This document shows, one piece after another, positions 1-64,000 of a DNA stretch of 64,000 nucleotides. The stretch covers positions 24,895 through 88,894 of the forward strand of contig CAYVOL010000001.1 of assembly GCA_964453135.1 (NCBI GenBank), in the 5' to 3' direction. The stretch comes from an uncultured Candidatus Saccharibacteria bacterium. GTDB taxonomy: Bacteria; Patescibacteriota; Minisyncoccia; UBA6257; UBA9933. The notes below the pieces were generated by a model that did no database searches, was not told the origin of the DNA, and worked only from the letters and a program-made list of their open reading frames with translations. A program made the position numbers and the translations under genes. Numbering within the stretch: the first letter of the stretch is position 1; every line of letters starts with the position of its first letter.

Positions 1-207
1 AGGCGGAGAAGAATCTATTGTGTCATTTTGAACCGCCAACTGGCTCCGCCAACTGGCGGAGAAGAATCCCGTATTTATGCAAGTTTGATCATGTGAGATC
101 CTTCGTCCCCCGCCGTGGCGGGGGACGAAGGATGACAATAAAAACAGAATAACAATAAAAAACAACGATGAAAAGTGTAAACAACACTATGAAACCCTAC
201 AAATTAA
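1..207 (-). mobile_element. MITE-like element, copy 1 (minus orientation, truncated by window start): GC-hairpin core modules plus the terminal inverted-repeat motif at 163-207
   Basis: Reverse complement of tgtcatcc..tcccccgccacggcggggga..gaaggatctc at 93-135. ccgccaactggcNccgccaactggcgg module at 1-70. TIR motif caacgatgaaaagtgtaaacaacactatgaaaccctacaaatta at 163-207 matches the copies at 11780-11822 and 35122-35166. Confidence 0.7.
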
Positions 208-242
208 CTAAGTGAAACAAAACAGCCGTAATTTCGTTATCT

Positions 243-806
243 ATGTTGAATGGCGAAGAAAATTTAATAAAACACGCCATTAGAGGTGAGTCCTCGGCTT
301 TTGGCTCGCTTTATGATGAGTACCAACCGCGAATTTACCGGTTTATTTATCTTAAAGTAGGCCATCGTGAGGAAGCCGAGGATCTCACCCACCAAGTTTT
401 CCTCAATGCCTGGAAGAATGTGAAAAATTACCGCTTCCAAGGATTTCCTTTTTCCAGCTGGCTTTATCAAATTGCCCGCAACCAGGTAATAGACCATTAC
501 CGAACGAAAAAAACGGCTTTTACTCTTGACGACAACAGGGATAATGAAGAAGAAAACAGCAATGGCGATAATTTTTTAACAGAAGACAATAATTTTAATT
601 TAGATATCCGCTCGGAAATCGCCGCGGTTCAGGAAGCTATAAAAAAATTAATCCCCGAACAGCAAGACGTCATTATTATGAGATTCGTGGAAGAAATGCC
701 TCATCGGGAAATCGCCGCTTCTTTGAATAAACCGGAAAGCACGGTGCGGGTGCTTCAGCATCGCGCCATTGCTAATTTAAGAAAAACGTTAAAAAACGTT
801 CGTTAA
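243..806 (+). CDS. ECF-type sigma-70 family RNA polymerase sigma factor (regions 2 and 4, acidic linker)
   Basis: Region-2-like YDEYQPRIYRFIYLKVGHREEAEDLTHQVFLNAW and region-4 HTH REIAASLNKPESTVRVLQHRAIANLRK. Confidence 0.8.
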   Translation: MLNGEENLIKHAIRGESSAFGSLYDEYQPRIYRFIYLKVGHREEAEDLTHQVFLNAWKNVKNYRFQGFPFSSWLYQIARNQVIDHYRTKKTAFTLDDNRDNEEENSNGDNFLTEDNNFNLDIRSEIAAVQEAIKKLIPEQQDVIIMRFVEEMPHREIAASLNKPESTVRVLQHRAIANLRKTLKNVR

Positions 807-815
807 AAAATATTT

Positions 816-1373
816 ATGGATAAAATCCGCCAATTATTAAAAGAATTAAAAAAGATTGAGCCGGACAGGGATTACAGCCGGACGTCTAAAATAGCCATTC
901 TCAACTATTCCCGTCCCGAAGAAAAAAGTGGGAGATTTTTGATGGAGATAATCCGTTTCGCAGCGGCGGCGGCTGCCGGCATCTTACTGATAATAACTGC
1001 CCTGGGAGGCGCGTCTTATTTTAATGAAAAATACTCCCCTCTTAATATGGAGGGCCTAAACCAAAAAAATCTGGTCAGCGAAGCCAAAGACATCAATGAT
1101 TCCATAAAAATAACTCTAGAAGAAATAAAATATCTTGACCAGTCCAACAAAAAAGCCATCAACGCGATGAACGAACTGTCCAAAAATAAACCCAACGCCT
1201 CGTCTCTTTCGGCAACCGCTTCCTCTTCTTTGAACGCCACCTCAACCGAGGATTTAAATAATTTTCTTATTAATCCATCTGTCGCCCCATCGGCCGCCAC
1301 TTCCACGGAAATAAACGGAACAAGCACTAATTTTCAAGATGTTAACGCATTGCTGGAAAAAATCTCTCAATAA
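816..1373 (+). CDS. Putative membrane-anchored anti-sigma factor (N-in, single TM, Ser/Thr-rich ectodomain)
   Basis: Immediately downstream of the sigma factor with a 9-nt gap. One TM helix (AAAAAAGILLIITALGGA). No recognisable catalytic motifs. Confidence 0.35.
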   Translation: MDKIRQLLKELKKIEPDRDYSRTSKIAILNYSRPEEKSGRFLMEIIRFAAAAAAGILLIITALGGASYFNEKYSPLNMEGLNQKNLVSEAKDINDSIKITLEEIKYLDQSNKKAINAMNELSKNKPNASSLSATASSSLNATSTEDLNNFLINPSVAPSAATSTEINGTSTNFQDVNALLEKISQ

Positions 1374-1407
1374 GAATGGCGAAGCAAATTATGCGCCTTT
1401 CGTTATT

Positions 1408-2229
1408 TTGGTGGCGAGCGGATTATTTTTTTCAAGCGGCGCTTTTTCGCCGATAAGTCCGCTGATAAATTTCCCGACGGCTTACGCTTCCAGCGCTTCT
1501 TCATCAGCGGCTGAAATTCCGGAAACTTCCGAATTGAGTTTAGGCGACAGAAAACAACTCCTGACGGATATTCTTTCTTCGGCTTTGTCGCAAACCAACG
1601 AACTGGCAAATTATCTTTCCGCTTTGCAGACCCCCAATGAAGAATGGGATAAAATACGGGGCAATTTAGTATCCGACCTTGCCAATTTCAGCGGGCATTA
1701 CCAACTGACAATAGACAAAATCAACGACGCCAGTTCCACCATCACTCTGGAGGAAATTAAAAAAACAGCGCGGGGATTGAAAGACTGGCAGGAAAACATT
1801 TATTCTCCGGAAATAGACAGGGCAATCAACGCTTCCCTTATTTTGAGAGCCGATGATTTTTTCAACACCACGCAAAGCAGATTTGATAAAATATCGGCTG
1901 ATATAAAAAAATTGGAGAGGCAAAGATTTATCAAAACAAATCTTTCCAAGAGATATTTGTCGGATATTTCCCGCCATCTGAAAAACATTGGGAGTTCTAT
2001 TGACAGCGCGAAGAAGTTGTATTTAAAATCTTCCGCGGCCGCGGAAGAAAATTCCGCCACCAGCACCGACGCGCTTTCCAATAAAGCGGAAGAAAAAACC
2101 TCCCTTCAAGAAAGCCGCGCTCAAATCCAGGACACAATAAGAAAAACAATCCAGGACGCGCTGAAAGAATTAAAAACAACTTACGAGATATTCTTCCAGA
2201 TAAACGACAGAATAAAAAACGGGAATTAG
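1408..2229 (+). CDS. Membrane-anchored coiled-coil protein of unknown function (third gene of the sigma locus)
   Basis: The ORF-track start at 1339 overlaps the previous gene. TTG 1408 or GTG 1411 is the more likely start. N-terminal TM FVILVASGLFFSSGAFSPI followed by a long helical region. Confidence 0.4.
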   Translation: MVASGLFFSSGAFSPISPLINFPTAYASSASSSAAEIPETSELSLGDRKQLLTDILSSALSQTNELANYLSALQTPNEEWDKIRGNLVSDLANFSGHYQLTIDKINDASSTITLEEIKKTARGLKDWQENIYSPEIDRAINASLILRADDFFNTTQSRFDKISADIKKLERQRFIKTNLSKRYLSDISRHLKNIGSSIDSAKKLYLKSSAAAEENSATSTDALSNKAEEKTSLQESRAQIQDTIRKTIQDALKELKTTYEIFFQINDRIKNGN

Positions 2230-2248
2230 AAAGTCGGACTATCAATAA

Positions 2249-2280
2249 AACAACCCCCCGCCGCGGCGGGGGGTTGTTTT
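2249..2280. terminator. Bidirectional rho-independent terminator between the sigma locus (+) and hup (-)
   Basis: aacaaccccccgccgcggcggggggttgtttt: perfect GC hairpin with a U-tract on both sides. Confidence 0.6.
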
Positions 2281-2314
2281 ATTCGCTTAAAATATACAGA
2301 GATACTGACGAAGT

Positions 2315-2590
2315 TTACTGCACTGCTTCTTTCAAAGCTTTGGCCGCTCTGAATTTCGGCTTAATGGAAGCGGCAATTTGAATTTTTTCTCCGGTTTTCG
2401 GATTAACGCCCATGCGAGCCGCTCTTTTGGCAACCTTAAATGTGCCGAAGCCGGCCACCGCCACTTCTTCTCCTCTGCTTAACGCTTTGGTGATAGTATC
2501 AAAAACAGCGTCTACCGCGGAAGTTGCCTGTTTTTTAACTTCAATATTGGCAGCACCCATCACTACCTCTACTAAACTTACCTTGTTCAT
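2315..2590 (-). CDS. hup: DNA-binding protein HU
   Basis: 91 aa. GFGTFKVAKRAARMGVNPKTGEKIQIAASIKPKFRAAKALKEAV is the typical HU/IHF arm. Confidence 0.9.
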   Translation of the reverse strand: MNKVSLVEVVMGAANIEVKKQATSAVDAVFDTITKALSRGEEVAVAGFGTFKVAKRAARMGVNPKTGEKIQIAASIKPKFRAAKALKEAVQ

Positions 2591-2685
2591 AGATATTAAA
2601 ACTTGCTTTTGCTCTGTCGACCTTTGAATGATTAAAATAATTATAGCAAATTTCTCATTGTGAAATCAATTGCCGCTAATAAATG

Positions 2686-2803
2686 AACGCGCTTTTCACC
2701 ATGGTTATTCTGAATTTTATTGTTTGTCATTCTGAGTCCGCCAGTTGGCGGACGAAGGATCTCGCAAGATTCTTCTCCGCCGGCTGGCGGATTCAGAATG
2801 ACA
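2686..2803 (+). mobile_element. MITE-like element, copy 2 (partial left TIR plus core)
   Basis: aacgcgcttttcaccatggttattctgaattttattgtttgtcattctgagtccgccagttggcggacgaaggatctcgcaagattcttctccgccggctggcggattcagaatgaca. Confidence 0.7.
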
Positions 2804-2843
2804 GGTGGTCTAGGATCAAAACGACAATCCGCGCAAAAATCTC

Positions 2844-4367
2844 CTATTTCGCATATTCCACGGCTTTAACTTCCCTGATGACATTGACTTTGATTTCGCC
2901 CGGATATTTCAGCTCCGCTTCAATTCTGTCGGCAACGTCTTTAGCTAATTGGTAAGCGCCGAAGTCGTCAATTTTTTCCGGCGTTACGAAAATCCTCAAT
3001 TCCCGTCCCGCGGAAATAGCGTAAGAATTTTTCACTCCGGCAAAACCATTGGCGATTTTCTCCAAATCTTCCAGCCGCTTGATATAATTTTCCAAGCTTT
3101 CCCTTCTCGCTCCGGGACGCGAAGCAGACAAAGCATCCGCCGCTGTTACCACAAACGATTCGGGCGTAGCGAAAGGATAATCTTCGTGATGCGCCTCCAT
3201 CGCCTTGATTACTTCTTCGGATATATTGTATTTTTTGAGTATTTTTCTTCCCAGTTCAATATGGCTTCCTCCCACTTCGTGGTCTATGGCTTTGCCGATG
3301 TCATGAAGCAAAGCCGCTTTTTTGGCAACTTCCACGTTCAAACCCAGCTCCGCCGCCATCATCGCCGCCAAATGAGTGGCCTCCAAGGAATGGAGCAAAA
3401 CATTTTGCCCATAGCTGGTGCGGAAATGAAGCCGCCCCAATAACTGAACAATCTCTTTGGGCAAGTCGTAAAGGCCGACTTCGTAAACCGCTTCCTCTCC
3501 TATTTCCGCGGTCCGCTTGTTCATTTCTTCCTTGGCTTCCTCCACTTTTTCTTCAATGCGCGCGGGCTGGATTCTCCCGTCTTTCATCAATTTTTCCAAA
3601 GCCAAACGGGCGATTTCCCGCCTCATGGGATCAAAAGAAGAAATGACGATGTAATCGGGCGATTCGTCAATGATAAATTCCACGCCCGTGGAGCGCTCGA
3701 GCGCTTTTATGTTTCTGCCTTCCCGTCCGATTATTTTTCCTTTCAGATCTTCATTTTCAAGATTGAAAATGGCAGTAGTGATTTCGGAAACATGGGAATG
3801 GCTATAGCGCTGAATGGCGACAGTCATAATGTCTTTGGCTTTGCTTTCCAATTCCTCACGCCTTTCTTTATTCAATTTTTGAACAAGGGAACTTAATTCT
3901 TTCTGGTTATCTTCGTAAACTCTTTTAATAAGGAGTTCTTTGGCTTTGTCAGATGTTAACCCCGCGACTTTCTGGATTTCTTCTTCGGATTTTTTTCTTA
4001 ATTCTTCAAGGTCGCTTTGCCGCTTTTTTATTTCTTCCTGTTCTTTGATTAATTTTTCCTCCCGCAAGCGGAAATGATTTACTTCGCTTTGAAGCGCCTC
4101 TTCCTTGGAACGAAATCTGTCTTCTAATTTATCCAGCTGCTGCTTTCTTTCCCGCTCTTCTTTTTTGATCTCTTCCAATATGTCAGCGGACTTGTTTTCC
4201 GCCTCTAAAACTATTTCTTTCGCCTTAACTTTTGCGTCTTCTAACTGATTTTCAATTTTTTTCTCCTGGCGGGCTTTACTTCCGGAAATAAGGAAATGGC
4301 GAAAGACATACACCGCCGCTCCGGCCGCCGCAACCAAAACTATCCCCAGAATTGGGTTGATGTACAT
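2844..4367 (-). CDS. rny: Ribonuclease Y (N-terminal TM, coiled coil, KH and HD domains)
   Basis: MYINPILGIVLVAAAGAAVYVF anchor. KH motif IIGREGRNIKALE. HD motif LLHDIGKAIDHE. Confidence 0.9.
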   Translation of the reverse strand: MYINPILGIVLVAAAGAAVYVFRHFLISGSKARQEKKIENQLEDAKVKAKEIVLEAENKSADILEEIKKEERERKQQLDKLEDRFRSKEEALQSEVNHFRLREEKLIKEQEEIKKRQSDLEELRKKSEEEIQKVAGLTSDKAKELLIKRVYEDNQKELSSLVQKLNKERREELESKAKDIMTVAIQRYSHSHVSEITTAIFNLENEDLKGKIIGREGRNIKALERSTGVEFIIDESPDYIVISSFDPMRREIARLALEKLMKDGRIQPARIEEKVEEAKEEMNKRTAEIGEEAVYEVGLYDLPKEIVQLLGRLHFRTSYGQNVLLHSLEATHLAAMMAAELGLNVEVAKKAALLHDIGKAIDHEVGGSHIELGRKILKKYNISEEVIKAMEAHHEDYPFATPESFVVTAADALSASRPGARRESLENYIKRLEDLEKIANGFAGVKNSYAISAGRELRIFVTPEKIDDFGAYQLAKDVADRIEAELKYPGEIKVNVIREVKAVEYAK

Positions 4368-4520
4368 ATGTTAAATTGTTCGCTAATTCATCCGTAAAAG
4401 TATGCGCCAAATCAGCATTCAGCGATACCATTATTTTAGTTAGGAACATAAAAAATGACTTTTATTATTACCCGTATTATAAAACTTTGCGATAAAAAGT
4501 AAACCCCGCCAGCGCAAGAA

Positions 4521-4755
4521 TGTCATCCTGAGTCCCCCGCCACGGCGGGGGACGAAGGATCTCGCTAAGATTCTTCACTACGTTCAGAATGACAGCGTAA
4601 GTCATCCTGAGCGAAGGCGAAGGATCTAACGAAATTTTTCTCCGCCAGTTGGCGTCCGCCGGCTGGCGGATCAGAATGACAGCTTTGGATTTCCGCTTTC
4701 GCGGGAATGACAGGCGCTAAGATTCTTCTCCGCCGGCTGGCGGATCAGAATGACA
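4521..4755 (+). repeat. Three tandem MITE core units (each ends in cagaatgaca)
   Basis: Unit boundaries near 4596 and 4682. Hairpins tcccccgccacggcggggga, gcgaaggcgaagg, ccgccagttggcgtccgccggctggcgg. Not CRISPR: the spacers are not unique and the units differ in length. Confidence 0.7.
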
Positions 4756-4896
4756 TTTTACGGACAGCGCCTCCCGTCAGTAATCAGTAAAAGATAGGGG
4801 CGGGCGGAACACATCATTTCGCCATGGCCGGAATGCCGTTGCGATAAGATATAAAAAGGGACAAAAAACTTTAATTAAGTCAAAATGGGTTTCGCA

Positions 4897-6780
4897 TTAT
4901 TGATAGCAATAATGATAGTAAAGTCGGCTACAGTTGGAATCTACTGGCTCAAAACTGGTTAATTGAACGTCTGTAAAACCAGCTGGACAGGAATACCCTC
5001 CGGTCCAAGGATTGGTTACTGCCGGTTGACACCCGCTACCGGAGATAGTCGTATACATTCCTCCAAATCTACCCGTGCTCGCCCAACGCGCGGGACCACC
5101 AGCTTGCGGAGAACCCAACCACACATCTCCACTCCAAACGGAAATATTTCCACCACTAACCGACAGTTTATTGTCCGGCGCTGTTGTTCCGATGCCGACG
5201 TACCCGTTACTTTGGTTAATATAATCGAGGCTATTTGCGAAATAAAGATCTCCTGTTGAATTGCTAATCATTAACGGTCGCAAGGTATTCCAACTCCCAT
5301 ATTGATTGCCGGAATTGGTAAGTAAAGGCATATATGTATTGACGCCATCATTTCTAATAAAAGCTCCGTAATTTCCAGATATAGCTCTAAATTGACCTGA
5401 GCCACCCCCTAAAGTACTAATGAATTCTGTTGCTGTTCTAGTAGAGCCATTGACATCTAATGTATAGCCTGGTGATGCCGTCCCGATACCCACGTAAGTT
5501 CCATTATCATATATCTGCGAATTGGTAATACTAGGCACAGTTCCCCATTTTGTAAGATAGTTTGTGGTGCCGGAAGTGTAGGTGACCGTACCCGCACCCA
5601 AACTGGTGCAGCTTCCAGCAGAAGTGACAATGCCGCCGGATATTGTAAGACCGCTGGGAGTGGTGCCTGCTGAACAGGTTAATGAATTGACGCCAGCAGT
5701 GCCGCCGCGCCGGTAATAATTGGTTGCGCCGACATTGATGTCTCCGGAAACATCAAGCTTGTAAACAGGAGACATTCCCACGCCGACATTGCCGGAAGAA
5801 TTCCAGACTCCGCTGCCCGGGAAATTAATTGTCCCGCTGAAAGTAGGGCTGGAACTAAAAACCAAAGAACCGCTGCCGGTTTCGTCGGTAATTATTGACG
5901 CTAAGTTGGCGGAAGTATCGGTGTTGAAATAAGTGGAAGACAAGCCGGCGATTTTTCCAGCGGAGGTTATTAAGTTGACATTGCCGGTGCCGAATTGGGC
6001 GGCGCCCTGGACATCAAGAAGCGCGCCGGGAGTGGAAGTTCCGACGCCGAGATATTTGTTGGTATTGTTCCAGAAAAGATTGGCGTCTCCGCCTAAAGTG
6101 CCGGCATTGTTGAATTGCACCTGGCCGGTGGAGCCGCCGGCGAATCCTGTGGGCCAGGAAGCAATGCAGGAACCGTTAAGGCAGAACTGGGTGGAGCTGG
6201 TGTTACCCGAAACTTCCAAGGGCTGGCTGGGATTAGAGGTGCCTACTCCGAAATTACCGGAGTTGTAATAAAGTTTAGAGCCGGAGGAAAAAAGGCAGGC
6301 GCTGTTGACGCATAGCCCGGTGTCGGAACGGACATAGCCGCCCAAGACGTCAAGCTTGACCCCTGGGCTGGCGGTGCCAACGCCGACATTGCCGCTCATA
6401 AGAGCAGTGGGGTTACCTTGTTTACCAATTTGTAATACTACGTTATTTCCACTATCAAAAAATTGATATTGAGTTGCATAACCGCCAGTACCGCCGGGAT
6501 TAAAACCCATCCAAGAATTAACTGAATCACCCGAAATATAAGAGGAATTCCCTAACCCAAATTTTAACGCTGATGTAACTCTCGCATTGCCATTAACATC
6601 TAATATATATTGCGGCGTCGTTGTCCCAATGCCCACATTGCCGCCGGAATAATATAAGACACCCCCCCCTGCGCCGGGAGCAGAGGAAGGAGAAGTCCAG
6701 CCGAAAACTACGGTGGCAAAAGAAACTGCTAAAATGAGGCAAGAGAATATGAAAAGGATTTTAGGAAGGGAGCGGGACAT
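4897..6780 (-). CDS. Secreted Gly-rich beta-helical repeat protein (tail-fibre-like repeats), Cys-rich C-terminus
   Basis: Signal/TM at the N-terminus. About 10 degenerate repeats of the form GNVGIGTTxPxxxLDVxG. C-terminal CxxGxxxC..C..YCY. Confidence 0.6.
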   Translation of the reverse strand: MSRSLPKILFIFSCLILAVSFATVVFGWTSPSSAPGAGGGVLYYSGGNVGIGTTTPQYILDVNGNARVTSALKFGLGNSSYISGDSVNSWMGFNPGGTGGYATQYQFFDSGNNVVLQIGKQGNPTALMSGNVGVGTASPGVKLDVLGGYVRSDTGLCVNSACLFSSGSKLYYNSGNFGVGTSNPSQPLEVSGNTSSTQFCLNGSCIASWPTGFAGGSTGQVQFNNAGTLGGDANLFWNNTNKYLGVGTSTPGALLDVQGAAQFGTGNVNLITSAGKIAGLSSTYFNTDTSANLASIITDETGSGSLVFSSSPTFSGTINFPGSGVWNSSGNVGVGMSPVYKLDVSGDINVGATNYYRRGGTAGVNSLTCSAGTTPSGLTISGGIVTSAGSCTSLGAGTVTYTSGTTNYLTKWGTVPSITNSQIYDNGTYVGIGTASPGYTLDVNGSTRTATEFISTLGGGSGQFRAISGNYGAFIRNDGVNTYMPLLTNSGNQYGSWNTLRPLMISNSTGDLYFANSLDYINQSNGYVGIGTTAPDNKLSVSGGNISVWSGDVWLGSPQAGGPARWASTGRFGGMYTTISGSGCQPAVTNPWTGGYSCPAGFTDVQLTSFEPVDSNCSRLYYHYCYQ

Positions 6781-6821
6781 TTTTTATTTATCGTTGTTTT
6801 TATTGTTATCCTGTTTTAATA

Positions 6822-6968
6822 GTCATCCTGAAAGTGTTTTTGTCATCCTGAGTCCCCCGCCACGGCGGGGGACGAAGGATCTCGCAAGATTCTTCACTGC
6901 GTTCAGAATGACGGGGTGGATTCTTCTCCGCCAGCTGGCGTCCGCCAGCTGGCGGATTCATAATGACA
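6822..6968 (+). mobile_element. MITE-like element, copy 4 (core, partial duplicated 5-prime end)
   Basis: gtcatcctgaaagtg partial, then tgtcatcctgagtcccccgccacggcgggggacgaaggatctcgcaagattcttcactgcgttcagaatgac...ccgccagctggcgtccgccagctggcggattcataatgaca. Confidence 0.7.
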
Positions 6969-7169
6969 TAAGAAAAGTCGTAAATTTATTTTTTAGTTTA
7001 TTAATAATTTTACTTCTGCTGAAAATGAAAATCAATGAAGAGTTATCCACATAAGCAATATCAAAACCCGTTTAATTTGACAGAGCCGCTGTTGAAAAAT
7101 AACAAAAAAGAGGCGAGAGCCGTTAAAAGCACTCTCGCCCCTGATACAAAAGAACTATAATCCCCCCCC

Positions 7170-8252
7170 TTAGTTTGCCACCAACGGGGCTGGACCCATC
7201 GGCGGCGAGAATAAAGGTCCGTTTGGAGGCAAAGGAGCCGGTCCGCCTCCTGGAAGTCCAGGGGAACCCGGAGGACCAATGGGACCTTGAGCGCCAACGG
7301 GGCCTTGTGAACCGACTGGGCCTTGCGGGCCTGCCGGACCTTGAGCGCCAGTTGCGCCCCCTGGCCCCTGAGGACCTGTCGAGCCCTGGGCTCCTTGAGA
7401 TCCTTGCGGACCTCTAAATCCTCGCGGACCCTGAACGCCTTGCTGGCCTTGGGGACCTTGCGGACCTACTGGGCCGCGAGGGTGATGAATGATATGGATG
7501 GAGGATGCTGCCGCTCCTCCGTAAATCGCGGCCTTATCAATGTCGCTCGCCGCCAAAAATGGGACGCCGCACTCCTCCGGAAGGAAGGCTTTTTCAAAAA
7601 TTCCTCCCAGAAGAGAACCACCGACCGCGGCTAACGCACCGATTGGATGGCTCATCGCCATGGCTCCGCCAAATCCGGCAAGCCCTCCCAAAGTGCCGCC
7701 CCATCCAGAGGGAGTACATCTTTTTTGCCAGGCATCTCTTCGCTCCAGGGCGTAATTCACCGCTGCCACCACATCTGCCTGAGTAATCTGCGGCTGTGGC
7801 GGAGGATACTGGTAAATAGCTTGAGGCGGTGGCGACGCTGGCATCGGCTGATACGACGCCGCTGCCGGCTGTTGAACAACTGCTTCTTGCGGCCGCGGAC
7901 GCGTTGCTGAAACCGCCCTGTCCTCAATGAAATTCAAAAACACTCGATTGAGAATAGGGTTGCCGCAGGCACATACTTTGTCCGCCAGCCAACGCTCTCC
8001 GTCTTTACGCATAGAGACTTCTGTTCCGACTGGCAACCAGCCAGTGGAAATTTTTCCGCTGGCGCCAATTATTTTCACCTCGGCATCCTCGTCCAACTTC
8101 ATGGTCGGGAGGTTTTCTTTCTTACAAAGGTCCGGCGCCACCGGGTCGGCGCCGATGTTAATATATTTTTTCCCGGTTTCCGCGGCAACGGGCGAAATCC
8201 CCGTCGCGGCTAATGCAACTATGGCAAGAGCAATGACACCCATTCTTCTCAT
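7170..8252 (-). CDS. Secreted collagen-like triple-helix repeat protein (GC-rich, SD-preceded)
   Basis: Signal peptide [25 protein letters not shown]-terminal run of G-X-Y triplets ([22 protein letters not shown]...). Strong SD aaggaggagggg upstream. Local GC is well above the neighbouring genes. Confidence 0.65.
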
Positions 8253-8366
8253 TCCCCTCCTCCTTTCTTGTTTTAATATATATAATTGTGAAGAGCAATA
8301 TTGACGATCAGATGAATCGCCAAAGCACTATCTTTTTACCATAATTTTACTAACTTGTCAAAAAAA

Positions 8367-9053
8367 TTAGTTATTGATTACGAGGGGCACGAAACTGAAC
8401 CCGAAATACTCTCTCCGGCGATAATCATCTTGGGAAATTTTATCTATCACCGCGATGCTGTTTCCCACCGGCGCCACAATTCTGCCGCCGATTTTCAACT
8501 GCTTTTTCCATGCTTCCGGAATATCTCCTTCGGCGGCCGCTCCGGCGATAATTTTGTCAAAAGGCGCTTCGCTTTGATACCCCTTGGAGCCGTCGCCTAA
8601 AATTACCTGGACCGCTCCCGAACTGACGAATTTATAATGCTCAATGTTTTGCTCCGCTTTTTTCTTAAGTTCCGCAATGCGCTCAATGGCAATGATTTTA
8701 CCGGATTGGCCGCTGTTTCCCCCGTTGTCTTTTTCAGAATTTGTATTGGCAGGCGCTTTGCTTACAATGTGCGCCAAAAGAGCAGAGGTCCAACCCGAAC
8801 CGCAGCCGATATCTAAAATTTTTTCTCCCTTTTTCGGCTGAAGAAGTTCCAACATAAAAGCCACGGTCAGCGGCTGAGAAATGGTCTGGCCAAAGCCAAT
8901 GGGCAAAGGAGCATTGATGTGCGCCTGGCCGTGATACCCTTCGGAAACAAAATAATGCCGGTCAATCGCCCGGAACGCCTCTATGATATCGGCGCTTTTC
9001 AAGTAGCCGTCTTTAATCAACCCGTTAATTAAATTTTCACTTGTCTGGTCCAT
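8367..9053 (-). CDS. pcm: Protein-L-isoaspartate O-methyltransferase
   Basis: GFGQTISQPLTVAFMLELL and ILDIGCGSGWTSALLA SAM-binding motif. Confidence 0.8.
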   Translation of the reverse strand: MDQTSENLINGLIKDGYLKSADIIEAFRAIDRHYFVSEGYHGQAHINAPLPIGFGQTISQPLTVAFMLELLQPKKGEKILDIGCGSGWTSALLAHIVSKAPANTNSEKDNGGNSGQSGKIIAIERIAELKKKAEQNIEHYKFVSSGAVQVILGDGSKGYQSEAPFDKIIAGAAAEGDIPEAWKKQLKIGGRIVAPVGNSIAVIDKISQDDYRRREYFGFSFVPLVINN

Positions 9054-9203
9054 AAAAACTCAGAACTTGGATCTTAAAACTTAAAACGTATATTCTATTA
9101 TACCAAAGTTGACAACCCAAGAAAAGAAAGTTAACATTTTAATTGGTCTTGCAACAACTAAAATAACATTTTAAGCACGAGGAAAAGGAGGTGATGAATT
9201 TGG

Positions 9204-9803
9204 TTGTTTCTTGTTAAATATAGAGAAAGAGATTGGACATTCGCGAACGAAAAACAAAAAGCGGAACAATCACGGACAAGGAGATGGCCAATGGAGATGG
9301 GCGATGCGTCAGCAATGCCACCAGGAAGTGAAAAAGAGCTGTGCTGCAATCCCGATGTAGCGATCGTCCGAGAGCGTCTATCAGCCCTGCTGAAGTACAA
9401 ATCTAAGACACCAATACTATTCTCTCTGCAACCAGTGGGCAACAAATTCCGATTTGCCATAAGATCACTGCGCGCCAACAACCTCGGTATCCCACCGAGA
9501 ATAGTGGCAAGAAGACTTTGCGACATCTCTGTCCAAGTGGCCAAGCATTTACTTCCCGAATACCATCACGAGGACCCCGAATTCCTCGTTGTTCGCAGAA
9601 ATTTAATGGCAATGCTGAGCAAAAAGATTCAGGAACCGGTAATAACGCTCGGCAGGATAGAAAATAAGTTCCTGCTGTTCATACACAACGTGAACCTGGA
9701 AATTCCGTCGGGAATAGTAGTAGCGGATAGTCTTTGGGGCATTTACATTCAGGCGGCCCAACATCTGTTTCCCGATGAAGGCCTCCAACCTGCCCTCGCC
9801 TAA
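9204..9803 (+). CDS. ORFan hypothetical protein (TTG start, SD ggaggtg, own terminator)
   Basis: GC-richer codon usage than its neighbours. Candidate promoter TTGACA-17-TAACAT at about 9102-9130. Terminator at 9838-9877. Confidence 0.4.
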   Translation: MFLVKYRERDWTFANEKQKAEQSRTRRWPMEMGDASAMPPGSEKELCCNPDVAIVRERLSALLKYKSKTPILFSLQPVGNKFRFAIRSLRANNLGIPPRIVARRLCDISVQVAKHLLPEYHHEDPEFLVVRRNLMAMLSKKIQEPVITLGRIENKFLLFIHNVNLEIPSGIVVADSLWGIYIQAAQHLFPDEGLQPALA

Positions 9804-9837
9804 CCAGCGCGCCAACTATATTTCTTTACCCCCCTTC

Positions 9838-9877
9838 CAAGCCCCTCTCCACAACAACGGAGAGGGGCTTTGTTTTT
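9838..9877 (+). terminator. Rho-independent terminator
   Basis: aagcccctctccacaacaacggagaggggctttgtttttt. Confidence 0.6.
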
Positions 9878-9884
9878 TATTGAA

Positions 9885-10337
9885 TTATAATTCTTGCCGC
9901 TTTAAGAAAATCGCCAAAGCGTTAAACAGCAAAAAGCCGAAAAGCAAATTATAAAAAATTTCTTTGGCCAACAAAGGAGTTAAGATCAGGGAAGGAAAAG
10001 TAAAAAGGTAGAGAGAAAAAGTGAAAAGAGAAATTAAAAATAAGCCGCTGACAGCGGGATGCCAGGGAAGATATTTTTTGACAACCACAGCGGCAAGCGC
10101 TAACAAAGAGAAAATAAGCAGTTCTTTTTCAGCAGAGGGGGAAAATTTAATAAGGAAAGCAATTAAAGAGACAAAAAACAAACTTTCCCAAAAATCGGCG
10201 GTAAAAAAAAGAATGGAAACCAAAGCAACCAAAGGCAGATTTGGCTTCGATCCCCAAAACGGAGGAATTATAAATTGCGCTAGCGAGAAGGCAACCGACA
10301 CGAATAATAAAATAATAAAACGATAATAATTTCTCAT
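9885..10337 (-). CDS. Small polytopic membrane protein (4-5 TM), unknown function, coupled to the dnaJ stop
   Basis: Hydrophobic throughout. Overlaps the dnaJ stop by 4 nt. Confidence 0.4.
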
Positions 10338-11455
10338 TCCATTTCTTCTCCCAGATCTTTAAACAATTGTTTGGCTTTATGGCTGATTTTTTTGGGAGTT
10401 TTCACGCTAACAATGACAATTAAATCTCCCCGGCCCGAACGGTTAAAACGCGGCATTCCTTCGCCGTGAATTTTCAGCGGCTCGCCCAAAGTAAAATCAG
10501 GGGGCAGGGAAATTTTTAGAACATTTCCGGAAAGATGCGGAATTTCCAGTTTATGAGATTCATCGGACAGAAGACGCAACAGTTCCGACAAGGGAATATT
10601 TTTACGGATGATTAAATCGTCTCCCTGGCGGACAAATTCTTTGTGCGGCTTAACGGTTATTCTTACGAAGAGGTCGCCCGCGCCGGTGCCGCGCTCGCCT
10701 GCTTCTCCTTTTTCTTTTACCTGAATAATCTGTCCGGCGGCAATGCCCGGAATGATTTTTATTTTGACAACAACTTCGGCCATCATTCTTCCTTTCCCCT
10801 GGCAGGCATCGCAATTTTTCTTGGCGATTTTGCCAGAGCCATGGCAATTGGCGCATTCTCTTACTTCGGAGAAAGAACCGAAAAAAGTGCTTCGTTTTTC
10901 CCGAATCTCTCCTTTACCTCCGCAAACCTCGCACTGATGAAGCCCGGCAGAGGAATCATAACCAAGACCTTTGCACTTTTCGCATTTTACGTAAGTCCGA
11001 TAGTGCAATTCTTTCTCCGCGCCCTTAAAAGCTTCTTCTAAAGTAATTTCTAAAATTGCCTCAATGTCAGCTCCGGCGCGGCGGGTTTTTTCTCGTGTCC
11101 GCGCAGAGCCCGCGCCGCCCATTCCGCGGAAAAACATTTCTATCACATCGTCCAAATTGCCGAAGTTAACATTTTCCTCGCCGCCGAGATCGCCAAAATC
11201 AAACCCAAAGCCGAAAGGACTCCCGCCCGCGCCGAAACCGCCGGCGCCTTGGTCAAATGTCCGGCCGTATTTATCGTATTGCGCTCTTTTGTTTTTATCC
11301 GACAGCACCTGATAGGCTTCGTTGATTTCTTTGAATTTTTTTTCATCGCCTCCGGATTTGTCCGGATGATATTTGTGCGCCAGCTTACGAAAAGCTTTTT
11401 TAATTTCTTCTTCCGAAGCGTTCTTCGGAACGCCCAGAATTTCGTAATAATTCAT
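10334..11455 (-). CDS. dnaJ: Chaperone DnaJ
   Basis: J-domain with HPD (YHPDK), G/F region, four CxxCxGxG zinc-finger repeats. Confidence 0.9.
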
Positions 11456-11605
11456 CTTTTAATAAACTAGAATGCCAAAACTCAACCCAAATTATCATTT
11501 TGCATTTTGAGGCCTGAAATTTCAATTTATATTATTATATATAAGATTTCATGGCCTTGTTTATGCTTTGCATCGTTGTTTTTTATTATTATTCTGCTTT
11601 ATTGC

Positions 11606-11822
11606 TATCCTGAACGTCTTTGTCATCTTGAGTTTTTTGTTTGTCATCCTGAGTCCCGCTTAGCGGGACGAAGGATCTCGTAAGATTCTTCTCCGCCAGT
11701 TGGCGGAGCCGGTTGGCGAATCAGAATGACAGAGGGTCGGAACTCATAATGACAGGGGGCTATCGGGAACAAAAATAGTCAATGTTTTGAACGTAAACAA
11801 CGCTATGAAATCTTACATATTA
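11606..11822 (+). mobile_element. MITE-like element, copy 5 (near full length: core plus right TIR)
   Basis: Core tgtcatcctgagtcccgcttagcgggacgaaggatctcgtaagattcttctccgccagttggcggagccggttggcgaatcagaatgaca. Right TIR caatgttttgaacgtaaacaacgctatgaaatcttacatatta at 11780-11822. Confidence 0.75.
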
Positions 11823-11826
11823 TATC

Positions 11827-12858
11827 TTACACAATCACTTTTTCTTTAGGCCTGTCCACTATCTGAATATGGGAAAAATTGCTCATCAAAAGAATCTGAT
11901 AAACGATAAAAGCAAGGAAGGCTATGACTCCGCGGAGAATAAAAGCCATACTTTCAATGCTTAAAAATATGATTGCTCCGAAAACGGCGTAAATAATATC
12001 TTTAACCGGCTGGGAAAGCCCGAAAAATTTTCCCTTCGCCGCTTCGTAGATAAAAGACGGCAGGGTTAATTTGGGATTAACCGGCGCTCCGACCAAATCG
12101 GATATTTTTTTATACAATTCCTTGCTGCTTTCTTTAATAAGCGACTCCTTGACAGCCGGCGGCAGGGCTTTGCTGTTCGCCTGGCTATTGATAGTGTTTT
12201 CAGCCGAATGGCGCGCCCATTCTTCCAGGGTTACAGACGAATTGAAATCAGGCACCCACTGCCCGATGATGCCGGAAGCGGAAGAAAACGCACTTTCAAA
12301 GAATATCTGGGGAATGAAAAAATCTGAATTTTTTTGCCGGTACGACAAAGGAACAGCCGCGGCAATCACCAAAGAAACAGCCAGAATTCCTTTAGGCAAA
12401 ACCAGACGGCTGATTTGATTAAAATTAATCCTCAGCGAATTGCTAATCCACTTGGCGCCGCTTCGATTTCCGTAAACAAGCACGAAAAAAACGATAAAAA
12501 TAAAAGCGGCGGCTGGCCAATAAAAGTTGCCGACAAACAGCGGAGCGGTCATCGCCAAAGCCTGAGCGAAATTAATCAAGCCGACTTCCGTTTCATCTTC
12601 AATAAACAAGCTTTCCAATAAATACAAAACAAGAAATAAAACGGCAAAGACGGCGCTGTACACGAAAGCCGTTAAATCCCGGCTGTTTACGGCGACCTCT
12701 AAATACCAGCTAAACAAAAAAGCGAAGAGAGCGGAAACAAGGCAAAAAATTCCCAGCTTAAGAGAAAAAATCGTGTTGGTAGTATTGTAATGGGAAACGT
12801 TCTTGGGGACAGTCAGCGTTTCAGACTTATTCAGTATGAGGCGGGGCGGTATTTCCAT
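11827..12858 (-). CDS. Polytopic membrane protein of unknown function, inserted between dnaK and dnaJ
   Basis: The ORF-track start at 12942 overlaps the dnaK 3-prime end by 115 nt. Met at 12858 (MEIPPRL) reduces the overlap to 32 nt. Multiple TM helices. Confidence 0.45.
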
Positions 12859-14665
12859 CGTTACTTTGATTATACATCGCTTGCCCGATTTTTTGAAGTT
12901 CTTGGGAAAGCTCTTCCATTTTTGACTTAATGGCTTCCGCATCGCCGCTTTCTTTAAGGGACTTCAATTCGCTTATTTTTGCTTCAATACTGCTTTTAAC
13001 ATCGCCAGCCACTTTGTCTCCGGCTTCTCTTAATGATTTCTCCGCTAGATAAATCATCTGCTCGGCCTGATTTTTAAGTTCCACCAATTCTTTTTTCTTT
13101 TTGTCTTCTTCGGCATGAAGTCCGGCTTCGGTTTTTAATTTTTCAATTTCTTCCTTGGAGAGCTGGGTGGAAGCTTCAATTTTAACGGACTGCGTTTTGC
13201 CAGAGGCCTTATCTTTAGCGGAAACATTCAATATGCCGTTGGCGTCAATGTCAAAAGTCACCTCAATCTGCGGAATCCCCCGAGGAGAAGGAGGAACGCC
13301 GTCCAAGATAAATCTTCCCAAAGTTTTATTGTCGCTCGCCATGGCGCGTTCTCCCTGCAAGATATGAATTTCCACAGAAGTCTGGTTGTCCGCGGCCGTG
13401 GAAAACGTCTGCGATTTCTGCGTGGGGATAGTCGTGTTTTTTTCTATCAGCGGAGTAAACACTCCTCCCAATGTTTCAATGCCCAGAGAAAGCGGAATAA
13501 CATCCAAAAGCAAAACGTCTTTCACATCCCCTTGGAAAATTCCGGCTTGCACCGCCGCGCCCACAGCCACCACTTCATCGGGATTGATTCCCCGGTGCGG
13601 CTCTTTGCCGAACAAATTTTTTACCGCTTCCTGAATTTTCGGCATCCTGGTTTGCCCTCCCACTAAAATGATTTCATTGATATCAGAAAGCTGGAAGCCG
13701 GCTTCCTTGACGATTTTTTCCGTAATTTCAACGGAACGCTTAATAAATCCTTCGGTTAATTCCTCTAATTTAGCGCGGGTTAATTTTATCAGAAAATGTT
13801 TGGGACCGGCCGCGTCGGAAGTAATATAGGGAAGATTGATTTCCGTTTCAAAAGCAGTGGAAAGCTCGTGCTTGGCGCGCTCCGCCGCTTCTTTCAGGCG
13901 CTGCAAGGCCAGAGGGTCGCCGGACAAATTAACGCCTTCCTGTTTTTTGTATTCGGCGACAAGATATTCAATCAAATTTTTATCCAAATCATCTCCGCCC
14001 AAATGCGTGTCGCCGCCCGTGGCTTTCACTTCCACCACGTCATCGCCGATTTCCAAAACAGAAACGTCAAAAGTGCCTCCGCCAAAGTCATAAACGACAA
14101 TCTTTTCGTTTTTCTGCCTATTGAGCCCGTAAGCCAAAGCCGCGGCTGTCGGTTCATTAATAATTCTTCTCACTTTAAATCCGGCGATTTCTCCGGCATT
14201 TTTCGTAGCTTGCCTTTGGGAATCGTCAAAATAAGCGGGCACGGTGATAACCGCTTCTTCAATTTTTTCTCCCAGTTTCGCTTCGGCGTCGGTTTTTAAT
14301 TTCGCCAAAATCATAGCCGAAATTTCTTCCGGCTTGTACCAGCGGTCTCCCATTTTTACTTCCACTCCGCCCGAGGAAGAACTATTGATATCGTAAGGAA
14401 GCCACGCCTTGTCGCGCTGAACTTCCGGGTCATCAAACTTTCTGCCAATCAAACGTTTAACGGAAAAAATAGTGTTTTTCGGGTTGACCACGGACTGCCT
14501 TTTTGCCAGCATACCCGCCAGCCTTTCCCCCGCTTTGCTGACAGCCACAATGGAAGGGGTGGTGCGCGCTCCTTCGTGATTTTCTAAAATTTTCGGCTCT
14601 CCGCCTTCCACGACAGCCATGGCGGAGTTGGTAGTGCCTAAATCAATGCCAATTATCTTTGCCAT
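12827..14665 (-). CDS. dnaK: Chaperone DnaK (Hsp70)
   Basis: [28 protein letters not shown] signatures. Confidence 0.95.
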
Positions 14666-14767
14666 ACAATTTCTAAAATTTAAGAATTAGAATTCGGGAT
14701 TCAGAATTTAGGATTTGGGAAATTAAATCTCAATTCTAACTGCCGAATACTAATTCCCTTTTTATCT

Positions 14768-15265
14768 TTATTTCGCCACTTTTACTCTCGCGGGCCTGAT
14801 GAGTTTGCCGTGTAGCAAATATCCTCTTTCAATTTCTTCTATTATTGTGCCCGATGGCTTATCCGACTCTATTTCCGCGACTGCTTCCTGCAAAGAAGGA
14901 TCAAACGGATGGTCTATGGAAATGATTACTTTTTCCAGCCCGTAATTTTTCAAAACATCTTCCAGCTGGGATTTGATAAGATAAATTCCCTTTTCCGCTT
15001 TGCCTTCTTTTTCCAGAGTTATTAATGCCAGGTCAAAACTATCCAAAACAGCGATTAGTTCGCGGATAATTTGTTCATTGGCAAATTGAGATAGCGTTTC
15101 AAAACGTTTGGCTTCGTCTTTTTTATAGTTAATTATCTCGGCCCGCGCTCTTTGCCAGCCGTCCAAATATTCCGCCCTCTCTTTCTGACATCGGGCAAGT
15201 TCGTCCGATTCCCCGCTGCTGTTTGGCTGACCGGCCGCCTCGCCGTTTTTTGTGTTTTCATCCAT
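14768..15265 (-). CDS. grpE: Nucleotide exchange factor GrpE
   Basis: 165 aa, coiled-coil N-terminus, C-terminal GrpE fold. Immediately upstream of dnaK. Confidence 0.8.
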   Translation of the reverse strand: MDENTKNGEAAGQPNSSGESDELARCQKERAEYLDGWQRARAEIINYKKDEAKRFETLSQFANEQIIRELIAVLDSFDLALITLEKEGKAEKGIYLIKSQLEDVLKNYGLEKVIISIDHPFDPSLQEAVAEIESDKPSGTIIEEIERGYLLHGKLIRPARVKVAK

Positions 15266-15314
15266 AACTTATAAATATAAAAATAAATTTTTTGTTGTCA
15301 ACCCCACAATGGGG

Positions 15315-15953
15315 TCAGTCGTTGGCGGTTGCGCGCGCCTCGGCATTTTTATAGCGCCAATACAGCCAATAAACGGCTGTCCCAAAAACCATCGCAACAA
15401 TCAGATAATCAAAGCGGTGGAAATAAACAGCCAAAACATTCCAGTTGCTTCCCAAAATGACTCCTGTTTCCGTCAAAATAAGACACCAAAAGAAAGAACC
15501 AAGGAAAGTTAAAAGGGAAAATCTTGCCAGATCAATTTTCATTATTCCGGCGGGAAAGGAAATAAAAGTACGCGCCACGGGCAACAAGCGGCTGGCAAAA
15601 ACAGCGACGTCTCCCCACTTGTCAAGCCATTCCCTCCCCCGTTCCGCTTCCTGGTTTATTTTGTGATTATTCCACTTCAAAACATTGCGGCTCGCTAAAC
15701 TTCCGAGCCAATACGAAAACAGCGAGCCGGCAAGATTCCCGAAAGCGCCGGCTAAAACAACAAGCCAGAAATTAAATCCGCCGGCCGGCAAACCGCCGAA
15801 AGCAGAGGCGGAAGAAATCAAAAAACCGGAAAACGGCATTATTATTTCCGAAGGAACCGGGATGTTAGCAGACTCCAAAGCCATTAAAACAAAAATTCCG
15901 AAATATCCGCTGGCGGCTATGATTTTCAAAACAAATTGAGCGATAATTTCCAT
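15315..15953 (-). CDS. DedA/VTT-family membrane protein
   Basis: YFGIFVLMALESANIPVPSEIIMPFSGFL, the typical DedA N-terminal motif. Confidence 0.7.
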   Translation of the reverse strand: MEIIAQFVLKIIAASGYFGIFVLMALESANIPVPSEIIMPFSGFLISSASAFGGLPAGGFNFWLVVLAGAFGNLAGSLFSYWLGSLASRNVLKWNNHKINQEAERGREWLDKWGDVAVFASRLLPVARTFISFPAGIMKIDLARFSLLTFLGSFFWCLILTETGVILGSNWNVLAVYFHRFDYLIVAMVFGTAVYWLYWRYKNAEARATAND

Positions 15954-16008
15954 AGGTTAAGTATCAAGTATCAGGTATCAGGTATTAAATATTTAATGCG
16001 AAAGGGGG

Positions 16009-17007
16009 CTATCTTAAAATTTTGGCGGCGTAATCCGGGTCAATGGAATTGATGTCAATGCCGGTGCCCAGCTCAAAGCCGCCGGGGGTGCTGAATTTCG
16101 GCAGAATTTCAATGTGCCAGTGATAATGCCGGTACTTTTTCTTGTCACGCAAAGGCGAAGTGTGGATATAAAAATTATAATCCGGGTCATTAAGCTTGCT
16201 TTCCATTTTTTTCAAAGATTTTTGCAAAGCTTCCACGACACCGGCCATAACATCGGAAGAAGTATCTTCAAAATAAGGAAGGTGTTTTTTGGGAAAAATC
16301 CTTAATTCAAACGAGGCGCGAGAGACAAACGGAGCGAACACCGCGGCGAATTTATTTTCGTAAACAATTCTCTTTTTTTCTTTCAGCTCCCAGTCAAGCA
16401 TCGCGCAATGCACGCATTTTTTGTGTTTGGCGTAATAGTCAGCCGACCCTTGCAAAGAATGCTCCACGTCCGGCGGCACAATGGGCAAAGCGATTATCTG
16501 ATAGTGCGGATGATAAACGCTGGCGCCGGCTCTCGGCCCCCAGCTGTGAAAAATAGAGGCATAATTCAGACAATAATCGTTGGCTAAAATTTTATAATAA
16601 TCCGCGAAAGCCTTGAAAACCAGATTGGCTGTTTTTTTGCTGAGCCGCGGAAAATTGTCGTGATGATGGCGAGTGATGACTAAATTATGATGGCCGATGC
16701 CGTCCATCACCGAATAAGGTCCTTTCTTTCCTGTTTGGGCGCAAACATTAATATGAGTGAAGGCCGGATATTTATTTTCTATAACCACCACTTCCCAGTC
16801 ATGGGAATTCTGATATTTCAATACCGGCGGATGATGGCCGCTTTTTTCTAAATTTTCAAAAGGGCATTCTTTAACCGGAGTTTTAATCCGCTTTGTCCTT
16901 TTGCCAGCGGTAAGCTGATTCGGTTTTTTGGCTCGTCCCGGAGCGATGACAATCCAATCGCCGGAAACGATATCTTGGCGAAATTCGCTGTCCATAAAAA
17001 AATTCAA
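16009..17007 (-). CDS. Galactose-1-phosphate uridylyltransferase-family (HIT superfamily) nucleotidyltransferase
   Basis: CPFE..GHH zinc motif and HPHYQ (HxHxQ) active-site motif. Confidence 0.65.
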   Translation of the reverse strand: MNFFMDSEFRQDIVSGDWIVIAPGRAKKPNQLTAGKRTKRIKTPVKECPFENLEKSGHHPPVLKYQNSHDWEVVVIENKYPAFTHINVCAQTGKKGPYSVMDGIGHHNLVITRHHHDNFPRLSKKTANLVFKAFADYYKILANDYCLNYASIFHSWGPRAGASVYHPHYQIIALPIVPPDVEHSLQGSADYYAKHKKCVHCAMLDWELKEKKRIVYENKFAAVFAPFVSRASFELRIFPKKHLPYFEDTSSDVMAGVVEALQKSLKKMESKLNDPDYNFYIHTSPLRDKKKYRHYHWHIEILPKFSTPGGFELGTGIDINSIDPDYAAKILR

Positions 17008-17138
17008 ATCTCAAAACGCAAAACTCAAAATCATAACCTTAAAATCTCTACTAATCGAAAAGACTAATTTAGTTTCAAAGTTTTAAGTTTCAATTTTGAC
17101 ATTTGATTAAGATAATTATGCGTAGATAATCAACCTGC

Positions 17139-18386
17139 TTATTTGATATCAATGAGTTTTAAAATTTCCTTCGCGTTAACTAATTTTACTTCCGAGGAAT
17201 TCCTTTTTTTAATTTCAATTTTATCCCCTGTTTTATCGCTCACCACCAGCCGCCAAGGAATTCCGATTAAATCCGCGTCGGCGAATTTTTCTCCGGCGGT
17301 CGCGTCCAACCGGTCGTCATATAATACTTCAATTCCGGCTTTATGCCAATTATCATAAATTTTTTTAGCAAATTCTCTGACTTCCGGTTTGGAACTTTTA
17401 ATTTCTACGAGATGCGCCTGAAACGGCGCCACTGACAACGGCCAGATAATTCCCCGTTCATCGTTATGGACCTCCGCAATCGTTCCCATCAAACGATTTA
17501 TTCCTATTCCATAACAGCCCATCATCACGTCTTGTTTTTCTCCTTTCTCGTCCCGATACTTCAAATTAAACGGCGCGGAGTATTTTGTTTTTAACTTAAA
17601 AATGTTTCCCACCTCAATCGCTTTTTCCTCTTTCAATTTTTCATTCCCGCATTGAGGACATGCCTTTTGATCTTTGATAATCTCTTTATTGACGGCAACG
17701 CGGCATTTGGAACATAAATAAATAATATCTTCTCCAGCCGGAGTCAGTGTCTGAAATTCATGGGAGTATTTCGCGAATGTTCCGCCGGAAGCGAAAGTTA
17801 AATAGGTCAAATCAGCGATGCCGGTTCTTTGAAAAATCTTGAAATAAACGGCCTTCACTTTTTCGTAATAATCATCCAGGTCGCTTTCGTTTTTGTGGAA
17901 AGAATACAAATCTTTCATCAAAAATTCCCGGCCGCGCAAAATGCCCGATTTCACCCGTTTTTCGTCGCGAAATTTATTTTGAATTTGGAAAACATATTGC
18001 GGCAAATCTTTATAAGAAGAAATAAACTTCGCCATCAAAGGAGAAACGATTTCCTCGTGCGTAGGCGAAAGCGCGTATTCGTTTTTAGAATAAAAACTCT
18101 TGAACTTGAAAAGAGAATCGTAGGTTTCCCAGCGTCCGGTCTCTTGCCAGTTTGCTTTCGGATGGAGAGAGGGCATCAGGATTTCCCGACCGCCGACGTT
18201 AATCATTTCCTCTCGGATGATGTTTTCAATTTTTTTCAAAACGAGGAATCCCAGGGGCAGAAAAGTGTAAACGCCGGCCATCAATTTATCAATAAACCCG
18301 GCCTGGATTAAAAGCCGGGCATTTCTCGCTTCCTCGTCTTTAGGAAATTCCCGTTTTGTTTTAGAAAAAAGTTGGGATTGAAGCAT
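17139..18386 (-). CDS. proS: Proline--tRNA ligase (short form lacking the editing insertion)
   Basis: The N-terminus matches ProRS (ARLLIQAGFIDKLMAGVYTFLPLGFLVLKKIENIIREEM...ILMPSLHP). Class II motifs are present. Confidence 0.7.
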   Translation of the reverse strand: MLQSQLFSKTKREFPKDEEARNARLLIQAGFIDKLMAGVYTFLPLGFLVLKKIENIIREEMINVGGREILMPSLHPKANWQETGRWETYDSLFKFKSFYSKNEYALSPTHEEIVSPLMAKFISSYKDLPQYVFQIQNKFRDEKRVKSGILRGREFLMKDLYSFHKNESDLDDYYEKVKAVYFKIFQRTGIADLTYLTFASGGTFAKYSHEFQTLTPAGEDIIYLCSKCRVAVNKEIIKDQKACPQCGNEKLKEEKAIEVGNIFKLKTKYSAPFNLKYRDEKGEKQDVMMGCYGIGINRLMGTIAEVHNDERGIIWPLSVAPFQAHLVEIKSSKPEVREFAKKIYDNWHKAGIEVLYDDRLDATAGEKFADADLIGIPWRLVVSDKTGDKIEIKKRNSSEVKLVNAKEILKLIDIK

Positions 18387-18412
18387 AAAAATTCATAAAA
18401 ATTGCATAAAGA

Positions 18413-19387
18413 TTATTGGGTGGCAGGTTTTTCGCGCTTCAGCGGCTGGGCGTGAATAAAACAAAGCTCGCCGTGAATTTTATGATCGTTGTAAGCGGAG
18501 GTGGCGGCGACCGCACCCATTGCCGCGGCGGTGATATCCTGCTTGAAATTTCCGAAATGATTGGTAATATCTCCGGCGGCGAATACTCCGTCAATGTTGG
18601 TTTTCATCATATTGTCAACTTTAATGTATCCGCGCTCGTCCAACTCAACGCCCAAAGATTCGACAAGGTCAACATTTGATTCCGCGCCAATTTCAATAAA
18701 TAATCCGTCTACTATCAGCTCGTCAGAATTTTTATATTGGCGAGAAAGGCGCAGTTTTTCCAATTTTTCCTTTCCGATTATTTCTTTCACTTCTGTTTCG
18801 TAAATAATTTCCACCTTATCGCCCAACTTTTTTAGCTGCTCAAGATTGACCGGCTCGGCGCTAACTTCTTTTTCCCGGACAATGAGAAAAATCTTGTTGG
18901 CATACTCAGCCGCCAGAAGCGCTCCTTTTATTGACGCGTCCCCTCCTCCCGCCAGAGCAATGGTTTTTCCCCCATATACCGGAGCGTCGCAGGTAACGCA
19001 ATAATGGACGCCTTTGGACGTCAATTCTTTTTCATTGGGAAGATTCAAGCGGCGCCTTCTTGTGCCCGCGGCGAAAATAATTTCACTTGCCTGATAAGAG
19101 GCTTTATCCGTCAAAACTTCAAAACAATGTTCCTGCCGTTTGACTGCTTTAACTTCGGCGTCTAAAATCTGCGCGCCGAAATTTTCCGCCTGTTTTTTCA
19201 TTGCGTTCATCAACTCAAATCCGTCAATGGATAAAAATCCGGGATAATTTTCAATATTTCCCGCGAGCGAAGTTTCTCCGCCGAATTCCTTGCCGATAAC
19301 CAGCACTTTCAATTGATACCGGCCGCCGTAAATCGCCGCTCCCAAACCGGCTGCTCCGGAACCGATTATTATGAGGTCGTAATTCAT
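18413..19387 (-). CDS. trxB: Thioredoxin-disulfide reductase-like FAD/NAD(P)-dependent oxidoreductase
   Basis: GSGAAG FAD motif, CVTCDAPVYGG redox-active motif region, second GGG NAD(P) motif. Confidence 0.7.
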   Translation of the reverse strand: MNYDLIIIGSGAAGLGAAIYGGRYQLKVLVIGKEFGGETSLAGNIENYPGFLSIDGFELMNAMKKQAENFGAQILDAEVKAVKRQEHCFEVLTDKASYQASEIIFAAGTRRRRLNLPNEKELTSKGVHYCVTCDAPVYGGKTIALAGGGDASIKGALLAAEYANKIFLIVREKEVSAEPVNLEQLKKLGDKVEIIYETEVKEIIGKEKLEKLRLSRQYKNSDELIVDGLFIEIGAESNVDLVESLGVELDERGYIKVDNMMKTNIDGVFAAGDITNHFGNFKQDITAAAMGAVAATSAYNDHKIHGELCFIHAQPLKREKPATQ

Positions 19388-19401
19388 AAAAAACTTTTCT
19401 A

Positions 19402-19638
19402 TTATTTAATGCCGATGATGCTGGAGAGGCTTTCCTTGTCAAAACCGACAACAATTTCCCCTTCAATATCAATCACCGGCACGCCCATCTGGTGTGATTT
19501 GGCGACCATCTCGTCGCGCGCCGCCATATCAGAGGAAACGTCTTTTTCTTCGTATGGGACGTTATTTTCCTTAAAAAAGGCTTTGGTCATCTTGCAATAA
19601 ACGCAAGTGGGAGTTGTGTAGATAATTATTTTTTTCAT
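19402..19638 (-). CDS. Glutaredoxin/NrdH-like small redoxin
   Basis: 78 aa. CVYC active site inside a thioredoxin-fold context (IIIYTTPTCVYCKMTKAF). Confidence 0.7.
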   Translation of the reverse strand: MKKIIIYTTPTCVYCKMTKAFFKENNVPYEEKDVSSDMAARDEMVAKSHQMGVPVIDIEGEIVVGFDKESLSSIIGIK

Positions 19639-19732
19639 ACGCGTTTTATAATTTTAGTTTACTGCTATATCATACAAAAATTTTTGAAAATTGGGAAGGC
19701 AAGGTGGTTGCTATCAATATTCTACAAGAAAT

Positions 19733-19761
19733 CCCCCGCATTCCAAAACAGAATGCGGGGG
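19733..19761 (-). terminator. Hairpin terminator downstream of the ORFan gene 19778..20425
   Basis: cccccgcattccaaaacagaatgcggggg. Confidence 0.5.
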
Positions 19762-19777
19762 ATTGAAATAAGTATGT

Positions 19778-20425
19778 TTAAGCCAGTTGCGGAACAACAA
19801 CCCGACGCCTGTAGACGGCGTACCGAACGTCGTCACGCTCAAACCGGAGGACACGCACGCGGAGCTCGCCACCCGAGTACACGCGCACATACACGCAGGC
19901 AACAAAGAAATGCTCATGCGACTTAAACAAAAAGAATGTCGCGTAGCCGTCGGTTTGGAGCCACCTTCTGTGCCCTTTCACGAAGTCCTTTATCTGGGCT
20001 TGCGTGAGGCACAATTTGTTTGGGTCTGTAGAAATAGACCCGAACATCTGCGCGAAAGTGGCGTCTTTCACCAATTCATAAACTTGGACCGGCATTTCTT
20101 TGGTTGTCGGCCCGGGTGCGTCCGTGCCCCAAAGCCGAAAAGCGCTGTCTATATACGCGAAAACATCTTTCGCGTCTGCCAGAACTTCCTTGCCATCGGT
20201 CGCGCCCAGAATCAGCGCCTCGTCGTTGGAGATGAGACGAACAAATTCATTTCGGCTATTCGATCCCCCCTCTGCGAACCTCCCCTCAATCGCGCCCTGA
20301 AGATGCTTCTTTAGAGCTTCCGCATCGTAGGGATAACCATTTTTCTGCCTCAACTGCCTTCCGATTTCAAATAACTGCCCCGTAATACTCTCGTACAGTT
20401 CGCCCGCGACAATCTGCTTTGCCAT
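19778..20425 (-). CDS. ORFan hypothetical protein in a GC-rich patch (SD aaaggag, ATG start)
   Basis: 215 aa with no motifs I recognise. The local GC elevation also creates a long antisense ORF at 19787..20314, which I treat as an artefact. Confidence 0.5.
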   Translation of the reverse strand: MAKQIVAGELYESITGQLFEIGRQLRQKNGYPYDAEALKKHLQGAIEGRFAEGGSNSRNEFVRLISNDEALILGATDGKEVLADAKDVFAYIDSAFRLWGTDAPGPTTKEMPVQVYELVKDATFAQMFGSISTDPNKLCLTQAQIKDFVKGHRRWLQTDGYATFFLFKSHEHFFVACVYVRVYSGGELRVRVLRFERDDVRYAVYRRRVVVPQLA

Positions 20426-20526
20426 GACGATTCTCCTTTTTCTTTTGTAAATTTACTGCGTTATAAGCCTGTTTTTCGGCGCCATACCGAAGCATTGCTT
20501 ATTTTTAAGCAATAACATTTATTTTA

Positions 20527-20994
20527 TTATTTGTTAATCATTCTGACAAAATTACTCTCCTGCGCGTCCAATTCCCTGTTGACCAGCCAATCCGCTTTTT
20601 TATTTTCTTCTCGCGGAATATGGATAAAATTTACTTTGCCAAAGTCCTGCTTCAAATTCCAGATTTCAATAAAAAAAGGAGTTAAATTTTCTTCTTTCAA
20701 TTTATATTTGCCGTTTAACTGCTTGACAACAAGTTCGCTGTCCGCCCTAACTTCAATTTCCGATTTTTTCGCCGCCTCTTTCCCGATAAGCTGTTTTGCT
20801 TTTTTCAATCCGAAAATTACGGCTTGATATTCTGCTTCGTTGTTTGTGGCAGTGCCCAGAAACTGGCTGTATTCGTGCAAGCCTTTTCCGCGTTTATCAG
20901 CGTCAAGTCCGCGCAAGTCTGCGATGACGCCTATGGCGGAATAACCGGGATTTCCCCGCGATCCGCCGTCGCAATAAATGATTATTTTCTCCAT
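20527..20994 (-). CDS. rnhA: Ribonuclease HI
   Basis: YCDGGSRGNPG N-terminus and catalytic D/E/D context (EAEYQAVIFGL, HIPREENKKADWL). Confidence 0.85.
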   Translation of the reverse strand: MEKIIIYCDGGSRGNPGYSAIGVIADLRGLDADKRGKGLHEYSQFLGTATNNEAEYQAVIFGLKKAKQLIGKEAAKKSEIEVRADSELVVKQLNGKYKLKEENLTPFFIEIWNLKQDFGKVNFIHIPREENKKADWLVNRELDAQESNFVRMINK

Positions 20995-21815
20995 GGTAAT
21001 GGTTTATCGGCGTCCAATCTGAATCCGCTTGCCGCTTTGTGGCCGCCACCGCCATATTTTACTCCGATTTTAGAAACATCAAATTTGCCGTCCGAGCGGA
21101 GCGAAACATTAATCTTACCCGCCTTGCGAGCCCAGATAATAGCGGGTGCTTTTCTATTTTTCACAATCCAATTCCCTATTTCCGAACGCCAAATCGGTGA
21201 ATTAACAACATAAAATGTTTTATTTTCCAATTTTGCTTTTTCCGCGCCGCCCGCAATATCTTTCAAAATTTCATCCCGATATTTCAAAATCAATTTCCCG
21301 TCATTAATATACTTCTTTCTTTTTTGAGGATTTTCAAAATCCGCTACCATCTTATTAAATTTTTTGAAATCAAAACCGCTATGAATTTCTAACGTCAACA
21401 GCGCTTCTCTTGTGAAAGGCATTTTGAATTTCCAGAGATCAATGTCTTCAATATGCCGCAAAAGCCGCGGCGTCGGCTTGCCCGGCCAAAAATATCGCCA
21501 AGCCGCGACCGCCCCCGAATGATCGGCGCTGTAATAAAACTTTTTATAATCTTTCATTTCTTCAACCAAAGAAATATGATGGTCAATAATCGTAATATTG
21601 GGATTGGCCGCCAATAATTTTTCAAACTGCGGCCGATGATAGCAAAAGTCAATCAAAAAAATTTCCTTGCGATTTTTCAAGTCTTTAATTTTCGGCAAAG
21701 CGCGGTACTCAACGGCTTTATAATCCGCACGATTGCCGAATTTCTTCCGAGCAGCCCACGCGCCGCAAAAACCGTCAAAACAATTTTTATGATAAAGAAT
21801 TAAATATGGTTTCAT
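20982..21815 (-). CDS. DHH/DHHA1-family phosphoesterase (NrnA-like)
   Basis: DHH motif (IIDHHIS) and DHHA1 GGGH motif (KYGGGGHKAASGF). Confidence 0.65.
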   Translation of the reverse strand: MKPYLILYHKNCFDGFCGAWAARKKFGNRADYKAVEYRALPKIKDLKNRKEIFLIDFCYHRPQFEKLLAANPNITIIDHHISLVEEMKDYKKFYYSADHSGAVAAWRYFWPGKPTPRLLRHIEDIDLWKFKMPFTREALLTLEIHSGFDFKKFNKMVADFENPQKRKKYINDGKLILKYRDEILKDIAGGAEKAKLENKTFYVVNSPIWRSEIGNWIVKNRKAPAIIWARKAGKINVSLRSDGKFDVSKIGVKYGGGGHKAASGFRLDADKPLPWRK

Positions 21816-21816
21816 A

Positions 21817-23067
21817 TTATTCCAGCGCTTTAATTCCGGGGAGTTTTTTGCCGGATAGATATTCTAACATCGCTCCTCCTCCTGTGGATATCCACAGGCG
21901 CGGAATAACGCGGACTTGACGCTGAATATCGCTGAATTTATTTCTGCGTAATTCTGCGTGGTTTTCTGCGAAATTCCGCGCATCGTTTTGAAAAAACGAT
22001 GAGGTTTCGCCGCCGCCGATAACGGAAAACGCTTTTTGGTTGCCGATTATTGCCTTGGCAACCGCTTCTGACGCGCGGGCAAATTTTTTATTTTCAAAAT
22101 AACCCATGGGCCCGTTCCAAATAATAACTCTGGCTTTTTTAATTATATCGGAATAAAGGCGCGCGGTATTGGGGCCGAGGTCTAAAATTTTTCTTTTTTC
22201 CACCACATAATCAATCGGCAGAATAATTTTTTTACTTCGCATCAGCCGGCGCGCCACTCCTTTTTCGTCCGCTGTTTTATCGTAGATAGAATCGCCGATG
22301 GGCAATCCTTGAACTTTTAAAAAATTATGGGCAATGCCTCCGCCGATAAGAAAATAATCGGCGCTCCGCCGGCCGGTAGACAAAAAATTTTTAATCAATC
22401 CGATTTTGTCGGAAATTTTCGCGCCACCCATTATGACGACCAGGGGATGCCTGTGATTTTTCAAAACTTTATCAAGATTTTTGACTTCTTTTTCCAGCAA
22501 TAATCCGGCGTACGACGGCAAAAACTTAGTAATGGCGCAGACCGAGGAGTCAGCGCGATGGCTTACCGCAAACGCATCATTGACGTAAAAATCTCCCAGA
22601 GACGCCAAACGCCGAGCCATGGCAACATTTCTCCAATCATCACTTTCTTCTCCCAAAAAAAACCTGAGATTTTCAAACAGCAAGACACTTCTCTGGTCGT
22701 CTTGAATAATCCTTCTGATATGCGGCCGCATAAAATAAGAGTATTCCAGAAATCCCACATTGGTTTTTAAAATATTTTCCAATAATTTCACGAATGGCGA
22801 GAGAGTGAAATCAAAATTTTCTTTGGCGAATTGCCAATCTATATTCACGCCGCGTAATAATTTTTCCTCCTGATGGATGGGACGCCCCCGATGGCTCAAC
22901 AAAACTATTTTTACTTTGTTTTTAAGAAGAAATTTTATGGTCGGTAAAATCGCCTGAATGCGCAGATTGTTTTTATCCAGTTCGCTGTTTTTTATATTCA
23001 AATCTACCCTCAACAGGCAAATTTTTCCCTGCAAATCTTTTTTTGATAAAGAGGATAGGAGTTTCAT
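21817..23067 (-). CDS. pgk: Phosphoglycerate kinase
   Basis: LLRVDLN N-terminal substrate-binding motif. C-terminal STGGGAMLEYL. Confidence 0.9.
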   Translation of the reverse strand: MKLLSSLSKKDLQGKICLLRVDLNIKNSELDKNNLRIQAILPTIKFLLKNKVKIVLLSHRGRPIHQEEKLLRGVNIDWQFAKENFDFTLSPFVKLLENILKTNVGFLEYSYFMRPHIRRIIQDDQRSVLLFENLRFFLGEESDDWRNVAMARRLASLGDFYVNDAFAVSHRADSSVCAITKFLPSYAGLLLEKEVKNLDKVLKNHRHPLVVIMGGAKISDKIGLIKNFLSTGRRSADYFLIGGGIAHNFLKVQGLPIGDSIYDKTADEKGVARRLMRSKKIILPIDYVVEKRKILDLGPNTARLYSDIIKKARVIIWNGPMGYFENKKFARASEAVAKAIIGNQKAFSVIGGGETSSFFQNDARNFAENHAELRRNKFSDIQRQVRVIPRLWISTGGGAMLEYLSGKKLPGIKALE

Positions 23068-23735
23068 TTGTTAAATATCAATTCTTCAAAAAAATGTTTT
23101 TTCGACTTTTCCGCCAATTCTAATATTTCAAAAAATCCCGGAATAAATTTGCTTTTGAATTTCGCGGCGTTTGCCCACTGGCAGACGCCTTTTTCCGAGT
23201 CGCAAATCAAACTCCCTGAAAACTTGTCGGAAAAAAACACATGGCATAGCATATGCGAAACCAGTTCTTGGTCTTTGTAAACGAGCAGGTAAGCGTCTCC
23301 TTTATGCGACACATCCGCCAAAAGTCCGGTTTTTTCTTTCAATTCCCGCTTCGCGGCTACTAAGAAATTCTCCCCGAAATGAATTTTGCCGTAAGGGAAT
23401 CCCGCTAAGCCGTGAAACGGCTGACGCTTGTTGAAATACAAAAGATGTTCTCCATTATTATTTTTGATTATCAAAAGATTGACGATTTTTGGCTGAACAC
23501 GGTGTTCCACCGACGAGAAACTTATTTTATCAACGAAACGCAACCCATTGCCGGTTAGCTTATAGCCACCAACGACTTTTTCAAGCAATCCTTCTTTGAT
23601 TAATCGCTTCAAATGATAAACAAAAAGATTACTTTCCGCTCCGGATGGCTTCAAGTCGCGATATCTTACGATATCGCCCACGGCCATTTTCTTCAAGATA
23701 TATTTCGCAATATCCATAAAAACATGTTTAGTCAA
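23064..23735 (-). CDS. Winged-helix DNA-binding domain fused to a Nudix hydrolase domain
   Basis: N-terminal wHTH-like segment (VRYRDLKPSGAESNLFVYHLKRLIKEGLL). Nudix box GENFLVAAKRELKEKTGL. Overlaps the pgk start by 4 nt. Confidence 0.55.
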   Translation of the reverse strand: MTKHVFMDIAKYILKKMAVGDIVRYRDLKPSGAESNLFVYHLKRLIKEGLLEKVVGGYKLTGNGLRFVDKISFSSVEHRVQPKIVNLLIIKNNNGEHLLYFNKRQPFHGLAGFPYGKIHFGENFLVAAKRELKEKTGLLADVSHKGDAYLLVYKDQELVSHMLCHVFFSDKFSGSLICDSEKGVCQWANAAKFKSKFIPGFFEILELAEKSKKHFFEELIFNK

Positions 23736-23844
23736 TTAAATTTGACTCAACCCTATTTTGTCTTGAATCTCATTCTTTTACAACCTAATTTTATATTAGA
23801 ACATTAACACAAATCCAACAACCTTCTATTTGAAAGGGGATGCC

Positions 23845-24555
23845 ATGGAAATCCTAATTAGAAATCCCGAACTACCGGAAAAATGCGGCAAAGCGCGGAT
23901 CAGTTACGAAAATAATATCATCCAACCCTCGAGGAACGGGGAAACGATACACCTGCCCATAAAAGTAAAACATCAATATGCAGATGGATGCTTCATGGAC
24001 CTGCATCTCTTACAACAAAAGACGCAATTCCTTTTTTCTATAGCGCCGTACCATGGTAATGGCATTGTTTACGAAAGTGATCGATTGCTGTGGTTCGGAG
24101 GGACTGACGAAGAACCATTCCTGACAAGACTTAATCCGTATGCTCTATATGTATTTGAACAATGCGGAGAAAAAGGTTTCTTTGAGTATCTGAAGCCAAA
24201 AGAAATTGTAGAAATGGAATCTATAACCGGAAAAGGAACAAAAAGGCAAGGCGATATTTTCGCTATGCCCGTGCCGTTTCCTTGGAAGACAATAGAGACT
24301 ATGGCACGACTGATACGAGATGAAAGCGAGAGCCGGGGAGAACTAATGGAGACCGAGAAAGATGGCGTCAGTGTCTATGGCACCAGACATCGATTCACGG
24401 GCATCACAACATCCGTCCACATCAAGGTTGCCTCGCTTTCTCTCTGGATTTGTGAGGGCGTCCTTACGGCGCCGGATCATCAAGATTTAGAACTGAAAGA
24501 GCCGCATGCCTTATTCCAGGCGGCCAATCTCTTTGATCCGAAAAACGCCGATTGA
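23845..24555 (+). CDS. ORFan hypothetical protein (SD aaagggga, ATG 23845; ORF-track TTG 23830)
   Basis: No motif I recognise. Converges on the shared terminator at 24585-24615. Confidence 0.45.
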   Translation: MEILIRNPELPEKCGKARISYENNIIQPSRNGETIHLPIKVKHQYADGCFMDLHLLQQKTQFLFSIAPYHGNGIVYESDRLLWFGGTDEEPFLTRLNPYALYVFEQCGEKGFFEYLKPKEIVEMESITGKGTKRQGDIFAMPVPFPWKTIETMARLIRDESESRGELMETEKDGVSVYGTRHRFTGITTSVHIKVASLSLWICEGVLTAPDHQDLELKEPHALFQAANLFDPKNAD

Positions 24556-24584
24556 TTTTCGGCTGACTGGGATGAAACGAAAAT

Positions 24585-24615
24585 AGCCTCCACCAGGTAA
24601 TACCTGGTGGAGGCT
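24585..24615. terminator. Bidirectional hairpin terminator
   Basis: agcctccaccaggtaatacctggtggaggct flanked by A/T runs. Confidence 0.65.
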
Positions 24616-24638
24616 ATTATATTGCTTGCGAATTTCCC

Positions 24639-25112
24639 CTATTTCTTCCGCTCTTTCATATGCGGGATATCGAGAATCTTCGCGAAATAGACATCTGTCT
24701 CCTGCTCTTCTATTTTTTCCTCCTTTCTTGTTGTCTCCGTCTCCGTTGACGGAAGAGGCGAAGGTTTTTCGCTTTCCGTAGCGGCGGCATGCTGTTCCTC
24801 GCCTTTCTTTTCCCTCCTTTCAGCCAACACGCCGTCAAAATACTGTTTCTTTTCGGCGTAAAGCTGACTCTCACCGGCGGTCAAATCTTCGCCGGTTACA
24901 AGTTTTGTTATGACCCGCTCATTGGCAATCACCGACTTGCGGGCCTCCACTTTGGAATCGAGGCGATCCTTGTGGTGGGAGTAAAAATTCTGCTCTTCTT
25001 TCGTCAGTTCATTGCCCTGGACGATTTTTTCAACCACCGCCGAGTCATCCGGAGCTCCGCAACCCGCCAAAGCAAAAGCAAGAATCAAGCTCATGGCTAT
25101 GGTTTTTTTCAT
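24639..25112 (-). CDS. Lipoprotein with two internal ~25-aa repeats and an acidic C-terminus
   Basis: Lipobox LALAGC. Repeats EKIVQGNELTKEEQNFYSHHKDRL and TKLVTGEDLTAGESQLYAEKKQYF. Its start abuts the SPFH stop. Confidence 0.5.
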   Translation of the reverse strand: MKKTIAMSLILAFALAGCGAPDDSAVVEKIVQGNELTKEEQNFYSHHKDRLDSKVEARKSVIANERVITKLVTGEDLTAGESQLYAEKKQYFDGVLAERREKKGEEQHAAATESEKPSPLPSTETETTRKEEKIEEQETDVYFAKILDIPHMKERKK

Positions 25113-26366
25113 TTACTTCTTCTCCGGCGTTTTACCGCCCTTCACGCTCAGGTCCACCCCAAGCGTTTTGGCGGCCTGTATAGTCAGCAAATCCATCATG
25201 CTGGCTACGGGCTGTCCGGGCGCATACGTTCCATTGGCCCCGCCCATGACGATTTGCGGAGTCCAGTTTTGCTTGCCAAACTCCTGAGCAAACCTGCCCA
25301 TTACCCGCTCCAGAGTCTCAAGCTTGAGAGCCAGGGCGCCATCCGCCTGCATAATCAGGCGGCGCTTCTCGCCCTCACCCTGACCGAGCAAGATATCCCT
25401 TTGTCTGGTGAATTCGGCCGCCTCTTTGTCAAGCTTGGCGACCTCCTTCCTTTGCTCGGCTTCAGTAACCGCTTTCGCCTTCAGAGCTTCCTGAGTCCAT
25501 TTGGCTCTAGCGGCCGCCGCCTGGCCGTCTTTCTCCGCGGTAATCGCGGCCTGTTCAGACTTTTTCGCCTGGGCGATAGCCGTCTGAACTTGCATAATTG
25601 CGTCTTGTTGCTGCTTAATCTGCCCCTCAACAATTTCATCGTACAGCACCTCATTTATTGAGGGATTGAAAACCCGGATGCCGAACTCTTTAAGCGGCGA
25701 TTCGTCCGCACGAATGTAATTGCCGCTTTTGTCGCGCATCAACTGCACGATATTGACCGTTTTCATCTGACCGGTCATCTGATCAGGAACTCGTTGCTGG
25801 ACCGTTTCAGTCCGGTAGATCCCATTCTGGACCTGGTCCTCAATGAACGTAAGAAGCTCGTTGCGGCGCTCCGCATACGACTCCTTCGAGCTCATCAAAG
25901 GGCCGGTCATGTACACGGCTTTTTCAACCACCGTGCGAATTAGTTGCTGTTCAACCGCACGCTCAGTCTTGTACTTACTGAGGAGCTTGTACAAATGCCC
26001 CTCATCAATCGGCATCTCCCATGAGATTGACCCGGAGATGCGGGCATGGCCGCCGTCATTAAAGCGAATTTTGATTGACTCGTCCTGCTCCTTTCCCTGG
26101 TCCCCCTTAGAGGAGAACCAGAATTGAGTCCGCTTGTGAAAGCGTGTTACGGTAGCGAGCCACTGGGTATACGGCCCCTGCTCCGTTATCCATCGAATAT
26201 TTCCGGTTGGGTATTGAAGCGAAACAATTTCTTCCGCCCCTACCCATATAATCATCTTGAAAGCGGATACAATCAAAAGTACCGCCATCAAGATGCCAAC
26301 AATTCCGGCAAACATCTTCTTCCCGCTACTAAAAAAGTCGCTCTCCACGTCTTGCTCCTTTCGCAA
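25113..26366 (-). CDS. SPFH/band-7 (prohibitin/flotillin-like) domain membrane protein with a C-terminal coiled coil
   Basis: N-terminal TM, SPFH-like core, Ala/Gln/Lys-rich heptad segment (AIAQAKKSEQAAITAEKDGQAAAARAKW...). GTG at 26348 preceded by SD aaaggag is an alternative start. Confidence 0.6.
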   Translation of the reverse strand: MRKEQDVESDFFSSGKKMFAGIVGILMAVLLIVSAFKMIIWVGAEEIVSLQYPTGNIRWITEQGPYTQWLATVTRFHKRTQFWFSSKGDQGKEQDESIKIRFNDGGHARISGSISWEMPIDEGHLYKLLSKYKTERAVEQQLIRTVVEKAVYMTGPLMSSKESYAERRNELLTFIEDQVQNGIYRTETVQQRVPDQMTGQMKTVNIVQLMRDKSGNYIRADESPLKEFGIRVFNPSINEVLYDEIVEGQIKQQQDAIMQVQTAIAQAKKSEQAAITAEKDGQAAAARAKWTQEALKAKAVTEAEQRKEVAKLDKEAAEFTRQRDILLGQGEGEKRRLIMQADGALALKLETLERVMGRFAQEFGKQNWTPQIVMGGANGTYAPGQPVASMMDLLTIQAAKTLGVDLSVKGGKTPEKK

Positions 26367-26396
26367 TAATTTGATTTTTTCGTTAGCTTCTTCGCG

Positions 26397-26663
26397 CTAC
26401 TTTTCTTCCACTCTTTTTTCTTTTTTGCCTACGCTCCTCCTCCTTTGTTTAAGAGCCTCCTGTAAATCGGCAACCTTCTCCCGCGTCGCCAGATCCGCCA
26501 TTTCTTCCTCGGCTTCTGCCAAGCCCTTCTCCGATTTCTTGAAAATCCAAAAGAAGGGTTTACTGGAGAAAGCCGGATACACCACCTGGCTGACCAAAAA
26601 CGACGCCAGCACAAGGACCAAGACGATTTCTGCGACTTCCACAACTGCCAGCATCAATATCAC
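26397..26663 (-). CDS. Small single-pass membrane protein (operon partner of SPFH)
   Basis: 88 aa, N-terminal TM, charged tail. 4-nt overlap with the upstream transglycosylase gene. Confidence 0.35.
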
Positions 26664-27337
26664 CCCCTTTCCACTTCTATCTTATTGGCTTTCTTTACCA
26701 CTTTCTCCCCGTACCTCCGCAAATGCCTTTTCCAGTGCGAGCCGGCGTAATACTTAGCCGCCGCGATCTTTTCAGCGCGAAACGAACCAGTGTCCGCTCC
26801 GGCGTTTCTAAGATAAAGCGCGGTAGCCAGGAAGGCGTCTCTGTGTCTCCATGGAGAGGGATGTTTGCCTGTAAGAAAAGCGATCTGGCCGCTGTATTCC
26901 GCCCAAGTTGACGGGATAAACTGCGCCGGCCCCATTGCCCCTCCATAAGTTCCGTCGCGGGCAATGGGACAAGAAACCGGAATCGTATCTGGATTCAAAC
27001 CCGATTCCCTGACAATTTCCAGAAATACAGGAATATCGCGCGTCGGGTGCATAGCAGTTTTATAATTGCACTTACCCATGCTTTTCCCCAACGTTGACTC
27101 GCGGTCCAAAACCGCCAGAATCAAGGCGGCGCGAACTCCGGTTTTCGATTCGGCAAACTTGGCGAATTTATAAGCGTCTTCAAACTTAAGCTCTCCGCCG
27201 CCGATAAATTCAAAAGTCTTATCCACCCTTTCCTTTTCTACCCAAATCATAGTCGCCATAAAAGCGACAATAATCACAATTAAAGCCGCCAAAGCGGAAG
27301 CTACCTTTGGGAATATCTTCTTGGCAATTGTTGTCAA
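26660..27337 (-). CDS. Membrane-anchored MltB-like lytic transglycosylase (SLT_2-type domain)
   Basis: [14 protein letters not shown], the family-3 lytic transglycosylase motif. SD aggagg plus TTG start. Confidence 0.6.
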
Positions 27338-27586
27338 TGTAATTTCCTCCTAATTCTGATAAAAGTTGTTCTTTTTGTTTTTAGAGATGTCTATTCTTAT
27401 TCTATTGTGAAGGTACTTATTCAGGCCGAAAAGTCAGCGGCCCGAATATTTTAAGCAGCCGCCCCATGATAAATCGCAGGGAATTTGCTTCCTCGTATTT
27501 ATCCATAATTTGATTAAATTGTCAAATTAATGTAAAATTATAATTTAAATATTTGGATTATGGTGTGCCTTTCAAAACTACTGCGA

Positions 27587-29005
27587 CTAAGCGTTTAAGG
27601 TATTTATATCCTGCTGGAATTCGTTGGCTTTCGTGACGGCTTTTTCTCCGTAGCTCCACAGATAATTTCTCCAGCGGGCGCCGGCGTAATATTTAGCCGC
27701 GGCAATTCTCTCGGCGTTAAACGAGCCCGCATCCGCTCCGGCATTTTTCAGAAAAAGAGCGGTGGCCAAAAAAGCATCGATATTTTTCCAAGGGGACGGA
27801 GGATTGTCGCCGGTAAAAGAAGCTATTTGGTCGCTGTATTTTGTCCAGGTGGAAGGAAGAAACTGCGCCGGACCCATTGCGCCGCCGTAAGCGCCGTCGC
27901 GAGAAATGGGACAAGAAACCATGGTCGTGTCCGGATTCAAATCAAGCGCTTTGGTGATTGCCAAAAAAATGGGAATGTCGCGCGTCGGATGCATGGCGTC
28001 TTTATAATTACATTTCCCCACATTTTTCCCCATAGCGGACTCGCGGTCCAACACCGCCAAAACCAGGGCGGCGCGCACGCCGGTTTTTGATTCGGCGAAC
28101 TTGGCAAATTTATACGCGTCTTCAAATTTCAGTTCTCCGCCGCCGATAAGTTCAAAAATCCTGCTTCTTATTTGTGCAGCAGTTTTTTGTGTTTCCGCCA
28201 GAATTTTTTTATACTCCGATTCTTTCCCTTTGGTAACTGTCAGCAGATTATTTTTTTCTTCTTTTGTTTTTTGGATAGAATTTTTTTGCTCTTCCTGGTA
28301 GCTTTTCAAAACCAGGGCGTCGTTTTTTTTCAAAGCCAGCTGTTCTTTCTGGTCCATCAATTCGCCGCGCAAACTGTTTAATTCCTGGACCGCCGCCCCT
28401 AATCTTTCCTGAGTGCTGTTAAGATGGCTTATTTCGTTAAAAGCGTCGGAGATTTTATTATTGGCCAAAATAACCGTGGCGATGTTCTCATTGTTTTTCT
28501 GATACATTTCCTGAAGAAGGAGAGAAATTATTTTTTTCTTGACGGTCATCTTGTCCTCAGTAGAGGTAATTTGGGATTGGGTCTGAACAAGGTCTTTATC
28601 CAGTTTTCGCAAGGTTAAGGTGACGGCTTTTATCTGCAGGCTTAATTTGGCAATTTTGTCGTTTAATTTTTTAATTTCCGACTGCAGGCTGTTGCCTTGT
28701 TTTTTGTATTCTCCGATTTTCTTTTCGTATTCATTCATCTGGCTTTCTAGCTGAGCCAGTTGAGCTTCCAGGGCTTTTCTTTCTTCGGAATTATTGGCTG
28801 ATTGAGCAGCCATAACTCCTCCGCTCGTGGGGGCCAGCACAGAATTAAGCACGAAAGAAGCAATAAAGAACAAAACAAAAAAAACGCTTAAGATGTTTTT
28901 AAGCGGCACTCGGATTACTTTTTGATAATTAAGATTTATCTGGCGAGGGTGATTATAATAGGAACTTCCTTCTTTTTTGATATCCCGAAGAATTTTTTGT
29001 CTCAT
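27587..29005 (-). CDS. TM anchor, ~250-aa coiled coil and C-terminal MltB-like lytic transglycosylase domain (paralog of 26660..27337)
   Basis: The C-terminal 190 aa align to the upstream paralog at about 70-75% aa identity ([14 protein letters not shown]). The N-terminal region is heptad-rich (LQSEIKKLNDKIAKLSLQIKAVTLTLRKLDKDL...). Confidence 0.65.
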   Translation of the reverse strand: MRQKILRDIKKEGSSYYNHPRQINLNYQKVIRVPLKNILSVFFVLFFIASFVLNSVLAPTSGGVMAAQSANNSEERKALEAQLAQLESQMNEYEKKIGEYKKQGNSLQSEIKKLNDKIAKLSLQIKAVTLTLRKLDKDLVQTQSQITSTEDKMTVKKKIISLLLQEMYQKNNENIATVILANNKISDAFNEISHLNSTQERLGAAVQELNSLRGELMDQKEQLALKKNDALVLKSYQEEQKNSIQKTKEEKNNLLTVTKGKESEYKKILAETQKTAAQIRSRIFELIGGGELKFEDAYKFAKFAESKTGVRAALVLAVLDRESAMGKNVGKCNYKDAMHPTRDIPIFLAITKALDLNPDTTMVSCPISRDGAYGGAMGPAQFLPSTWTKYSDQIASFTGDNPPSPWKNIDAFLATALFLKNAGADAGSFNAERIAAAKYYAGARWRNYLWSYGEKAVTKANEFQQDINTLNA

Positions 29006-29043
29006 AACGAAAGCTCATAACAAAAACTGGGACAATTAAACAA

Positions 29044-29688
29044 TTACTCGCTGGATTCCTTGCCCTTCTCTTTCTTTTTCTCTTCTCCTTCCACCTTGAC
29101 GTCTTCTACGCTCGCCGCCGCCGGAGCCGCTTCTTCTTTGGTTTGTTCAATAATAGTAGCAACCGCCGTATCGGGGTCAAGAAAGATTTTAACTGCTTTA
29201 GGAATAGCGAGGTCTTTAATGTAAACGCTATTGTGAAGCTCGGCCAATTTTTCCAAATTCACCTTTATGGCGCCGGGCAGATCAGCCGGCAAAGATTCCA
29301 CTTCAATTTCTTTCTTCAGTTTGACCAAAACGCCGCCTTGCTTTACCGCCGGAGATTCTCCGGTAAATTCCAAAGGAACTTTAGTTCTGATTTTTTCGTC
29401 CATTCTCACCGCGTAAAAATCAACGTGCCGCAATTCCCCGGTTAGCGAATCAAGCTGGACGTCGTAAATAAGCGCCGGAAATTTCTGGTTTTCCAGCACT
29501 AAATTTATCACCGTATTCTCGCCCGCTTCCTTGAAAACCTTTTTAAAATCCTTAGCCGCGATGCTCAAATGGCTGTTTTCTATATTGTGGCCGTAAAGTT
29601 CTGCCGGCGCCAGCCCGTCTTTCTTTAATGCTTTAACCGCTTTCCCGAAAATATCTCTTTTTTGAACTGTTAATTCCATAGCGGCCAT
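29044..29688 (-). CDS. rplY: 50S ribosomal protein L25 / general stress protein Ctc
   Basis: MELTVQKRDIFGKAVKALKKDGLAPAELYG N-terminus plus C-terminal Ctc extension. Confidence 0.8.
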   Translation of the reverse strand: MAAMELTVQKRDIFGKAVKALKKDGLAPAELYGHNIENSHLSIAAKDFKKVFKEAGENTVINLVLENQKFPALIYDVQLDSLTGELRHVDFYAVRMDEKIRTKVPLEFTGESPAVKQGGVLVKLKKEIEVESLPADLPGAIKVNLEKLAELHNSVYIKDLAIPKAVKIFLDPDTAVATIIEQTKEEAAPAAASVEDVKVEGEEKKKEKGKESSE

Positions 29689-30557
29689 TATACCATTCTA
29701 TTGAATAATTTCAAGCGCCGCGAAACAACTTCTTTAATTTCTTCGACGGCCTTGGGCAAAATTTTATACGGCGCCACTTCTTCAGGATTTTCTTTCAGAG
29801 CCGCTTCTATCCCTTTGCGCCAAGCCAAACGAAGCTCCGTGTTGATATGGACAATAGACGCTCCGGCTTCAATGGCTTTGATAAAATTCTCGTCGTCTGT
29901 TCCCGAGCCGCCGTGAAGAACCAATGGGATGCCGGCCGCTTTTCTAATTTCCCCTACTCTTCCCGCGTTTAAGGTGGACTTGGGCGCGCCGACAACCATG
30001 CCATGGAAATTGCCGACCGCCGGCGCCAGCAAATCAACGCCAGTTTCTTTTACGAATTCCGCCGCTTCTTCTGGCTTGGTCAAATCTTCCGGTTTAATAG
30101 CCGCGCCCCGAGGGATTTCTTTCAAAATCGCGGAGCTTGATCCAATATAACCCAATTCCCCTTCCACCAGAATTTCCGGATTAACGCTTTTGGCGCATTC
30201 CACCACTTCTCTGGTTTTTCTGATATTTTCTTCAAGCGGCAATTTTCCTCCGTCAAAAAGCACCGCGTCAAAGCCGGCCTCAACCGCTTCTTTTATTTTT
30301 TCCAAAGAATGCGTATGGTCGGCGTTGATAAAAATCGGCCAGTTAAATTCTTCGCGCAAACTTTTTACCATCAAAGCCGCGCGCCGCGTTCCCATAAATT
30401 CCCGCTCTCCTTCGGACAAACCGATAATAACCGGCAAATTTAAATCCTGCGCCGCCGCAAAAATTCCTTTTAGAGCCGCGAGCTCGGAGATGTTAAAATG
30501 ACCGACAGCGGTTTTTTTCGTTTCGGCATTATGAATGGCTTCCAAAAGTGAGGTCAT
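29688..30557 (-). CDS. fba: Class II fructose-bisphosphate aldolase
   Basis: HFNISE, ADHTHS and LHGGSG motifs. Confidence 0.85.
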   Translation of the reverse strand: MTSLLEAIHNAETKKTAVGHFNISELAALKGIFAAAQDLNLPVIIGLSEGEREFMGTRRAALMVKSLREEFNWPIFINADHTHSLEKIKEAVEAGFDAVLFDGGKLPLEENIRKTREVVECAKSVNPEILVEGELGYIGSSSAILKEIPRGAAIKPEDLTKPEEAAEFVKETGVDLLAPAVGNFHGMVVGAPKSTLNAGRVGEIRKAAGIPLVLHGGSGTDDENFIKAIEAGASIVHINTELRLAWRKGIEAALKENPEEVAPYKILPKAVEEIKEVVSRRLKLFNRMV

Positions 30558-30691
30558 AAAATTAAAACTTTTTTATAATCCCGCGCCGACCAAAAATACG
30601 GCGAGATATTTTTTATTATATCAGAAAATCCTCATGGCGATAATCGCTAACTTATATTTCTTGCGGATAATTTATGGCCGGATTTCGCGCT

Positions 30692-31711
30692 TTACGAGTG
30701 CCTGATAACCATCACATCCCCGTCTTGGACAATATAGTCTTTCCCTTCGGTGCGCAACCAGCCTTTTCTTTTCGCTTCGTTCCACGAACCGGCTTCCAGC
30801 AATTTCTGCCAGTCAATTGTTTCCGCGCGGATGAATTTTTTTTCAAAATCGCTGTGAATGACTCCGGCGGCTTCCGGCGCTTTTGCTCCGTCTTTGATAG
30901 TCCACGCGCGGGTTTCATCTTCTCCGGTAGTGAGAAAACTGATAAGCCCTAGGATTTTATACGTTTCGGCGATAAGCTCGTTTAAGTTGTCGGCGCGCGA
31001 CAAATCGCAAATGACATAGTCCGCGCCAAGCGATTTGATTTTCGCTTTTAAGTCTTCGTTCACATCATCAACGCCGCCGTTTAACAAATAGATTTTTTCT
31101 TTGGCGGTTAAAAGGTTTATCTCTCCCAAAAGCTCTTGCTGGCTTTGACTTGAAGAAAAGCCGCGCAGAAAATCGGAAGCCGGCCTGCCGCTATCAACTA
31201 TTTCTTTCAATTTTTTCATCAAAGCTAAATCTTCTATTTTCTTTTTATCGCCGGAGCGCGCTTCTCCTTCCAATTTTCCGATTTTTTTATCAATTGTTTC
31301 CAAATCTTTCAAAGCCAACTCGGCGCCGATAATTTCAATATCTCTTATCGGATCAACTTTTTCTTCCACATGGACTATTTCCGGCGAAGGAAAAATCCTC
31401 ACCACTTCAACGATGGCGCTCACGTCCCTGATGTGCGACAAAAACTGATTGCCCAATCCCTCGCCCTTGTAAGCGCCTTTAACCAGACCGGCGATATCGT
31501 AAAATTCCACAATAGCGGGAATTGTTTTTTTTGACGCGCTCATCTTTGCCAATTTTGCCAGACGTTCGTCGGGCACAGGCACCACGCCCACATTGGGGTC
31601 TATGGTGGCAAAAGGGTAATTGGCCACATACACCTCCTGTTTGGTTAAAATTTTAAATAAAGAAGACTTGCCCACATTGGGAAGTCCCACGATGCCGATG
31701 GATAATTTCAT
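30692..31711 (-). CDS. ychF: Ribosome-binding ATPase YchF
   Basis: GIVGLPNVGKSSLF P-loop and YPFATIDPN motif. C-terminal TGS-like domain. Confidence 0.9.
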   Translation of the reverse strand: MKLSIGIVGLPNVGKSSLFKILTKQEVYVANYPFATIDPNVGVVPVPDERLAKLAKMSASKKTIPAIVEFYDIAGLVKGAYKGEGLGNQFLSHIRDVSAIVEVVRIFPSPEIVHVEEKVDPIRDIEIIGAELALKDLETIDKKIGKLEGEARSGDKKKIEDLALMKKLKEIVDSGRPASDFLRGFSSSQSQQELLGEINLLTAKEKIYLLNGGVDDVNEDLKAKIKSLGADYVICDLSRADNLNELIAETYKILGLISFLTTGEDETRAWTIKDGAKAPEAAGVIHSDFEKKFIRAETIDWQKLLEAGSWNEAKRKGWLRTEGKDYIVQDGDVMVIRHS

Positions 31712-31795
31712 AATTTTTACTCTAACATTATTTTTTCTAAAAACAAAAAGTCTCGCATTGTAAGCGAGAGCTTTTGTTTCTTCCGCCTTTGCAGG

Positions 31796-32776
31796 TTAAC
31801 GTTTCATTAGTTTTTTGAGTTCTTCAATCAGCGACACTTTCTCGCTTTCCGCTTTATAAATTTTAGCCGTGTGATAAGCAGTCCAATCAGCTAAAAGCAG
31901 AGAATTAAAAATCTTGCGGAAAGTTGGTGGACCGCTTAAAGGAATAATTTCCACCGGCAGTCCGCGCTTGCGATAAAGCCGGGCAGTGAGAGCCATTCGC
32001 TTCCTAATCTGCGGGCGGTCATCTTTATCGCTTAAAAAAACAAAGTGAAAATTATTGGAAACATTAGAGGTATTGCGCGCAGCGCCTGTTGTGCCAAAGC
32101 CGGCCATTTCGTTGTGATTGAGTTCGGGGAAATTATTGGCAAAAGCCGGAGTTTTTCCCGTTTCGTTAAACTTGATTTTCCAGTTATAGGCAATGGCCGC
32201 ATTATTCAGCGACGAATAAATAACCGGTGCGCGCCCGAACATTTTTTTAGCCAGCAATTTTCCTTTTTTCTCCGCGGCAAAAACATCAAGCGCGCTCTCC
32301 AATTCGCGCAATTCTTTCTCCAAAGAACGCAGGTTCATCAGAGCAGTCAAGCCGAGCGTCGCGTAGCCCAAAGCCATGCGCGGCTGAATGTCGGTAGCCG
32401 GCAATTGAATATAGGGGATGCGATATTTTTTCGCCAATACCAGCAATTTTCCTCCGGTGGCAATAGCGGCGAGAGAAAGCCGCCTCTTCCGCGCTTCTTG
32501 AAAACCGTCAACGGTTTCTTCGGTATTGCCCGAGTAAGAGCTGGCGATAACAAGACTCTCTCGCAAAACTCCGGAGGGAATTTTCGGAAGCCCATAATTT
32601 CTATGGGAATGAATGTCCAAAAAGGGATCGCGCATTTTCAATAATTCCGGCGCTAAATTGGAGCCCCCCATGCCAAGGACGATAAATTTCTTGCGATCGG
32701 CCAATTTATTTTTATTGATAATCACCGGCCGATATTTGAATTGCTGGGGGAAATTTTTTATTGCTTCTTTCATCAT
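31796..32776 (-). CDS. Bifunctional phosphoglucose/phosphomannose isomerase (SIS domain, archaeal-type)
   Basis: FIVLGMGGSNLAPE and SYSGNTEET SIS motifs. About 326 aa. Confidence 0.65.
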   Translation of the reverse strand: MMKEAIKNFPQQFKYRPVIINKNKLADRKKFIVLGMGGSNLAPELLKMRDPFLDIHSHRNYGLPKIPSGVLRESLVIASSYSGNTEETVDGFQEARKRRLSLAAIATGGKLLVLAKKYRIPYIQLPATDIQPRMALGYATLGLTALMNLRSLEKELRELESALDVFAAEKKGKLLAKKMFGRAPVIYSSLNNAAIAYNWKIKFNETGKTPAFANNFPELNHNEMAGFGTTGAARNTSNVSNNFHFVFLSDKDDRPQIRKRMALTARLYRKRGLPVEIIPLSGPPTFRKIFNSLLLADWTAYHTAKIYKAESEKVSLIEELKKLMKR

Positions 32777-32826
32777 GATTAAAAAATTGTTTCGCCAAAA
32801 ATTTTAAAAGTTTTTGCTGAAAATTC

Positions 32827-34293
32827 TTACTGAGTTTTTTTGTATTGCCCGCTGTCAACCGGCATTTCTATGGGTTCTTCGGAAACAATAGGGATAGTGA
32901 AATAAAATATCGCGCCTTTGTTTTCCTCCGAAGAAAACCATACCTTCCCTCCCAAAGTCTCCACCAGTCTTTTTACCAAAGACAGCCCCAAACCGTTGCC
33001 GTCGGGAATTTTTGACACGGCATTGGCAGCGCGGAAAAATTTTTCAAACACCCGGCCTTTCTGATTTTTGGGGATGCCAATGCCGTCATCCTTAATGGAA
33101 TAGATAAATTCTTTTTCCGCGCGTCCGATTTTTATTTTTATGCTTCCGTTTTCATTGGTATAGCGAATGGCGTTGGAAAGCAAATTGCCTATCACCTGGC
33201 TCAAGAGAGCGTCGTCAACGACTATTTCAAACATCCCGGCTTCTTTAGGGTCAATTTCAATATCCAGATGAAGTTTTTTCTCCCGCAACAAAGGATTGAG
33301 TTCCTTAACTAAATTTTCGGTAAGATGGAAAATGTTTGCCCTTGAAGAATGAACTTTTATCTGCCCTCCTTCAAGGCGCGCCATGTTGAGCAGAAAATTG
33401 ATTATGTCATTTAACCGCAAAGCGCTATTGTGGATTTGTTCCAAGAAACTTTTTTGTTCCGCGCTAAAAACGCCTGCTTCGTCTCCTTGCAAGATTTCCG
33501 AATACCAGCGAATGGCGGTTAAGGGGGTGCGCAGTTGATGGGAAGCGGTGGAAATAAAACCGGCCCTCGCTTCTTCCAGAGATTTTTCCCTGCTGACATC
33601 GGCAAAAACCATCACTGCTCCGGTAATGCCGTTTCCTTTTAAGGGAGAAACTGTGAGCCGGATGGGAAATTTCCGTCCGCTGACAAAAACTTGATAATAA
33701 AAATTATCTTCAATTTCAATGCTAACGACATCTCCTTTTTCAAGAGTCTTAACCACCGGCCTTTCCTTCAAAGGAACCGCTTTGTCTCCCTGTAAAACGT
33801 CAAACATCTCCAGTATTTCTTTCCCCAGAGCTTCTTTCTGGGAAATTCCCAAAAGCTCTTCCGCTTTTCTGTTGATCAGAATGATTTGGTAATTTTTATC
33901 AACCACTAAAACGCCCTCTCCGATAGAAGCGGACACGGCCCGGGCCCGGTCGCGCTCCTCTTTAAGATTTTTTTCGTATTCGGCGGCGTCTTCAAGAATA
34001 TTGATAATCGCTTTTTCCGCCTGGCCTGAAAGCTCGTTATGTTTTTCCAGTTGGTCATTTAAAAATTTGATTTTCTTGATGTCGCGCGCGTTATTTACTA
34101 ATTCATAAAGCAGGTCTCTGTTTTGCTCATTTAAGAAATCCTTGGCGAAATTTGCCAGACGCAATAAAACTATTTCTTTTCTTAAAGTCCGCGGGGAGAC
34201 GCCGAAATTTTTTTTAATCCCGGGCAACAACGACGATAGTTCAGATATCTCTTCTTGAAAAGATTGTTCTTTTGTTGAAATATTATTCTGCAT
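32827..34293 (-). CDS. Sensor histidine kinase (PAS, HisKA, HATPase_c), cytoplasmic
   Basis: H-box ASHQLRTPLTAI, N-box LLSNAIRYT, G-boxes IKDDGIGIP and GNGLGLSLV. Confidence 0.85.
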   Translation of the reverse strand: MQNNISTKEQSFQEEISELSSLLPGIKKNFGVSPRTLRKEIVLLRLANFAKDFLNEQNRDLLYELVNNARDIKKIKFLNDQLEKHNELSGQAEKAIINILEDAAEYEKNLKEERDRARAVSASIGEGVLVVDKNYQIILINRKAEELLGISQKEALGKEILEMFDVLQGDKAVPLKERPVVKTLEKGDVVSIEIEDNFYYQVFVSGRKFPIRLTVSPLKGNGITGAVMVFADVSREKSLEEARAGFISTASHQLRTPLTAIRWYSEILQGDEAGVFSAEQKSFLEQIHNSALRLNDIINFLLNMARLEGGQIKVHSSRANIFHLTENLVKELNPLLREKKLHLDIEIDPKEAGMFEIVVDDALLSQVIGNLLSNAIRYTNENGSIKIKIGRAEKEFIYSIKDDGIGIPKNQKGRVFEKFFRAANAVSKIPDGNGLGLSLVKRLVETLGGKVWFSSEENKGAIFYFTIPIVSEEPIEMPVDSGQYKKTQ

Positions 34294-34377
34294 ACTGGCT
34301 TAATTTCACATAGAAATTAACGGGATAAATTCAAATATCAAACCTCAAAACGCAATTTGAATTTCGGGCTTGTTTTG

Positions 34378-35118
34378 TTATTCCATATATTTTCCGTATT
34401 CAAATTTTCCCAAAGCCTCAATCATCTGCGGGACAAGTTTTTGGGGAATAACAGAGCCGTGCTGAGGGCAGATATTTCCAATTTCTAATTTTTTAATCCG
34501 GCTGAGATAATTCTGCATAATTTCCGAAGAAGGCATATAATTCTCGTGGAATCCTTTCATTTTTTCTTCGTATCGGGCGTCGGCGTAAATTTCCCATTTA
34601 GGAGTGAAAGCGCCGAAAATATCCGAAGAAAAAAGAGTTTTTGTTTTTTCGTCGTAAGTATTGATAGTGCCAGGGGTATGTAAATAATGCGCGGGCAGGA
34701 ATTTCAATATCCGGCCGGAAGAGAATTTGAAAATATTGTCGTTTTCTTCGGGATGATAAAAATTCATTTTTTCCCGGGAATAATAGGAAATAAGAAGCGA
34801 GGCGCGCCAATGAGCGATAATCTGAAGGCTTTCTTGGTTAATAATGTCCTGAAATAATGGCACGGAAGCGCAAAGATCCGGGTCCATATGATGCAGGATT
34901 ATCCCTTTAATCATTTTCGGCTCAACAATGCTGAAAACTTTTCTCGCCACGTAAGGAAAATGGCCCAAAGAACCGCAATCCACCAGAACCGCTTCGTCAT
35001 TGTCAACAATCAGATACGGATTGCAGGAGAAAATCGCCGCCTTATCGTAGAAGCCGGCCCAAAAAATTCCCGGCGCCACCTCAACTGCTTCGTCGTAATT
35101 ATAAGATTTTAAAAGCAT
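34378..35118 (-). CDS. Flavodiiron-like metallo-beta-lactamase-fold protein (ODP-like, no flavodoxin domain)
   Basis: GIFWAGFYD...NPYLIVDNDEAVLVDCG and ILHHMDPDL resemble the flavodiiron N-domain HxExDH region, with substitutions. Confidence 0.45.
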   Translation of the reverse strand: MLLKSYNYDEAVEVAPGIFWAGFYDKAAIFSCNPYLIVDNDEAVLVDCGSLGHFPYVARKVFSIVEPKMIKGIILHHMDPDLCASVPLFQDIINQESLQIIAHWRASLLISYYSREKMNFYHPEENDNIFKFSSGRILKFLPAHYLHTPGTINTYDEKTKTLFSSDIFGAFTPKWEIYADARYEEKMKGFHENYMPSSEIMQNYLSRIKKLEIGNICPQHGSVIPQKLVPQMIEALGKFEYGKYME

Positions 35119-35121
35119 AAG

Positions 35122-35320
35122 TTAATTTGTAAGATTTCATAGCGTTGTTTACGCTTTTCATCATTGTTTTTTTATGGTCATCCTGAGTCCCGCTTAGCGG
35201 GACGAAAGATCTCGTTCCGAAGCAACAGACTTTCCGCTTGAACCAAAGAGATTCTTCGCTTCGCTCAGAATGACATGAAGGATTCTTTGTCCCCCGCCGT
35301 GGCGGGGGACAAAGAATGAC
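35122..35320 (+). mobile_element. MITE-like element, copy 6 (left TIR plus core), immediately upstream of the ODP-like gene start
   Basis: Left TIR ttaatttgtaagatttcatagcgttgtttacgcttttcatcattg. Core ggtcatcctgagtcccgcttagcgggacgaaagatctcg...ttcgctcagaatgaca...cccccgccgtggcgggggacaaagaatgaca. Confidence 0.75.
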
Positions 35321-35343
35321 AGGGGGGGGGGATAAAACGAGAT

Positions 35344-35763
35344 CTAAATCTGCCAGTACAAATAAACGCCTTCCTCTTCCGCGTCAATCCGCAATATCAG
35401 ATTAGAAATCATATCGTTTAACTCCATGCGGAAACCGGGAAAATCTTTTTGAATTGCTTCTGCCTGCGCGTATTTGGCTATAAAAACTCCTACTTTCCCG
35501 CCGATCGCTTTCATTTCATCTATAAAAACCTGGATACTCGTTAAATCCATATTATTCTTTCTCATTTTTTCCAGAAGCTGGGGGTAAAAAATATTGTTTT
35601 CCAGATTAATGTGTTCTCTCAGGTGGCTCTGAAATTCTTCTATGACTCTTATTATGGAATCAATATCCGGCGATTTGCTCTCGGATTCTTTTTTCAAAGA
35701 AGACATATCTTTTCTTAATTGATTGTGCTGCGCTATTAAAATATCTACTATGTTGTTTACCAT
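35344..35763 (-). CDS. Hemerythrin-like (HHE cation-binding) domain protein
   Basis: Paired H-x3-E-type motifs (QHNQLRKDM, FQSHLREHINLENNIFYP). 139 aa. Confidence 0.55.
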   Translation of the reverse strand: MVNNIVDILIAQHNQLRKDMSSLKKESESKSPDIDSIIRVIEEFQSHLREHINLENNIFYPQLLEKMRKNNMDLTSIQVFIDEMKAIGGKVGVFIAKYAQAEAIQKDFPGFRMELNDMISNLILRIDAEEEGVYLYWQI

Positions 35764-35805
35764 ATTGTTTCTTTTTAATTTTAATCGTGAAAATTGAAAA
35801 TGGTT

Positions 35806-37206
35806 TTAGACGCTTTCTTTCTTAAAAATCATTTTCTCCAGCTCCTCAATCCGCTTCTTTAATTCTACCATTTTTAATTCGCGGCCGACAGCCATAGTCT
35901 TGAATTTTTCCAGGTCGTTTACCCTGTCCTGCAAGCTTTGCGTGCGCAGGTCAACTTCCCATTCCAGCCGGTCTTTTATTTCTTCGTTCTCTTTGGTTCT
36001 CTCTTCCAGAGAATTTGCCAGTATTTTATTGGATTCCTGCAGTAATTTCTTCGCCTGCCTCACTTGTTGCTGAGAATCCGCCAAAGCGTCCACCGCCGTG
36101 TTGACGGTTTGCGCCAGCTCTCCAATTTCGTCTTGAGCGTCGCTTTTCACTCTGACACTCAAATCGCCCGACGAAATTTTGCGCGCGAAAGAAAGAACTT
36201 TATTTAAGTTTCTTAAAAGAAATTTACTAAAGGCGAAAATCAGCAAAACTCCGAAGATTTCGATAAAAATCAGCATTAGCCACATCCGTTTCTCGGCTTG
36301 GTTCAAATAGGAAAAAATTTCGCTGTTTTGAATTTCAGTAACCAAAACGAGATTGTAGTCTTTGAGACACCGGGAAAATCCCAAAACAGATTTCCCCAGA
36401 TAATCTTTATATTCCTGCTGGCCGATATCCGGTTTGTTTTCCAAACAAGCGCGGACCAGCGCGTTATCCATTTTTTGGGATAAAACTGTTTGCTGGTAAG
36501 TGCGCGATAGAGCGATAATAAATTTTTGGCTGTTGACTAAATAGGTTTTGATGGTCTGGTAAGAATTGGTTGTTTTGTTGTTCAATAAATCTGTTATTTC
36601 CCGGTCCTTGGAGAAATGCAGGAATAAAGAAGCGTCAAGCGGCGTTAGAGTTTCTTTGGCGGAAAAAATCCGGGAAACGGCGTAAACCAAAGGGGTGGCC
36701 GCTGTTTCCGTTCCCGCTATTGTTCCAAAACCGGCGGAGGCCTCGCCGAACTTTTCGGGCAATTTGTCCGGCTTGTCATTCTCTGCGCCGCCTATCCTTC
36801 CGCTGTCGCTGGAAGCAATGATGCTGCCGTTTTTATCAACAATATCCGTTATCGCCACGGACGGGTCAAGAGGCATTTTTTTATCTTTCAAATAGCCGCC
36901 AAGAGTCTGCACCAGCTGATTGCGGACATTGGCATCTGAAGAATTAAGAATAGCTTCGGTTGTATTTCTGATGTAGCCGTCAGACGACCAGTCGGCGGTT
37001 CTTGTTTTAACATTATCCAAAATAGCGTAAAGAGCGTCTTTCTTGCCGTCTATAATTATAGAAAAATACTGAACAACCTGAGTTTGAATCGCCTGGCGCA
37101 AATCATTCAGAAAATAAAGATTCAAAAAAAATCCCAAGACGACAACGACCGCGCTGAAAACAAGAACAATTTTTATACCCAGACTTTTTTTTATTTTATC
37201 GAACAT
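35806..37206 (-). CDS. Membrane sensor with periplasmic ligand-binding region, HAMP domain and C-terminal coiled coil (no kinase or MCP output)
   Basis: TM1 IVLVFSAVVVVLGFFLNLYFL. TM2 MWLMLIFIEIFGVLLIFAF. HAMP (LSFARKISSGDLSVRVKSDAQDEIGELAQTVN). Heptad tail. Confidence 0.55.
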   Translation of the reverse strand: MFDKIKKSLGIKIVLVFSAVVVVLGFFLNLYFLNDLRQAIQTQVVQYFSIIIDGKKDALYAILDNVKTRTADWSSDGYIRNTTEAILNSSDANVRNQLVQTLGGYLKDKKMPLDPSVAITDIVDKNGSIIASSDSGRIGGAENDKPDKLPEKFGEASAGFGTIAGTETAATPLVYAVSRIFSAKETLTPLDASLFLHFSKDREITDLLNNKTTNSYQTIKTYLVNSQKFIIALSRTYQQTVLSQKMDNALVRACLENKPDIGQQEYKDYLGKSVLGFSRCLKDYNLVLVTEIQNSEIFSYLNQAEKRMWLMLIFIEIFGVLLIFAFSKFLLRNLNKVLSFARKISSGDLSVRVKSDAQDEIGELAQTVNTAVDALADSQQQVRQAKKLLQESNKILANSLEERTKENEEIKDRLEWEVDLRTQSLQDRVNDLEKFKTMAVGRELKMVELKKRIEELEKMIFKKESV

Positions 37207-37350
37207 AAACTTTAGGTCAGGCGCGGAATTTAAACGATTTTTTTACTTTACTCTAATTTTATAATCTGTAGAAATTTTTACAATGGCTGACGGAGAAAGT
37301 TATCCCCATATCGCAGGCCTGCGACTCTCGGTTAGTTTGTTAAGTTTGTT

Positions 37351-37396
37351 ATGAGAAACAAAAATCTCCGTCAAAACGGAGATTTTTGTTTCTCAT
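37351..37396. terminator. Perfect 20-bp-arm hairpin terminator after rpsI
   Basis: atgagaaacaaaaatctccgtcaaaacggagatttttgtttctcat. Confidence 0.65.
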
Positions 37397-37435
37397 ACTT
37401 TTTTATGCTTTTTGATACTTTTCGATACTTGCCGC

Positions 37436-37891
37436 TTACCGCTTCTTCCATTGGGGAGCGCGGCGGGCTTTTTTCAATCCGTATTTCTTTCTTTCCACCA
37501 CCCGGGCGTCGCGCGTAAGAAAACTCAATTTTCGGAGCCGCTTGGCAAAAATGGGATTGAATTCCAGCAAAGCGCGCGCCACTCCCAAACGGGTGGCTTC
37601 AGCTTGAGCGGTTAATCCCCCGCCTTTCACTTTCACTGTTCCTCCTAACTTATCAGTTAATTTTATTTCTTCCAAAGGGTCGAGTGCTGTTTTCTGCAAA
37701 CGGAGCAAAGGAAAATATTTTTCCAAAGCGCGTTCGTTGACGGTAAAGCCTTTGACTTTGGTATAAAGCCGCACGCGGCTGGTGGCGTTTTTCCGGCGGC
37801 CTACTGCTTCGTAATATCTTTCTTTTTTGTTTTCTTTTTTGGAAGCCGCTGATTTTTCTTCTTTTTTAGCGGCGGTTTTAGTTTCAGTCAT
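37436..37891 (-). CDS. rpsI: 30S ribosomal protein S9 (Lys-rich N-terminal extension)
   Basis: C-terminal GGGLTAQAEATRLGVARALLEF...KKARRAPQWKKR. Confidence 0.9.
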   Translation of the reverse strand: MTETKTAAKKEEKSAASKKENKKERYYEAVGRRKNATSRVRLYTKVKGFTVNERALEKYFPLLRLQKTALDPLEEIKLTDKLGGTVKVKGGGLTAQAEATRLGVARALLEFNPIFAKRLRKLSFLTRDARVVERKKYGLKKARRAPQWKKR

Positions 37892-37919
37892 AGTATATAA
37901 ATAGGCTGCGAAAAAAAGC

Positions 37920-38321
37920 TTATTCTACAACCAACCTTTTCATCCGCCCGACGCGTAATTTATTTTTCGGAAGCATCTGGGAAACCGCTTTTTTTAACGC
38001 TTCTCCTTTCCCCTTCTTTCCGATTAATTCTTTAAGCGTTTGGGACTTAAGATGCCCCATGTAGCCGGTGTGATGGTAATAAATTTTTTGCTCTTCTTTT
38101 TTGCCGGTAAAAACAACCCTGTCAATGTTAATGACTTTGACTTTGTCTTCGCCCAATAAACGCGGATCGTAAGACGGCGACTTTTTCCCCTGCAAAATTA
38201 TCGCCGCCTCGCTGGCCACTCTTCCCATTGGTTTATTGGCGGCGTCAATGACGTATTCCATAGTGAAGTAAGCATACAAAAAGTCTCCGATAATTTCAAG
38301 CCCCCGCGCCTTCATCCGCAA
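37920..38321 (-). CDS. rplM: 50S ribosomal protein L13
   Basis: VIDAANKPMGRVAS, IYYHHTGYMG. Internal Met at 38261 is an alternative start. Confidence 0.9.
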   Translation of the reverse strand: MRMKARGLEIIGDFLYAYFTMEYVIDAANKPMGRVASEAAIILQGKKSPSYDPRLLGEDKVKVINIDRVVFTGKKEEQKIYYHHTGYMGHLKSQTLKELIGKKGKGEALKKAVSQMLPKNKLRVGRMKRLVVE

Positions 38322-38325
38322 AAAA

Positions 38326-39819
38326 TCAGCGGCGCGGGAATAAATTCTCCCCCTTTGTTATCCGGAAAAAATCGCCCTCTCTTTGAATGCTTTGAGAAAT
38401 CTTGGAAGCGGCTTCCGGAAGAAAAGGAGAAAGCAGGTGGGCGACAAATTCCAAAATACGAATCAAATTAACTAAAACATCTTTTTTCTCTTCGGCATTT
38501 TCCCTATTTTCTCTATTTTCCCAGGGCTTTGTCTGATTAATATAATTGTCTCCGAAACTAATAAGTCCCCAAACAACCGATAGGGCCTCGTGAAATTTGA
38601 ATTCGTTAATTTTCTGCTCAACAATCTCCTTTGTTTTTTTAATTATATTCTCAATCTCTTTATCTGAAATATTCGCAGATATCCGCAGATTGGACTCGCG
38701 AGAAGCGAGAGTCAATACCCGCGCCGCAAAATTTCCCAAGCCGTTAGCCAAATCTCCATTGTATCTTTCCTTAAATTTTTCCTCCGTGTAATCGCCGTCT
38801 TCCGAAGAAGGAATTTCCCGCAAGAAATAATACCGCAATGCGTCGGCGCCATATTTTTCCGCCAGCTCTTCGGGCGAAACAACGTTGCCCAAAGATTTGG
38901 ACATTTTCTGCCCGCCGGAAGTTATATAGCCGTGGACAAAAATATTTTTAGGCACTTCCAAACCGGCGGCCAAAAGAATAGCGGGCCAGATAATGGCGTG
39001 AAACCGCAAAATATCTTTTCCGATAAAATGCGCGTCAGCGGGCCAGAATTTTTTGAATTTTTCATCAAAATATTTTTCGCCAGGAGAAACGCCGAATCCC
39101 AAAGCGGACAAATAATTCGGGAGAGCGTCAAACCAGACGTAAATCGTATGGCTGTCATCGCCAGGCACGGGGATGCCCCAGCTATTTTTTTCTTTAGGAC
39201 GCGAGATGCTGATGTCCTCCAACCCGCGCCTTAAAAAGGCCAAAGTTTCATTTTTGCGGCTCTCGGGAATTATCTTGATTTCATTATTTTTGATTCTCTT
39301 CTCAATTTCTCCCCCGTATCGCGAAAGGCGGAAAAAATAATTTTTCTCTTTGACTAATTCCGGCTCTGTTAAATGCTCGGGACACTGGCCGTTAACAAGG
39401 TCTTTGGGAGTTTTAAAAGATTCGCATCCGACGCAATAAAGGCCTTCAAATTCTTTTAAGTAGATATCCCCTTTTTTATTTAACGCGTTCCAGACGGCAA
39501 TCACGCCGGGCCAATGTTTTGCTCGGTCGCTTGTGCGGATAAATTCGTCCCAGCTTAAATTCAAAATGTCTTTTAGCCGGCGGAACTGCGCGGCAATATC
39601 ATCAACAAATTCCTGAGGAGATTTATTATTTTTTTTAGCCGCTTGGACGATTTTTGTCCCGTGCTCGTCCACGCCGGATAAAAAAAACACTTCGTCTCCT
39701 TTTTGGCGATGCCAACGGGCAAGCAAGTCTGCCTCGACGCTTTCCAAGGCAAAACCGATATGAGGAGAGGCATTGGCGTAAGCAATGGAAGTGGTGATGT
39801 AAAATTTTTCGCCTGCCAT
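38326..39819 (-). CDS. metG: Methionine--tRNA ligase (core only, no C-terminal tRNA-binding domain)
   Basis: HIGH-like ANASPHIGFA and KMSKS motifs. CxxC zinc knuckle. Confidence 0.9.
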   Translation of the reverse strand: MAGEKFYITTSIAYANASPHIGFALESVEADLLARWHRQKGDEVFFLSGVDEHGTKIVQAAKKNNKSPQEFVDDIAAQFRRLKDILNLSWDEFIRTSDRAKHWPGVIAVWNALNKKGDIYLKEFEGLYCVGCESFKTPKDLVNGQCPEHLTEPELVKEKNYFFRLSRYGGEIEKRIKNNEIKIIPESRKNETLAFLRRGLEDISISRPKEKNSWGIPVPGDDSHTIYVWFDALPNYLSALGFGVSPGEKYFDEKFKKFWPADAHFIGKDILRFHAIIWPAILLAAGLEVPKNIFVHGYITSGGQKMSKSLGNVVSPEELAEKYGADALRYYFLREIPSSEDGDYTEEKFKERYNGDLANGLGNFAARVLTLASRESNLRISANISDKEIENIIKKTKEIVEQKINEFKFHEALSVVWGLISFGDNYINQTKPWENRENRENAEEKKDVLVNLIRILEFVAHLLSPFLPEAASKISQSIQREGDFFRITKGENLFPRR

Positions 39820-39912
39820 AATTGAATTATGGAGGAAACAAACTTATAATTCAATAAAAATATCGCTGGGTCGCGATTAGATTAGCTGGACCAGGGCGAT
39901 AACAAATAACAA

Positions 39913-40599
39913 ATGAGGTTTGATATTATTACAATTTTTCCCCAGATGTTTGACTCTTATTTGAACGAGTCTATTTTGAAGCGGACGCGGGAAAAACGTT
40001 TGATTGAAATTAAAACCCACGACCTCCGGCGCTTTGCCCGGGACAAACACCGCAAAGTGGACGACCGGCCGTTTGGCGGAGGCCCAGGAATGGTGCTCAA
40101 GATTGAACCGTTAATCAAAGCGATAAACCATGCAGCGCGATCCAAGATCCAAGATCCAAGATCCAAGATCCTAGTGGTATTATTTTCACCAGCAGGAAAA
40201 CAATTGGACGATAAAACAGCTTTGAGATTGGCTAAAAATAAAAACCGCCTTATCTTAATCTGCGGACGCTACGAGGGCGTAGACAATCGCTTGAGCAAAA
40301 TAGTAAAAGATTTGGGATTGAAAATAGAAAATTTATCTCTTGGTCCCTATGTTTTAACCGGCGGCGAACTTCCGGCAATGGTTTTGATTGACGCTGTTGC
40401 GCGAAAAATTCCGGGCGTTTTGGGAAAAGACAATTCGCTGGAAGAAAAAAGGTTCGGCATAGGAGTGCCAACTTATTCCCGTCCGGAAATTTTCACTTAC
40501 AAAAAGAAAAAATACAAAGTGCCCGAAGTTCTTCTTACGGGCAATCACAAGAGAATAGAAGGGTGGAAAAGGGAAAACGCGCCGACTATTAAGGATTGA
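39913..40599 (+). CDS. trmD: tRNA (guanine37-N1)-methyltransferase
   Basis: FDIITIFPQMF N-terminus, PFGGGPGMVLKIEP, LICGRYEGVD. Confidence 0.9.
   Translation: MRFDIITIFPQMFDSYLNESILKRTREKRLIEIKTHDLRRFARDKHRKVDDRPFGGGPGMVLKIEPLIKAINHAARSKIQDPRSKILVVLFSPAGKQLDDKTALRLAKNKNRLILICGRYEGVDNRLSKIVKDLGLKIENLSLGPYVLTGGELPAMVLIDAVARKIPGVLGKDNSLEEKRFGIGVPTYSRPEIFTYKKKKYKVPEVLLTGNHKRIEGWKRENAPTIKD
40139..40171 (+). repeat. Heptanucleotide microsatellite (gatccaa) x 4.7 inside the trmD CDS
   Basis: gatccaagatccaagatccaagatccaagatcc read directly. Translates as SKIQDPRSKIL in the loop before the conserved SPAG motif. Confidence 0.8.
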
Positions 40600-41077
40600 C
40601 GGTGATTGTGCCGGCGCGAAAGGGATTAAGGTGGTTGTGGTATTCCCAGACGCCGACTTTGTTAAACTGGAATGACCACGCTTGTCCCGGCTGCGTCCCT
40701 CCGCAGGCGTCAAAAGCGTTATTATCGGGATTGGCGCAGTGTTCGGACAAAGACGTGCCGCTGTAATCTCTATGGCTGGGGTGAACGCCCGAAGCGGTCC
40801 ACATAGCCTCTGAGCTGTTATTCTGGAAAACAACAGTCGCGCCGACTTTCACTTCTAAATTTTCGGGCGAGTATCCTTGGTCGGTATAAACAACAACAAA
40901 CTGGCCGGCTGATTTTTCTTTTACAGAAGAAGGCGTTTCGGAAATAGGCGCGGTTGGCGCTGGATTATTGTAATTAGGCGCCAGAACTTTTCCGCTTTCC
41001 TTGTTCGCGTATAAATAAACTCCGTAAACAAAAAGAATAATAACGATAACGAGAATAAAAATAATCGGTCTTTTCAT
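40589..41077 (-). CDS. Secreted His/Cys-containing beta-rich protein (possible cupredoxin-like fold)
   Basis: Signal anchor IIFILVIVIILFVYGVYL. C-terminal HxxxC...C...YHNH. The fold assignment is speculative. Confidence 0.35.
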   Translation of the reverse strand: MKRPIIFILVIVIILFVYGVYLYANKESGKVLAPNYNNPAPTAPISETPSSVKEKSAGQFVVVYTDQGYSPENLEVKVGATVVFQNNSSEAMWTASGVHPSHRDYSGTSLSEHCANPDNNAFDACGGTQPGQAWSFQFNKVGVWEYHNHLNPFRAGTITVNP

Positions 41078-41102
41078 ATTTCTATAAAAGATTATAGCGA
41101 AA

Positions 41103-41483
41103 TTAGCGACCTTTGGGAAAATAGTTCTTGAAAGAAAAATTGTCCGGCAGGGAGTCTGTAAGAATGGCGATAGCGGCTGTTAAAAGTCCGATGTCTCTCA
41201 CTGTTATATCAGTAATGCCGCTTACCGTAAGTACAATGAGCAAATGGATGGCGGCTATTAAAGCTGCTAACCAGGTGAAATAGTCAACCAGAAGCAAAAA
41301 GCCTATAGCAATGTCAAGAAACGCCGTGCCTATCATCGCTTGCTCTAATGGCACGGGCAAAAGTCCGGCGGCCCAGGGCTGTAAATACCCGCCCCAAGCC
41401 AACGGCATTTTGAAAATCAAAACACCAATCCAAAGAAAGGTTATTGCCATTCCGACTCTTAAAATGTGGTGGGATGTCTTGCG
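41103..41483 (-). CDS. DoxX-family membrane protein
   Basis: The ORF-track N-terminus (to 41807) overlaps the VKOR gene in another frame. Starting at Met 41483 leaves a 126-aa four-TM protein with DoxX-like topology (ITFLWIGVLIFKMPLAWGG...). Confidence 0.5.
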   Translation of the reverse strand, partial: RKTSHHILRVGMAITFLWIGVLIFKMPLAWGGYLQPWAAGLLPVPLEQAMIGTAFLDIAIGFLLLVDYFTWLAALIAAIHLLIVLTVSGITDITVRDIGLLTAAIAILTDSLPDNFSFKNYFPKGR

Positions 41484-41491
41484 CATAGAAA

Positions 41492-41902
41492 TCAAATCAA
41501 GATCTTTAAAATAATTATAATCCCCATAAGCCAAAAAGTAAAAGCCGACATCACGCACCAAAAACACCACGCGCGGATAACTGTCTTCTGAAGATAAATG
41601 AATAAAAACGACACCAGCGAAGCGACCGCGACAAGAAGATTGAGGACAAAGCTCCACAAAGCCATAGGCGTAATTCCGATAACCAGAAAAGCCGACACCA
41701 AAGAAATGATTACGTAAACAAATAAACCAATAACATCGTTCGGGATAATGAAAATTTTGCTGTACGCGCTGGTTAGCACAGTCAAACAATCCTCTCCTAT
41801 GGGGCAAACAGGTTTTTCGGCGGCAATTCTTTTGCGGATAAGGTAAGACGTCTCGCTGATGCCGATAGCGGACAGAGTAAAAATGAGGGCCAAGGAGGTC
41901 AT
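41492..41902 (-). CDS. Vitamin K epoxide reductase (VKOR)-family thiol oxidoreductase
   Basis: Loop cysteines CPIGEDC plus TM CFWC active-site motif. Confidence 0.6.
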   Translation of the reverse strand: MTSLALIFTLSAIGISETSYLIRKRIAAEKPVCPIGEDCLTVLTSAYSKIFIIPNDVIGLFVYVIISLVSAFLVIGITPMALWSFVLNLLVAVASLVSFLFIYLQKTVIRAWCFWCVMSAFTFWLMGIIIILKILI

Positions 41903-41907
41903 AAACT

Positions 41908-42897
41908 TTATATCGTCAGTCCTAAAACTTTTTTTACCGCTGCCATTTTTTCGCGGGCGCGGACGCGGGCTTTTTCATTTCCCTCGGCGATGATTTTTCC
42001 AAAAGACGCCGGGTCTTTCAAAAAATGTGTTTTGCGCTCCTGAAAGTCTTTTAATTTTTCCGCCAACAAGTCGGCCAGAGCGTTTTTGAAAGTTCCGTAA
42101 TTCTGGCCTTTAAATTTTTTTTCTATCTCCCTTAGCGTCATTCCGCTGAAACCCCGATAAATTTCCATGAGGTTAGAAACAGCTGGCTTGATTTTCGGGT
42201 CATATTTAATTTCCTTGCCTGAATCAGTGGTCGCTCTTTTGATTTTAGCGCGGACAATATCAGCGGGGTCATCCAAAAACAAACAGCTATCCGGGATGGA
42301 TTTGGACATTTTTTTCGCCGGATTGTACAAACCCATAAGCCGGGGCGTTTCGGTTAAAACCGCCTGGGGCTCGGTGAATATCTTGCCGAACTGAACATTA
42401 AATTTTCTCGCCAAGGTGCGGGCAAGCTCTAAATGCTGTTTTTGATCTTCTCCAATAGGCACAAAACGGGCGTCGTATAAAAGAATATCCGCGGCCTGCA
42501 AAATGGGATAAGTGAAAAGCCCCACATTGATATTGCTTTTCTGCCTTTGGGCTTTGTCCTTAAACTGGGTCATCCGCGAAACATCGCCAAAAGGAGCGAT
42601 GGCGCTGAAAATCCAAGCCAGCTCGGCGTGCTCGGCGATTTGCGACTGGATGAAAATCGTCGCTTTTTTGGGATCAATGCCGGCGGCTAAAAAATTCAAA
42701 ACAATGTCCAAAATCTGGCGCGGCTTTTCTTGAGGAACAAAATCTTCGGTAAGAGAATGGAGGTCGGCCACGAAAAAATAACATTCATACTGGCCGGAAT
42801 TCTGGAGATTAACAAAATTCTTCAATGCCCCCAAATAATTACCGATATGTAGTTTTCCTGTTGGTTGAATGCCGGAGATTAAGATATTTTTGGGCAT
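41908..42897 (-). CDS. trpS: Tryptophan--tRNA ligase
   Basis: SGIQPTGKLHIGNYLG (HIGH) and KMSKS. Confidence 0.9.
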   Translation of the reverse strand: MPKNILISGIQPTGKLHIGNYLGALKNFVNLQNSGQYECYFFVADLHSLTEDFVPQEKPRQILDIVLNFLAAGIDPKKATIFIQSQIAEHAELAWIFSAIAPFGDVSRMTQFKDKAQRQKSNINVGLFTYPILQAADILLYDARFVPIGEDQKQHLELARTLARKFNVQFGKIFTEPQAVLTETPRLMGLYNPAKKMSKSIPDSCLFLDDPADIVRAKIKRATTDSGKEIKYDPKIKPAVSNLMEIYRGFSGMTLREIEKKFKGQNYGTFKNALADLLAEKLKDFQERKTHFLKDPASFGKIIAEGNEKARVRAREKMAAVKKVLGLTI

Positions 42898-42977
42898 AGG
42901 CGTTATATTAAAACTTAAATCATGAAACTTGAATCGTAAAAATTAAGGCATAAAGCTTGAAACTTGAAACATAAATT

Positions 42978-44792
42978 TTACACCTGGATTATTACCGGCA
43001 AAACCATAGGCCTTCGCTTTGTCTTATTATATAAGAACTGGCTAATTTGGTCGCGCATCAGTCCTTTGAGATAGTCGGGTTCCAATTCTTGAAGACGAGG
43101 CATGCGCGAAACGATGCTGGTTATTCTTTTTCTCAATTCTTCCACCAGTTCTTTATTTTCGCGAAGATAAATAAACCCTCGCGAAATAATATCAGGGTTT
43201 TTCAAAAACCGGCCGGTTCTTCTGTCCAAAGTGGCGATAATAACCACCATCCCTTCCTGCGCCAAAACGCGCCTGTCCCGCAGAACGATTTCTCCCACAT
43301 CCCCCACTCCCAATCCGTCCACCATCACATAGTAAGCCGGCACTGTTTCTTGAGTAGGGCGGGCGGCGCCGGGAGTGAATTCCGTTATTTGTCCGTTGTC
43401 AGCCAGAATAACGTTATCTTTGGGAATTTTAAGCTCCTCGGCCAATCTTCCCAAAGTAGCCCGCATAAAATATTGCCCGTGAATAGGCACTAAAAATTTC
43501 GGGTTTACCAGTTTAATAATAGTTTGAAGCTCTTCTCCGGTGGCGTGCCCAGAAGCATGAAGGTCTACAATTCGGGAATGGTAAATTCTCGCTCCCTGCC
43601 GCGTTAGATTATCTTTAAGAACCTGAACATCGCGCTCGTTTCCCGGAATAACCGAGGAAGAAAAAATAACGGTATCGCCCGTCTTGATTTGAACCTGGCG
43701 ATGCTCGCCGTTGACGATTTTCATCAGGCTGGCGTTCGGCTCTCCTTGGGCGCCAGTGGAAAGAATCAAAATTTTCTCGTCTTTGTAGCGGGAAATATCT
43801 TCTAAAGGAATGATAGCTCCTTTTTTCACTTTGATATAGCCGAGATTCTGGGCAATCTGGACGTTGGTTTTCATGGAAAGTCCGGAAAAGAAAACTTTGC
43901 GGTCGTATTTTTCCGCGATTTTTATTATTTCCGCGATGCGGGTAAGCATGGAGGCGAAAGTGCCGATGATTATCCGGCCGGAAGATTTTTTGAAGATCTC
44001 TTCAATGTTTTTCTCTACGACTTTTTCCGAAGCGGAAACACCCGGCACGTCGGCGTTGGTGCTTTCCAAAAACAAAGCGTGAATGTCAAAATTTTTCCCC
44101 GCCCATTTAAATTCTTCCAAGCCAATGGGGTTGTCTTTTTCGTCGTAGTCAAACTTCACATCCGTGCAGTACACGAAATTGCCCGCCGGGGTTTTAATCA
44201 CCGCGCTCACCGTGTCGGGAATGCTGTGGATAATTCCAAAAAATTCTACTTCAAAATTATCGGAAAATTTCACTTTTTCCCGGTTGCCTATCAGCTCAAA
44301 ATTCAACTTGGGAGAATTGATAAAATCTTCCTGCCTTTTTTGGATTATCTCTCGGGTTAGTTTAGTGGCATAAATAGTCGGATTACCCAGTTTTTCAATC
44401 AGATAAGGCAGGGCTCCGATGTGGTCGTAATGGGCGTGAGTGATAATCAAGCCGCGGATTTTGTTTTTGCGCTCTTCTAAATACTGGACATTGGGAATAA
44501 TGTAATCAATGCCCGGAGTTTCTTCGTCCGGAAACTGAATGCCGGCGTCTAAAACAATGATGTCGTCCTGATATTCAAAAAAAGACATATTCCTTCCCAC
44601 TTCTTCCAAGCCGCCCAAAGCGCCGAAGCGCAGAACTTCTTTCTTGGGCATAGGAGAAATAATATTTTCGTCCAAAGGTTCCGCCGCCGGCCTAAAAGGC
44701 ATTCTCCGTCTTGACGGCCGCGAATATTTCCGCGCGTCTGTTTTTGAAATTAAATCTGAAGGATGGCTTCTTCGTCGGGAATTTTTAATCAT
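42978..44792 (-). CDS. rnj: Ribonuclease J (MBL, beta-CASP; basic N-terminal extension)
   Basis: LIITHAHYDHIGALPYL motif-2 plus beta-CASP motifs. 604 aa. Confidence 0.9.
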   Translation of the reverse strand: MIKNSRRRSHPSDLISKTDARKYSRPSRRRMPFRPAAEPLDENIISPMPKKEVLRFGALGGLEEVGRNMSFFEYQDDIIVLDAGIQFPDEETPGIDYIIPNVQYLEERKNKIRGLIITHAHYDHIGALPYLIEKLGNPTIYATKLTREIIQKRQEDFINSPKLNFELIGNREKVKFSDNFEVEFFGIIHSIPDTVSAVIKTPAGNFVYCTDVKFDYDEKDNPIGLEEFKWAGKNFDIHALFLESTNADVPGVSASEKVVEKNIEEIFKKSSGRIIIGTFASMLTRIAEIIKIAEKYDRKVFFSGLSMKTNVQIAQNLGYIKVKKGAIIPLEDISRYKDEKILILSTGAQGEPNASLMKIVNGEHRQVQIKTGDTVIFSSSVIPGNERDVQVLKDNLTRQGARIYHSRIVDLHASGHATGEELQTIIKLVNPKFLVPIHGQYFMRATLGRLAEELKIPKDNVILADNGQITEFTPGAARPTQETVPAYYVMVDGLGVGDVGEIVLRDRRVLAQEGMVVIIATLDRRTGRFLKNPDIISRGFIYLRENKELVEELRKRITSIVSRMPRLQELEPDYLKGLMRDQISQFLYNKTKRRPMVLPVIIQV

Positions 44793-44856
44793 ATTCTTGT
44801 GTATAAATTTAATTTTTCCGCCTACCGGCGACTAAGGGGTTAATTGTTCTAAAATG

Positions 44857-44928
44857 TGCGCCCATGAAGGATCGGACTTCAGGCCTCTTGCGTGTCATGC
44901 AAGCGCTCTACCACTGAGCTATGGGCGC
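44857..44928 (-). tRNA. tRNA-Val (anticodon GAC), no encoded CCA
   Basis: Manual fold: acceptor GCGCCCA/TGGGCGC, D-arm GCTCAGTGGTAGAGC, anticodon loop AUGACAC, T-arm TGAAGTCCGATCCTTCA. Confidence 0.8.
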
Positions 44929-45012
44929 GTCTGGAAAACTGGAAAATTTTAGTTTCTACACAGATAAATTTTATCGGAAAATATCTATTAACGGTGAAGC
45001 TAAATTAAATTC

Positions 45013-45087
45013 TGGTGGGTGTGGAAGGAATCGAACCTTCGACTTCTGTCTTATCAGGACAGCGTTCTACCACTGAACTACACACCC
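45013..45087 (-). tRNA. tRNA-Ile (anticodon GAU), CCA encoded
   Basis: Manual fold: acceptor GGGTGTG/CACACCC, anticodon loop CUGAUAA, T-loop GGTTCGATTCC, 3-prime ACCA. Confidence 0.85.
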
Positions 45088-45241
45088 GAAATTTACAAAG
45101 ATTATCAGCGCGGTCTACCGCTAAACCATTCGCCTATGTCAATTTCCGGCTTTTAGCTTAAAGTTTACGAGAAATAAAATTTAGAGAATGAAATTGGGAA
45201 GCAATAAAAGGATATAAAAGTTTTAGCAAGGTAGACAACTA

Positions 45242-45560
45242 TTATCTATGGACATTGGTGCTGGTAGCAAAGCTCTTGGTCGCCGTCGCGCTGGAGATTG
45301 TTGAACTGACAATGGCCTCCGAAGACGACGTATTAATGGGGGAAACGTTCTCCGTAATAATACCAATTTTTTTTAATTTTTCAAATTGGAAGCCGGAAGC
45401 GGGAGCAAGCGCGCCGACAGAGCCGCCGCTCTCCTCTGTGGCATCTTTAATAAAACCAACCCAGTTAAAAGACGCCCAAATAAGCGCGGTGAGAATGGAA
45501 ATTCCTAAAAACGTAAAAATTATGCTGTATTTATATTCGATTAATTTAGCCACGGTGGTG
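45242..45560 (-). CDS. Small membrane protein, possible PilO/PilN-like partner (start uncertain)
   Basis: The ORF-track start at 45643 overlaps the upstream gene by 83 nt. One TM (YSIIFTFLGISILTALIWASF). Confidence 0.25.
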
Positions 45561-46112
45561 TCAAAAAGAAAAAATTTGTCCGCTAAAATTTCCGCTCGCG
45601 CTGGCGCCCTGAAAAATAGAATCAAACCGCTGAATTTTAACAAAATAACGGCTTTGCTCCAAGGCGCTCAAAAAATTCGCCAAGTCTTTCAGCTGGGCGT
45701 TCCCGCTAAAAGACAAATTTACATTAGTGCGCCGAAGACTTCCCGGAGAAGCCGCCTCCTCTCCAAAAGACACATTGGCGGACAAATTATTTCTTTGCGC
45801 CAAAGAATTTATGTCTCCCGGAAAAGTTAGAAGATTGTCTTTAGTGATAAAATACCGACTCATCAGCTGGTTATATTGTTTCGCCTGTTCCGCTTTGCTT
45901 TCCATATCAGCCAACTGGCTGATGTCGCGGGAATTTTCGGCAAACCGCGCCAGAAAAGAATGAATTTTATCCGCCCGCTGCTGTATGTCAGATTGTAAAT
46001 AAATTATGGCTGTTGTCAGAATCGCCGCTACGAAAATAATAATGGCTAATTTTCTGACAAGTAAAAATTTATTGAGCATAAAAATCGGCGGTTTCCGTTC
46101 AAAAATTATCAA
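45561..46112 (-). CDS. PilN/PilO-like type IV pilus assembly protein (TM, coiled coil, periplasmic domain)
   Basis: The topology and size fit PilN/PilO. Assignment is by architecture only. Confidence 0.35.
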   Translation of the reverse strand: MIIFERKPPIFMLNKFLLVRKLAIIIFVAAILTTAIIYLQSDIQQRADKIHSFLARFAENSRDISQLADMESKAEQAKQYNQLMSRYFITKDNLLTFPGDINSLAQRNNLSANVSFGEEAASPGSLRRTNVNLSFSGNAQLKDLANFLSALEQSRYFVKIQRFDSIFQGASASGNFSGQIFSF

Positions 46113-46165
46113 CTCGCCATACTATTTCTGATATTATATAATATTATTTAAAAAAATGAAATAAA

Positions 46166-47050
46166 ATGGATATTCAAGAAATTAAATTCAACAACCCCAA
46201 ATTTCCCCGTTTGCTGAAAACAATTTCCCGCCCGCCGAAGCACATTTTCTTGCGTGGAGAAATTCCTTCCGAGGGCATTTTCGCGGCAATAGTAGGAACA
46301 CGCAAAGCCACTGCGTCGGGAAAACAATTGGCCAAGGAATGGGCGGAAAAACTGGCGGAGATGGGAATTATCGTTGTCAGCGGATTGGCGCTGGGAATTG
46401 ACTCCGCGGCTCATGAAGGCGCGATAGCGACTGGCGGAAAAACTATCGCTGTTTTAGCCAACGGCGCGGACAAAATTTATCCCGCGCAAAATGAAAATCT
46501 GGCGAAAAAAATTCTGGAACTAGGCGGGGCGATTATTTCCGAATACGAACCGAAAACTCCCGCTCTCCCCCATCAATTTTTAGAACGCAATCGTTTAATA
46601 AGCGGATTAAGCATAGCCACTATTGTCATTGAGGCGCCCGAGCGCTCCGGAGCAATAGCTACCGCCCGATTAGCGGCGGAACAAGGACGGGAAGTATTTG
46701 TTGTTCCCGGGCCGGTAGAACATCCCAATTATAAAGGGGCGCACCAGTTAATCAGAGACGGGGCGAGATTGATAACGTCAATAGAAGATATTCTAGAAGA
46801 CCTTGGTTTAAATGATCTCGGGCGGCAAAAATTAAATTTAAATAATGCCGCGAAACTTTCTGAAGATGAATATCTAAATGCCAGCCAGCTAAAAATTATT
46901 GAGACCATCCGCCAAGCGGGAAAACCTCTTGCCATTGACGAAATAATTAAAATGACTAAACTGGACGCGTCCGTTGCCAATCAAGCCGTTGCTTTTCTGA
47001 CCATCGGAGAAATAATAGCGGAAACAGAACAAGGATACGGGTTAAGGTAA
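46166..47050 (+). CDS. dprA: DNA-processing protein DprA (Smf)
   Basis: AIVGTRKATASG and SGLALGIDSAAHEGA Rossmann-like DprA core. Confidence 0.85.
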   Translation: MDIQEIKFNNPKFPRLLKTISRPPKHIFLRGEIPSEGIFAAIVGTRKATASGKQLAKEWAEKLAEMGIIVVSGLALGIDSAAHEGAIATGGKTIAVLANGADKIYPAQNENLAKKILELGGAIISEYEPKTPALPHQFLERNRLISGLSIATIVIEAPERSGAIATARLAAEQGREVFVVPGPVEHPNYKGAHQLIRDGARLITSIEDILEDLGLNDLGRQKLNLNNAAKLSEDEYLNASQLKIIETIRQAGKPLAIDEIIKMTKLDASVANQAVAFLTIGEIIAETEQGYGLR

Positions 47051-47063
47051 ATTTTTAATTTCT

Positions 47064-49493
47064 ATGAATCTAATTATCGTTGAGTCTCCGGCAAAAACAA
47101 AAACCATAGCAAAGTACCTCAAGGGCGATTACGTTGTGAAAGCCAGCGTGGGCCATATTCGCGACTTGCCGAAAAACAACAAGAAAGCCATTGACATTGC
47201 GGGCGGTTTCACGCCGCATTATGAAATCATCCCAGGAAAAGAAAAAGTCATCGCCGAACTGAAAGAAACAGCCGGAAAAACAAAAGAAATTTTATTGGCC
47301 ACTGACCCGGACAGAGAAGGAGAAGCCATTGCCTGGCACATCATTGAGGCATTAAGCCTCGGAAATTCAAGATTCAAGATTAAAAATTCAAAACTGCCGA
47401 GCATTAAGCGGATTGTTTTTAATGAAATCACGGAATCCGCTGTCAAAGAAGCGTTAAAACATCCGCGAGACATTGATGTGAACTTGGTAAAAGCGCAGGA
47501 AGCGCGCCGCGTTCTTGACCGATTAGTGGGATACGATTTAAGCGGATTGATCTGGAAAAAAGTGCGCTACGGATTGTCGGCCGGCCGGGTGCAATCTCCG
47601 GCTTTGCGCATTTTAATGGAGAAAGAACGAGAAATTCGCGCTTTTAAGCCGGAAAATTACTGGGTGATAACCGGCGAGTTTGAAACCAAAAATAACGATA
47701 AAATAATTCTTATTTGCGAAGAAGAGCCGCGGGATAAAAAAGAGATGGAAAGAATAGTGGAAACGGCGAAGAAAAATAAGTGGCAAATAATCAATGCGAC
47801 GCAAACGGAGGCAAAACGTTCTCCCCGTCCTCCATTTATCACTTCCACGCTCCAGCAGGCGGCCAGCTCCCGCTTGGGAATGGCGCCCAGCCGCACAATG
47901 TCTTTGGCTCAAAAACTTTACGAGCAGGGATTCATCACTTATATGAGAACCGACAGCGTCAATATCAGCAAGGAAATTCTGCCGCAGATTTACGGAGTAA
48001 TAGAAAAACGCTTCGGCAAGAAATATCTCGCTCCGCGCGCTTACGCGGCGAAAAGCAAGACCGCCCAGGAAGCGCACGAGGCAATCAGGCCCAGCCGCCC
48101 GGATTTTATTCCGCAAAATTTAGGCGGCCAAGCAAAAATAACCGACAAACAGCAATCATCTCTTTATCAATTAATCTGGGAAAGAACTGTTGCTTCGCAA
48201 ATGGCTGACGCGAAAATTTCACGGACAAAAATCTCCGCCAATATTTATGATCAGCATGATATCTCTGGTTATCATGATATTTCTGATCACCATGATGTTT
48301 CTAATCACCATGATATTTCTGGTCATCATAATGTTTCGGATCATCCTAATATTTCTGGTCATCCTGAGCGAAGCGAAGGATCTCAAAAAGATTCTTCGAC
48401 TGCTTCGCTCCATCAGAATGACAATAATAAAATCCCCAACTTTTCCACCACTGGCAGCATAGTCATTTTTGACGGCTGGCTGGCCGCCGACCCTCTCAGC
48501 CGCGGAGAAAATGTTGAACTGCCCGCGTTAAAAATTGGGGAACCGTTAAAACTTCTTAACATCAGCGATGAAGAAAAAACCACTGAGCCGCCTCCCCGCT
48601 ACACCGAAGCCGGACTGATTAAAGAATTGGAAAAGCGGGAAATCGGCCGTCCCAGCACATACGCGACTATCATAAAAACCTTATATGACCGCGGGTACAC
48701 AATTAAGGAAGGCAAGGCGCTGAAGCCGACGGACACCGGCGAAGTAGTCAGTAATTTTTTGGAAAAAAATTTTTCCGCTTATATCAGCGATTCCTTCACC
48801 GCGGAAATGGAAAATGAATTAGACGAAATCGCCGGCGGCAAAAGGCGCTACGAAAAAATGTTGGGCGATTTTTATAAGCCGTTCTCGCAGGCGGTGAAAG
48901 ACAAAGAAAAAACCGCGGAAAAATTAACCAACCTCGGCGAAGCGGACAAAGAACACAAATGTCCGGTTTGCGAAGGGCCGATGGTGATAAAATTATCGCG
49001 CAGCGGAAAATTTTTAAGCTGCGCTAAATTCCCCGAATGCCAGGGAGCACGAAAAATCGACGGCGCCGCAATGGAAGGCCCGAAAGAAACCGGCGAAAAA
49101 TGTCCGCAATGTAAAGAGGGAGATTTAATTGAGCGGGAAGGCCGCTTTGGCAAATTCATCGCCTGCTCCAACTATCCCAAATGTAAATTTATAAAAACCA
49201 GCGCGGAAGAAGAGGCGAAGAAAAAAACCGGTGTCGCCTGCCCGGAGTGCCAAAAAGGATTGTCCGCCGAAGCCTCGGCAAAGACAGGCGAGATTATGGA
49301 GCGCCGCGGACGCTTCGGCTTGTTTTATTCCTGCTCCAATTATCCCAAATGCAAATTTATTATGAAATCGCGGCCAACAGGAAACATTTGTAAATTATGC
49401 AAAGCGCTGATGATGGAGGGAACTAAAACAATTCCCGAACGCTGCAGTGATAAAAATTGCCCCAATTACAATCCGTCAAAACAAAAGAATTAA
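47064..49493 (+). CDS. topA: DNA topoisomerase I with C-terminal zinc ribbons and an in-frame repeat insertion
   Basis: Toprim start MNLIIVESPAKTKTIAKYL...HIRDLP. Several C4 zinc-ribbon repeats (CPVCEG...C..C; CPQCKEG; CPECQKG). Confidence 0.9.
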   Translation: MNLIIVESPAKTKTIAKYLKGDYVVKASVGHIRDLPKNNKKAIDIAGGFTPHYEIIPGKEKVIAELKETAGKTKEILLATDPDREGEAIAWHIIEALSLGNSRFKIKNSKLPSIKRIVFNEITESAVKEALKHPRDIDVNLVKAQEARRVLDRLVGYDLSGLIWKKVRYGLSAGRVQSPALRILMEKEREIRAFKPENYWVITGEFETKNNDKIILICEEEPRDKKEMERIVETAKKNKWQIINATQTEAKRSPRPPFITSTLQQAASSRLGMAPSRTMSLAQKLYEQGFITYMRTDSVNISKEILPQIYGVIEKRFGKKYLAPRAYAAKSKTAQEAHEAIRPSRPDFIPQNLGGQAKITDKQQSSLYQLIWERTVASQMADAKISRTKISANIYDQHDISGYHDISDHHDVSNHHDISGHHNVSDHPNISGHPERSEGSQKDSSTASLHQNDNNKIPNFSTTGSIVIFDGWLAADPLSRGENVELPALKIGEPLKLLNISDEEKTTEPPPRYTEAGLIKELEKREIGRPSTYATIIKTLYDRGYTIKEGKALKPTDTGEVVSNFLEKNFSAYISDSFTAEMENELDEIAGGKRRYEKMLGDFYKPFSQAVKDKEKTAEKLTNLGEADKEHKCPVCEGPMVIKLSRSGKFLSCAKFPECQGARKIDGAAMEGPKETGEKCPQCKEGDLIEREGRFGKFIACSNYPKCKFIKTSAEEEAKKKTGVACPECQKGLSAEASAKTGEIMERRGRFGLFYSCSNYPKCKFIMKSRPTGNICKLCKALMMEGTKTIPERCSDKNCPNYNPSKQKN
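48247..48423 (+). repeat. In-frame insertion in topA: 18-bp tandem repeats encoding x-H-H-D-I-S hexapeptides, followed by a 66-bp MITE core (gtcatcctgagcgaagcgaaggatctc...cagaatgaca)
   Basis: Six 18-nt units (ggttatcatgatatttct / gatcaccatgatgtttct / ...). The last unit merges into ggtcatcctgag, the MITE 5-prime end. The MITE core at 48358-48423 is 66 bp (22 codons). Confidence 0.8.
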
Positions 49494-49502
49494 TAAAAAA
49501 TT

Positions 49503-49564
49503 TGTCGTTCCCCGCCCCGCCGTGGCGGCGGGGCGGGGCGAGGAATCTCGCGGGATTGCTTTTC
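49503..49564 (+). repeat. MITE-family left half (module 1) at the left border of the ORFan island
   Basis: tgtcgttccccgccccgccgtggcggcggggcggggcgaggaatctcgcgggattgcttttcc, compared with tgtcatcctgag-hairpin-gaaggatctcgcaagattcttc. Confidence 0.55.
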
Positions 49565-49578
49565 CAATAAAACAAAGT

Positions 49579-49607
49579 TTGACTAAAATAGCATTTGCTG
49601 GTATTAT
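49579..49607 (+). promoter_or_regulatory. Consensus sigma70-type promoter (TTGACT, 17 nt, TATTAT) for the island operon
   Basis: ttgactaaaatagcatttgctggtattat. The 5-prime UTR ends in SD aaaggagg before ATG 49688. Confidence 0.55.
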
Positions 49608-49687
49608 ATAAAAAGTAAATAAACAGATTTTTATTGAGGCGTAAACACGCGGCACAATGATAGCGACTTCACAAAAGGAGGAACGAA

Positions 49688-50146
49688 ATGCTGGTGATCT
49701 CGGCTTTAAACACCATAAGACTGCTAATGGAAGAGGTGAAGGAAACCGAAATCCTGATAGAGCCGGAGGAAGAGGTGCGGAAAGGCGAGAGAGTCATAGG
49801 AGAGATGGCGGGAGAACTGAGAAAAATATACACCCTAGCGCAAGTTTACAGGCAAGCGGCAGTGAACTTGTCCCATTCTGTTTTAAATGGCGGCGCGACG
49901 GGCAAAGAATCAGAGAAGGGCAGGACGGCCTTCATAAAGATGAAGCGGTGCGAATATACCCATACCTATCTCATGGATACCCTGTGGCATTCTCTGTTCT
50001 TGTACTACGATGAAAAACTTTCCCATCTTTGCGCCGACACGGTTGCCGTAAGAGCCGGCTGGAAAATCGTCGTGTTCAATACTGACGACGCTGTTAAAGA
50101 ATGCGGCGAATGCCAATGCGGAACCGCAATGATTAATCCGAACTGA
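49688..50146 (+). CDS. Island ORFan 1, Cys-rich C-terminus (CGECQC)
   Basis: SD aaaggagg 8 nt before the ATG. 152 aa, no TM, GC-richer codons. Confidence 0.5.
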   Translation: MLVISALNTIRLLMEEVKETEILIEPEEEVRKGERVIGEMAGELRKIYTLAQVYRQAAVNLSHSVLNGGATGKESEKGRTAFIKMKRCEYTHTYLMDTLWHSLFLYYDEKLSHLCADTVAVRAGWKIVVFNTDDAVKECGECQCGTAMINPN

Positions 50147-50162
50147 AAAGAAAGGAGGCGCG

Positions 50163-50435
50163 ATGAACGTTTTGCTGGAATGTTTTAACGCCGCGTACAT
50201 TGAGGCACGGCGGCAATTTCAGAAGCAGTATCCGAAATACAACGCGGGCGCCGTGCTTTCTGCGTTTCAGAGATGCCCTCGCGCCCGCGGCGACCCCCGC
50301 GACATATCGGGAGCATACAAGCACGTTTTCGGCGGCGCGGAAACCGACGAAAAAGCACAGTGTTCCCAGTGCGATGGGTTTTTGTGGCGATACGAACGGG
50401 CTATCAGAAATTATTCCCGCGTTATGCGGGATTAA
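50163..50435 (+). CDS. Island ORFan 2 (90 aa, CSQC motif)
   Basis: SD gaaaggagg. Follows ORFan 1 after 16 nt. Confidence 0.45.
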   Translation: MNVLLECFNAAYIEARRQFQKQYPKYNAGAVLSAFQRCPRARGDPRDISGAYKHVFGGAETDEKAQCSQCDGFLWRYERAIRNYSRVMRD

Positions 50436-50462
50436 AAAGAAAGGAGACGCCTTATGTATTTA

Positions 50463-50498
50463 GGGCTGTCCCGCTGTTGAGCGGGACAGCCCTTTTTT
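50463..50498 (+). terminator. Rho-independent terminator
   Basis: gggctgtcccgctgttgagcgggacagcccttttttatt. Confidence 0.7.
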
Positions 50499-50650
50499 AT
50501 TGGCTTTCCGAACAACGCAATTTCTATTTGACAAAATTAAATAAAGTTGTATAATTATGAAATAAAAAGTGGCTCTTTCCCAATAAAATAACGGGATAAC
50601 GGGGTTTTTACCCCTAACGCGGCACTGCCGCAAAGAGAGGAGAAAGCGCG

Positions 50651-51034
50651 ATGAAGAGAATTTCTGTAATCGTCCTGTGTTTGGTTGTTGCTGGTTTCGC
50701 GTTAGTTGGTTGTTCACAACCGACACCCCAAGAGCGAAAGCAATACTATAACACCTTAACCCAACTCAAGAATGTCACGCGAGGAGATCTGATTGTCAAC
50801 AAAGATGGTTGGGTAGTAATCGTTTGCCTATCCCCCGTAAAAACAGCTGGTGGGATAGGAGAAGATATAAGCCTCCTTGTTAACGAGTGGGGGCTGTGGC
50901 AAACAAACATTCAAACTCTGTCGTATGAGCAGTATGTGCGCAGAGTTATTCTTAAAGGCGATCCGGATTATACAGATGCCCTAAGGCATTTTGCGATAAG
51001 GGATAAATACTATAAAGAGGCACCAATCAAATAA
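50651..51034 (+). CDS. Island lipoprotein (127 aa)
   Basis: Lipobox ALVGC after an h-region. SD agaggag. Confidence 0.5.
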   Translation: MKRISVIVLCLVVAGFALVGCSQPTPQERKQYYNTLTQLKNVTRGDLIVNKDGWVVIVCLSPVKTAGGIGEDISLLVNEWGLWQTNIQTLSYEQYVRRVILKGDPDYTDALRHFAIRDKYYKEAPIK

Positions 51035-51064
51035 ATATCGCGCACCTAAAGGAGGTGATATACG

Positions 51065-51256
51065 GTGCCATACTACTCAACGAAGAAGAAACACCACCGC
51101 AGCCATATCAGCGGCCAGCGGTGGGTGAAATCGGAGAATATGCAGGCCTACATTGAAAGCCTGCACCGCAAAGAGAAACAACTGATAAAGAAAATGGCGA
51201 AAATTCATTCCCGCTTCCGGTCTGAATATCAGAAGGAAGCGGCTCAAAGGAGGTGA
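51065..51256 (+). CDS. Island small basic protein (63 aa, GTG start)
   Basis: SD aaaggaggtgatatac before the GTG. Lys/Arg/His-rich. Confidence 0.35.
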   Translation: MPYYSTKKKHHRSHISGQRWVKSENMQAYIESLHRKEKQLIKKMAKIHSRFRSEYQKEAAQRR

Positions 51257-51261
51257 TATAC

Positions 51262-51753
51262 ATGAAGGCGAAGTTTGTTTTTTTCGCGGCCTTCGCGGCA
51301 ATAGCGGTGTTATGGCTCATCGTGGGTTGCGCTCCGGGGACGCAGTTAGCGTTTAACCCGGAGATTCAAATGAACGGGTTCGGCGGGGCGTATGGAACAT
51401 CATACAGCCCCACCCTCCGCTATGGTTACTACTATCCCTTCGCGGAGATAGTGGTAACCAACAACACACCTTATTATCTTCAGCCTGAGCAGGACGGCCG
51501 GCTAAAGGTTTTAAGGGATGCCCAGGGGCAGGTTTACACCACTATTGCCCCAGGGCAGTCTTTGAGATACCACATCGCCGTGCCGTACTATACTTCGGTG
51601 CCCACGGCGGTCGTGGCCAAGGCGTTTACGCCAGACGGGAGATTTATTGGCGTTGCCGATAGAAAGTTTTACTTCTACGGCAACATCAATCAACGTCTTT
51701 TGGAGTCGTGGGTGGTCAACACCTACGATGTCCGGGAGGCGCGCTCCCGTTAG
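51262..51753 (+). CDS. Island lipoprotein (about 164 aa, Tyr/Gly-rich)
   Basis: The identical SD context aaaggaggtgatatac is duplicated from the previous gene. Lipobox LIVGC. Confidence 0.5.
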   Translation: MKAKFVFFAAFAAIAVLWLIVGCAPGTQLAFNPEIQMNGFGGAYGTSYSPTLRYGYYYPFAEIVVTNNTPYYLQPEQDGRLKVLRDAQGQVYTTIAPGQSLRYHIAVPYYTSVPTAVVAKAFTPDGRFIGVADRKFYFYGNINQRLLESWVVNTYDVREARSR

Positions 51754-51773
51754 GATAAGACAAAAACATTTTT

Positions 51774-51812
51774 CCCCCGCAACAGGAATTCCTGTTGCGG
51801 GGCGTTTTATTT
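51774..51812 (+). terminator. Rho-independent terminator
   Basis: cccccgcaacaggaattcctgttgcggggcgttttatttt. Confidence 0.7.
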
Positions 51813-51821
51813 TAGGGGTTT

Positions 51822-51869
51822 GGATTGCTTCGCCCGCCCCGCCATGGCGGGGCGGGACTCGCAATGACA
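51822..51869 (+). repeat. MITE-family right half (module 2-like) at the right border of the island
   Basis: ggattgcttcgcccgccccgccatggcggggcgggactcgcaatgaca, compared with gattcttc...hairpin...attcagaatgaca. Confidence 0.5.
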
Positions 51870-51913
51870 AAAATATCAATTATGACTTCTCTAAAAAATG
51901 CTATAATAAATTA

Positions 51914-52525
51914 ATGATTGAAAACATTATTGTTCATTTTTCCGCGGCGCACCCTTTGACGACTTACGGGGCTATTTTCGGAGGAATGTTCATTGAGGGC
52001 GAAATTATTTTGCTTTTGTCAGGCGTTTTGATAAAAGCGGGAGCCATCAGATTTTTTTACACCCTTCTAATCACCTTTGCGGCAGTGGCCCTCCACGACA
52101 TCGCCTACTGGTACATCGGCAAAAAACTTTTTCAATTCCATCAGACACGATTCCTCTGGTTCAAAATAGACAAAATCCTGCCGTTTCTTCACAAAATAAA
52201 AAGGCGGGAAGGATTTTATGTTTTCGTTTCCAAATTCATCTGGAATACCAACCGCTTCGTCTTAATATCTTTGGGCTATCTCAACACGCCCTTGGAAAAA
52301 TTTTTGAAGAACAGCCTGATGGCCGCTTTCTTCTGGCCCTTGACGCTGATTTCTTTGGGCTATATGTTTGCCGAACAAACCGAGCTGTTGCGGCAAGATT
52401 TGAAAATCGCCGCGATATTTGTAATAATCTTTGCTGCTGTTATCATGGTTTTAGGAGCGTCTTTCCAAAAATTCTTCAGAATCTTGAACGGCAATGCGGA
52501 GAGTATTTCCGGAAAAAAATCCTGA
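51914..52525 (+). CDS. DedA/VTT-family membrane protein
   Basis: Start at Met MIENIIV (the ORF-track N-terminus overlaps the island). TYGAIFGGMFIEGEIILLLSGVL motif. Confidence 0.65.
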   Translation: MIENIIVHFSAAHPLTTYGAIFGGMFIEGEIILLLSGVLIKAGAIRFFYTLLITFAAVALHDIAYWYIGKKLFQFHQTRFLWFKIDKILPFLHKIKRREGFYVFVSKFIWNTNRFVLISLGYLNTPLEKFLKNSLMAAFFWPLTLISLGYMFAEQTELLRQDLKIAAIFVIIFAAVIMVLGASFQKFFRILNGNAESISGKKS

Positions 52526-52526
52526 A

Positions 52527-52603
52527 GCGCGCGTAGCTCAGCCGGTTAGAGCGTCTCGTTTACACCGAGAAGGTCCCCTGTTCGAGCCAGGGCGCGCGCA
52601 CCA
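52527..52603 (+). tRNA. tRNA-Val (anticodon UAC), CCA encoded; starts 2 nt after the DedA stop
   Basis: Manual fold: acceptor GCGCGCG/CGCGCGC, D-arm GCTCAGCCGGTTAGAGC, anticodon loop UUUACAC, T-arm CCCTGTTCGAGCCAGGG, ACCA. Confidence 0.85.
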
Positions 52604-52792
52604 ATTCAAAATTTGATTTTTCCAAAAAACTTGCTACAATATGATTGAGTCGTGGCAGTGATTCTCGGGTCAATGGATTAAAAAGGGAGGGAGTATTTAG
52701 TCTTCGGATTGAAAATCCCACCCACCTGGTTTACAGCCGGGATAATCCCACGCCACGGCTCTTTTAGCGCCAATTTAAATTGAAATAATTTT

Positions 52793-52993
52793 ATGCGCCA
52801 ATGTGAAATCTGCGGGAAAGGGTCTATTATGATGGCGGGCAGAAAAAAACTGCGCGGCAAATATAATCCCACTCCCGCGACAAGAAAATATCCCAATTTG
52901 CAAAAAGCTCTTCTCGCTGACGGAAGGCGCGTTTTGGCTTGCACAAAATGCATCAGGACCGACGCCAAAACAAAAAACAAGACAAAAAAGTAG
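52793..52993 (+). CDS. rpmB: 50S ribosomal protein L28
   Basis: CEICGKG zinc knuckle, RKYPNLQ motif, second CxxC. Confidence 0.6.
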   Translation: MRQCEICGKGSIMMAGRKKLRGKYNPTPATRKYPNLQKALLADGRRVLACTKCIRTDAKTKNKTKK

Positions 52994-52994
52994 C

Positions 52995-53036
52995 ATACCA
53001 AAACTCCCCCCGCCATGGCGGGGGGAGTTTTGGTAT
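52995..53036. terminator. Bidirectional hairpin terminator
   Basis: ataccaaaactccccccgccatggcggggggagttttggtat. Confidence 0.7.
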
Positions 53037-53067
53037 TAAGCGGCATTGGTAAAAATTATCTTCTCTA

Positions 53068-53601
53068 TTATCTTCTCGTATTGTTCACCAAATGAAATGC
53101 CACGATGCCGAAAGCCACGGCGACATTCAACGATTCTTTCCCTTGGCCGGCGCAGCGAGGATGGCCGGCTTGCCTGATTATTTTTCCACGCATGGGGATT
53201 TCTAAAATTTTATCCGCCTGTTTTAGAATTGGCGGCGGCAAGCCTTTGGTTTCGCTTCCCAATATCAATGCCGAATTTTCAACCTGCAAAGCAGATAGGC
53301 GAACCTTGTGATAAGGGACGGATTTTTGCCCTTGTTCAATGGCAAAAATTTTATATTTTTTATCCGTCGGCGATTTTTTTAATTTATCAATAAATTTCAC
53401 GGCGGAGCGATAATATTCCCACTGGATATATTTCTCCGCGCCCAATGAAACTTTAGCGAACTGCGGGCGTGGACGACCGAACTCGTCAATAGGTTTGGGA
53501 GTGATACCGCAGAGATAAATTTTTTCTATGCCGAGAGCGTCGGCGGTGCGGAAAATAGAGCCGACATTATGGAGGCTGCGGATATTGTGCAAAATAATTT
53601 T
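53068..53601 (-). CDS. SpoU/TrmH-family RNA 2-prime-O-methyltransferase
   Basis: LHNVGSIFRTADALG and ILGSETKGL plus C-terminal LNVAVAFGI knot motifs. Start taken at Met MKIILHN. Confidence 0.75.
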   Translation of the reverse strand, partial: KIILHNIRSLHNVGSIFRTADALGIEKIYLCGITPKPIDEFGRPRPQFAKVSLGAEKYIQWEYYRSAVKFIDKLKKSPTDKKYKIFAIEQGQKSVPYHKVRLSALQVENSALILGSETKGLPPPILKQADKILEIPMRGKIIRQAGHPRCAGQGKESLNVAVAFGIVAFHLVNNTRR

Positions 53602-53673
53602 CATATTTTCCAGTATCAAACCAAACATTCAATGCGTCAAGAACAAATCTTCGGCTTTGGCGCTGTTTGGAAA

Positions 53674-53781
53674 GTCATTCTGAGTCCCCTTGCCCCGCCA
53701 AGGCGGGGGGCGAAGAATCCCGTATTGACCGCGGAAACTTTCAAGATGCTTCGTTCCGCCACGGCGGGGCTCAGCATGACT
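53674..53781 (+). mobile_element. MITE-like element, copy 9 (core)
   Basis: gtcattctgagtccccttgccccgccaaggcggggggcgaagaatcccg...gatgcttcgttccgccacggcggggctcagcatgac. Confidence 0.65.
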
Positions 53782-53910
53782 GGCGATATGAATCGGAGTT
53801 TTTCAAACAACGCTCCCCTTTTTGACAAAAAGAAAATTAAGCGCTATTCTTTTTATCAAAAGAAAGGTCGAGGGCAAAGAAAAAAGTAAAGAAAAAGAAC
53901 GAGATAAGAT

Positions 53911-54198
53911 ATGGAGACTTACAAAGACAAAGAATTTCTGGAATTTCTCGTCAAATCAATCGTTGACCATCCTGACGACGTTCAGGTAGAAAGGAAGGTT
54001 GATGAAATGGGAGTTCTGCTTTCTCTGAAAGTCAATCCGCTGGATATGGGACAAATTGTCGGAAGACAGGGCTCTACGGCAAAAGTCATCCGCTCTCTTT
54101 TGAGGATAGTGGGCGTTAAAAATCACGCCCGCGTCAACTTAAAAATTGTGGAGCCGGAAGGGTCCACCCGCGGACAGCAGCCAAGAGAATCTTTCTAA
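53911..54198 (+). CDS. KH-domain RNA-binding protein (KhpA/YlqC-like)
   Basis: VGRQGSTAKVIRSLLRIVG GXXG KH loop. 95 aa. Confidence 0.75.
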   Translation: METYKDKEFLEFLVKSIVDHPDDVQVERKVDEMGVLLSLKVNPLDMGQIVGRQGSTAKVIRSLLRIVGVKNHARVNLKIVEPEGSTRGQQPRESF

Positions 54199-54205
54199 AC
54201 TAAAA

Positions 54206-54236
54206 TCAAAAACCCCCGCTAAGCGGGGGTTTTTGA
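54206..54236. terminator. Bidirectional hairpin terminator
   Basis: caaaaacccccgctaagcgggggtttttg. Confidence 0.7.
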
Positions 54237-54243
54237 TTGGAAC

Positions 54244-54702
54244 CTATTCAAATTTAATTTTTATCTTCTTCGCCTTCTTTTTATCAGCCTTGGGAAGAAC
54301 AATTTTCAAAATTCCGTTTTTGAGAGAAGCCGCGGAGCGATCGGTGTCAATCTCTTCAGGCAAAATAACGGAGCGGGAAAATTTCCCCCAATAACATTCC
54401 TGGACAAAATAATCTCGCTTGTCTTCTTTGCCGTATCTTTCCCGTTTGCCCTTTATAACCACCGATTCCGGAGTAATATCAACGTCCAAATCGTCTATGC
54501 TGACGCCCGCCACCGGCGCTTCAATGACTATATTGCCGTTGTCTTGATAGACATCCACAGCCAATTGACCTTCTTCTTCGTCAAAGATATTTTCTTCCCG
54601 CGACATTCTTCCGTTGTCAGTCAAATGAGGCTTAACCTTTTCTTCCCAGTCATCGTCCACCCCAGCCAACCTTTCAAAAAATTTTTTTGTGTCGTCGCTC
54701 AT
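54244..54702 (-). CDS. Hsp20/alpha-crystallin small heat-shock protein
   Basis: Alpha-crystallin domain with C-terminal ILKIVLPK. Confidence 0.8.
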   Translation of the reverse strand: MSDDTKKFFERLAGVDDDWEEKVKPHLTDNGRMSREENIFDEEEGQLAVDVYQDNGNIVIEAPVAGVSIDDLDVDITPESVVIKGKRERYGKEDKRDYFVQECYWGKFSRSVILPEEIDTDRSAASLKNGILKIVLPKADKKKAKKIKIKFE

Positions 54703-54703
54703 T

Positions 54704-55429
54704 TTATTTCTTTAATTCTTTCGCATTAGATGCGGAGGTTAACCGCTCTTCCTCTCTTTTTATTTTTTCAAAATCATAAAAAATGAAAAAAGAAACGAGA
54801 AAAAGAAGTATTAGAGGGTAAATAATCACTCCTTTATGGACAATTATAAGATAATTAAAAACAGCATGCAAGACCGAGGCTGCCGCCAGGCCGATAACAA
54901 TGAAAATCGCGGTCTGCTTCCTGATAATGCCCTTGGCCCAATAATAACCCAGCAGGGCGGAACTAAAAGCGTGAAGCACGGTGGCGCCCAAAAATCGCGA
55001 GATTAATATATCCATTTTATAGCCGAGGGAAAAATCCTGCATCATGGTAGAAACATTTTCCGCAGCGGCAAAACCGGCGGCGGCTGTTATCATATAAATC
55101 ATCGCGTCTATCGGCTCGTCAAAATACGCGGTCCTGGCAATGGTAAGAAACACCGCCAGCCATTTTGCCGCTTCTTCAATAACGGCAAAAATCAGTATGG
55201 GGGAGAGATTTTCAGGGGAATTTCCCGAAAAAAAGGCAGCGGATAGGCCATTGCCATAAAATTTATTTAAGTAAATTTCGGCAAGCAAAGCCGCCAAGGC
55301 GGCGGCAACTCCTGTCAAAAAAACATAAAAAATTTCCCGGCGCGGTTCGGGATGAATATCCTCCTGCAAAAACAAGCTTAACCAGATAAGACTGGGCAGC
55401 AATCCGAGAAAAACGAAAGTGATGGCCAT
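54704..55429 (-). CDS. PrsW-family intramembrane metalloprotease
   Basis: EExxK (AVIEEAAKW) and FxxxH (LHAFSSALLGYY) motifs. Polytopic. Confidence 0.6.
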   Translation of the reverse strand: MAITFVFLGLLPSLIWLSLFLQEDIHPEPRREIFYVFLTGVAAALAALLAEIYLNKFYGNGLSAAFFSGNSPENLSPILIFAVIEEAAKWLAVFLTIARTAYFDEPIDAMIYMITAAAGFAAAENVSTMMQDFSLGYKMDILISRFLGATVLHAFSSALLGYYWAKGIIRKQTAIFIVIGLAAASVLHAVFNYLIIVHKGVIIYPLILLFLVSFFIFYDFEKIKREEERLTSASNAKELKK

Positions 55430-55439
55430 AAAATTTTAA

Positions 55440-56711
55440 TCACACCTCAAACCATCCTTTGATGATATTGTCCTTGACTATTCTTTCCAATTCTTCTTCG
55501 CCGAAGTATTCAATAAAAATTTTATTCCACAAAGATTCCTGATGGTGATAAAGATACTTTATCATTTCTTTTTCCATAACCAAAGACATCGTGGTGTCAA
55601 CGAGATTAAAACTGGCCAAAACATCTATGCCGACATCGCTCTTATAATAATCCCCCACCCAGTTAAGATTTTGCCAAAAAGATAAATCTTTGGAAAATCC
55701 GTCCATTGTCTCGGCAATTTTTACCAGCATTCTTTCCGCCCGCTCCCAATGAAGAGCTTCGGGATTCAAATGCGGCTCAAACAGACGCCAGTCATTTTCG
55801 TCGTCTTTCGCCAAATATCTTTGGACAATCATCCAGCGCGATTTATCTCCGCCAGCCGACGAAGGCAGGTGTTCGTCTAACACGTCGCCTCTTAAAAGAG
55901 AAATGATATTGAGAGCAAAAGAATCGCCGTTGCTGGAAAATTTCCGGAAAAGAGAGGAATAAAAAACAACTTCGTTGAGGTAATGAAGCACCAAAATAAA
56001 CGTTCTCATCAACTCGCCGGGAACATTAAAAGAAATAGGAATAATAAAAATCATTCCCATCTCTTTCAGGTGAGAAATGTTGTGATATTTTTTCTTGACA
56101 AAGCTTTCAGCCGCGGCTACCCACTTTTCCGGCAGGACCTTCAAAATAATTTCCCGTTCTTCAAAATCGGAGGGTTTTAAATTTCCATACTGCTTGAAAA
56201 AAACCTCATTAAGCCATCGGGGGTCTTCCAGAAAACGAAGGGCGCTGAAAATTTCGTAGATATCTTCTTTGGCCAGCAATTCTTCAACATCGCGATATCC
56301 CAAAGTTTTGATGATTTTTTGCGGCGGTTCTTTCTTGAGAAATTCCGTTGCCCGTTCTTTTTTTAAAAAAAATCCCTTGGGCGCTCCTTCCGATTTCAAA
56401 ATTGCTTCAAGAACACGGCGGCAGACTACGGAATACTCGGCCGCTTGCGCCGAGTCCAATTTCAACGCCTTGCTTAACAAATCGTTGTCAGCGCTTATTT
56501 TTTCAATTAAACCGTCGTAAATGGTTTTGGCAGAGACATCGGTCGTTAATCCCAGATCAGCCAGACGATTTTTCATCATCGCTTCGTTTTCTTCCACGAT
56601 TCTGTCAATGACATTTTTCTTGCCGGTTACGGCGGAAAAACGTTCTTCTATCAAACGGATAACATCCCGGTCGCATCTTAAAATTTTGGCAATTCTTTCG
56701 TAAGACTTCAT
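55440..56711 (-). CDS. Hypothetical cytoplasmic protein (423 aa), unknown function
   Basis: No motif I recognise. Sits in the operon position where a transketolase C-subunit would be expected. Confidence 0.5.
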   Translation of the reverse strand: MKSYERIAKILRCDRDVIRLIEERFSAVTGKKNVIDRIVEENEAMMKNRLADLGLTTDVSAKTIYDGLIEKISADNDLLSKALKLDSAQAAEYSVVCRRVLEAILKSEGAPKGFFLKKERATEFLKKEPPQKIIKTLGYRDVEELLAKEDIYEIFSALRFLEDPRWLNEVFFKQYGNLKPSDFEEREIILKVLPEKWVAAAESFVKKKYHNISHLKEMGMIFIIPISFNVPGELMRTFILVLHYLNEVVFYSSLFRKFSSNGDSFALNIISLLRGDVLDEHLPSSAGGDKSRWMIVQRYLAKDDENDWRLFEPHLNPEALHWERAERMLVKIAETMDGFSKDLSFWQNLNWVGDYYKSDVGIDVLASFNLVDTTMSLVMEKEMIKYLYHHQESLWNKIFIEYFGEEELERIVKDNIIKGWFEV

Positions 56712-56719
56712 AATAAGAA

Positions 56720-57601
56720 TTATTCGTGCTCGGATTTTATCTTTCCTCCTAAAGTGCGCAATTCTTTTAGCGCCTCGCTTGCCTGTTTTTTATTGGGAGG
56801 AATGCCGTGCCATAAATAATCGCGCTCCATGAAACTGACGCCTTTGCCGGGAATGGTATGGGCAATGATGGCGGTGGGTTTTTCAAAAATGGCCTTGGCT
56901 TCCACTACGGCCGAGGCAATTTGTAAAATGTTGTGGCCGTCTACTTCCAAAACATGCCAGTTAAAAGATTCGTATTTGGCGCGCAACGGCTCCAAAGCCA
57001 TCACATCTTCGGTAAATCCGTCAATTTGAATATTGTTGCGATCAATTATTCCTATTAAATTATTCAAGCGATATTTACCGGCCAGCATCACCGCTTCCCA
57101 CATATTTCCCTCCTGATACTCTCCGTCCGACATCAAACAAAAAACATAATGCTTCTCTTTATTAAGTTTGGCGCTCAAAGCCATGCCGATGGATTGAGAC
57201 AAGCCAGAGCCCAATGGCCCGGAAGTGGTTTCTATGCCGGGGAGCGCCTTCCTGTGAGGATGCCCTTGCAAACGGCTTCCTAATTTCCTTAAAGTTTTTA
57301 ATTCTTCCACAGGGAAATATCCGGCGCGGGCCAAAGACGCATAAAGCACAGGACAAATGTGTCCGTTAGATAAAACCACGCGATCCCTTTCCGGCCAGTC
57401 TGGCGTTTTAGGATTATGCCGTAAAATATGAAAATACAAAGCGCTGAAAATATCGGCCATTCCCAAAGGGCCGGCTGAATGACCCGAGCCCGCTTCCAAC
57501 AGCATTTCAATAATATCCTGGCGAAGGACATTGGCCATTTCTTCCAAAAATTTCAATTTTTTGTCGTGTAGAAGTTCCATTTGGCACAATTCAAATTTCA
57601 A
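56720..57601 (-). CDS. Transketolase, N-terminal (TPP-binding) subunit of a split enzyme
   Basis: GSGHSAGPLGMADIF, DRVVLSNGH, GPLGSGLSQSIGMA. Confidence 0.8.
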   Translation of the reverse strand: MKFELCQMELLHDKKLKFLEEMANVLRQDIIEMLLEAGSGHSAGPLGMADIFSALYFHILRHNPKTPDWPERDRVVLSNGHICPVLYASLARAGYFPVEELKTLRKLGSRLQGHPHRKALPGIETTSGPLGSGLSQSIGMALSAKLNKEKHYVFCLMSDGEYQEGNMWEAVMLAGKYRLNNLIGIIDRNNIQIDGFTEDVMALEPLRAKYESFNWHVLEVDGHNILQIASAVVEAKAIFEKPTAIIAHTIPGKGVSFMERDYLWHGIPPNKKQASEALKELRTLGGKIKSEHE

Positions 57602-57610
57602 AAGATGCCT

Positions 57611-60142
57611 TTAATTTACAAATTTCAACTCGTTATTTTCCGCCTCCACCCGTACGCTGTCTCCTTTTTTAATTTCTTCGCGCAAAATTTTTTCCGCCAA
57701 AGGACTTTTTATTTTTTCAGAGATGGCGTTTCGTAAAGGACGGGCGCCGAAAACCGGGTCATAGCCTACATTAGCCAGATATTGAATGGAGCTTTCTGAA
57801 AATTCCAGTTTTATTTCCTGATTTTCCAGCAAAGCGGAAGATAATTTTTTCAATTGAATCTCAGTAATTCTCAAAATATCGTTTTGAGACAAATCTCTAA
57901 AAATAATAACATCGGAAAAGCGGTTAAGCAACTCGGGTTTGAAGAATGAAGACAATTTTTTCTTGAATTCTTCTTTAATGTCCACCACTGATTTTCCTTG
58001 CGCCAAAGATTCCTTGATGTAATCGGAGTTGGCGTTGGAGGTGGCAATGATGATGGTGTTTTTGAAGTCCACCGTGCGGCCTAAATTGTCCGTCAAGCGG
58101 CCGTCGTCAAAAACCTGCAAGAACAAATTCAAAACATCGCTGGAGGCTTTTTCAAACTCGTCCAGTAAAATCAAACAATACGGCTTTTGAATGACCGCCT
58201 CGGTCAAACTGCCGAAAATTTTCCCGTCCGGCGAGCCGATAAAACGAATGATGCTCTGCTTGTCCTGGTATTCGGACATATCAAAGCGAACCATCTCCTT
58301 TTCCGATCCGAATTGCGTCTGCGCAAGGATTTTCGCCAGCTCAGTTTTCCCCACACCAGTGGGCCCCACAAACAGAAAAGAAGCAATGGGCCCGGAAGAA
58401 CGGCTCAATCCGCTGCGGTATTCCCGTAAAGATCGGGAAACCGCTTTAACCGCGTCTTCCTGATCAACAAGATTTTGATGGATGATATTTTCCAGATTAA
58501 GAAGATTTTCCGCTTCTTCTTTGGTGGCGCGGTGAATGGGAACATTGACTTTACGCTCGCAAATTTTTATCACCGTTTCTTTGGTTAATACTTTATCACC
58601 CTGCTGATGAACATTCATCAAAGACTCCTGGAGTATATCCAGGGCGCTCGCGGGAAGTTTTTTCTGCGAAAAATAGCGATGCGCCAAAATCACGGCTTCT
58701 TTGATGGCGGAAAAACTGATAACTATCTCGTATTCTTTTTCCAAAATTACCGATTGATAAGTAAGAATTCTGAAGGCGTCGTCTTCGGAAATTTCATTGA
58801 CAATTATTTTCCCAAAAACATCGCTAAAATCCGCCCGTCCCTCAATGCTTTCTTTGTATTCTTGGGGATAAGTGCTGCCGATAACCTGGATGTTATAACT
58901 TTTTATGATGGGCATAAAAGAATCCGCCGCGTTAAGATAAGCCGCGCCGGAAGTCTTGGTAAGATAGTGAATATCAGGAATATACAGCACGATATTTTTG
59001 GAAGACAAAATTTCGTCTGCCACCTCGGCGATTCTTTGAGAAATCTCTTCGGGTGAAGCGCCGGCAATCAGATTTCCGATGCTTAATTCCACCACTCTTT
59101 TATCAAAAAGCGGCGAAGGGACTTTATCTTTGAGGATATTAAAAGCCAGATGTTCCACTAAAGTTTTTTTTCCGCTGCCCGGTTCGCCTACTAAAATTAC
59201 GTTTGGATTGGCCGGACGGGAAAGAATTTCCGTCATTTCCCCATACTCTTTTTCGTGGCCGATTAGAAAACCGGCCCCTCCGCTATAAACCAAATCGGTT
59301 AAGTCAACGCTGAATCTGTCCAGCAGAGGCGTGGGCTGGCTGGTCCAAGCGCGGTTAATGCGGCGGCGGCGAACTCTATGAGAATGAAAGGCGAAGCCGG
59401 CTAAAGTTTTGGGAATTCTCCAAAAAATACTTCCCAAATCATGGCGCTGGAAATGAGAAAAAATCATCGCCTTGGTCAAGTCGCCGCTGTCAACGGAGAA
59501 AATTTTAAAAATCTTATCAACCTCCTTATCCTCGGAAAAACTCAAGGCGCTGAAGAAATCATCCCGGCCGATGTCAGGCATTTGATTAGAGTAAGCGATA
59601 AAAAACGCCTGACTGGCCAGCAATTTCGTTTTCTCCAAAAGCGCCTCTTTGGTTTCATTTTTCAGATTTTTAGCCAAAACAATCTCTTCGTCAATTTTGC
59701 TTTCTATCTCCTCGGGGGAGACTTCCAAATGGCGCAAACCGCCGCGGATGCCCTTGTCTTTGATCAAAACTTTCAGGAAATGAAGATAAAAATTGCCGCC
59801 CGCGGACAAAGTTTTGTCAAAGGATTTTTCTAAAAGCCGGAATCCTTGAGGCTCCAAATAATCCGCTCCGTTAACGCCGGCGAAAGAATGATTTTCCAGT
59901 TCGGAAAAAGAATGAACCGGCCTATTGAGGGAAAACAGCCGATCCGCCAGAAATAAAAGAGACAGAATTCCCAACCATCTCATCCCGTCGATGTCGTTGC
60001 GGAAAATAAACAAAACGGCGCCGATGAAGAATATGGCGTAAAAAGAAAAATAAATAACGCGCCAAAGAAAACGGTTAAAAGAAGAAAATTCCAGGCGCGG
60101 CTCGGAAAAAATAATTTGTTCTGCGGCGGAATTATTCATCAT
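57611..60142 (-). CDS. Membrane-anchored Clp/Hsp100-family AAA+ ATPase with two nucleotide-binding domains (Clp_N replaced by two TM helices)
   Basis: Walker A-1 GEPGSGKKTL. Walker A-2 GPTGVGKTELAK. Walker B LLDEFEKA. N-terminal hydrophobic helices FLWRVIYFSFYAIFFIGAVLFIF and WLGILSLLFLADRLF. No IGF/IGL ClpP-docking tripeptide seen. Confidence 0.75.
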   Translation of the reverse strand: MMNNSAAEQIIFSEPRLEFSSFNRFLWRVIYFSFYAIFFIGAVLFIFRNDIDGMRWLGILSLLFLADRLFSLNRPVHSFSELENHSFAGVNGADYLEPQGFRLLEKSFDKTLSAGGNFYLHFLKVLIKDKGIRGGLRHLEVSPEEIESKIDEEIVLAKNLKNETKEALLEKTKLLASQAFFIAYSNQMPDIGRDDFFSALSFSEDKEVDKIFKIFSVDSGDLTKAMIFSHFQRHDLGSIFWRIPKTLAGFAFHSHRVRRRRINRAWTSQPTPLLDRFSVDLTDLVYSGGAGFLIGHEKEYGEMTEILSRPANPNVILVGEPGSGKKTLVEHLAFNILKDKVPSPLFDKRVVELSIGNLIAGASPEEISQRIAEVADEILSSKNIVLYIPDIHYLTKTSGAAYLNAADSFMPIIKSYNIQVIGSTYPQEYKESIEGRADFSDVFGKIIVNEISEDDAFRILTYQSVILEKEYEIVISFSAIKEAVILAHRYFSQKKLPASALDILQESLMNVHQQGDKVLTKETVIKICERKVNVPIHRATKEEAENLLNLENIIHQNLVDQEDAVKAVSRSLREYRSGLSRSSGPIASFLFVGPTGVGKTELAKILAQTQFGSEKEMVRFDMSEYQDKQSIIRFIGSPDGKIFGSLTEAVIQKPYCLILLDEFEKASSDVLNLFLQVFDDGRLTDNLGRTVDFKNTIIIATSNANSDYIKESLAQGKSVVDIKEEFKKKLSSFFKPELLNRFSDVIIFRDLSQNDILRITEIQLKKLSSALLENQEIKLEFSESSIQYLANVGYDPVFGARPLRNAISEKIKSPLAEKILREEIKKGDSVRVEAENNELKFVN

Positions 60143-60495
60143 AACAATTTATTGTGATTGACCGCTTTAAGAACCAGAAATAAAGGAACAGCGGCCCAGA
60201 TAAGATAAACAACAACGGCCGCGAAAATGATACAAAAATAAATTGAGGCGCCGATTACAATGCGCAAAGTCCTGAAAATAAATCCAAAAATATAACCGCT
60301 GATGGTGCGATCCTGATAAAGCGGCTCCAGCCAATGTTCCAATGTTATTTTCAGAGCAAAGACGCGGTCAAGACGTTCTAAAAAAGAAATAACCTTGTGG
60401 CTGTAAAACTTAAAAAAATCCACGTACCAATGGCGGATAAACTCGGCGATGCGGAAGACGAAACGGTTGAAAGCGTAAATAATCAATTTATCCAT
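60139..60495 (-). CDS. Small membrane protein translationally coupled (ATGA overlap) to the Clp ATPase gene
   Basis: 118 aa, C-terminal TM helices. Confidence 0.4.
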   Translation of the reverse strand: MDKLIIYAFNRFVFRIAEFIRHWYVDFFKFYSHKVISFLERLDRVFALKITLEHWLEPLYQDRTISGYIFGFIFRTLRIVIGASIYFCIIFAAVVVYLIWAAVPLFLVLKAVNHNKLL

Positions 60496-60544
60496 TTTAA
60501 TTTATTTTACCCTTCTTCGCGCGGCAAATAAAGCCCTTTGGACA

Positions 60545-60584
60545 GAATATAAAACCCCCCGCCATGGCGGGGGGTTTTATATTC
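60545..60584. terminator. Hairpin terminator
   Basis: gaatataaaaccccccgccatggcggggggttttatattc. Confidence 0.65.
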
Positions 60585-60605
60585 TGTAAATTCTCTTAAA
60601 GCAAA

Positions 60606-61289
60606 CTATTCGGTCTCTTGTTTGAGCTTATTAATCAAGCTGGCAGCGTAATCCTTGCCCGCCAAACCAAAAGCCAAACCGCCGGCCAAAGCCAACATTG
60701 CCACTATTCCGGTAACGATCGCGTTAAGGATATAAGGGACAATGCCGAATTGTTCCAAAGCGGAAACAAAACCGAAAAAGAAAATAGACCACCAGATAAA
60801 AGTTCCTAAAAATTTAGGAGCGTGAAGTTGAGCGCTGGCAACCGAGGCGGTGATTGTCGTCTTGGCGAATTTCGCCACAGCGAGCGTCGCCACCATTATC
60901 AAAGCGGCTATCGCAAATCTGGGAATATAAGACAACACATCTTCTCTTAAAAAGTCAGAGAATTTTTCCAACCCCACAACATCGGAGGCGGCCAAAAGAA
61001 AAACAACCACGGTAAACCAATAAACTATCCGTCCCAAAAAATGGCCGGAGTTCAATTTGATTCCGCCGCGGGAAGTATATTCTTCCACGCCAAGCTTCTT
61101 TAAAAGCGAATCAATCTTCAGCCCGCGCACCACCTGGTCTACAATCGCTCCCAAAGCCGCCGCCACAATCAACCCGATAATCAAAACTATCAAGGCTCCG
61201 ATAAATTTCGGGATAAACATCACTGTGCCGAACCAGGCGCTGCCGAATGCCGAATAAAGCGCGCCGATCAAAGACTGAATGTATTCCAT
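60606..61289 (-). CDS. Polytopic membrane protein with conserved-TM-helix repeats (MscS N-terminal-like)
   Basis: Repeated about 30-aa hydrophobic units with K/R spacers. Confidence 0.4.
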   Translation of the reverse strand: MEYIQSLIGALYSAFGSAWFGTVMFIPKFIGALIVLIIGLIVAAALGAIVDQVVRGLKIDSLLKKLGVEEYTSRGGIKLNSGHFLGRIVYWFTVVVFLLAASDVVGLEKFSDFLREDVLSYIPRFAIAALIMVATLAVAKFAKTTITASVASAQLHAPKFLGTFIWWSIFFFGFVSALEQFGIVPYILNAIVTGIVAMLALAGGLAFGLAGKDYAASLINKLKQETE

Positions 61290-61494
61290 ATTTTCTCTAT
61301 TGTGTTATTCGCGCTGAAAAAAATCAGCGTTTCGACCTTTTAATCAGTTGTCCAGGACGTTCAACAATGCAAACGCCCTTTCAATATTTAATTATAAACA
61401 GAGCATCGGGAAAAAGAAAGGGCAGTTATCAACATTGGGAGTTAGAAATGCTTGTTATAAGTTATTCGCTGCAAACCGCGCATTATAAAATTTT

Positions 61495-61971
61495 TTATTG
61501 TATTTCCGCCAGGTCGCCTATCTGCAAACCATATTTTTCGCGCAGACCGGCATTAACCTCCAAAACATATTGAGCAGGAGAACGGGAAACGTAGGAAGGG
61601 CAAAAAAGCGCGTCCGGGCAAGGCGCGAAGTTTTCTTTGAAATCAACGATTTTTTTGTCCCGCGAAATAAAAATCAGATCAAGGGGAATGAGCGTGTTTT
61701 TCATCCAAAAAGAACGGGGCGCTTCATCGGGAAAAATAAAAAGCATTCCCTTGTCTTCATCTAAAAATTTTTCAAACATCAATCCTTTAGCCCAGCGATA
61801 AGGGTCGGCCGCTATATCTATTTTAATTTCCAGATTTTTTTCGGGAAATTTTATCAGGCGGGCATTTTTTTTGCGGAGAAAGAAATCGGGATGCATAAAA
61901 TAAAAAATCGTAAACATCAGGACAGCTCCGGCAATAATCAGCCCATGCCAAAAAAATTTTTTTAGTTTCAT
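61495..61971 (-). CDS. DUF192 (COG1430) family protein with an N-terminal anchor
   Basis: GLMF...LFIFP...WMKNTLIPLDLIFI...VLEVNAG pattern. Confidence 0.6.
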   Translation of the reverse strand: MKLKKFFWHGLIIAGAVLMFTIFYFMHPDFFLRKKNARLIKFPEKNLEIKIDIAADPYRWAKGLMFEKFLDEDKGMLFIFPDEAPRSFWMKNTLIPLDLIFISRDKKIVDFKENFAPCPDALFCPSYVSRSPAQYVLEVNAGLREKYGLQIGDLAEIQ

Positions 61972-62039
61972 AACATAGTATAAAGGCTGCCTCTGCGAGA
62001 GACAGCCTTGGAATAGGTTGATGGAAATTTACAAAAAAC

Positions 62040-62300
62040 TCACAGGAGCAAGAGGGTAAAGCGGGCGCGATGCATACTGGATGCTTGAATCTTAGCCCGC
62101 GCTTCGGGGTTTTCCCTACAAGGAGAGCAGTACTCGCCTTTGTTGCCGCGGCGCAAGAAAGCGCCACACCCGCGACAACGTTTTTTCTCGCACTCTTCTT
62201 CGCAGGGAGCTACCGAATTGAAAACCAGGCGGTTGCTGAACAAATCCGGCGTGTAAGTAGGCCACTGCCTGTGAACGCTCTTGACCCTTATCGCGTCCAT
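62040..62300 (-). CDS. Small Cys-rich (zinc-ribbon-like) protein in a GC-rich patch
   Basis: SD ggagggg before the ATG. CEEECEKKRCRGCG...CSPC. Confidence 0.35.
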   Translation of the reverse strand: MDAIRVKSVHRQWPTYTPDLFSNRLVFNSVAPCEEECEKKRCRGCGAFLRRGNKGEYCSPCRENPEARAKIQASSMHRARFTLLLL

Positions 62301-62439
62301 CTCTCCCCTCCATGATTTCTCCGTGATTTCGGAGATTAATATTTACGGCTTATCTTCGCCGCCAAAACGGAGAAGCCAAGCCGCCCGCACTTTTTAAAAT
62401 TTACCTAATATCTACAATGCTGTCAATAGTTATCCGCAA

Positions 62440-62471
62440 AGAAAACTCCCCCGCTAAGCGGGGGAGTTTTC
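62440..62471. terminator. Hairpin terminator (same gctaagc loop as 54206-54236)
   Basis: gaaaactcccccgctaagcgggggagttttc. Confidence 0.65.
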
Positions 62472-62501
62472 TTGTTCAATCTTTTGACTTCTGTGGCTAA
62501 C

Positions 62502-63107
62502 CTATAATATCTCTGCCTTGGCGGATTTAACGCCGAATAGTTTGGCTTGATTGGCGTCAGGCAACCAAATATCTATTCTCTCTTCCGCGTCGTAGCGGGC
62601 GCTCATCGTATCTTCCACCACAAAAATTCTGTTTCCGAAAAGCGCCGGCAGTTTTATTTTAGAACCCATTGGCAGAAAACTGCTGGCAACTACGCCATTT
62701 CTTGTGTAACTGCCTGATGCGGTTATAAAAGGCGTGCTGTCAGTTTCTTCCTTGCGGCTGGTGTAAGCGGTAACCGTCACGTCCATAACTTCGGGCCGCA
62801 AAGCGCTATGGTTAACCTGAGGAAGGATAGTTTGGGACAATAATTCCCCTTCCGGTATTAAAACTCCTCTTTTTGACGAATCGTCTCCGGAAAAAGAAGA
62901 ATTTAGCTGGCTAAAACCAGTAGCCAAGGATAATTCCTTAATGGCAAAGAGCAAGTTAATACTTAACAAAAACGCTATGATCAGGAAGCGTTTATTACTG
63001 TTATCATCCATGTTAAACAACGGCTGATAAACCGATTTTACGCTTTGTTTATGCGGCTTTTCCGACCAAAAACCGCTCCTGCCCGCCATTGATAAAAACG
63101 CGGGCAA
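62502..63107 (-). CDS. 3D-domain (MltA/YuiC-like) cell-wall protein with signal anchor
   Basis: VTVTAYTS...VAS..LP.GSKIKLP..FG..IFVVEDTM..R....RIDIW. Met at 63011 (MDDNSNKRFLIIAFLL) is an alternative start. Confidence 0.6.
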   Translation of the reverse strand: MPAFLSMAGRSGFWSEKPHKQSVKSVYQPLFNMDDNSNKRFLIIAFLLSINLLFAIKELSLATGFSQLNSSFSGDDSSKRGVLIPEGELLSQTILPQVNHSALRPEVMDVTVTAYTSRKEETDSTPFITASGSYTRNGVVASSFLPMGSKIKLPALFGNRIFVVEDTMSARYDAEERIDIWLPDANQAKLFGVKSAKAEIL

Positions 63108-63302
63108 TTAAATATCCCCTCTCGGGGATTATAGAGATATTCTACTCTTTGACAGACAAAAGTCAAGAAAGTTATCCACAGAGCAGTTTTCGGCTTTTGG
63201 CCGTCAGGCCAGACGAATATCAGCCTCCTCCCGCATAAACGGTAAATGCAGATAGCTAGATAACTATTGCGGAAAAAATCATTAGATAAACAAGGCGATG
63301 TT

Positions 63303-63311
63303 TGGTATAAT
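63303..63311 (+). promoter_or_regulatory. Extended -10 promoter element TGgTATAAT
   Basis: tttggtataatc, 44 nt upstream of ATG 63355. Confidence 0.4.
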
Positions 63312-63354
63312 CAAAAATAATTTTGAAGTAATTTTGCGGAAAACCTGAAAATTT

Positions 63355-64000
63355 ATGCGCTACCGAAGGCAAATTTTTTATCTTTTTCTTTTCCTATTCC
63401 CAATAATAGGCGCGCTGACAACCGCTTATTCGCTGGGCTGGAGAATTAACTGGGACACCTGGAAAATTGAAAAAGTGGGTGGAATTTCCATCAAAACTTC
63501 TCCGCGCGACGTGGTGATAAAGATAAATAATGAAATTTATCCCGATAAATCGGGATTTTTGCAAAGCGAAACAGTTATCACCAACCTCCTGCCTAAAACT
63601 TATCACGTTCAAATATCCAAAGAGGGGTATTATCCGTATTACAAAGAATTGAAAGTAGATCCTGGAATGGTAAGCGGCCTATTGTCTGTCTGGCTGATAC
63701 CGGAGAAAATAAAATTCCAGGAAGTAGTCAAAACGCGAGGAGAAAAAATAGCGGATATTTCGCCAGACGGCTCAAGGTTTATCACTTATAACGCCGCCAA
63801 GAATATTTTTTATTTATATTCAACAGACTCTCCGGAACAAACAACCAATTTAACCGCTCTCCTCGGCAATGTTAAAAAATTGCCTTCGCTTAAAAAAATA
63901 GTGTTTGTTCCAAACCAGCCGGATAATTTTCTTTTTGAGGATGGAAAGTTTTTGAAAATCTACAGCAATGAAGATAAAAAAATAGATGTTATTAATTCCG
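63355..64000 (+). CDS. Membrane-anchored PEGA-like / beta-propeller-like protein (partial, runs off the window)
   Basis: Open frame from ATG 63355 with no stop to 64000. TM FYLFLFLFPIIGALTTAY. PEGA-like IKTSPRDVVIKINNEIY...TYHVQISKEGYYPY. Absent from the ORF track because it is incomplete. Confidence 0.5.
   Translation, partial: MRYRRQIFYLFLFLFPIIGALTTAYSLGWRINWDTWKIEKVGGISIKTSPRDVVIKINNEIYPDKSGFLQSETVITNLLPKTYHVQISKEGYYPYYKELKVDPGMVSGLLSVWLIPEKIKFQEVVKTRGEKIADISPDGSRFITYNAAKNIFYLYSTDSPEQTTNLTALLGNVKKLPSLKKIVFVPNQPDNFLFEDGKFLKIYSNEDKKIDVINS

Follow-up and report, generated by a model that had tools for sequence, protein, structure and literature searches.

CGTC/TGTC-tagged hairpin repeats, probably of the REP type, in a 64-kb stretch of a Patescibacteria genome

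Results

Repeat loci in the window

The window, by which we mean the whole 64,000-nt stretch of DNA analyzed, comes from a small-genome Patescibacteria bacterium.

Direct sequence reading found the repeat at all ten loci listed in the first-pass annotation (10/10), and a covariance model together with reading by eye gave approximately 25 half units in total. The half unit, a hairpin of 25–50 nt, is the building block of the family. Two half units are usually arranged tail to tail with their tags outward, giving a heterodimer of 65–110 nt that reads TGTCATCCTGAG-hp-CGAAGGATC-TCGYAAG-GATTCTTC-hp-TCAGAATGACA; half units were also found singly and in tandem. The strict search pattern GTCATYCTGAGN{4,34}CGAAGRATC gave 8 matches, versus 0.00 expected from 100 shuffles. 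Searching the window with a covariance model built on the 25-nt core detected 12 half units at E ≤ 0.003 and 3 further half units at E of approximately 1 that were judged true from their context, and half units with long or duplicated inner hairpins were supplied by eye. A repeat finder yielded the same families (D1, D5, D9, D17, D20, and I2–I15). These results confirm a dense repeat family with conserved ends (TGTCATYCTGA and its counterpart, the terminal element of the heterodimer) that are inverted repeats of each other.

The first locus (1–207) is cut by the window edge. The 3′ arm and tail of a half unit (AGGCGGAGAAGAATC; 1–15, + strand), the head of which lies left of the edge, are complementary to 6918–6932 (I13). 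Dimer U1 follows on the − strand (21–137; I2, I4, I5; DNA fold z −6.5), with an L half (95–137, −), an R half carrying a 13-nt duplicated inner hairpin (21–68; TRF), and a spacer of 28 nt. Reading of the adjoining A/T-rich linker (138–162, −) revealed a degenerate head, GTTATTCTG, at 144–153. Dimer U2 (2725–2803, +; strict pattern, covariance model, DNA fold z −11.0) lies between the RNase Y gene, 41 nt beyond its stop codon, and an HU-like gene, and is preceded at 2686–2724 (+) by a remnant (CGCTTTTCAC...) of the inner part of the module described below and by a degenerate head (2704–2713). The third locus consists of dimer U3 (4521–4594, +; strict pattern, covariance model, DNA fold), with TCCCCCGCCACGGCGGGGGA as the left inner hairpin and a right mini-hairpin of the ACGTAGT type; dimer U4 (4600–4681, +; strict pattern, TRF, covariance model), with a mini left half and a right half containing a 14-nt duplicated hairpin; a canonical CGTC-1-type half unit, GTCATTCCCGCGAAAGCGGAAATC (4688–4712, −; covariance model), with 1 mismatch to GTCATTCCCGCGAAAGCGGGAATC; and an R-type half unit (4719–4755, −; covariance model). 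Directly upstream of the ATG of the tail-fibre-like gene (6780), a T-rich linker with two head-only repeats (6805–6813 and 6822–6831; period 17) occupies 6790–6840 (+). It is followed by dimer U6 (6841–6913, +; D5, strict pattern, covariance model), of which the first 45 nt match U3 exactly, and by an additional half unit of the R type containing a 14-nt duplicated hairpin (6917–6968, −; TRF).

In the dnaK-X-dnaJ operon, two head-only repeats, GCTATCCTGA and GTCATCTTGA (11604–11641, +), dimer U7 (11642–11731, +; strict pattern, covariance model, DNA fold), and a further head-only repeat (TGTCATTATGAG...; 11732–11754, −) lie between two module copies. Dimer U8, with a long spacer (35176–35275, +; covariance model, DNA fold), is followed by an extra half unit (GTCATTCTTTG-TCCCCCGCC...; 35279–35322, −; I6, I7), and the hemerythrin stop codon is 22 nt beyond it. 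Two loci share the same rare inner hairpin: one located 10 nt past the end of topA (49503–49564, +), with a variant left half (GTCGTTCC...GGAATC), a spacer, and 9 nt from the start of a right half (GGATTGCTT), and a variant right half (GTCATTGC...GCAATCC; 51822–51869, −; D4). They look like variant halves of one dimer split by 2.26 kb. Dimer U12 (53673–53781, +; strict pattern, covariance model, DNA fold) has the compensated stems ATTCT/AGAAT and ATGCT/AGCAT.

The copies had been described as lying between genes, which does not hold for the copy at 48358–48423, located in frame within the topoisomerase I ORF (47064–49493). In this essential gene, topA, one dimer and an 18-nt tandem array form an in-frame insertion of approximately 57 amino acids. 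The array (48241–48356, +; D6, TRF; 7.1 copies including the U9 head) has a unit composed of a flank and a decaying head and yields HD(I/V)S(G/D/N)H repeats on translation, and dimer U9 (48357–48423, +; strict pattern, covariance model) encodes GHPERSEGSQKDSSTASLHQNDN. The insertion was found in none of 39 TopA homologs. The X-dnaJ spacer is 371 nt in the window and 4 nt in one relative, and no repeat units were detected in the 38 kb scanned of two relatives. Apart from these "empty sites", neither excision nor insertion polymorphism was observed, and the relatives that carry them are distant (70, 49, and 31% identity for TopA, DnaJ, and X, respectively); therefore, the repeats may have been lost in the relatives.

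Structure of the half unit

The half unit consists, in order, of a (T)GTC tag, an AT-NNN stem, a tandem G·A (G·A/A·G), an inner hairpin, N′N′N′-AT, and a C(YN) tail. Its inner hairpin takes one of two forms, a GCGNAGC mini-hairpin with a GNA loop (GAA, GCA, GGA, or GTA) or a GC-rich hairpin exchangeable among units, in agreement with the modular core with variable GC hairpins proposed earlier. The sequence tccgccagctggcgKccgccagctggcgg, described as a second module, is present, but TRF identified it as a 13–14-nt tandem duplication of the inner hairpin rather than a distinct module. Spacers were 0–70 nt in 72 of 82 adjacent +/− pairs.

The NNN/N′N′N′ triplets were fully paired in 439 of 470 half units from loci ascertained using the commonest sequence variants (shuffles: mean 291, maximum 313), with at least 8 Watson-Crick types present. 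Among 59 distinct 25-mers, 95.2% of cells were paired versus 85% in shuffles, a level that 0 of 500 shuffles reached; slid controls gave 20–52%, and 5 of the 7 stem pairs varied on both sides. The GTCAT, GA, GA, and ATC anchors were preset by the search patterns, and their invariance in alignment A2 is therefore by construction. Inside the window, compensated stems occur in U12 and the half unit at 51822. Every unit folded as DNA far below its shuffles (z −3 to −11). These results indicate that the hairpin is conserved as a structure. The compensatory changes are strand-symmetric, with wobble counts too few to decide between DNA and RNA. GCGNAGC forms a DNA mini-hairpin that is much less stable as RNA: d(GCGAAGC) melts at 76.5°C and the related 8-mer RNA form r(GCGAAAGC) at approximately 39°C (PMC13037366). 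This indirectly favors selection on the DNA rather than the RNA hairpin.

Distribution in other bacteria and phages

The exact 25-mer occurs in more than 120 genome stretches from more than a dozen phyla, versus approximately 0.001 expected by chance, as we calculate from the reported size of the collection. The whole heterodimer including the 7-nt spacer was found in 10 metagenome contigs with GC contents of 34–63%, and the half-unit pattern also in phage contigs, which encode terminase, portal, and capsid proteins. Other phyla likewise have head-plus-flank arrays. The distribution is patchy, with highly uneven copy numbers, and the repeats were absent from 5,426 E. coli genomes and 50,697 cultured-phage records.

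The 45–65-nt module

The long terminal inverted repeat (TIR) of approximately 45 nt assigned to the family is a separate, lineage-specific repeat of 45–65 nt that adjoins the hairpin units. It is present at exactly four places (0.01 expected). Copy 1 (163–209, −; I1, I3) has its outer end 34 nt upstream of the sigma-factor ATG (243); copy 2 occupies 11533–11603 (+) together with a T-rich linker; copy 3 (11780–11824, −; I10, I12) has the opposite orientation to copy 2 (I12) and comes to within 3 nt of the stop codon of ORF-X; and the outer end of copy 4 (35119–35175, +) abuts the ATG of the ODP gene (35118, − strand). The module flanks a repeat copy on both sides only at 11533–11824, and no copy was found in the 240 related loci, the metagenome scan, or the two relatives checked. 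Copy 2 contains an outward promoter-like match, TAAACA-18-TATAAT (11563→11534), toward dnaJ (ATG at 11455), and promoter consensus matches occur in 2 of the 4 copies; the module might conceivably serve as an outward promoter or operator for the downstream gene.

Discussion

Origin of the repeats

The first-pass annotation took the repeats for MITEs. True MITEs would be deletion derivatives of a DDE-transposase IS that move by cut-and-paste via TIRs (11 nt, or 45 nt in the long copies) and generate target-site duplications. The inverted ends do have the TG...CA termini typical of DDE elements, the composite at 11533–11824 has inverted arms of 31–45 nt (I12), and U3 and U6 are nearly identical (D5). 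However, no target-site duplication (k = 2–8, any boundary offset) was found in 78 dimers or at the window copies; the elements have a sharp edge at T/C-GTCAT, position −1 holding T in 62/78 and C in 11/78. No parent IS or transposase was found in the window, including by Pfam search, no transposase lay between widely spaced ends, and none was a recurrent neighbor at the 240 related loci (2 Mb). The long arms are missing from every other genome examined, and half units that occur alone or in tandem are each self-contained, covarying hairpins. The 11-nt TIRs are apparent, because such half units pair in inverted orientation with tags outward. A MITE origin is thus highly improbable. The annotation had also proposed terminator or attenuator mimics. 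Cis-acting RNA structures under selection for gene regulation (terminators, attenuators, or stabilizers of mRNA 3′ ends) would account for the very stable hairpins and for the position of most copies, 3–140 nt past stop codons or in the 5′ leaders of co-directional genes, and in E. coli, REPs are known to shield the 3′ ends of mRNAs (PMC3733652). Nevertheless, we consider this explanation unlikely: the copies lack a T-run, and none passed a hairpin-plus-T-run terminator scan that the neighboring true terminators pass; relative to L→R, 8 loci would be transcribed antisense and 3 sense; and the TopA copy is translated. Furthermore, no Rfam family matches the repeats, these genes carry no units in the relatives, the stability of the GCGNAGC core is specific to DNA, and identical sequence is found beside unrelated genes in many phyla.

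Alternatively, the repeats could be immobile DNA sites kept as useful to the cell or its phages, e.g., single-stranded hairpin signals for primase or single-strand initiation, or gyrase or nucleoid-protein sites like E. coli BIMEs. GCGAAAGC/GCGNAGC mini-hairpins mark the priming origins of ssDNA phages and ssiA of RSF1010 (PMC13037366), the sequence is conserved across phyla, and the L→R orientation is the same in 9 of 10 loci, on the negative-GC-skew strand, although only a few, clustered loci were counted. There is little likelihood of such a function given the patchy occurrence, with the repeats missing in close relatives, E. coli, and cultured phages, and the very uneven copy numbers. The copies within coding sequence and the decaying partial arrays also argue against it and fit selfish or neutral DNA.

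We conclude that the repeats are probably CGTC/TGTC-tagged REP-type elements and not MITEs. As to their spread, we infer non-coding, non-autonomous selfish or neutral DNA, of which the selected form would most likely be a single-stranded DNA hairpin. This hairpin would be recognized in trans by a putative structure-specific enzyme encoded away from the repeats, our best guess being an HUH/Y1 (IS200/RAYT-like) nuclease, and inserted without target duplication; no mobilizing enzyme was identified in the window or among the neighbors of the related loci. Local growth would proceed by slippage-type tandem duplication, either of a head with its flank or of an inner hairpin, and the TRF tandem arrays in the window and the head-plus-flank arrays of other phyla fit this step. 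In this genome, the repeats would have invaded intergenic spacers of housekeeping and stress genes, split the dnaK-X-dnaJ operon, and extended a variable loop of TopA by about 57 residues. Effects of transcribed hairpins, as RNA structures in UTRs, are possible and would be side effects.

Comparison with known families

The closest known family is the CGTC/TGTC-tagged REP superfamily (CGTC-1 to -4; Di Nocera, De Gregorio & Rocco 2013, BMC Genomics 14:522, PMC3733652), which includes dRS3 of Neisseria and RPE-4/RPE-6 of Rickettsia. The unit at 4688–4711 has 1 mismatch to CGTC-1, the sequence of which was deduced from published peptides in three reading frames. CGTC REPs resemble the window units in the CGTC or TGTC tag that stays unpaired at one end, in a stem opening A-T, T-A, and in a short, C-rich tail; both form tag-outward dimers with structured spacers, occur in several phyla without an adjoining transposase, and include in-frame intragenic copies, the published ones adding 8–30 residues. 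Only one window unit agrees with the strict published definition. The main type has a 5-bp outer stem with two G·A mismatches, whereas the CGTC families have a perfect 8–9-bp stem; its inner part is a mini-hairpin of 2 bp with a 3-nt loop or a nested 8–11-bp GC hairpin instead of a 4–5-nt loop; and its tails are CTC/CTT instead of CCA. The peptide signatures VILSEAKDL and HPERSEGS are absent from the table of intragenic copies in the CGTC paper (PMC3733652), and the 25-mer is spread far more widely than the five phyla reported for CGTC REPs.

RPE-4/RPE-6 and dRS3/NIME are likewise short palindromic repeats of small genomes that insert in frame into essential proteins without disrupting them (here TopA) and form mosaics with other repeats (here module-REP composites), but their stem sequences differ and they come from unrelated organisms. 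Nf phages are known to integrate at dRS3. Bacterial MITEs (Correia, Nezha, and RU/ERIC-type) are also small and intergenic, with inverted ends, hairpin potential, and occasional in-frame intragenic copies; the window repeats differ in having no target-site duplications, no related IS, and hairpin halves that occur independently. REPINs/BIMEs share a pair of REP hairpins in inverted orientation that are separated by a short spacer and form one long hairpin (PMC3116915), non-autonomous occurrence in tens to hundreds of copies without target duplication, and a presumed single-stranded DNA intermediate. In contrast, REPINs have a GTAG tag and occur together with a single-copy RAYT bordered by these REPs (Bertels & Rainey 2011, PMC3116915), and no such RAYT gene was seen in the 64 kb searched; REPINs are lineage-specific and vertically inherited, whereas the 25-mer of the window is identical across phyla.

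Count and Anatomy of the Repeat

The words named in the first-pass annotation were present, on reading of the sequence, at all ten loci that it listed, and its description of the repeat family was largely accurate. The pattern GTCATYCTGAGN{4,34}CGAAGRATC gave 8 matches in the window versus 0.00 in 100 dinucleotide-preserving shuffles, and a repeat finder gave the same families as the pattern search. A covariance model of the 25-nt core detected 12 units at E≤0.003 and a further 3, judged genuine from their context, at E~1; to this count we added by eye the units whose inner hairpins are long or duplicated. In total, the ten loci contain approximately 25 half units (hairpin repeats with a (T)GTC tag), which occupy approximately 1.3 kb of the 64 kb, and eight dimers were counted. 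The element of 70–110 nt described earlier is made of two such half units and is not itself the basic unit.

The half unit starts with the (T)GTC tag and the 5-bp stem strand AT-NNN; a GA dinucleotide stands on either side of the inner hairpin, and the returning strand N′N′N′-AT and a tail that starts with C complete the unit. As its inner hairpin, a unit has the 7-nt GCGNAGC, for example in GTCATCCTGAGCGAAGCGAAGGATC at 48358–48382, or one of several GC-rich types (TCCCCCGCCACGGCGGGGGA, TCCGCCAGYTGGCGGA, TCCCGCTTAGCGGGA, CCCGCCCCGCC...). The dimer is formed by half units joined tail to tail, as TGTCATCCTGAG-hp-CGAAGGATC-TCGYAAG-GATTCTTC-hp-TCAGAATGACA (hp, inner hairpin). The inverted-repeat ends noticed before, TGTCATYCTGA and TCAGAATGACA, were found at the ends of every dimer; because the dimer is two half units placed tail to tail, these 11-nt "terminal inverted repeats" are simply the heads of two inverted half units. 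In regards to "module 2", which had been taken as the second part of a bipartite core, TRF identified it as a 13–14-nt tandem duplication of the inner hairpin, with duplicated inner hairpins at 33–57, 4641–4668, and 6927–6954.

The stem triplets were almost always CCT/AGG in the left (L) half and TCT/AGA in the right (R) half. Each half is therefore perfectly self-complementary, and cross-pairing between L and R involves a C·A or G·T mismatch. A cloverleaf (four-way junction) fold of the dimer was rejected, since the two halves are each internally compensated and CCT/AGG, TCT/AGA, and, in the dimer U12 (53673–53781), ATTCT/AGAAT and ATGCT/AGCAT would mismatch in cross-pairing. A hammerhead-like reading of CUGAG...CGAA was also rejected by eye, as the core did not fit. 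The CCT-type half preceded the TCT-type half on the + strand in 9 of the 10 loci, whatever the strand of the neighbouring genes, and the GC skew was negative over most of the window. The L-to-R orientation may be biased relative to replication, judging from a small sample of clustered loci.

A stem core, CCCCCGCC-NNGG-GGCGGGGG (repeat-finder family D4), is common to A/T-flanked bidirectional terminators (2252–2275, 53004–53027, and 60553–60576) and to many inner hairpins of half units (104–127, 4531–4554, 6851–6874, and 35288–35311). The inner hairpins may derive from terminators; alternatively, terminators and half units may each contain the same small GC palindrome.

Conservation of the Hairpin as a Structure

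The related loci collected by pattern scans comprised 240 loci with a total length of approximately 2 Mb. Using a pattern that left the triplets unconstrained, the triplets were fully complementary in 439 of 470 half units, versus a shuffle mean of 291 and a maximum of 313, and at least 8 different Watson-Crick triplet combinations were observed. Standard pairs occupied 95.2% of the pair cells among 59 distinct 25-mers, versus 85.0% after shuffling; none of 500 shuffles reached 95.2%. In this material, the search pattern itself dictated the GTCAT, GA, GA, and ATC anchors, and the commonest variants had been used to find the loci. Five of the seven stem pairs changed on both sides in these 25-mers, and pairing fell to 20–52% when the partner was slid by 1–3 columns. 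The loop was G-N-A, with all four N seen. All window units folded as single-stranded DNA far below the shuffled controls (z −3.1 to −11.0). These results show that the half unit is a covarying hairpin. Ten metagenome contigs (L246–L255) shared the same 22-nt junction, GAAGGATCTCGYAAGATTCTTC, and carried differing inner hairpins, which indicates that the dimer framework is conserved and that the hairpin tips are free to vary.

The Long Module and the dnaK-X-dnaJ Spacer

The longest copies had been described as carrying a terminal inverted repeat of approximately 45 nt as part of the element. This module brackets a dimer on both sides only at 11533–11824 (repeat-finder family I12), and we regarded it as a repeat in its own right, specific to the lineage and accompanying the REP clusters. 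The module spans 45–65 nt (TAATTTGTAAGATTTCATAGCGTTGTTTACGCTTTTCATCGTTGTTTTTTATTGTTATTCTG) and has four copies in the window versus 0.01 expected; a remnant lies at 2686–2724, and the T-rich inner part recurs at 6790–6812. Its pattern was not found in the 240 loci, the metagenome collection, or two relatives. In the alignment (A1), the inner end always faces a GTCAT head. The outer end points toward gene starts, as had been observed for the sigma factor at 243 and the ODP-like gene at 35118; it also points toward the dnaJ start at 11455 and, in the fourth copy, toward the stop codon of ORF-X, the gene between dnaK and dnaJ.

Outward sigma-70-like matches were present in two module copies (TAAACA-18-TATAAT and TAAACA-18-TATTAT), and a sigma-70 promoter was rejected as the general identity of the module, only 2 of the 4 copies matching. 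A small palindrome lies between two TTTCAT words, spaced 21 nt apart, at 163–209, 11547–11566, and 35135–35154; it is AGCG...CGCT in two copies and AGTG...CACT in the third, a compensated change. Short ORFs reading outward begin in three copies (MKSVNNAMKSYKLT..., MKSVNNTMKPYKLTK, and MQSINKAMKSYI); no ribosome-binding site was found for the MKSVNNAMKSYKLT-like upstream ORF, for which the copies are too few. From its sequence in these few copies, the module resembles a binding site for a protein or a very short leader, and we hypothesize that it may serve as a portable promoter or operator. The composite of module and REP has a published parallel in REP dimers that lie within longer palindromes.

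The relative GCA_964642155.1, whose TopA is 70% identical, has a grpE-dnaK-X-dnaJ operon with 4 nt between the X stop and the dnaJ start, and its X and DnaJ align to their ends with the window proteins. The X-dnaJ spacer of the window is 371 nt long and is filled by the composite at 11533–11824. Neither half units nor the module were found in 38 kb of partly syntenic DNA from this relative and a second one. An insertion at X-dnaJ in the window lineage would explain the difference; these relatives are distant, and a loss in them may explain it instead.

Insertion into TopA and Other Features of the Window

The copies had been said to lie between genes. The dimer U9 (48357–48423) lies in frame inside the topA coding sequence. 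TopA of the window has 809 aa versus 720–772 aa in the listed homologs, the best named of which are from Wolfebacteria, Paceibacterota, and Parcubacteria; the organism is accordingly a Parcubacteria-type member of the Patescibacteria. Residues ~393–453 were absent from all 39 closest homologs listed and sit in the short, variable loop that separates ...ISANI from IPNFS.... The extra DNA, which is translated as HDISGY HDISDH ... GHPERSEGSQKDSSTASLHQNDN, consists of seven 18-nt repeats and then U9; each repeat joins flank to a GTCATCCTG head that is progressively decayed. The 18-nt period keeps the reading frame, and intergenic head-only repeats have 16–22 nt.

Through the repeats, the transcripts of rny, topA, the hemerythrin gene, and ORF-X would carry hairpins in their 3′ UTRs, and those of the tail-fibre-like, dnaJ, ODP-like, SpoU, and sigma-factor genes in their 5′ leaders; the repeats would also interrupt the chaperone operon and lengthen the TopA loop. 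An identical sigma-factor gene was found on two Logan contigs of 1.9–2.2 kb (L241 and L242, from SRR5161805 and SRR5161795, respectively), which end 121–146 nt upstream of the gene, inside the first half unit. This identity indicates that the same organism is present in both data sets. In practical terms, the repeats break short-read assemblies, seed spurious ORFs (…HPERSEGS… and …LRSAQNDK…), and alter real proteins such as TopA.

In the variant left half at 49503–49564, the last element is a 9-nt right-half start (GGATTGCTT, 49552–49560), and the right half at 51822–51869 begins with the same GGATTGCTT (51822–51830); both halves carry the rare inner hairpin CCCGCCCCGCC.... By sequence, the two look like the parts of a single dimer, with a 2.26-kb segment (49561–51821) between them and the 9-nt direct repeat flanking it. 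The segment contains promoter-like sites at 49579–49607 and 50528–50555 (the latter a perfect TTGACA-16-TATAAT), two terminators, and small ORFs without Pfam matches, two of which have lipoprotein-like signal peptides; no transposase was found in it. It may have inserted into a REP dimer, or it may be a cassette flanked by REPs.

Two further genes lie between housekeeping genes (rny and PCMT), both flanked by repeat clusters: one for a 627-aa protein with a phage long-tail-fibre Gp34 trimerisation domain (4897–6780, − strand) and one for a 360-aa collagen-repeat protein (7170–8252, − strand). Two adjacent SLT-domain (lytic transglycosylase) genes at 26685–28160 share 73–82% identical DNA over ~530 nt at an offset of 940 nt and are a tandem gene duplication. 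A perfect 7-nt tandem repeat, GATCCAA × 4.7, lies at 40139–40171 inside a trmD-like gene (39913–40599), with a period that is not a multiple of three.

Distribution across Phyla, Phages, and Metagenomes

The exact 25-mer GTCATCCTGAGCGAAGCGAAGGATC occurred in at least 120 stretches of the species-representative genome collection, whereas by our own arithmetic chance would give approximately 0.001 in 596 Gb. Among the matches listed, the record titles named Acidobacteriota, Chloroflexota, Bacteroidales, Mucilaginibacter, Hymenobacter, Chlorobiales, Lachnospiraceae, Clostridia, Verrucomicrobiota, Nitrospirota, Gemmatimonadota, Planctomycetes, Bdellovibrionales, Omnitrophica, Patescibacteria, and Alpha-, Beta-, and Gammaproteobacteria. 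The identical core is shared with Bacteroidota, Bacillota, Planctomycetota, Proteobacteria, and Bdellovibrionota, and also with phage contigs. Cultured hosts that carry the repeats include Mucilaginibacter sp. SG564 and Hymenobacter piscis. The half-unit pattern matched IMG/VR contigs, and terminases, portals, and capsids are encoded among those listed. The complete heterodimer, with its 7-nt spacer and CCT/TCT asymmetry, was found in the ten metagenome contigs L246–L255, whose GC contents range from 34 to 63%. No match was found in 5,426 E. coli genomes or in 50,697 cultured-phage records, and the plasmid collection gave only three weak matches. The distribution of the repeat is patchy. The identity of the 25-nt core across phyla implies that the repeat spread horizontally very recently or that its recognition target is under strong constraint, and the core provides a sharp sequence handle for phylogenetic profiling toward the missing enzyme.

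Mobile-Element and Terminator Readings

The repeats had been labelled as MITEs and as likely terminator or attenuator mimics. Neither target-site duplications nor a transposase, as expected of MITEs, were found in the dimers and loci searched, and half units also occur singly and in tandem. Target-site duplications of k=2–8, examined at nine boundary offsets in 78 dimers, were as frequent as in shuffles, and none was seen by eye at the window copies. Pfam searches of approximately 60 ORFs in the window, which covers 64 kb of the 181-kb contig, revealed no transposase, including no match to Y1_Tnp, and housekeeping or stress genes throughout. All-versus-all clustering of 4,092 ORFs from the 240 loci gave no recurrent transposase neighbour; the clusters consisted solely of phage structural proteins and common enzymes. 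In loci L040, L120, L136, and L204, where inverted ends are widely spaced, the ORFs between them were unrelated and showed nothing consistent, the repeat-rich phage contig L050 encodes a terminase, portal, and capsid and no transposase, and no autonomous IS with matching ends was found in the 64 kb plus 2 Mb of loci. As to terminator mimicry, none of the 71 terminator-like window sites (hairpin plus T-run) was a repeat copy, whereas true terminators beside copies do score (51775–51802, 53036–52995, and 54238–54204). Rfam gathering thresholds were passed in the window only by three tRNAs, and the best sub-threshold match on the repeat copies at E≤5 was sucA (E=0.25). The repeats are REP-type hairpins, and neither label holds, that of MITE being taken in its defining sense; the relabelling changes which enzyme and signatures to look for.

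With regard to how the hairpins spread, the selected form would be the single-stranded DNA hairpin, in which tandem G·A pairs beside the mini-hairpin are a second DNA-friendly motif. GCGNAGC and GCGAAAGC are "extraordinarily stable" DNA mini-hairpins; the melting temperature is 76.5°C for d(GCGAAGC) and approximately 39°C for the RNA of a related 8-mer, r(GCGAAAGC), and these mini-hairpins occur at priming origins of ssDNA phages (PMC13037366). IS200/IS605 and REP/RAYT elements spread via a folded single strand without duplications (PMC3116915, PMC6006769). By analogy, a similar spread via a folded single strand would be our tentative best guess for the mechanism. In REPINs, two inverted REPs form one hairpin, as in the window dimers; their tag, however, is GTAG and is cut by RAYT, whereas the window tag is TGTC/CGTC. 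Because no cis-encoded or lineage-specific transposase was found, we also propose, as an unlikely and speculative reading, that the TGTC heterodimer might be one nucleotide-conserved mobile hairpin spread over >12 phyla and tailed phages and propagated by a near-universal single-stranded-DNA process. This process would be replication priming, repair, or template switching, and would recognise the GCGNAGC mini-hairpin and its G·A-flanked base; tandem head-only arrays (period 16–24 nt; 18 nt in TopA) would be its footprints.

In the window and in other phyla, what is duplicated is always the head with 8–13 nt of its flank, and it directly precedes a complete half unit on the 5′ side. An upstream head was present in 68 of 424 units, with a peak distance of 19–24 nt. 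Window arrays are located at 6805–6840, 11604–11641, and 48241–48356. In unrelated phyla, arrays of GTCATCCTGA(G) plus 8–13 nt often precede complete half units with a period of mostly 19–24 nt (L131, L137, L085, L136, L139, L152, and L173), and in some the extra bases resemble the start of an inner hairpin, like truncated half units. Hairpin slippage or nested insertion could both make such arrays, and we favour slippage at the stable hairpin as the cause of local growth.

Relation to CGTC/TGTC REPs

Di Nocera et al. (2013) defined two REP superfamilies (PMC3733652). The CGTC family, which includes Neisseria dRS3 and Rickettsia RPE-4/-6, has an unpaired CGTC tag, "changed to TGTC ... in many repeats", a 3-nt tail, and in-frame intragenic copies, and forms mostly inverted dimers with spacers of 1–100 nt that are often self-complementary; it occurs in five phyla, and its members "apparently lack a dedicated transposase" (PMC3733652). 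The tag, A-T stem start, tag-outward dimers, and lack of an adjoining transposase are all found in our repeat. The base before GTCAT in 78 dimers was T in 62 and C in 11, and positions further out were random; the tag is thus TGTC or CGTC, and conservation stops exactly there, which gives the element sharp ends. Window heads are mostly TGTC, with some GGTC, AGTC, and CGTC. The stem starts with complementary A and T (GTC-AT...AT-C) in all window half units, on which this test rests, the A2 columns being fixed by the pattern. Spacers were 0–70 nt in 72 of 82 adjacent +/− pairs, and some are self-complementary (e.g., TGCAC...GTGCA).

The stem of the CGTC family is a perfect 8–9 bp with a loop of 4–5 nt, unlike that of the main window type, which has 5 bp, G·A/A·G, and 2 bp with a 3-nt GNA loop, or a nested GC hairpin. 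Only the unit at 4688–4711 fits the published stem (8 bp with 1 mismatch and a GAAA loop). The peptides VIPAKAGI, SFPRKRES, and DSRFRGND in the published table of intragenic copies (PMC3733652) are three frames of one sequence, GTCATTCCCGCGAAAGCGGGAATC, which occurs with a single mismatch at the same 4688–4711, within the cluster at 4521–4755. The peptide signatures of the main window type are absent from that table, and a full-text literature search for its DNA and peptide words gave no relevant paper. C follows the stem in nearly all units, with TC, TT, CC, or CG as the next bases; the main window type has CTC/CTT tails, whereas the consensus tail of the CGTC family is CCA. Because the stem, loop, tail, and peptides differ and no paper was found, we placed the main type outside CGTC-1 to -4 as a variant of the CGTC/TGTC REP kind. 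It is a CGTC/TGTC-type REP new to the Patescibacteria, and it widens the puzzle of the CGTC REPs by a sister type that is dense in a reduced genome of this phylum.

Follow-up and report, generated by a model that had tools for sequence, protein, structure and literature searches.

We conclude that two neighbouring minus-strand genes in the window (the whole stretch of 64,000 nucleotides analysed here) are probably separately transcribed chromosomal genes for exported envelope proteins of a bacterium that probably belongs to the Patescibacteria (CPR), one resembling the mosaic adhesive trimer (MAT) fibres of Bdellovibrio and the other a collagen-like stalk, and that they do not constitute a mobile cassette. 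This reading draws on sequence homology, on the order of the domains and the export signals, on synteny and base composition, and on where the repeats lie. The first-pass annotation had placed both genes correctly: ORF A occupies positions 4897-6780 (627 amino acids (aa)) and ORF B positions 7170-8252 (360 aa), both on the minus strand. An intrinsic terminator, recognised by folding and from its sequence, lies 3' of ORF B (7095-7142, minus strand) and consists of a GC-rich 12-bp stem followed by UCUUUUUUGUUAUUUUU, which implies that the two genes are transcribed separately. The surrounding genes all have housekeeping functions (RNase Y, PCMT, DnaJ/K/GrpE and a sigma factor). As had been proposed, both proteins begin with an export signal, which makes a role at the cell surface reasonable, and it is plausible that they serve as host-attachment gear.

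Gly (16%), Ser and Thr are abundant in ORF A. Its hydrophobic N-terminus (aa 1-27; 6700-6780, minus strand) reaches a Kyte-Doolittle peak of 2.76, is helical over aa 5-25 in an AF2 model, and is predicted to be either a Sec signal peptide, with possible cleavage at VFG↓W, or a membrane anchor; signals ending in AxA↓(Q)W are present in ORF A homologues. A motif search and an alignment to Bd2133 (PDB 8ond) delimit a shaft at aa 40-570 (5071-6663, minus strand) with seven capping-loop motifs (VGIGTxxPxxxL) that start at aa 49, 132, 177, 244, 332, 430 and 528 (nucleotides 6636, 6387, 6252, 6051, 5787, 5493 and 5199). The regular expression [VLFI]G[IVL]G[TAMS]..P...[LV] matched ORF A six times and a looser form seven times; in a six-frame translation of the 64-kb window, no capping-loop match was found outside ORF A. 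Thus, the Gly-rich repeats described in the first-pass annotation are real, but number seven rather than about ten. Within the shaft, aa 402-519 (5224-5577, minus strand) correspond to a trimerisation knob of the T4 gp34 / Mu gpS type: the Pfam family Gp34_trimer (PF21446) matches aa 402-505 (E=3.4e-17; 63.4 bits against a gathering threshold of 27), and the structures of Mu gpS (PDB 5yvq) and T4 gp34 (PDB 4uxe) match with E-values of ~1e-9. PHROG tail-fibre families also match ORF A, so that its earlier description as tail-fibre-like holds. The knob segment has a GC3 of 0.317, differing from the remainder of the gene. A Peptidase S74 domain (PF13884), for which a check had been suggested, gave no Pfam match in ORF A at E<=1, nor did we find an SDxxxK motif. 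With a mean pLDDT of 56.8 and a pTM of 0.29, the AF2 model of the ORF A monomer is poor; a Foldseek search with this low-confidence model ranked Bdellovibrio MAT fibres first.

MAT fibres are used by the predator Bdellovibrio to grip its prey (Caulton et al. 2024, PMC10769870). That work described their capping loops, subgroups with S74 (S74) and without it (NS74), and the swapping of tips (PMC10769870). A profile built from ORF A and 50 homologues matched in the PDB Bd2133 (8OND; E=6.9e-22), Bd1334 (7e-12), Bd3182 (2.6e-11), Bd2439 (3.5e-10) and MyRF (2.4e-5), and in the profile alignment the GNVGIGTxxPxxKL motifs of the ORF A family coincide with motifs of Bd2133. By pairwise BLAST, aa 510-570 of ORF A resemble the last Bd2133 module and its junction with the stalk (E=1e-5); phmmer with ORF A alone detected no Bdellovibrio fibre at E<=1. 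The apparent link between ORF A and the MATs is thus drawn from a family profile, pairwise BLAST and a common motif, the MAT-type capping loop V-G-(I)-G/N-small-x-x-P-x-x-x-L, of which ORF A has seven copies. The beta-helical type of repeat proposed previously therefore corresponds to the capping loops of solved MAT trimeric fibres. ORF A shares with the NS74 fibre Bd2133 an export signal, a long shaft, capping loops of the form VGI(G/N)TxxPxxxL, a swappable non-S74 C-terminal tip and mosaic evolution. It differs in length (627 aa against ~1000 aa for Bd2133) and in its host, which is probably a monoderm CPR bacterium rather than a diderm predator. A beta-rich N-terminal domain of ~130 aa follows the signal peptide in 21 of 21 Bdellovibrio MATs (PMC10769870). 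The first capping loop of ORF A begins at aa 47, which argues against a separate domain of 130 aa, and this conserved domain is probably absent from ORF A; our comparison through the PDB covers the C-terminal constructs of Bdellovibrio MATs. The listing of MATs outside Bdellovibrio in the same paper has no CPR or DPANN entry (PMC10769870). On its sequence, ORF A is best placed among those members of the phage-tail-fibre-like trimeric fibre superfamily that have no S74 domain, and would be expected to trimerise.

Among the 959 ORF A homologues, many are named CPR, DPANN or 'tail fiber domain-containing'. A CPR origin of the window is plausible, on the indirect basis of the CPR and DPANN names and of one GTDB locus with a Saccharibacteria label. 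An S74 domain is present in 21 of 120 ORF A homologues, and also in the protein encoded next to the ORF B family gene at related locus L001. Segments of ORF A have local identities of 60-89%, each to different proteins, indicating that ORF A is a mosaic.

The C-terminus of ORF A is Cys-rich, as had been noted, with four Cys in the last 44 aa; outside the signal peptide the protein has ten Cys, arranged as five close pairs. The tip (aa 571-627; 4900-5070, minus strand; RFGGMY…NPWTGGYSCPAGF…C…C) resembles one repeat of an MABP beta-prism. The tip matches MPEG1 in a phmmer search (E=9.8e-5), and a two-sequence tip profile matches the MPEG1 MABP domain with E=1.1e-6, the next PDB match having an E-value of 0.45; the match is short (~40 aa) and driven by Cys/Gly/Pro motifs, and E-values for individual repeats are weak. 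Homologue P0035 has a tip of identical type. The motif FGGxY…NPxTGxxSCPxG[YF] is common to the ORF A tip and the MABP domain of MPEG1/perforin-2 (PDB 6SB1, 6U23), whereas MPEG1 has three MABP repeats per chain and ORF A one (aa ~571-612), and the MACPF domain of MPEG1 is absent from ORF A. With one MABP-like repeat in each chain, a trimer of ORF A could complete a three-fold beta-prism. Described MAT tips are S74, TNF-like, C-type lectin and novel sandwich domains (PMC10769870), and do not include an MABP-like repeat. The MABP domain of MPEG1 binds acidic lipids and negatively charged membranes (PMC6753088).

ORF B belongs to a rare family of secreted proteins. A strong Shine-Dalgarno sequence, AGGAGGAGG (8256-8264, minus strand), lies 3 nt 5' of its ATG, in agreement with the earlier description. 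Hydropathy predicts a Sec signal peptide at aa 1-24 (8181-8252, minus strand; …PVAA↓E). A conserved beta domain follows at aa 29-105 (7938-8168, minus strand; KYLxIGADPV … GWLxAGxEV … CxCGNPxLN), defined by the family alignment and modelled by AF2 with pLDDT of 94-98; a Foldseek search with this domain against the PDB and BFVD returned nothing significant. AF2 helices (pLDDT 70-86) outline a four-helix region at aa 158-256 (7485-7781, minus strand), which includes hydrophobic glycine-zipper helices at aa 184-199 and 204-222, flanked by C179 and C228, and is kept in relatives P0124, P0132, P0135, P0138, P0149 and P0156. At aa 260-337 (7242-7475, minus strand) there are 26 uninterrupted GXY triplets, for which Pfam Collagen (PF01391; cut-off 27.2 bits) gives a score of 42.3 bits. 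The collagen-like tract had been predicted, and is indeed uninterrupted, but accounts for 22% of the protein rather than a third; after it comes a Pro-rich tail of 23 aa (aa 338-360; 7173-7241, minus strand) with the family motif GPxPLPPNGP, seen in the family alignment. ORF B had also been thought foreign from its GC content. Its GC3 of 0.507 is typical (0.482±0.048 for 35 other genes), and its high GC is due to Gly, Pro and Ala codons, the excess being in codon positions 1 and 2. Moreover, at locus L006, in a distant relative, a member of the ORF B family lies in the same neighbourhood of DnaJ, a 150-aa gene and PCMT (identities of 49%, 38% and 59%, respectively), which speaks against a foreign origin for ORF B.

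An exhaustive search of 1.84 billion representative proteins found 36 relatives of ORF B; a word-index search found one. The closest relative, P0123, has only ~10 GXY triplets. Several family members have a lipobox (LxGC) in place of the Sec signal peptide, indicating an extracytoplasmic location. At loci L001, L004, L005 and L007 the family's neighbours are secreted DUF11/fn3-like or S74-fibre proteins, and this adjacency to large secreted-protein genes suggests an envelope or stalk role. ORF B has the order found in Scl1/Scl2, Lcl and BclA-like proteins, in which the signal peptide and a non-collagen domain precede uninterrupted GXY. Matches to the Scl/Lcl NCBIfam models (48.2, 39.4 and 37.6 bits, where the curated cut-offs are 325, 400 and 500) cover the GXY tract only. 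Unlike Streptococcus Scl, Legionella Lcl and Bacillus BclA, ORF B has neither an LPXTG anchor nor a C1q-like or Lcl C-terminal domain; its N-terminal domain is unique, and it has a glycine-zipper region.

We propose that ORF A is exported by way of its N-terminal signal or anchor and that three chains would then intertwine. The shaft of the trimer would be a series of beta-helix or beta-prism modules, each edged by one of the seven capping loops (VGIGTxxPxxxL), would include the single gp34/Mu-S-type knob, and would end in a small disulfide-rich tip. This tip would be the likely ligand-binding end, with a partner cell's lipid or glycan as its ligand, and recombination would swap tips and shaft modules over evolutionary time. 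ORF B would be exported by the Sec pathway; its beta domain would lead through a P/Q-rich linker to the glycine-zipper pair, as a membrane hairpin or a bundle, and (GXY)26 would be expected to form a triple helix of ~22 nm, followed by the Pro-rich tail. A broader hypothesis, which we consider rather unlikely, is offered tentatively: episymbiotic CPR bacteria and DPANN archaea may use Sec-exported, phage-derived MAT-type fibres with exchangeable tips as determinants of host recognition, in parallel to Bdellovibrio; the ORF A tip may be a 'split' MABP beta-prism, to which each chain contributes one repeat and which has lipid of the host membrane as its ligand; and the ORF B family may be a conserved envelope partner or base for a variable surface-protein slot, filled here by a fibre.

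Three other explanations bear on this locus. ORF A could be a structural envelope component (an S-layer-like or spacer fibre) or a tip protein of a type IV pilus, rather than an independent host adhesin. In Patescibacteria, no organelle of host interaction is better documented than the type IV pilus (PMC11665869); a prepilin class III signal (AFTLIE) is present in three ORF A homologues (P0014, P0106 and P0110), and Shufflon_N/PilV matches were obtained for several. However, a search of ORF A for the type IV pilin class III signal (G/A↓FTLxE) found none, the motif G↓FTLIE being absent, no pilus genes were found adjoining ORF A, and the solved structures to which it is closest are of free-standing surface fibres with adhesive tips; we therefore regard this explanation as unlikely. 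Less probable still, indeed highly unlikely in our judgement, is that ORF A belongs, perhaps together with ORF B, to a prophage or tailocin, whether as a relic or as a functioning part; the two genes would then encode a true phage tail fibre and a collagen-like one. In favour of a phage link are the Gp34_trimer domain, the matches of both proteins to PHROG tail-fibre families and ORF A-related modules on 23 IMG/VR viral contigs, where identity is at most 71% over short stretches. Yet T4 gp34 (4UXE) and Mu gpS (5YVQ) have a single module, the PF21446 knob, in common with ORF A; an export signal such as that of ORF A is absent from virion tail fibres, and its gene stands in a chromosomal housekeeping context with no partner chaperone or baseplate genes. 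We found no further phage genes in the vicinity of ORF A and ORF B; the PHROG matches of ORF B are restricted to its GXY tract, and its non-collagen part belongs to a family of cellular proteins, some of them lipoprotein variants.

A third explanation, that ORF A and ORF B form a cassette that was acquired horizontally, or is mobile or recombinogenic, with MITEs at its borders, was the proposal of the first-pass annotation, and we consider it distinctly improbable. The palindromic clusters at 4521-4755 (3' of ORF A and 5' of RNase Y) and 6822-6968 (between ORF B and ORF A) are real, flank ORF A on both sides and have in common a 45-nt block of 100% identity. The GC3 of ORF A is heterogeneous and its similarities are a mosaic; in addition, a different gene (orthologous, DUF11-like) follows the ORF B family gene in four related loci, indicating that ORF A lies in a variable slot. 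Nevertheless, the repeats are genome-wide rather than locus-specific. They occur at eight sites in ~37 intergenic gaps of the window, flank the housekeeping gene RNase Y on both sides, as they do ORF A, and include a copy translated in frame within topA. Two genes are flanked on both sides, against ~2.5 expected by chance; hence, the bracketing of ORF A is at chance level and does not indicate a mobile cassette. ORF B is not bounded in this way, since no repeat was found in the gap upstream of it (8253-8366), and it is genome-typical in GC3 and syntenic in position. We saw no evident target-site duplication in the repeat flanks, and found no transposase or integrase near the locus, including a cognate RAYT-type transposase. 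We therefore favour two separate chromosomal envelope genes, a MAT-like fibre and a collagen-like stalk, over a cassette. The repeats themselves gave no Rfam match. The cluster at 4521-4755, previously taken as a triple MITE, consists of two full units and one half unit. Like REP/BIME elements and MITEs, the elements are short (60-90 nt), multi-copy, strongly folding, mostly intergenic and bounded by terminal inverted repeats (GTCATYCTGA … TCAGRATGAC), although the copy in frame within topA and the lack of an Rfam match set them apart. The inverted repeats and dispersed copies on which the MITE assignment was based are thus present; we describe the elements as REP-like. For the GTCATYCTGA core, 29 matches were counted in the window where 4.05 would be expected, and both clusters, nested and palindromic, fold far better than shuffled sequences (z of -5.7 to -8.4).

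Both genes of the pair exist as the first-pass annotation had described them, and lie on the minus strand: ORF A (4897-6780) encodes a 627-aa tail-fibre-like protein with abundant Gly, Ser, Thr and Asn, and ORF B (7170-8252) encodes a 360-aa collagen-like protein. Mosaic adhesive trimer (MAT) fibres are displayed on the surface of the predator Bdellovibrio, which uses them to grip prey; they are split into S74 and non-S74 subgroups, carry capping-loop motifs that edge trimeric beta-helix modules, and have had their tips swapped during evolution (Caulton et al. 2024, PMC10769870). In ORF A, the capping motif [VLFI]G[IVL]G[TAMS]..P...[LV] occurs at aa 49, 132, 177, 244, 430 and 528, with a degenerate copy at aa 332. 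There are therefore seven repeats, not the ten or so first counted. No capping motif was found outside ORF A in a six-frame translation of the whole window. Outside the signal region, ORF A has ten cysteines arranged as five close pairs, and four of the ten fall within the last 44 aa.

We searched the PDB with a family profile built from ORF A and 50 homologues. The top match was the Bdellovibrio fibre Bd2133 (8OND, E=6.9e-22), followed by Mu gpS and T4 gp34, and then by Bd1334, Bd3182, Bd2439 and MyRF. This profile match was the deciding link. In the profile alignment, the GNVGIGTxxPxxKL motifs of the family superpose on those of Bd2133, and pairwise BLAST aligns aa 510-570 of ORF A with the final shaft module of Bd2133 and the point where that shaft meets the tip (E=1e-5, 42% identity). 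On its own, ORF A scores 63 bits with Pfam Gp34_trimer over aa 402-505 (cut-off 27; E=3.4e-17). In a PDB sequence search, its aa 425-519 match gpS, the tail fibre of Mu, and T4 gp34, and its PHROGs matches are tail-fibre families. The AlphaFold2 monomer model has a mean pLDDT of 56.8, which is too low to judge the fold, and its Foldseek matches were taken as a lead only. Some MATs carry an S74 domain, whereas ORF A does not: the C-terminal chaperone Peptidase_S74, which the first-pass annotation had raised as a feature to look for, gave no Pfam match even at E<=1. The Bdellovibrio-type N-terminal domain is also probably absent. Given the Bd2133 profile match, the motif alignment and the published description of MATs, we regard ORF A as a non-S74 MAT-like fibre; by its shaft motifs it belongs with MAT and tail-fibre-like fibres, and it is predicted to work like them.

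The exact ORF A protein, from a 181-kb NCBI contig, forms a singleton cluster in a large protein database, in which we identified 959 homologues. Those with names come from Parcubacteria, Buchananbacteria, the "Patescibacteria group", Aenigmarchaeota, Woesearchaeota and also other phyla, and several are annotated as "tail fiber domain-containing protein". Among the best 120 of the 959, the median number of capping motifs per protein is 6; 21 have an S74-like SDx[RK]xK motif, 14 a Peptidase_G2-type tail and 11 a Cys-rich end, while 19 share a W-x-x-P…P start directly after the hydrophobic N-terminus. Three of the same 120, P0014, P0106 and P0110, have a class III prepilin signal at their start (AFTLIEIL / GFSLAEL) and are pilin-fibre fusions. 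Taken together, the comparisons show that the exported "tail fiber domain" proteins of Patescibacteria and DPANN, a large family, have the MAT shaft architecture. The list of MATs in other taxa given by Caulton et al. (PMC10769870) has no CPR or DPANN entry, and a literature search for MAT or tail fibres linked with Patescibacteria or DPANN found no indexed paper.

Whole-length identity of ORF A to any homologue does not exceed 44% in multiple alignments, and only the self-hit, P0001, covers more than 90% of the protein by BLASTP. Local identities are much higher and fall on different proteins: 71-89% to two Parcubacteria proteins at aa 220-314, 63% to a third protein at aa 323-388, and 61% to a fourth at aa 413-543. 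Short modules related to ORF A are also present on 23 viral contigs. The pattern is one of shuffled modules, as is usual in tail fibres and MATs. GC3 ranges from 0.317 in the gp34-type module (5221-5580) to 0.61 at aa 201-300 (5881-6180), and this contrast, together with local identities of 60-89% to different proteins, hints at recent module exchange. A Cys-bracketed segment at aa 366-396 (window ~5593-5685), TCSAGTTPSGLTISGGIVTSAGSC, is near-identical to the C-terminal part of P0052, a protein labelled as from an Aenigmarchaeota archaeon, suggesting that bacterial (CPR) and archaeal (DPANN) fibres share modules.

The ORF A tip differs from every described MAT tip. Its last ~57 aa (RFGGMY…NPWTGGYSCPAGF…C…C) are shared with a single further protein, P0035, which has the same length and architecture; we found no Pfam family for the tip, and a word-index homologue search with aa 536-627 returned nothing. 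The only PDB match of the segment is perforin-2/MPEG1 (E=9.8e-5 with the single sequence), and a two-sequence profile improved this match to E=1.1e-6, with the next at 0.45. The match recurs over the three motif copies of the MPEG1 MABP beta-prism domain, which binds acidic membranes (PMC6753088). MPEG1 has three copies of the motif in its MABP domain, whereas ORF A has one repeat per chain. If ORF A is a trimer, as its solved relatives are, its three chains together could form a beta-prism tip with genuine three-fold symmetry. A single-repeat MABP tip of this kind would neatly illustrate how a pseudo-threefold fold can be remade from three separate chains.

ORF B contains 26 GXY triplets in a single run (aa 260-337). 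The collagen repeats are thus uninterrupted, as had been proposed, but they make up 22% of the protein rather than its C-terminal third, and are followed by a 23-aa Pro-rich tail. The strong Shine-Dalgarno sequence, AGGAGGAGG, is real. We searched for relatives with the non-collagen 258 aa. A word-indexed search gave one, P0123 (68% identity), which has ~10 GXY triplets compared with 26 in ORF B; an exhaustive search of 1.84 billion representatives gave 36. Family members have an N-terminal signal peptide, or in several cases a lipobox, then a domain of ~80 aa (KYLxIGADPV…GWLxAGxEV…CxCGNPxLN), a Pro-rich linker and a tail motif, GPxPLPPNGP. A Cys-flanked glycine-zipper region is found in a subset, and collagen-like triplets in only 3-4 members. 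The AlphaFold2 model of ORF B is confident for the N-terminal domain (pLDDT 94-98) and less so for four helices (pLDDT 70-86), with no significant fold match in the PDB or BFVD. The Scl and Lcl models match ORF B over the GXY tract only, far under their cut-offs. We conclude that ORF B is, by sequence, a collagen-like repeat protein outside the Scl, Lcl and Bcl families. Since a terminator-like 12-bp GC-rich hairpin with a U-run lies 3' of ORF B, the two genes are probably separate transcription units.

The first-pass annotation had viewed ORF B as foreign and the pair as a mobile cassette bounded by MITEs. ORF B is indeed GC-rich (0.58 overall), but this is due to codon positions 1 and 2 (0.68 and 0.57); its GC3 of 0.507 is typical of the genome (0.482±0.048 for 35 other genes), which rules out a foreign origin as read from GC. 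The two repeat clusters (4521-4755 and 6822-6968) are genuine, sharing a 45-nt block at 100% identity and folding much better than shuffled sequence (z -5.7 to -8.4), with no strand preference when both strands were folded. The core of these palindromic elements occurs 29 times in the window against 4 expected. The elements lie at eight sites, including both sides of RNase Y, and none lies upstream of ORF B. With ~37 intergenic gaps, ~2.5 doubly flanked genes are expected by chance and two were observed, RNase Y and ORF A; the distribution of elements and this chance-level flanking led us to reject a MITE-bounded cassette. The flanks show no target-site duplication, no transposase was seen near the locus, and the elements match nothing in Rfam. 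A prophage was rejected on Pfam content and on the flanking genes, all of which have housekeeping roles: a sigma-70 family factor, RNase Y, PCMT, DnaJ, DnaK and GrpE. One copy of the element lies in frame within the topoisomerase I (topA-like) gene (47064-49493, plus strand). It is part of an insert at 48241-48422, in which six tandem repeats of 18 nt, encoding His/Asp-rich hexapeptides, are followed by the REP-like palindromic element, translated as GHPERSEGSQKDSSTASLHQND; the insert breaks the Topoisom_bac domain in two.

A GTDB genome scan with a reduced ORF B alignment gave one locus; the window's own genome is outside the species representatives. Four other loci extend far enough to show the gene directly after the ORF-B-family gene, and in each of them it encodes a secreted DUF11/fn3-like orthologue (L001 3142-3732, L004 2007-2639, L005 3323-5524, L007 7954-9060; 32-56% mutual identity), and in L001 an S74 fibre gene is directly upstream. 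The window has no homologue of the DUF11-like gene, and its slot is filled by ORF A. The ORF-B family is thus what stays constant in a neighbourhood whose surface-protein genes vary.

Apart from type IV pili, little is known of the means by which ultrasmall episymbionts such as Patescibacteria and DPANN recognise their hosts and hold on to them (PMC11665869). ORF A is a fibre of a known kind with a tip variant, and the partner family beside it is uncharacterised. A role in adhesion to a host may reasonably be inferred by analogy. Across the family, the tips differ (S74, Peptidase_G2, various Cys-rich modules and, in ORF A, the MABP-like repeat), and the fibres are tangible candidates, open to structural interpretation, for what sets host range, although work on an uncultured organism limits their practical value.

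The metagenomic contig L006 has the same gene order as the window, with a 335-aa gene (31% identity), DnaJ (49%), a 152-aa gene (38%) and PCMT (59%), and its ORF-B-family gene lies two genes after PCMT. PCMT and the 150-aa gene abut in L006, whereas the window has a gap of ~830 nt between them (9054-9884). The gap contains an opposite-strand 199-aa ORF with a TTG start (9204-9803) and no Pfam family; Rfam detects only a terminator-like hairpin. L006 (4016-7888) and L007 (10190-12582) each encode, near the ORF-B-family gene, a large charged protein in which membrane segments are predicted; the two copies have a conserved C-terminal block in common (40% identity). Pfam has no family for this protein, and the window encodes no homologue. 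The window also encodes tandem paralogues with an SLT_2 lytic transglycosylase domain (26660-27337 and 27587-29005), in which DNA repeats 73-82% identical are spaced by ~940 nt.

Follow-up and report, generated by a model that had tools for sequence, protein, structure and literature searches.

The region between positions 24639 and 29005 of the analysed stretch of 64,000 nucleotides (hereafter the window), which stems from an uncultured Candidatus Saccharibacteria bacterium, is probably not a single dedicated operon but combines two units whose histories differ, namely a core gene for a coiled-coil lytic transglycosylase (CC-LT) and an inserted cassette with a second lytic transglycosylase (TM-LT) and an SPFH gene. 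The CC-LT is a core, vertically inherited envelope enzyme of Patescibacteria. The cassette comprises a partial paralog of the LT domain, anchored by a TM helix, and a mobile module, which consists of a small TM protein, the SPFH protein and a repeat lipoprotein.

Gene layout

The ORF calls of the window bore out the five minus-strand genes of the first-pass annotation, at the same coordinates (Table 1). The overlaps which had been described at the junctions were found only in part: CC-LT and TM-LT are 249 nt apart, the small TM and SPFH genes are separated by 30–48 nt, the SPFH and lipoprotein genes abut (TAAATG), and TM-LT and the small TM gene overlap by 4 nt only with a GTG start, while the ATG start leaves a gap of 5 nt. 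The gap appears more likely; the ATG is preceded by a GGGGG Shine-Dalgarno sequence and agrees with an 85-aa call in L001. TM-LT starts with TTG, with AGGAGG 7 nt before. The start of the SPFH gene is likely GTG at 26348, which gives 411 aa as in the homolog P0001. Putative promoters, which are consensus matches only, were noted in the spacer between CC-LT and TM-LT (TTGAAA-16-AATATT at 27575–27548; a perfect TTGACA at about 27518–27513); no terminator was found in this spacer. The hairpin is likely the terminator of the cassette, acting bidirectionally with the convergent gene at 23830–24555.

Table 1. Features of the region and its surroundings (positions in the window)
Feature	Coordinates	Strand	Remarks
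L25/Ctc ribosomal protein gene	29044–29688	-	upstream neighbour of CC-LT, 38-nt gap
CC-LT	27587–29005	-	472 aa; SLT_2, 1.6e-11 (Pfam)
Spacer CC-LT/TM-LT	27338–27586	-	AT-rich; promoter-like sites
Insertion	24561–27590	-	3.03 kb; lineage-specific versus the empty site of the closest relative
TM-LT	26660–27337	-	225 aa; SLT_2, 2.1e-12 (Pfam)
Small TM protein	26397–26663	-	85–88 aa; likely ATG start 26654
SPFH/Band-7 protein	25113–26366	-	411–417 aa; Band_7 (Pfam)
Repeat lipoprotein	24639–25112	-	157 aa; lipobox LAGC
Hairpin	24582–24618	-	18-bp perfect stem, then TTTTCGTTT

The coiled-coil transglycosylase

About 2,500 homologs of CC-LT were obtained (2,489); the 120 listed of these were 435–507 aa long, nearly all about 470 aa, with identities of 51–83% and coverages of 92–100%. 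At its N-terminus, the protein has a conserved tail, which is followed by a TM helix (residues ~35–54), an antiparallel coiled-coil hairpin with helices 71–171 and 185–287 (AF2 model, pLDDT 76) and an SLT_2 domain (~290–471) with the catalytic E322. Thus, both the TM anchor and the coiled coil proposed earlier are present, the latter with a length of about 217 aa and not about 250 aa. The gene for L25 was directly upstream of CC-LT in six of six contexts, i.e., the window and five other loci (L167–L171), which kept L25 without any SPFH gene.

The suggested resemblance to EnvC and PcsB was confirmed at the level of architecture: anchor or export segment, long antiparallel hairpin and C-terminal peptidoglycan-cleaving domain, here a lytic transglycosylase, are arranged as in the EnvC/PcsB/CwlO/RipC class of coiled-coil wall hydrolases and activators governed by FtsEX. 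An alignment with the coiled coil was obtained with the NCBIfam EnvC model (E = 8.9e-9), the fold matches included corynebacterial Cg1735 as well as EnvC from FtsEX complexes, and some orthologs are labelled "CwlO-like" by JGI. However, the EnvC score was 34.8 bits versus a cut-off of 270, and the coiled coil resembled EnvC no more closely than SMC arms. Catalysis resides in an SLT_2 domain and not in LytM, CHAP or NlpC/P60, and the N-terminus is a conserved tail of ~35 aa plus TM helix, not an obvious cleaved signal peptide. For FtsEX, a search of the genome had been proposed; it was looked for in the window and beside the five CC-LT orthologs, and was found in neither. By analogy with the class, regulation of CC-LT by FtsEX is possible.

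The 3.03-kb insertion

In the locus of the closest CC-LT relative (L167), the order is Fba-L25-CC-LT-hypothetical-NUDIX with nothing intervening. Comparison by blastn showed that homology with the window stops at 27591 and restarts at 24560, with a spacer of 91 bp in the relative, whose empty site could also be due to loss rather than original absence. CC-LT is a conserved core gene tied to L25 and the other four genes are the insertion, which does not fit the earlier notion of one SPFH-transglycosylase operon. The SPFH gene had the highest GC3 of the 58 genes of the window (0.645; mean 0.484, SD 0.047). Neither further phage genes nor an integrase were detected at the insertion, and no repeats flank it.

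The two transglycosylase domains

The transglycosylase assignment held for both proteins, which exceeded the Pfam SLT_2 gathering score (44.4 and 47.3 bits versus 24.3), although the alignments covered only some 150 of the 292 positions of the profile. Both domains share the expected signature ending with (L/I)PSTW, and both could be aligned with the family 3 enzymes of the MltB/Slt35/SltB1 type, such as Pseudomonas aeruginosa SltB1 and Escherichia coli Slt35, by way of the catalytic Glu-Ser motif and a GAMG.QF.PS motif. Scores with the NCBIfam MltB equivalog models reached, however, only 26–33 bits versus cut-offs of 248–449, and in place of a lipoprotein anchor the domains described here are fused to a coiled coil or a single TM helix.

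TM-LT, with a TM anchor at ~15–33 that is predicted as N-in, is a partial paralog of the catalytic domain of CC-LT. Of the 59 residues that are invariant in the family, it retains 51, the catalytic Glu-Ser among them. Its nearest sequence is the CC-LT of the same genome (73% protein identity, 134/183), followed by the homologs P0122 and P0125 (70.5%), and a database search for a closer short form yielded none. In a neighbor-joining tree it was the sister of the window CC-LT plus P0122, on a long branch. The DNA identities given before (about 75%, and about 88% near the 5' end) were reproduced, at 74.8% across 184 codons and 88.9% within the initial 90 nt, but the recent duplication or gene conversion read from them was not supported. 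Synonymous differences amounted to 43% of the same-amino-acid codons between the paralogs, which equals the level between orthologs of two species (45%), and the 5' segment did not differ significantly from the rest of the domain (p = 0.14). Nonsynonymous differences were 50/184 for the paralogs versus 21/189 for the orthologs; the protein sequence of the paralog changed at about 2.4 times the rate of the ortholog pair. By these values, the copy arose at about the time when the nearest sampled relative species split off, a dating which is rough, since synonymous sites may be saturated. TM-LT is a copy of the LT domain that has been stripped of the coiled coil and has acquired a new TM anchor.

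Is there an SPFH-transglycosylase module?

A recurrent coupling of SPFH and transglycosylase genes, for which a check across CPR genomes had been suggested, was not found: no transglycosylase adjoined the SPFH gene at about 160 other loci, nor at those of the five closest relatives (59–66% identity), and no family of wall hydrolases was enriched among 266 neighbours (a census with crude ORF calls, in which the top 25 Pfam families were reported). Only this genome, among the loci examined, shows the coupling; the pairing is a one-off in this lineage and the arrangement is not a recurrent module.

This census, the lack of the whole cassette in the closest CC-LT relative and the retention of CC-LT with L25 make it unlikely that all five genes form one dedicated module for envelope remodelling or division, in which the SPFH scaffold organises two paralogous transglycosylases and the coupling was selected. 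Such a module would agree with the common strand, the missing terminator between CC-LT and the cassette, the strong terminator at the end, the preserved catalytic residues of TM-LT and the predicted location of TM-LT, SPFH domain and lipoprotein on the outer membrane side, and also with a wall hydrolase two genes from the SPFH gene in phage crAss001. Within the composite region, TM-LT and the SPFH gene are likely co-transcribed because of their tight spacing. The distance of -4 or +5 nt between TM-LT and the small TM gene, which would also suit a single module, suggests translational coupling, and therefore the link in this genome could be real though unique; TM-LT may possibly have been captured as a cage client of SPFH.

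The SPFH protein and its partners

Band_7 was confirmed with 32.3 bits (gathering score 23.6) in the 417-aa protein. In the AF2 model an N-terminal TM helix is followed by the SPFH domain (39–242), a helix of 99 residues (244–342) and a C-terminal region; the predicted topology is N-in/C-out. Foldseek matches were prohibitin, HflK/C, erlin, flotillin, stomatin and QmcA. The best fold matches, HflK/C-FtsH, prohibitin and erlin, have in common with our protein the N-terminal TM helix, the SPFH domain, the very long helix and the predicted topology, but sequence identity is at most 14%, the HflC score is 11.9 bits versus a cut-off of 134, and a profile search of the PDB had no matches. In contrast to the heterodimeric HflK/C there is one SPFH gene, whose partners are the small TM protein and repeat lipoproteins and not FtsH or another protease.

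The only neighbour that the SPFH gene has throughout the family is its conserved partner upstream, the small TM protein. By jackhmmer, homologs were found in 107 loci, 104 of them among 158 SPFH loci, on the same strand and directly upstream of SPFH; in about 19 further SPFH loci, this position is taken by an ORF with the same architecture. The protein spans the membrane once, with a predicted N-out/C-in topology; it carries a conserved juxtamembrane motif, TQ..P...G.P.FP.FRK, and its cytoplasmic helix is charged. It has no Pfam family and is therefore not NfeD; thus, the SPFH gene, noted before as being without its usual NfeD partner, has a different one. SPFH-NfeD operons (QmcA-YbbJ, FloA-NfeD, YqiK-YqiJ) are similar in the co-oriented small membrane-protein gene immediately upstream. 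The partner described here, however, has 60–110 aa with one TM helix and the charged helix, lacks an NfeD domain and is too small for an OB fold; the prediction puts its soluble part in the cytoplasm, whereas the SPFH domain is predicted to point outward.

In this subclade, the repeat lipoprotein is the third component of the module. The assignment was confirmed by a lipobox and two repeats of ~35 aa (IVxKLxxGExLTxEExxxYxxxK...). An HMM of the repeat detected nine ORFs in six loci, each of them next to the SPFH gene on its downstream side, and L174 in addition; the family is rare, with five matches in 1.84 billion representatives.

Distribution and mobility of the module

The SPFH family has more than 3,000 members (3,186 homologs) in Patescibacteria, DPANN archaea and many other bacterial phyla, with 169 genome loci over many phyla, Nanoarchaeota included, and at least 134 viral contigs, besides crAss001, Vibrio phages, a 462-kb phage and huge phages. 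The module is horizontally mobile. The protein from the window matched phrog_11908 (1.2e-47), the family of the phage proteins. The crAss001 protein is 31% identical and has a small TM ORF upstream, but no repeat lipoprotein. Its order is small TM (Gp92), SPFH (Gp91), two-TM (Gp90) and peptidoglycan hydrolase (Gp89), the last being a glucosaminidase unrelated to SLT_2. Hydrolase neighbours of SPFH genes thus occur sporadically; their adjacency is not general in phages.

This order, the abundance of the family in phages, the atypical composition of the cassette and the N-terminal anchor of TM-LT, which resembles that of SAR endolysins, could mean that the insertion is what is left of a phage lysis cassette or wall-attack device, with TM-LT as signal-anchor endolysin, the small TM protein as holin or antiholin, and SPFH protein and lipoprotein as lysis regulators or spanin-like proteins. 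We regard this as very improbable. TM-LT is derived from the core LT domain of the host and not from a phage enzyme, its endolysin match in PHROGs was marginal (E = 0.0014), and further phage genes, as mentioned, are missing. In phages, the SPFH pair is surrounded by AAA, nucleotide-metabolism and anti-defence genes rather than by lysis genes, and in cells it stands alone amid housekeeping genes. Patescibacteria are not known to have an outer membrane, and spanins would therefore have no role. Nothing specific was found in favour of the host-wall-attacking device considered in the first-pass annotation.

The small TM-SPFH(-repeat protein) module may also be unrelated to the wall and serve instead in conflict or in membrane protection, having been spread by phages. 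It could exclude superinfecting phages, counter defence effectors that disrupt membranes, or stabilise a stressed membrane like PspA-linked SPFH proteins. Its patchy occurrence across domains at ~50% identity as isolated two-gene islands, its frequency in large phages, where auxiliary and anti-defence genes (e.g., Tad2) adjoin it, and HepT/MNT toxin-antitoxin pairs nearby in two loci (L163, L164) would fit, as would the SPFH protein of Bacillus subtilis, which is described as tethering a phage-shock protein to the membrane (PMC8581546). Yet no PADLOC defence model matched above noise, no conserved effector or sensor gene was found nearby, and the function of phage SPFH proteins was described as poorly understood (PMC7760394). 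This explanation appears rather doubtful.

Proposed functions

From composition, the monomer model and analogy we infer the oligomerisation of the SPFH protein, its topology and all protein-protein contacts. Like HflK/C, prohibitin and erlin, it would oligomerise via the long helix and build a dome outside the cytoplasmic membrane, enclosing a patch of it. This patch would house the small TM protein, whose charged helix would lie in the cytoplasm, and lipid- or pilin-anchored repeat proteins would bind on the outer face. CC-LT would be anchored by its single TM helix, with the cytoplasmic tail of ~35 aa, and the antiparallel hairpin of about 100 residues would bear the family 3 (MltB-type) domain and keep the enzyme positioned or regulated. 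It would serve in wall remodelling or the separation of daughter cells, in the manner of EnvC, PcsB and CwlO.

Gene content and domain assignments

The five minus-strand ORFs of the first-pass annotation were found at their coordinates (see table). Its transglycosylase assignment was borne out by Pfam SLT_2, which matched the 472-aa coiled-coil protein (CC-LT) with 44.4 bits and the 225-aa membrane-anchored protein (TM-LT) with 47.3 bits, against a gathering score of 24.3; the SPFH assignment held with Band_7 (PF01145), which matched residues 54-269 of the 417-aa protein with 32.3 bits (gathering score 23.6). The signature reported for the two lytic transglycosylase (LT) domains, ending in (L/I)PSTW, is present in both, and the DNA identities were accurate (74.8% over 184 codons, 88.9% in the first 90 nt); the protein identity of the domains is 73% (134/183). 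The protein described as a lipoprotein with repeats possesses a LAGC lipobox and two repeats of about 35 aa. Two details required correction: the coiled coil, given as about 250 aa, measures about 217 residues, and the genes do not overlap at every junction, since 249 nt separate the CC-LT and TM-LT genes and the other junctions are -4/+5, 30-48 and 0 nt, depending on the start codons. For TM-LT, the NCBI call yields 196 aa and no TM helix; a TTG codon with AGGAGG 7 nt upstream yields 225 aa. The SPFH gene is likelier to start with GTG at 26348 (AAGGAG upstream, 411 aa) than with TTG at 26366.

Features in the window and in loci retrieved for comparison (L-numbers)
Source	Position	Strand	Feature	Remarks
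Window	7170-8252	-	Compositional outlier
Window	19778-20425	-	Compositional outlier
Window	23064-23735	-	NUDIX hydrolase with N-terminal winged-helix-like segment	Sub-threshold Pfam PBP2 (25.5 bits, cut-off 27)
Window	23830-24555	+	241-aa ORF	No Pfam, NCBIfam, PHROG or PADLOC match
Window	24561-27590		Putative insertion (cassette)
Window	24582-24618		Hairpin, 18-bp stem	Closes the cassette
Window	24639-25112	-	Repeat lipoprotein	157 aa
Window	25113-26366	-	SPFH protein	417 aa
Window	26397-26663	-	Small TM protein
Window	26660-27337	-	TM-LT	225 aa
Window	27404-27493	-	29-codon ORF MDKYEEANSLRFIMGRLLKIFGPLTFRPE	In the 249-nt CC-LT/TM-LT spacer; not called in public assemblies
Window	27587-29005	-	CC-LT	472 aa
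L022	5838-6365		Repeat protein	Downstream of SPFH gene
L163	4079-5180		Repeat protein	Downstream of SPFH gene
L164	9313-10303		Repeat protein	Downstream of SPFH gene
L174	3766-4947		Repeat protein	Downstream of SPFH gene
L163	5319-6150		HepT/MNT toxin-antitoxin pair	Within a few kb of SPFH module
L164	3971-4793		HepT/MNT toxin-antitoxin pair	Within a few kb of SPFH module
L168	9090-9738		HepT/MNT pair	Within a few kb of CC-LT ortholog
L165	7358-9328		656-aa secreted protein	Between FtsE and FtsX; no Pfam match; probable Patescibacteria contig
L172 (crAss001)	3757-5997		Gp92 (small TM), Gp91 (SPFH), Gp90 (84 aa, two hydrophobic segments), Gp89 (glucosaminidase domain)

The coiled-coil transglycosylase

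By sequence search, CC-LT has 2,489 homologs. The 120 matches listed came from Wolfebacteria, Paceibacterota and other Patescibacteria, with lengths of 435-507 aa (nearly all about 470), identities of 51-83% and coverages of 92-100%. The gene for L25/Ctc lies directly upstream in the window and in all five contexts retrieved. Judged from these sequences, CC-LT can be regarded as a core gene of Patescibacteria.

An AlphaFold model calculated from 40 orthologs (pLDDT 76) places a TM helix at residues 35-54, followed by helices 71-171 and 185-287, which are joined by a tip helix (175-181), and by the LT domain at the end; the hairpin has pLDDT values of 80-94 over most residues. The first 35 or so residues include nearly invariant positions, so the N-terminus looks like a conserved cytoplasmic tail with anchor rather than a disposable signal peptide. 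An antiparallel coiled-coil hairpin N-terminal to a domain of the wall-hydrolase type, as in the EnvC/PcsB/CwlO class, is thus present in the model, and CC-LT parallels these proteins in its architecture of predicted hairpin and wall-cutting head. As to homology of the coiled coil with EnvC/PcsB, the NCBIfam EnvC model gave 34.8 bits (cut-off 270), and in Foldseek comparisons EnvC (8tzl, 6tpi; E = 0.06-0.1) and Cg1735 ranked behind SMC arms, no match reaching E ≤ 0.001.

The LT domain of CC-LT can be aligned with SltB1 and Slt35 across the catalytic Glu-Ser motif, DRES falling opposite the catalytic VET of SltB1; all 40 orthologs have E322 and S323, and TM-LT keeps both. With SLT_2 above threshold and the catalytic Glu present, both domains are assignable to family 3 lytic transglycosylases. 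They differ from MltB proper, since the MltB/MltB_2 equivalog models gave only 26-33 bits against cut-offs of 248-449; the LT domain covers about half of the MltB profile, of which the central 150 or so positions align.

No FtsE or FtsX homolog was detected in the 64-kb window by tblastn with the likely-CPR FtsE and FtsX of contig L165 as queries, and none lies beside CC-LT at the five ortholog loci. FtsEX is present in L165 itself, for which a CPR origin was assumed from gene content. The secreted protein between FtsE and FtsX there is rich in G, T and N and not coiled-coil-like; it occupies a slot in which a hydrolase or activator might be looked for. Some CC-LT homologs carry the automatic annotation "lytic murein transglycosylase" or "CwlO-like", and no literature linking Patescibacteria to a coiled-coil transglycosylase of this kind was found. 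CC-LT, a wall hydrolase made up of a coiled coil and a transglycosylase head, is common in Patescibacteria and has already received automatic annotations.

A probable insertion behind the CC-LT gene

In the contig with the closest relative of CC-LT (L167, 83% identity), the gene order is Fba, L25, CC-LT, a convergent hypothetical gene and NUDIX. In place of the 3,030 bp of the window, L167 has a spacer of 91 bp, and blastn showed homology up to 27591 and again from 24560. The four genes beyond CC-LT are therefore best read, from this comparison, as an insertion. In composition the inserted genes are unusual. Among all 58 genes of the window, GC3 is highest in the SPFH gene (0.645; mean 0.484, SD 0.047, i.e., about 3.4 SD above); the small TM gene and the lipoprotein gene have values of 0.607 and 0.561. 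Target-site duplications, terminal inverted repeats and an integrase were sought at the insertion ends as hallmarks of a mobile element; none was found.

A terminator is lacking downstream of CC-LT, so that read-through into the cassette is possible. Promoter-like sites occur in the AT-rich spacer between CC-LT and TM-LT, which also contains a perfect TTGACA hexamer. The 241-aa ORF, convergent with the CC-LT unit, has a counterpart in the same position in L167 (57% identity); the NUDIX gene adjoins pgk in the window, an arrangement shared in part by L167, whose contig stops behind NUDIX. Two other genes of the window are compositional outliers, one with a GC3 of 0.619 and the other with an overall GC of 0.585, and may be further horizontally acquired genes.

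Origin and age of TM-LT

The nearest relative of the TM-LT domain is the CC-LT of its own genome (73%), followed by the CC-LT homologs P0122 and P0125 (70.5%); the CC-LT domain of the window is 88% identical to P0122. A neighbour-joining tree put TM-LT on a long branch as sister to the pair of window CC-LT and P0122. No closer short form was found in 5.8 billion clusters, where the best non-self match had 65% identity, and matches elsewhere were mostly contig-end fragments of CC-LTs.

A recent duplication, as had been proposed, does not agree with the synonymous divergence (codons for the same amino acid), which is 43% between the paralogs and 45% between the window and L167 orthologs, nor with the long branch outside the pair of window and P0122. 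Nonsynonymous differences number 50/184 in the paralogs versus 21/189 in the orthologs. These counts suggest that the TM-LT copy is about as old as the split of the window and L167 species and evolved faster. Gene conversion, the other explanation offered, was likewise not supported: at the 5' end of the LT domain 9/29 synonymous positions differ versus 49/105 elsewhere (Fisher p = 0.14), and the high DNA identity there is due to 29 of 30 amino acids being identical. Of 59 residues that are invariant in the family, TM-LT keeps 51, the catalytic Glu-Ser among them, and it is therefore probably an active enzyme.

The SPFH protein and its distribution

The AF2 monomer model of the SPFH protein (pLDDT 75) shows a TM segment (10-38), the SPFH domain (39-242) and a helix of 99 residues (244-342). 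Foldseek matched it to prohibitin, HflK/C, erlin, flotillin, stomatin and QmcA with probability 1.00 at identities of ≤ 14%. As modelled, the protein has the full-length layout of the cage-forming members, i.e., anchor, SPFH domain and long coiled-coil helix. A search of the PDB with the sequence profile gave no matches, and fold comparison alone ties the protein to solved cages. HflK and HflC are a pair of paralogous subunits, whereas a single SPFH gene is present here; the NCBIfam HflC model scored 11.9 bits (E = 0.072, cut-off 134.4). The phrog_11908 profile matched with 164 bits, far above the generic Band_7 match.

There were 3,186 homologs, nearly all of the 120 listed being about 50-55% identical. 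The 169 matching genome loci include Patescibacteria, Saccharibacteria, Nanoarchaeota, Bryobacteraceae, Nitrospirae, Bacteroidota, Obscuribacterales, Methylococcaceae and Verrucomicrobia, and SPFH loci are also carried by viral contigs of IMG/VR, of which there are at least 134, many with lengths of 100-480 kb. Identities with phage proteins are 31% for crAss001-like and 25% for Vibrio phages, which are cultured carriers, and 49% for a 462-kb uncultured phage.

Partners of the SPFH gene

Clustering of neighbours within six genes at 158 loci left a sole conserved neighbour of the SPFH gene, which is encoded at position -1 in the same orientation and is a small protein. An iterated search found it in 107 loci, 104 of them among the 158; in about 19 more, and likewise in crAss001 and phage Thalassa, the ORF upstream has the same layout of N-terminal TM helix and charged helix. 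No Pfam family matched the small TM protein. NfeD (PF01957), the partner in SPFH-NfeD operons, was considered and rejected: there was no match for the window member (E ≤ 0.1) or eight others (E ≤ 0.05), and proteins of 60-110 aa, made up of a TM helix and a second helix, have no room for the OB fold of NfeD. The SPFH protein is by its modelled architecture of the cage type, has a partner other than NfeD, and is widespread and uncharacterised.

The pair occurs at about 40-55% protein identity in Patescibacteria, DPANN archaea (among them the Nanoarchaeota MAGs L020 and L022), unrelated bacterial phyla and huge phages (L003-L082; L083-L162 from IMG/VR). Such sharing across domains and with huge phages (contigs up to 480 kb) points to a two-gene module which has undergone extensive horizontal transfer between domains, with phages as probable carriers. 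SPFH genes are often acquired horizontally (PMC13086221), and the function of phage SPFH proteins has been called poorly understood (PMC7760394).

An HMM of the repeat of about 35 aa in the lipoprotein detected nine ORFs in six loci, all directly downstream of the SPFH gene; those outside the window come from the four closest relatives and one Nanoarchaeota MAG and encode either lipoproteins or pilin-like (N_methyl) proteins. On these sequences, the repeat protein appears to be a third component of the module in the subclade of the window. The family is very rare (5 matches among 1.84 billion representatives). Its repeat, IVxKLxxGExLTxEExxxYxxxK, is found in lipoproteins (1-4 copies) and type IV pilin-like proteins and belongs to no Pfam family. 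A SHOCT-like identity was dismissed, as six repeat proteins scanned permissively against Pfam (E ≤ 5) had no SHOCT match; the scan gave only sub-threshold hits to SlmA-like_C (E = 0.00069, 20.1 bits, cut-off 27) and Glycos_trans_3N.

Proposed coupling of SPFH protein and transglycosylase

The dedicated SPFH-transglycosylase operon of the first-pass annotation could not be upheld. Among the SPFH loci surveyed, an LT homolog adjoins the SPFH gene only in the organism of the window; it is absent in all five closest relatives (58-66% identity), and L167, with the closest CC-LT, lacks the cassette. Since crAss001 has a glucosaminidase two genes downstream of its SPFH gene, a general link to wall hydrolases was tested. 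No wall-hydrolase family with at least two members was found by Pfam among 150 viral and 116 genomic deduplicated near neighbours; viral neighbours were AAA ATPases, nucleotide-metabolism genes and Tad2-type genes, and those in genomes were unrelated housekeeping genes. The link is thus idiosyncratic, a single-lineage accident of gene order which is not generalisable.

A lysis cassette as a general rule, an idea derived from crAss001 Gp89, was abandoned in view of this census, and the cassette in the window is flanked by housekeeping genes and no phage genes. The order Gp92 to Gp89 in crAss001 is possibly a lysis-region arrangement; no discussion of it as such was found in the literature searched. 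Membership in a known defence system was also discarded, PADLOC giving coiled-coil noise for CC-LT and a 14.9-bit DpdA match for the SPFH protein. HepT/MNT pairs occur near some of the loci (see table).

Possible mechanism and significance

For the SPFH protein a topology of N-in/C-out is predicted (K+R 2.7 before the TM helix, 0.7 after; positive-inside, 155 members), and for the small TM protein N-out/C-in (K+R 0.6 vs 2.4), with a conserved juxtamembrane motif. The SPFH proteins could form an outward-facing cage of the HflK/C type around a membrane patch in which the small TM protein would sit. Lipid- or pilin-anchored repeat proteins would reside on the same outer face, and TM-LT, predicted N-in with its domain outside, would be placed to be a client. 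That the pair is a phage-spread, outward HflK/C-like cage, which captured a membrane-anchored LT as client in this lineage of Patescibacteria, seems to us rather improbable. If true, the cage would gate a cell-wall hydrolase, not a protease, which would be an undescribed control of autolysins in an organism whose envelope toolkit is minimal.

At the level of sequence the observation is sound, and each component is a variant of something known. What gives it value is mainly the occurrence of CC-LT across the CPR and the SPFH module, which crosses domains and is carried by phages, rather than the position of the two side by side in the window. The module of small TM and SPFH protein, sometimes with repeat lipoproteins and with no NfeD partner, is found at about 50% identity across huge phages, crAss-like phages, bacterial phyla and DPANN archaea, and its presence in cultivable phages (crAss001, Vibrio phage Thalassa) makes this portable module a tractable system. 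CC-LT appears to be an enzyme in the style of PcsB, CwlO and EnvC with an LT head, conserved as a core gene in Patescibacteria, and is a concrete candidate for wall splitting or remodelling in these ultra-small, poorly understood organisms.
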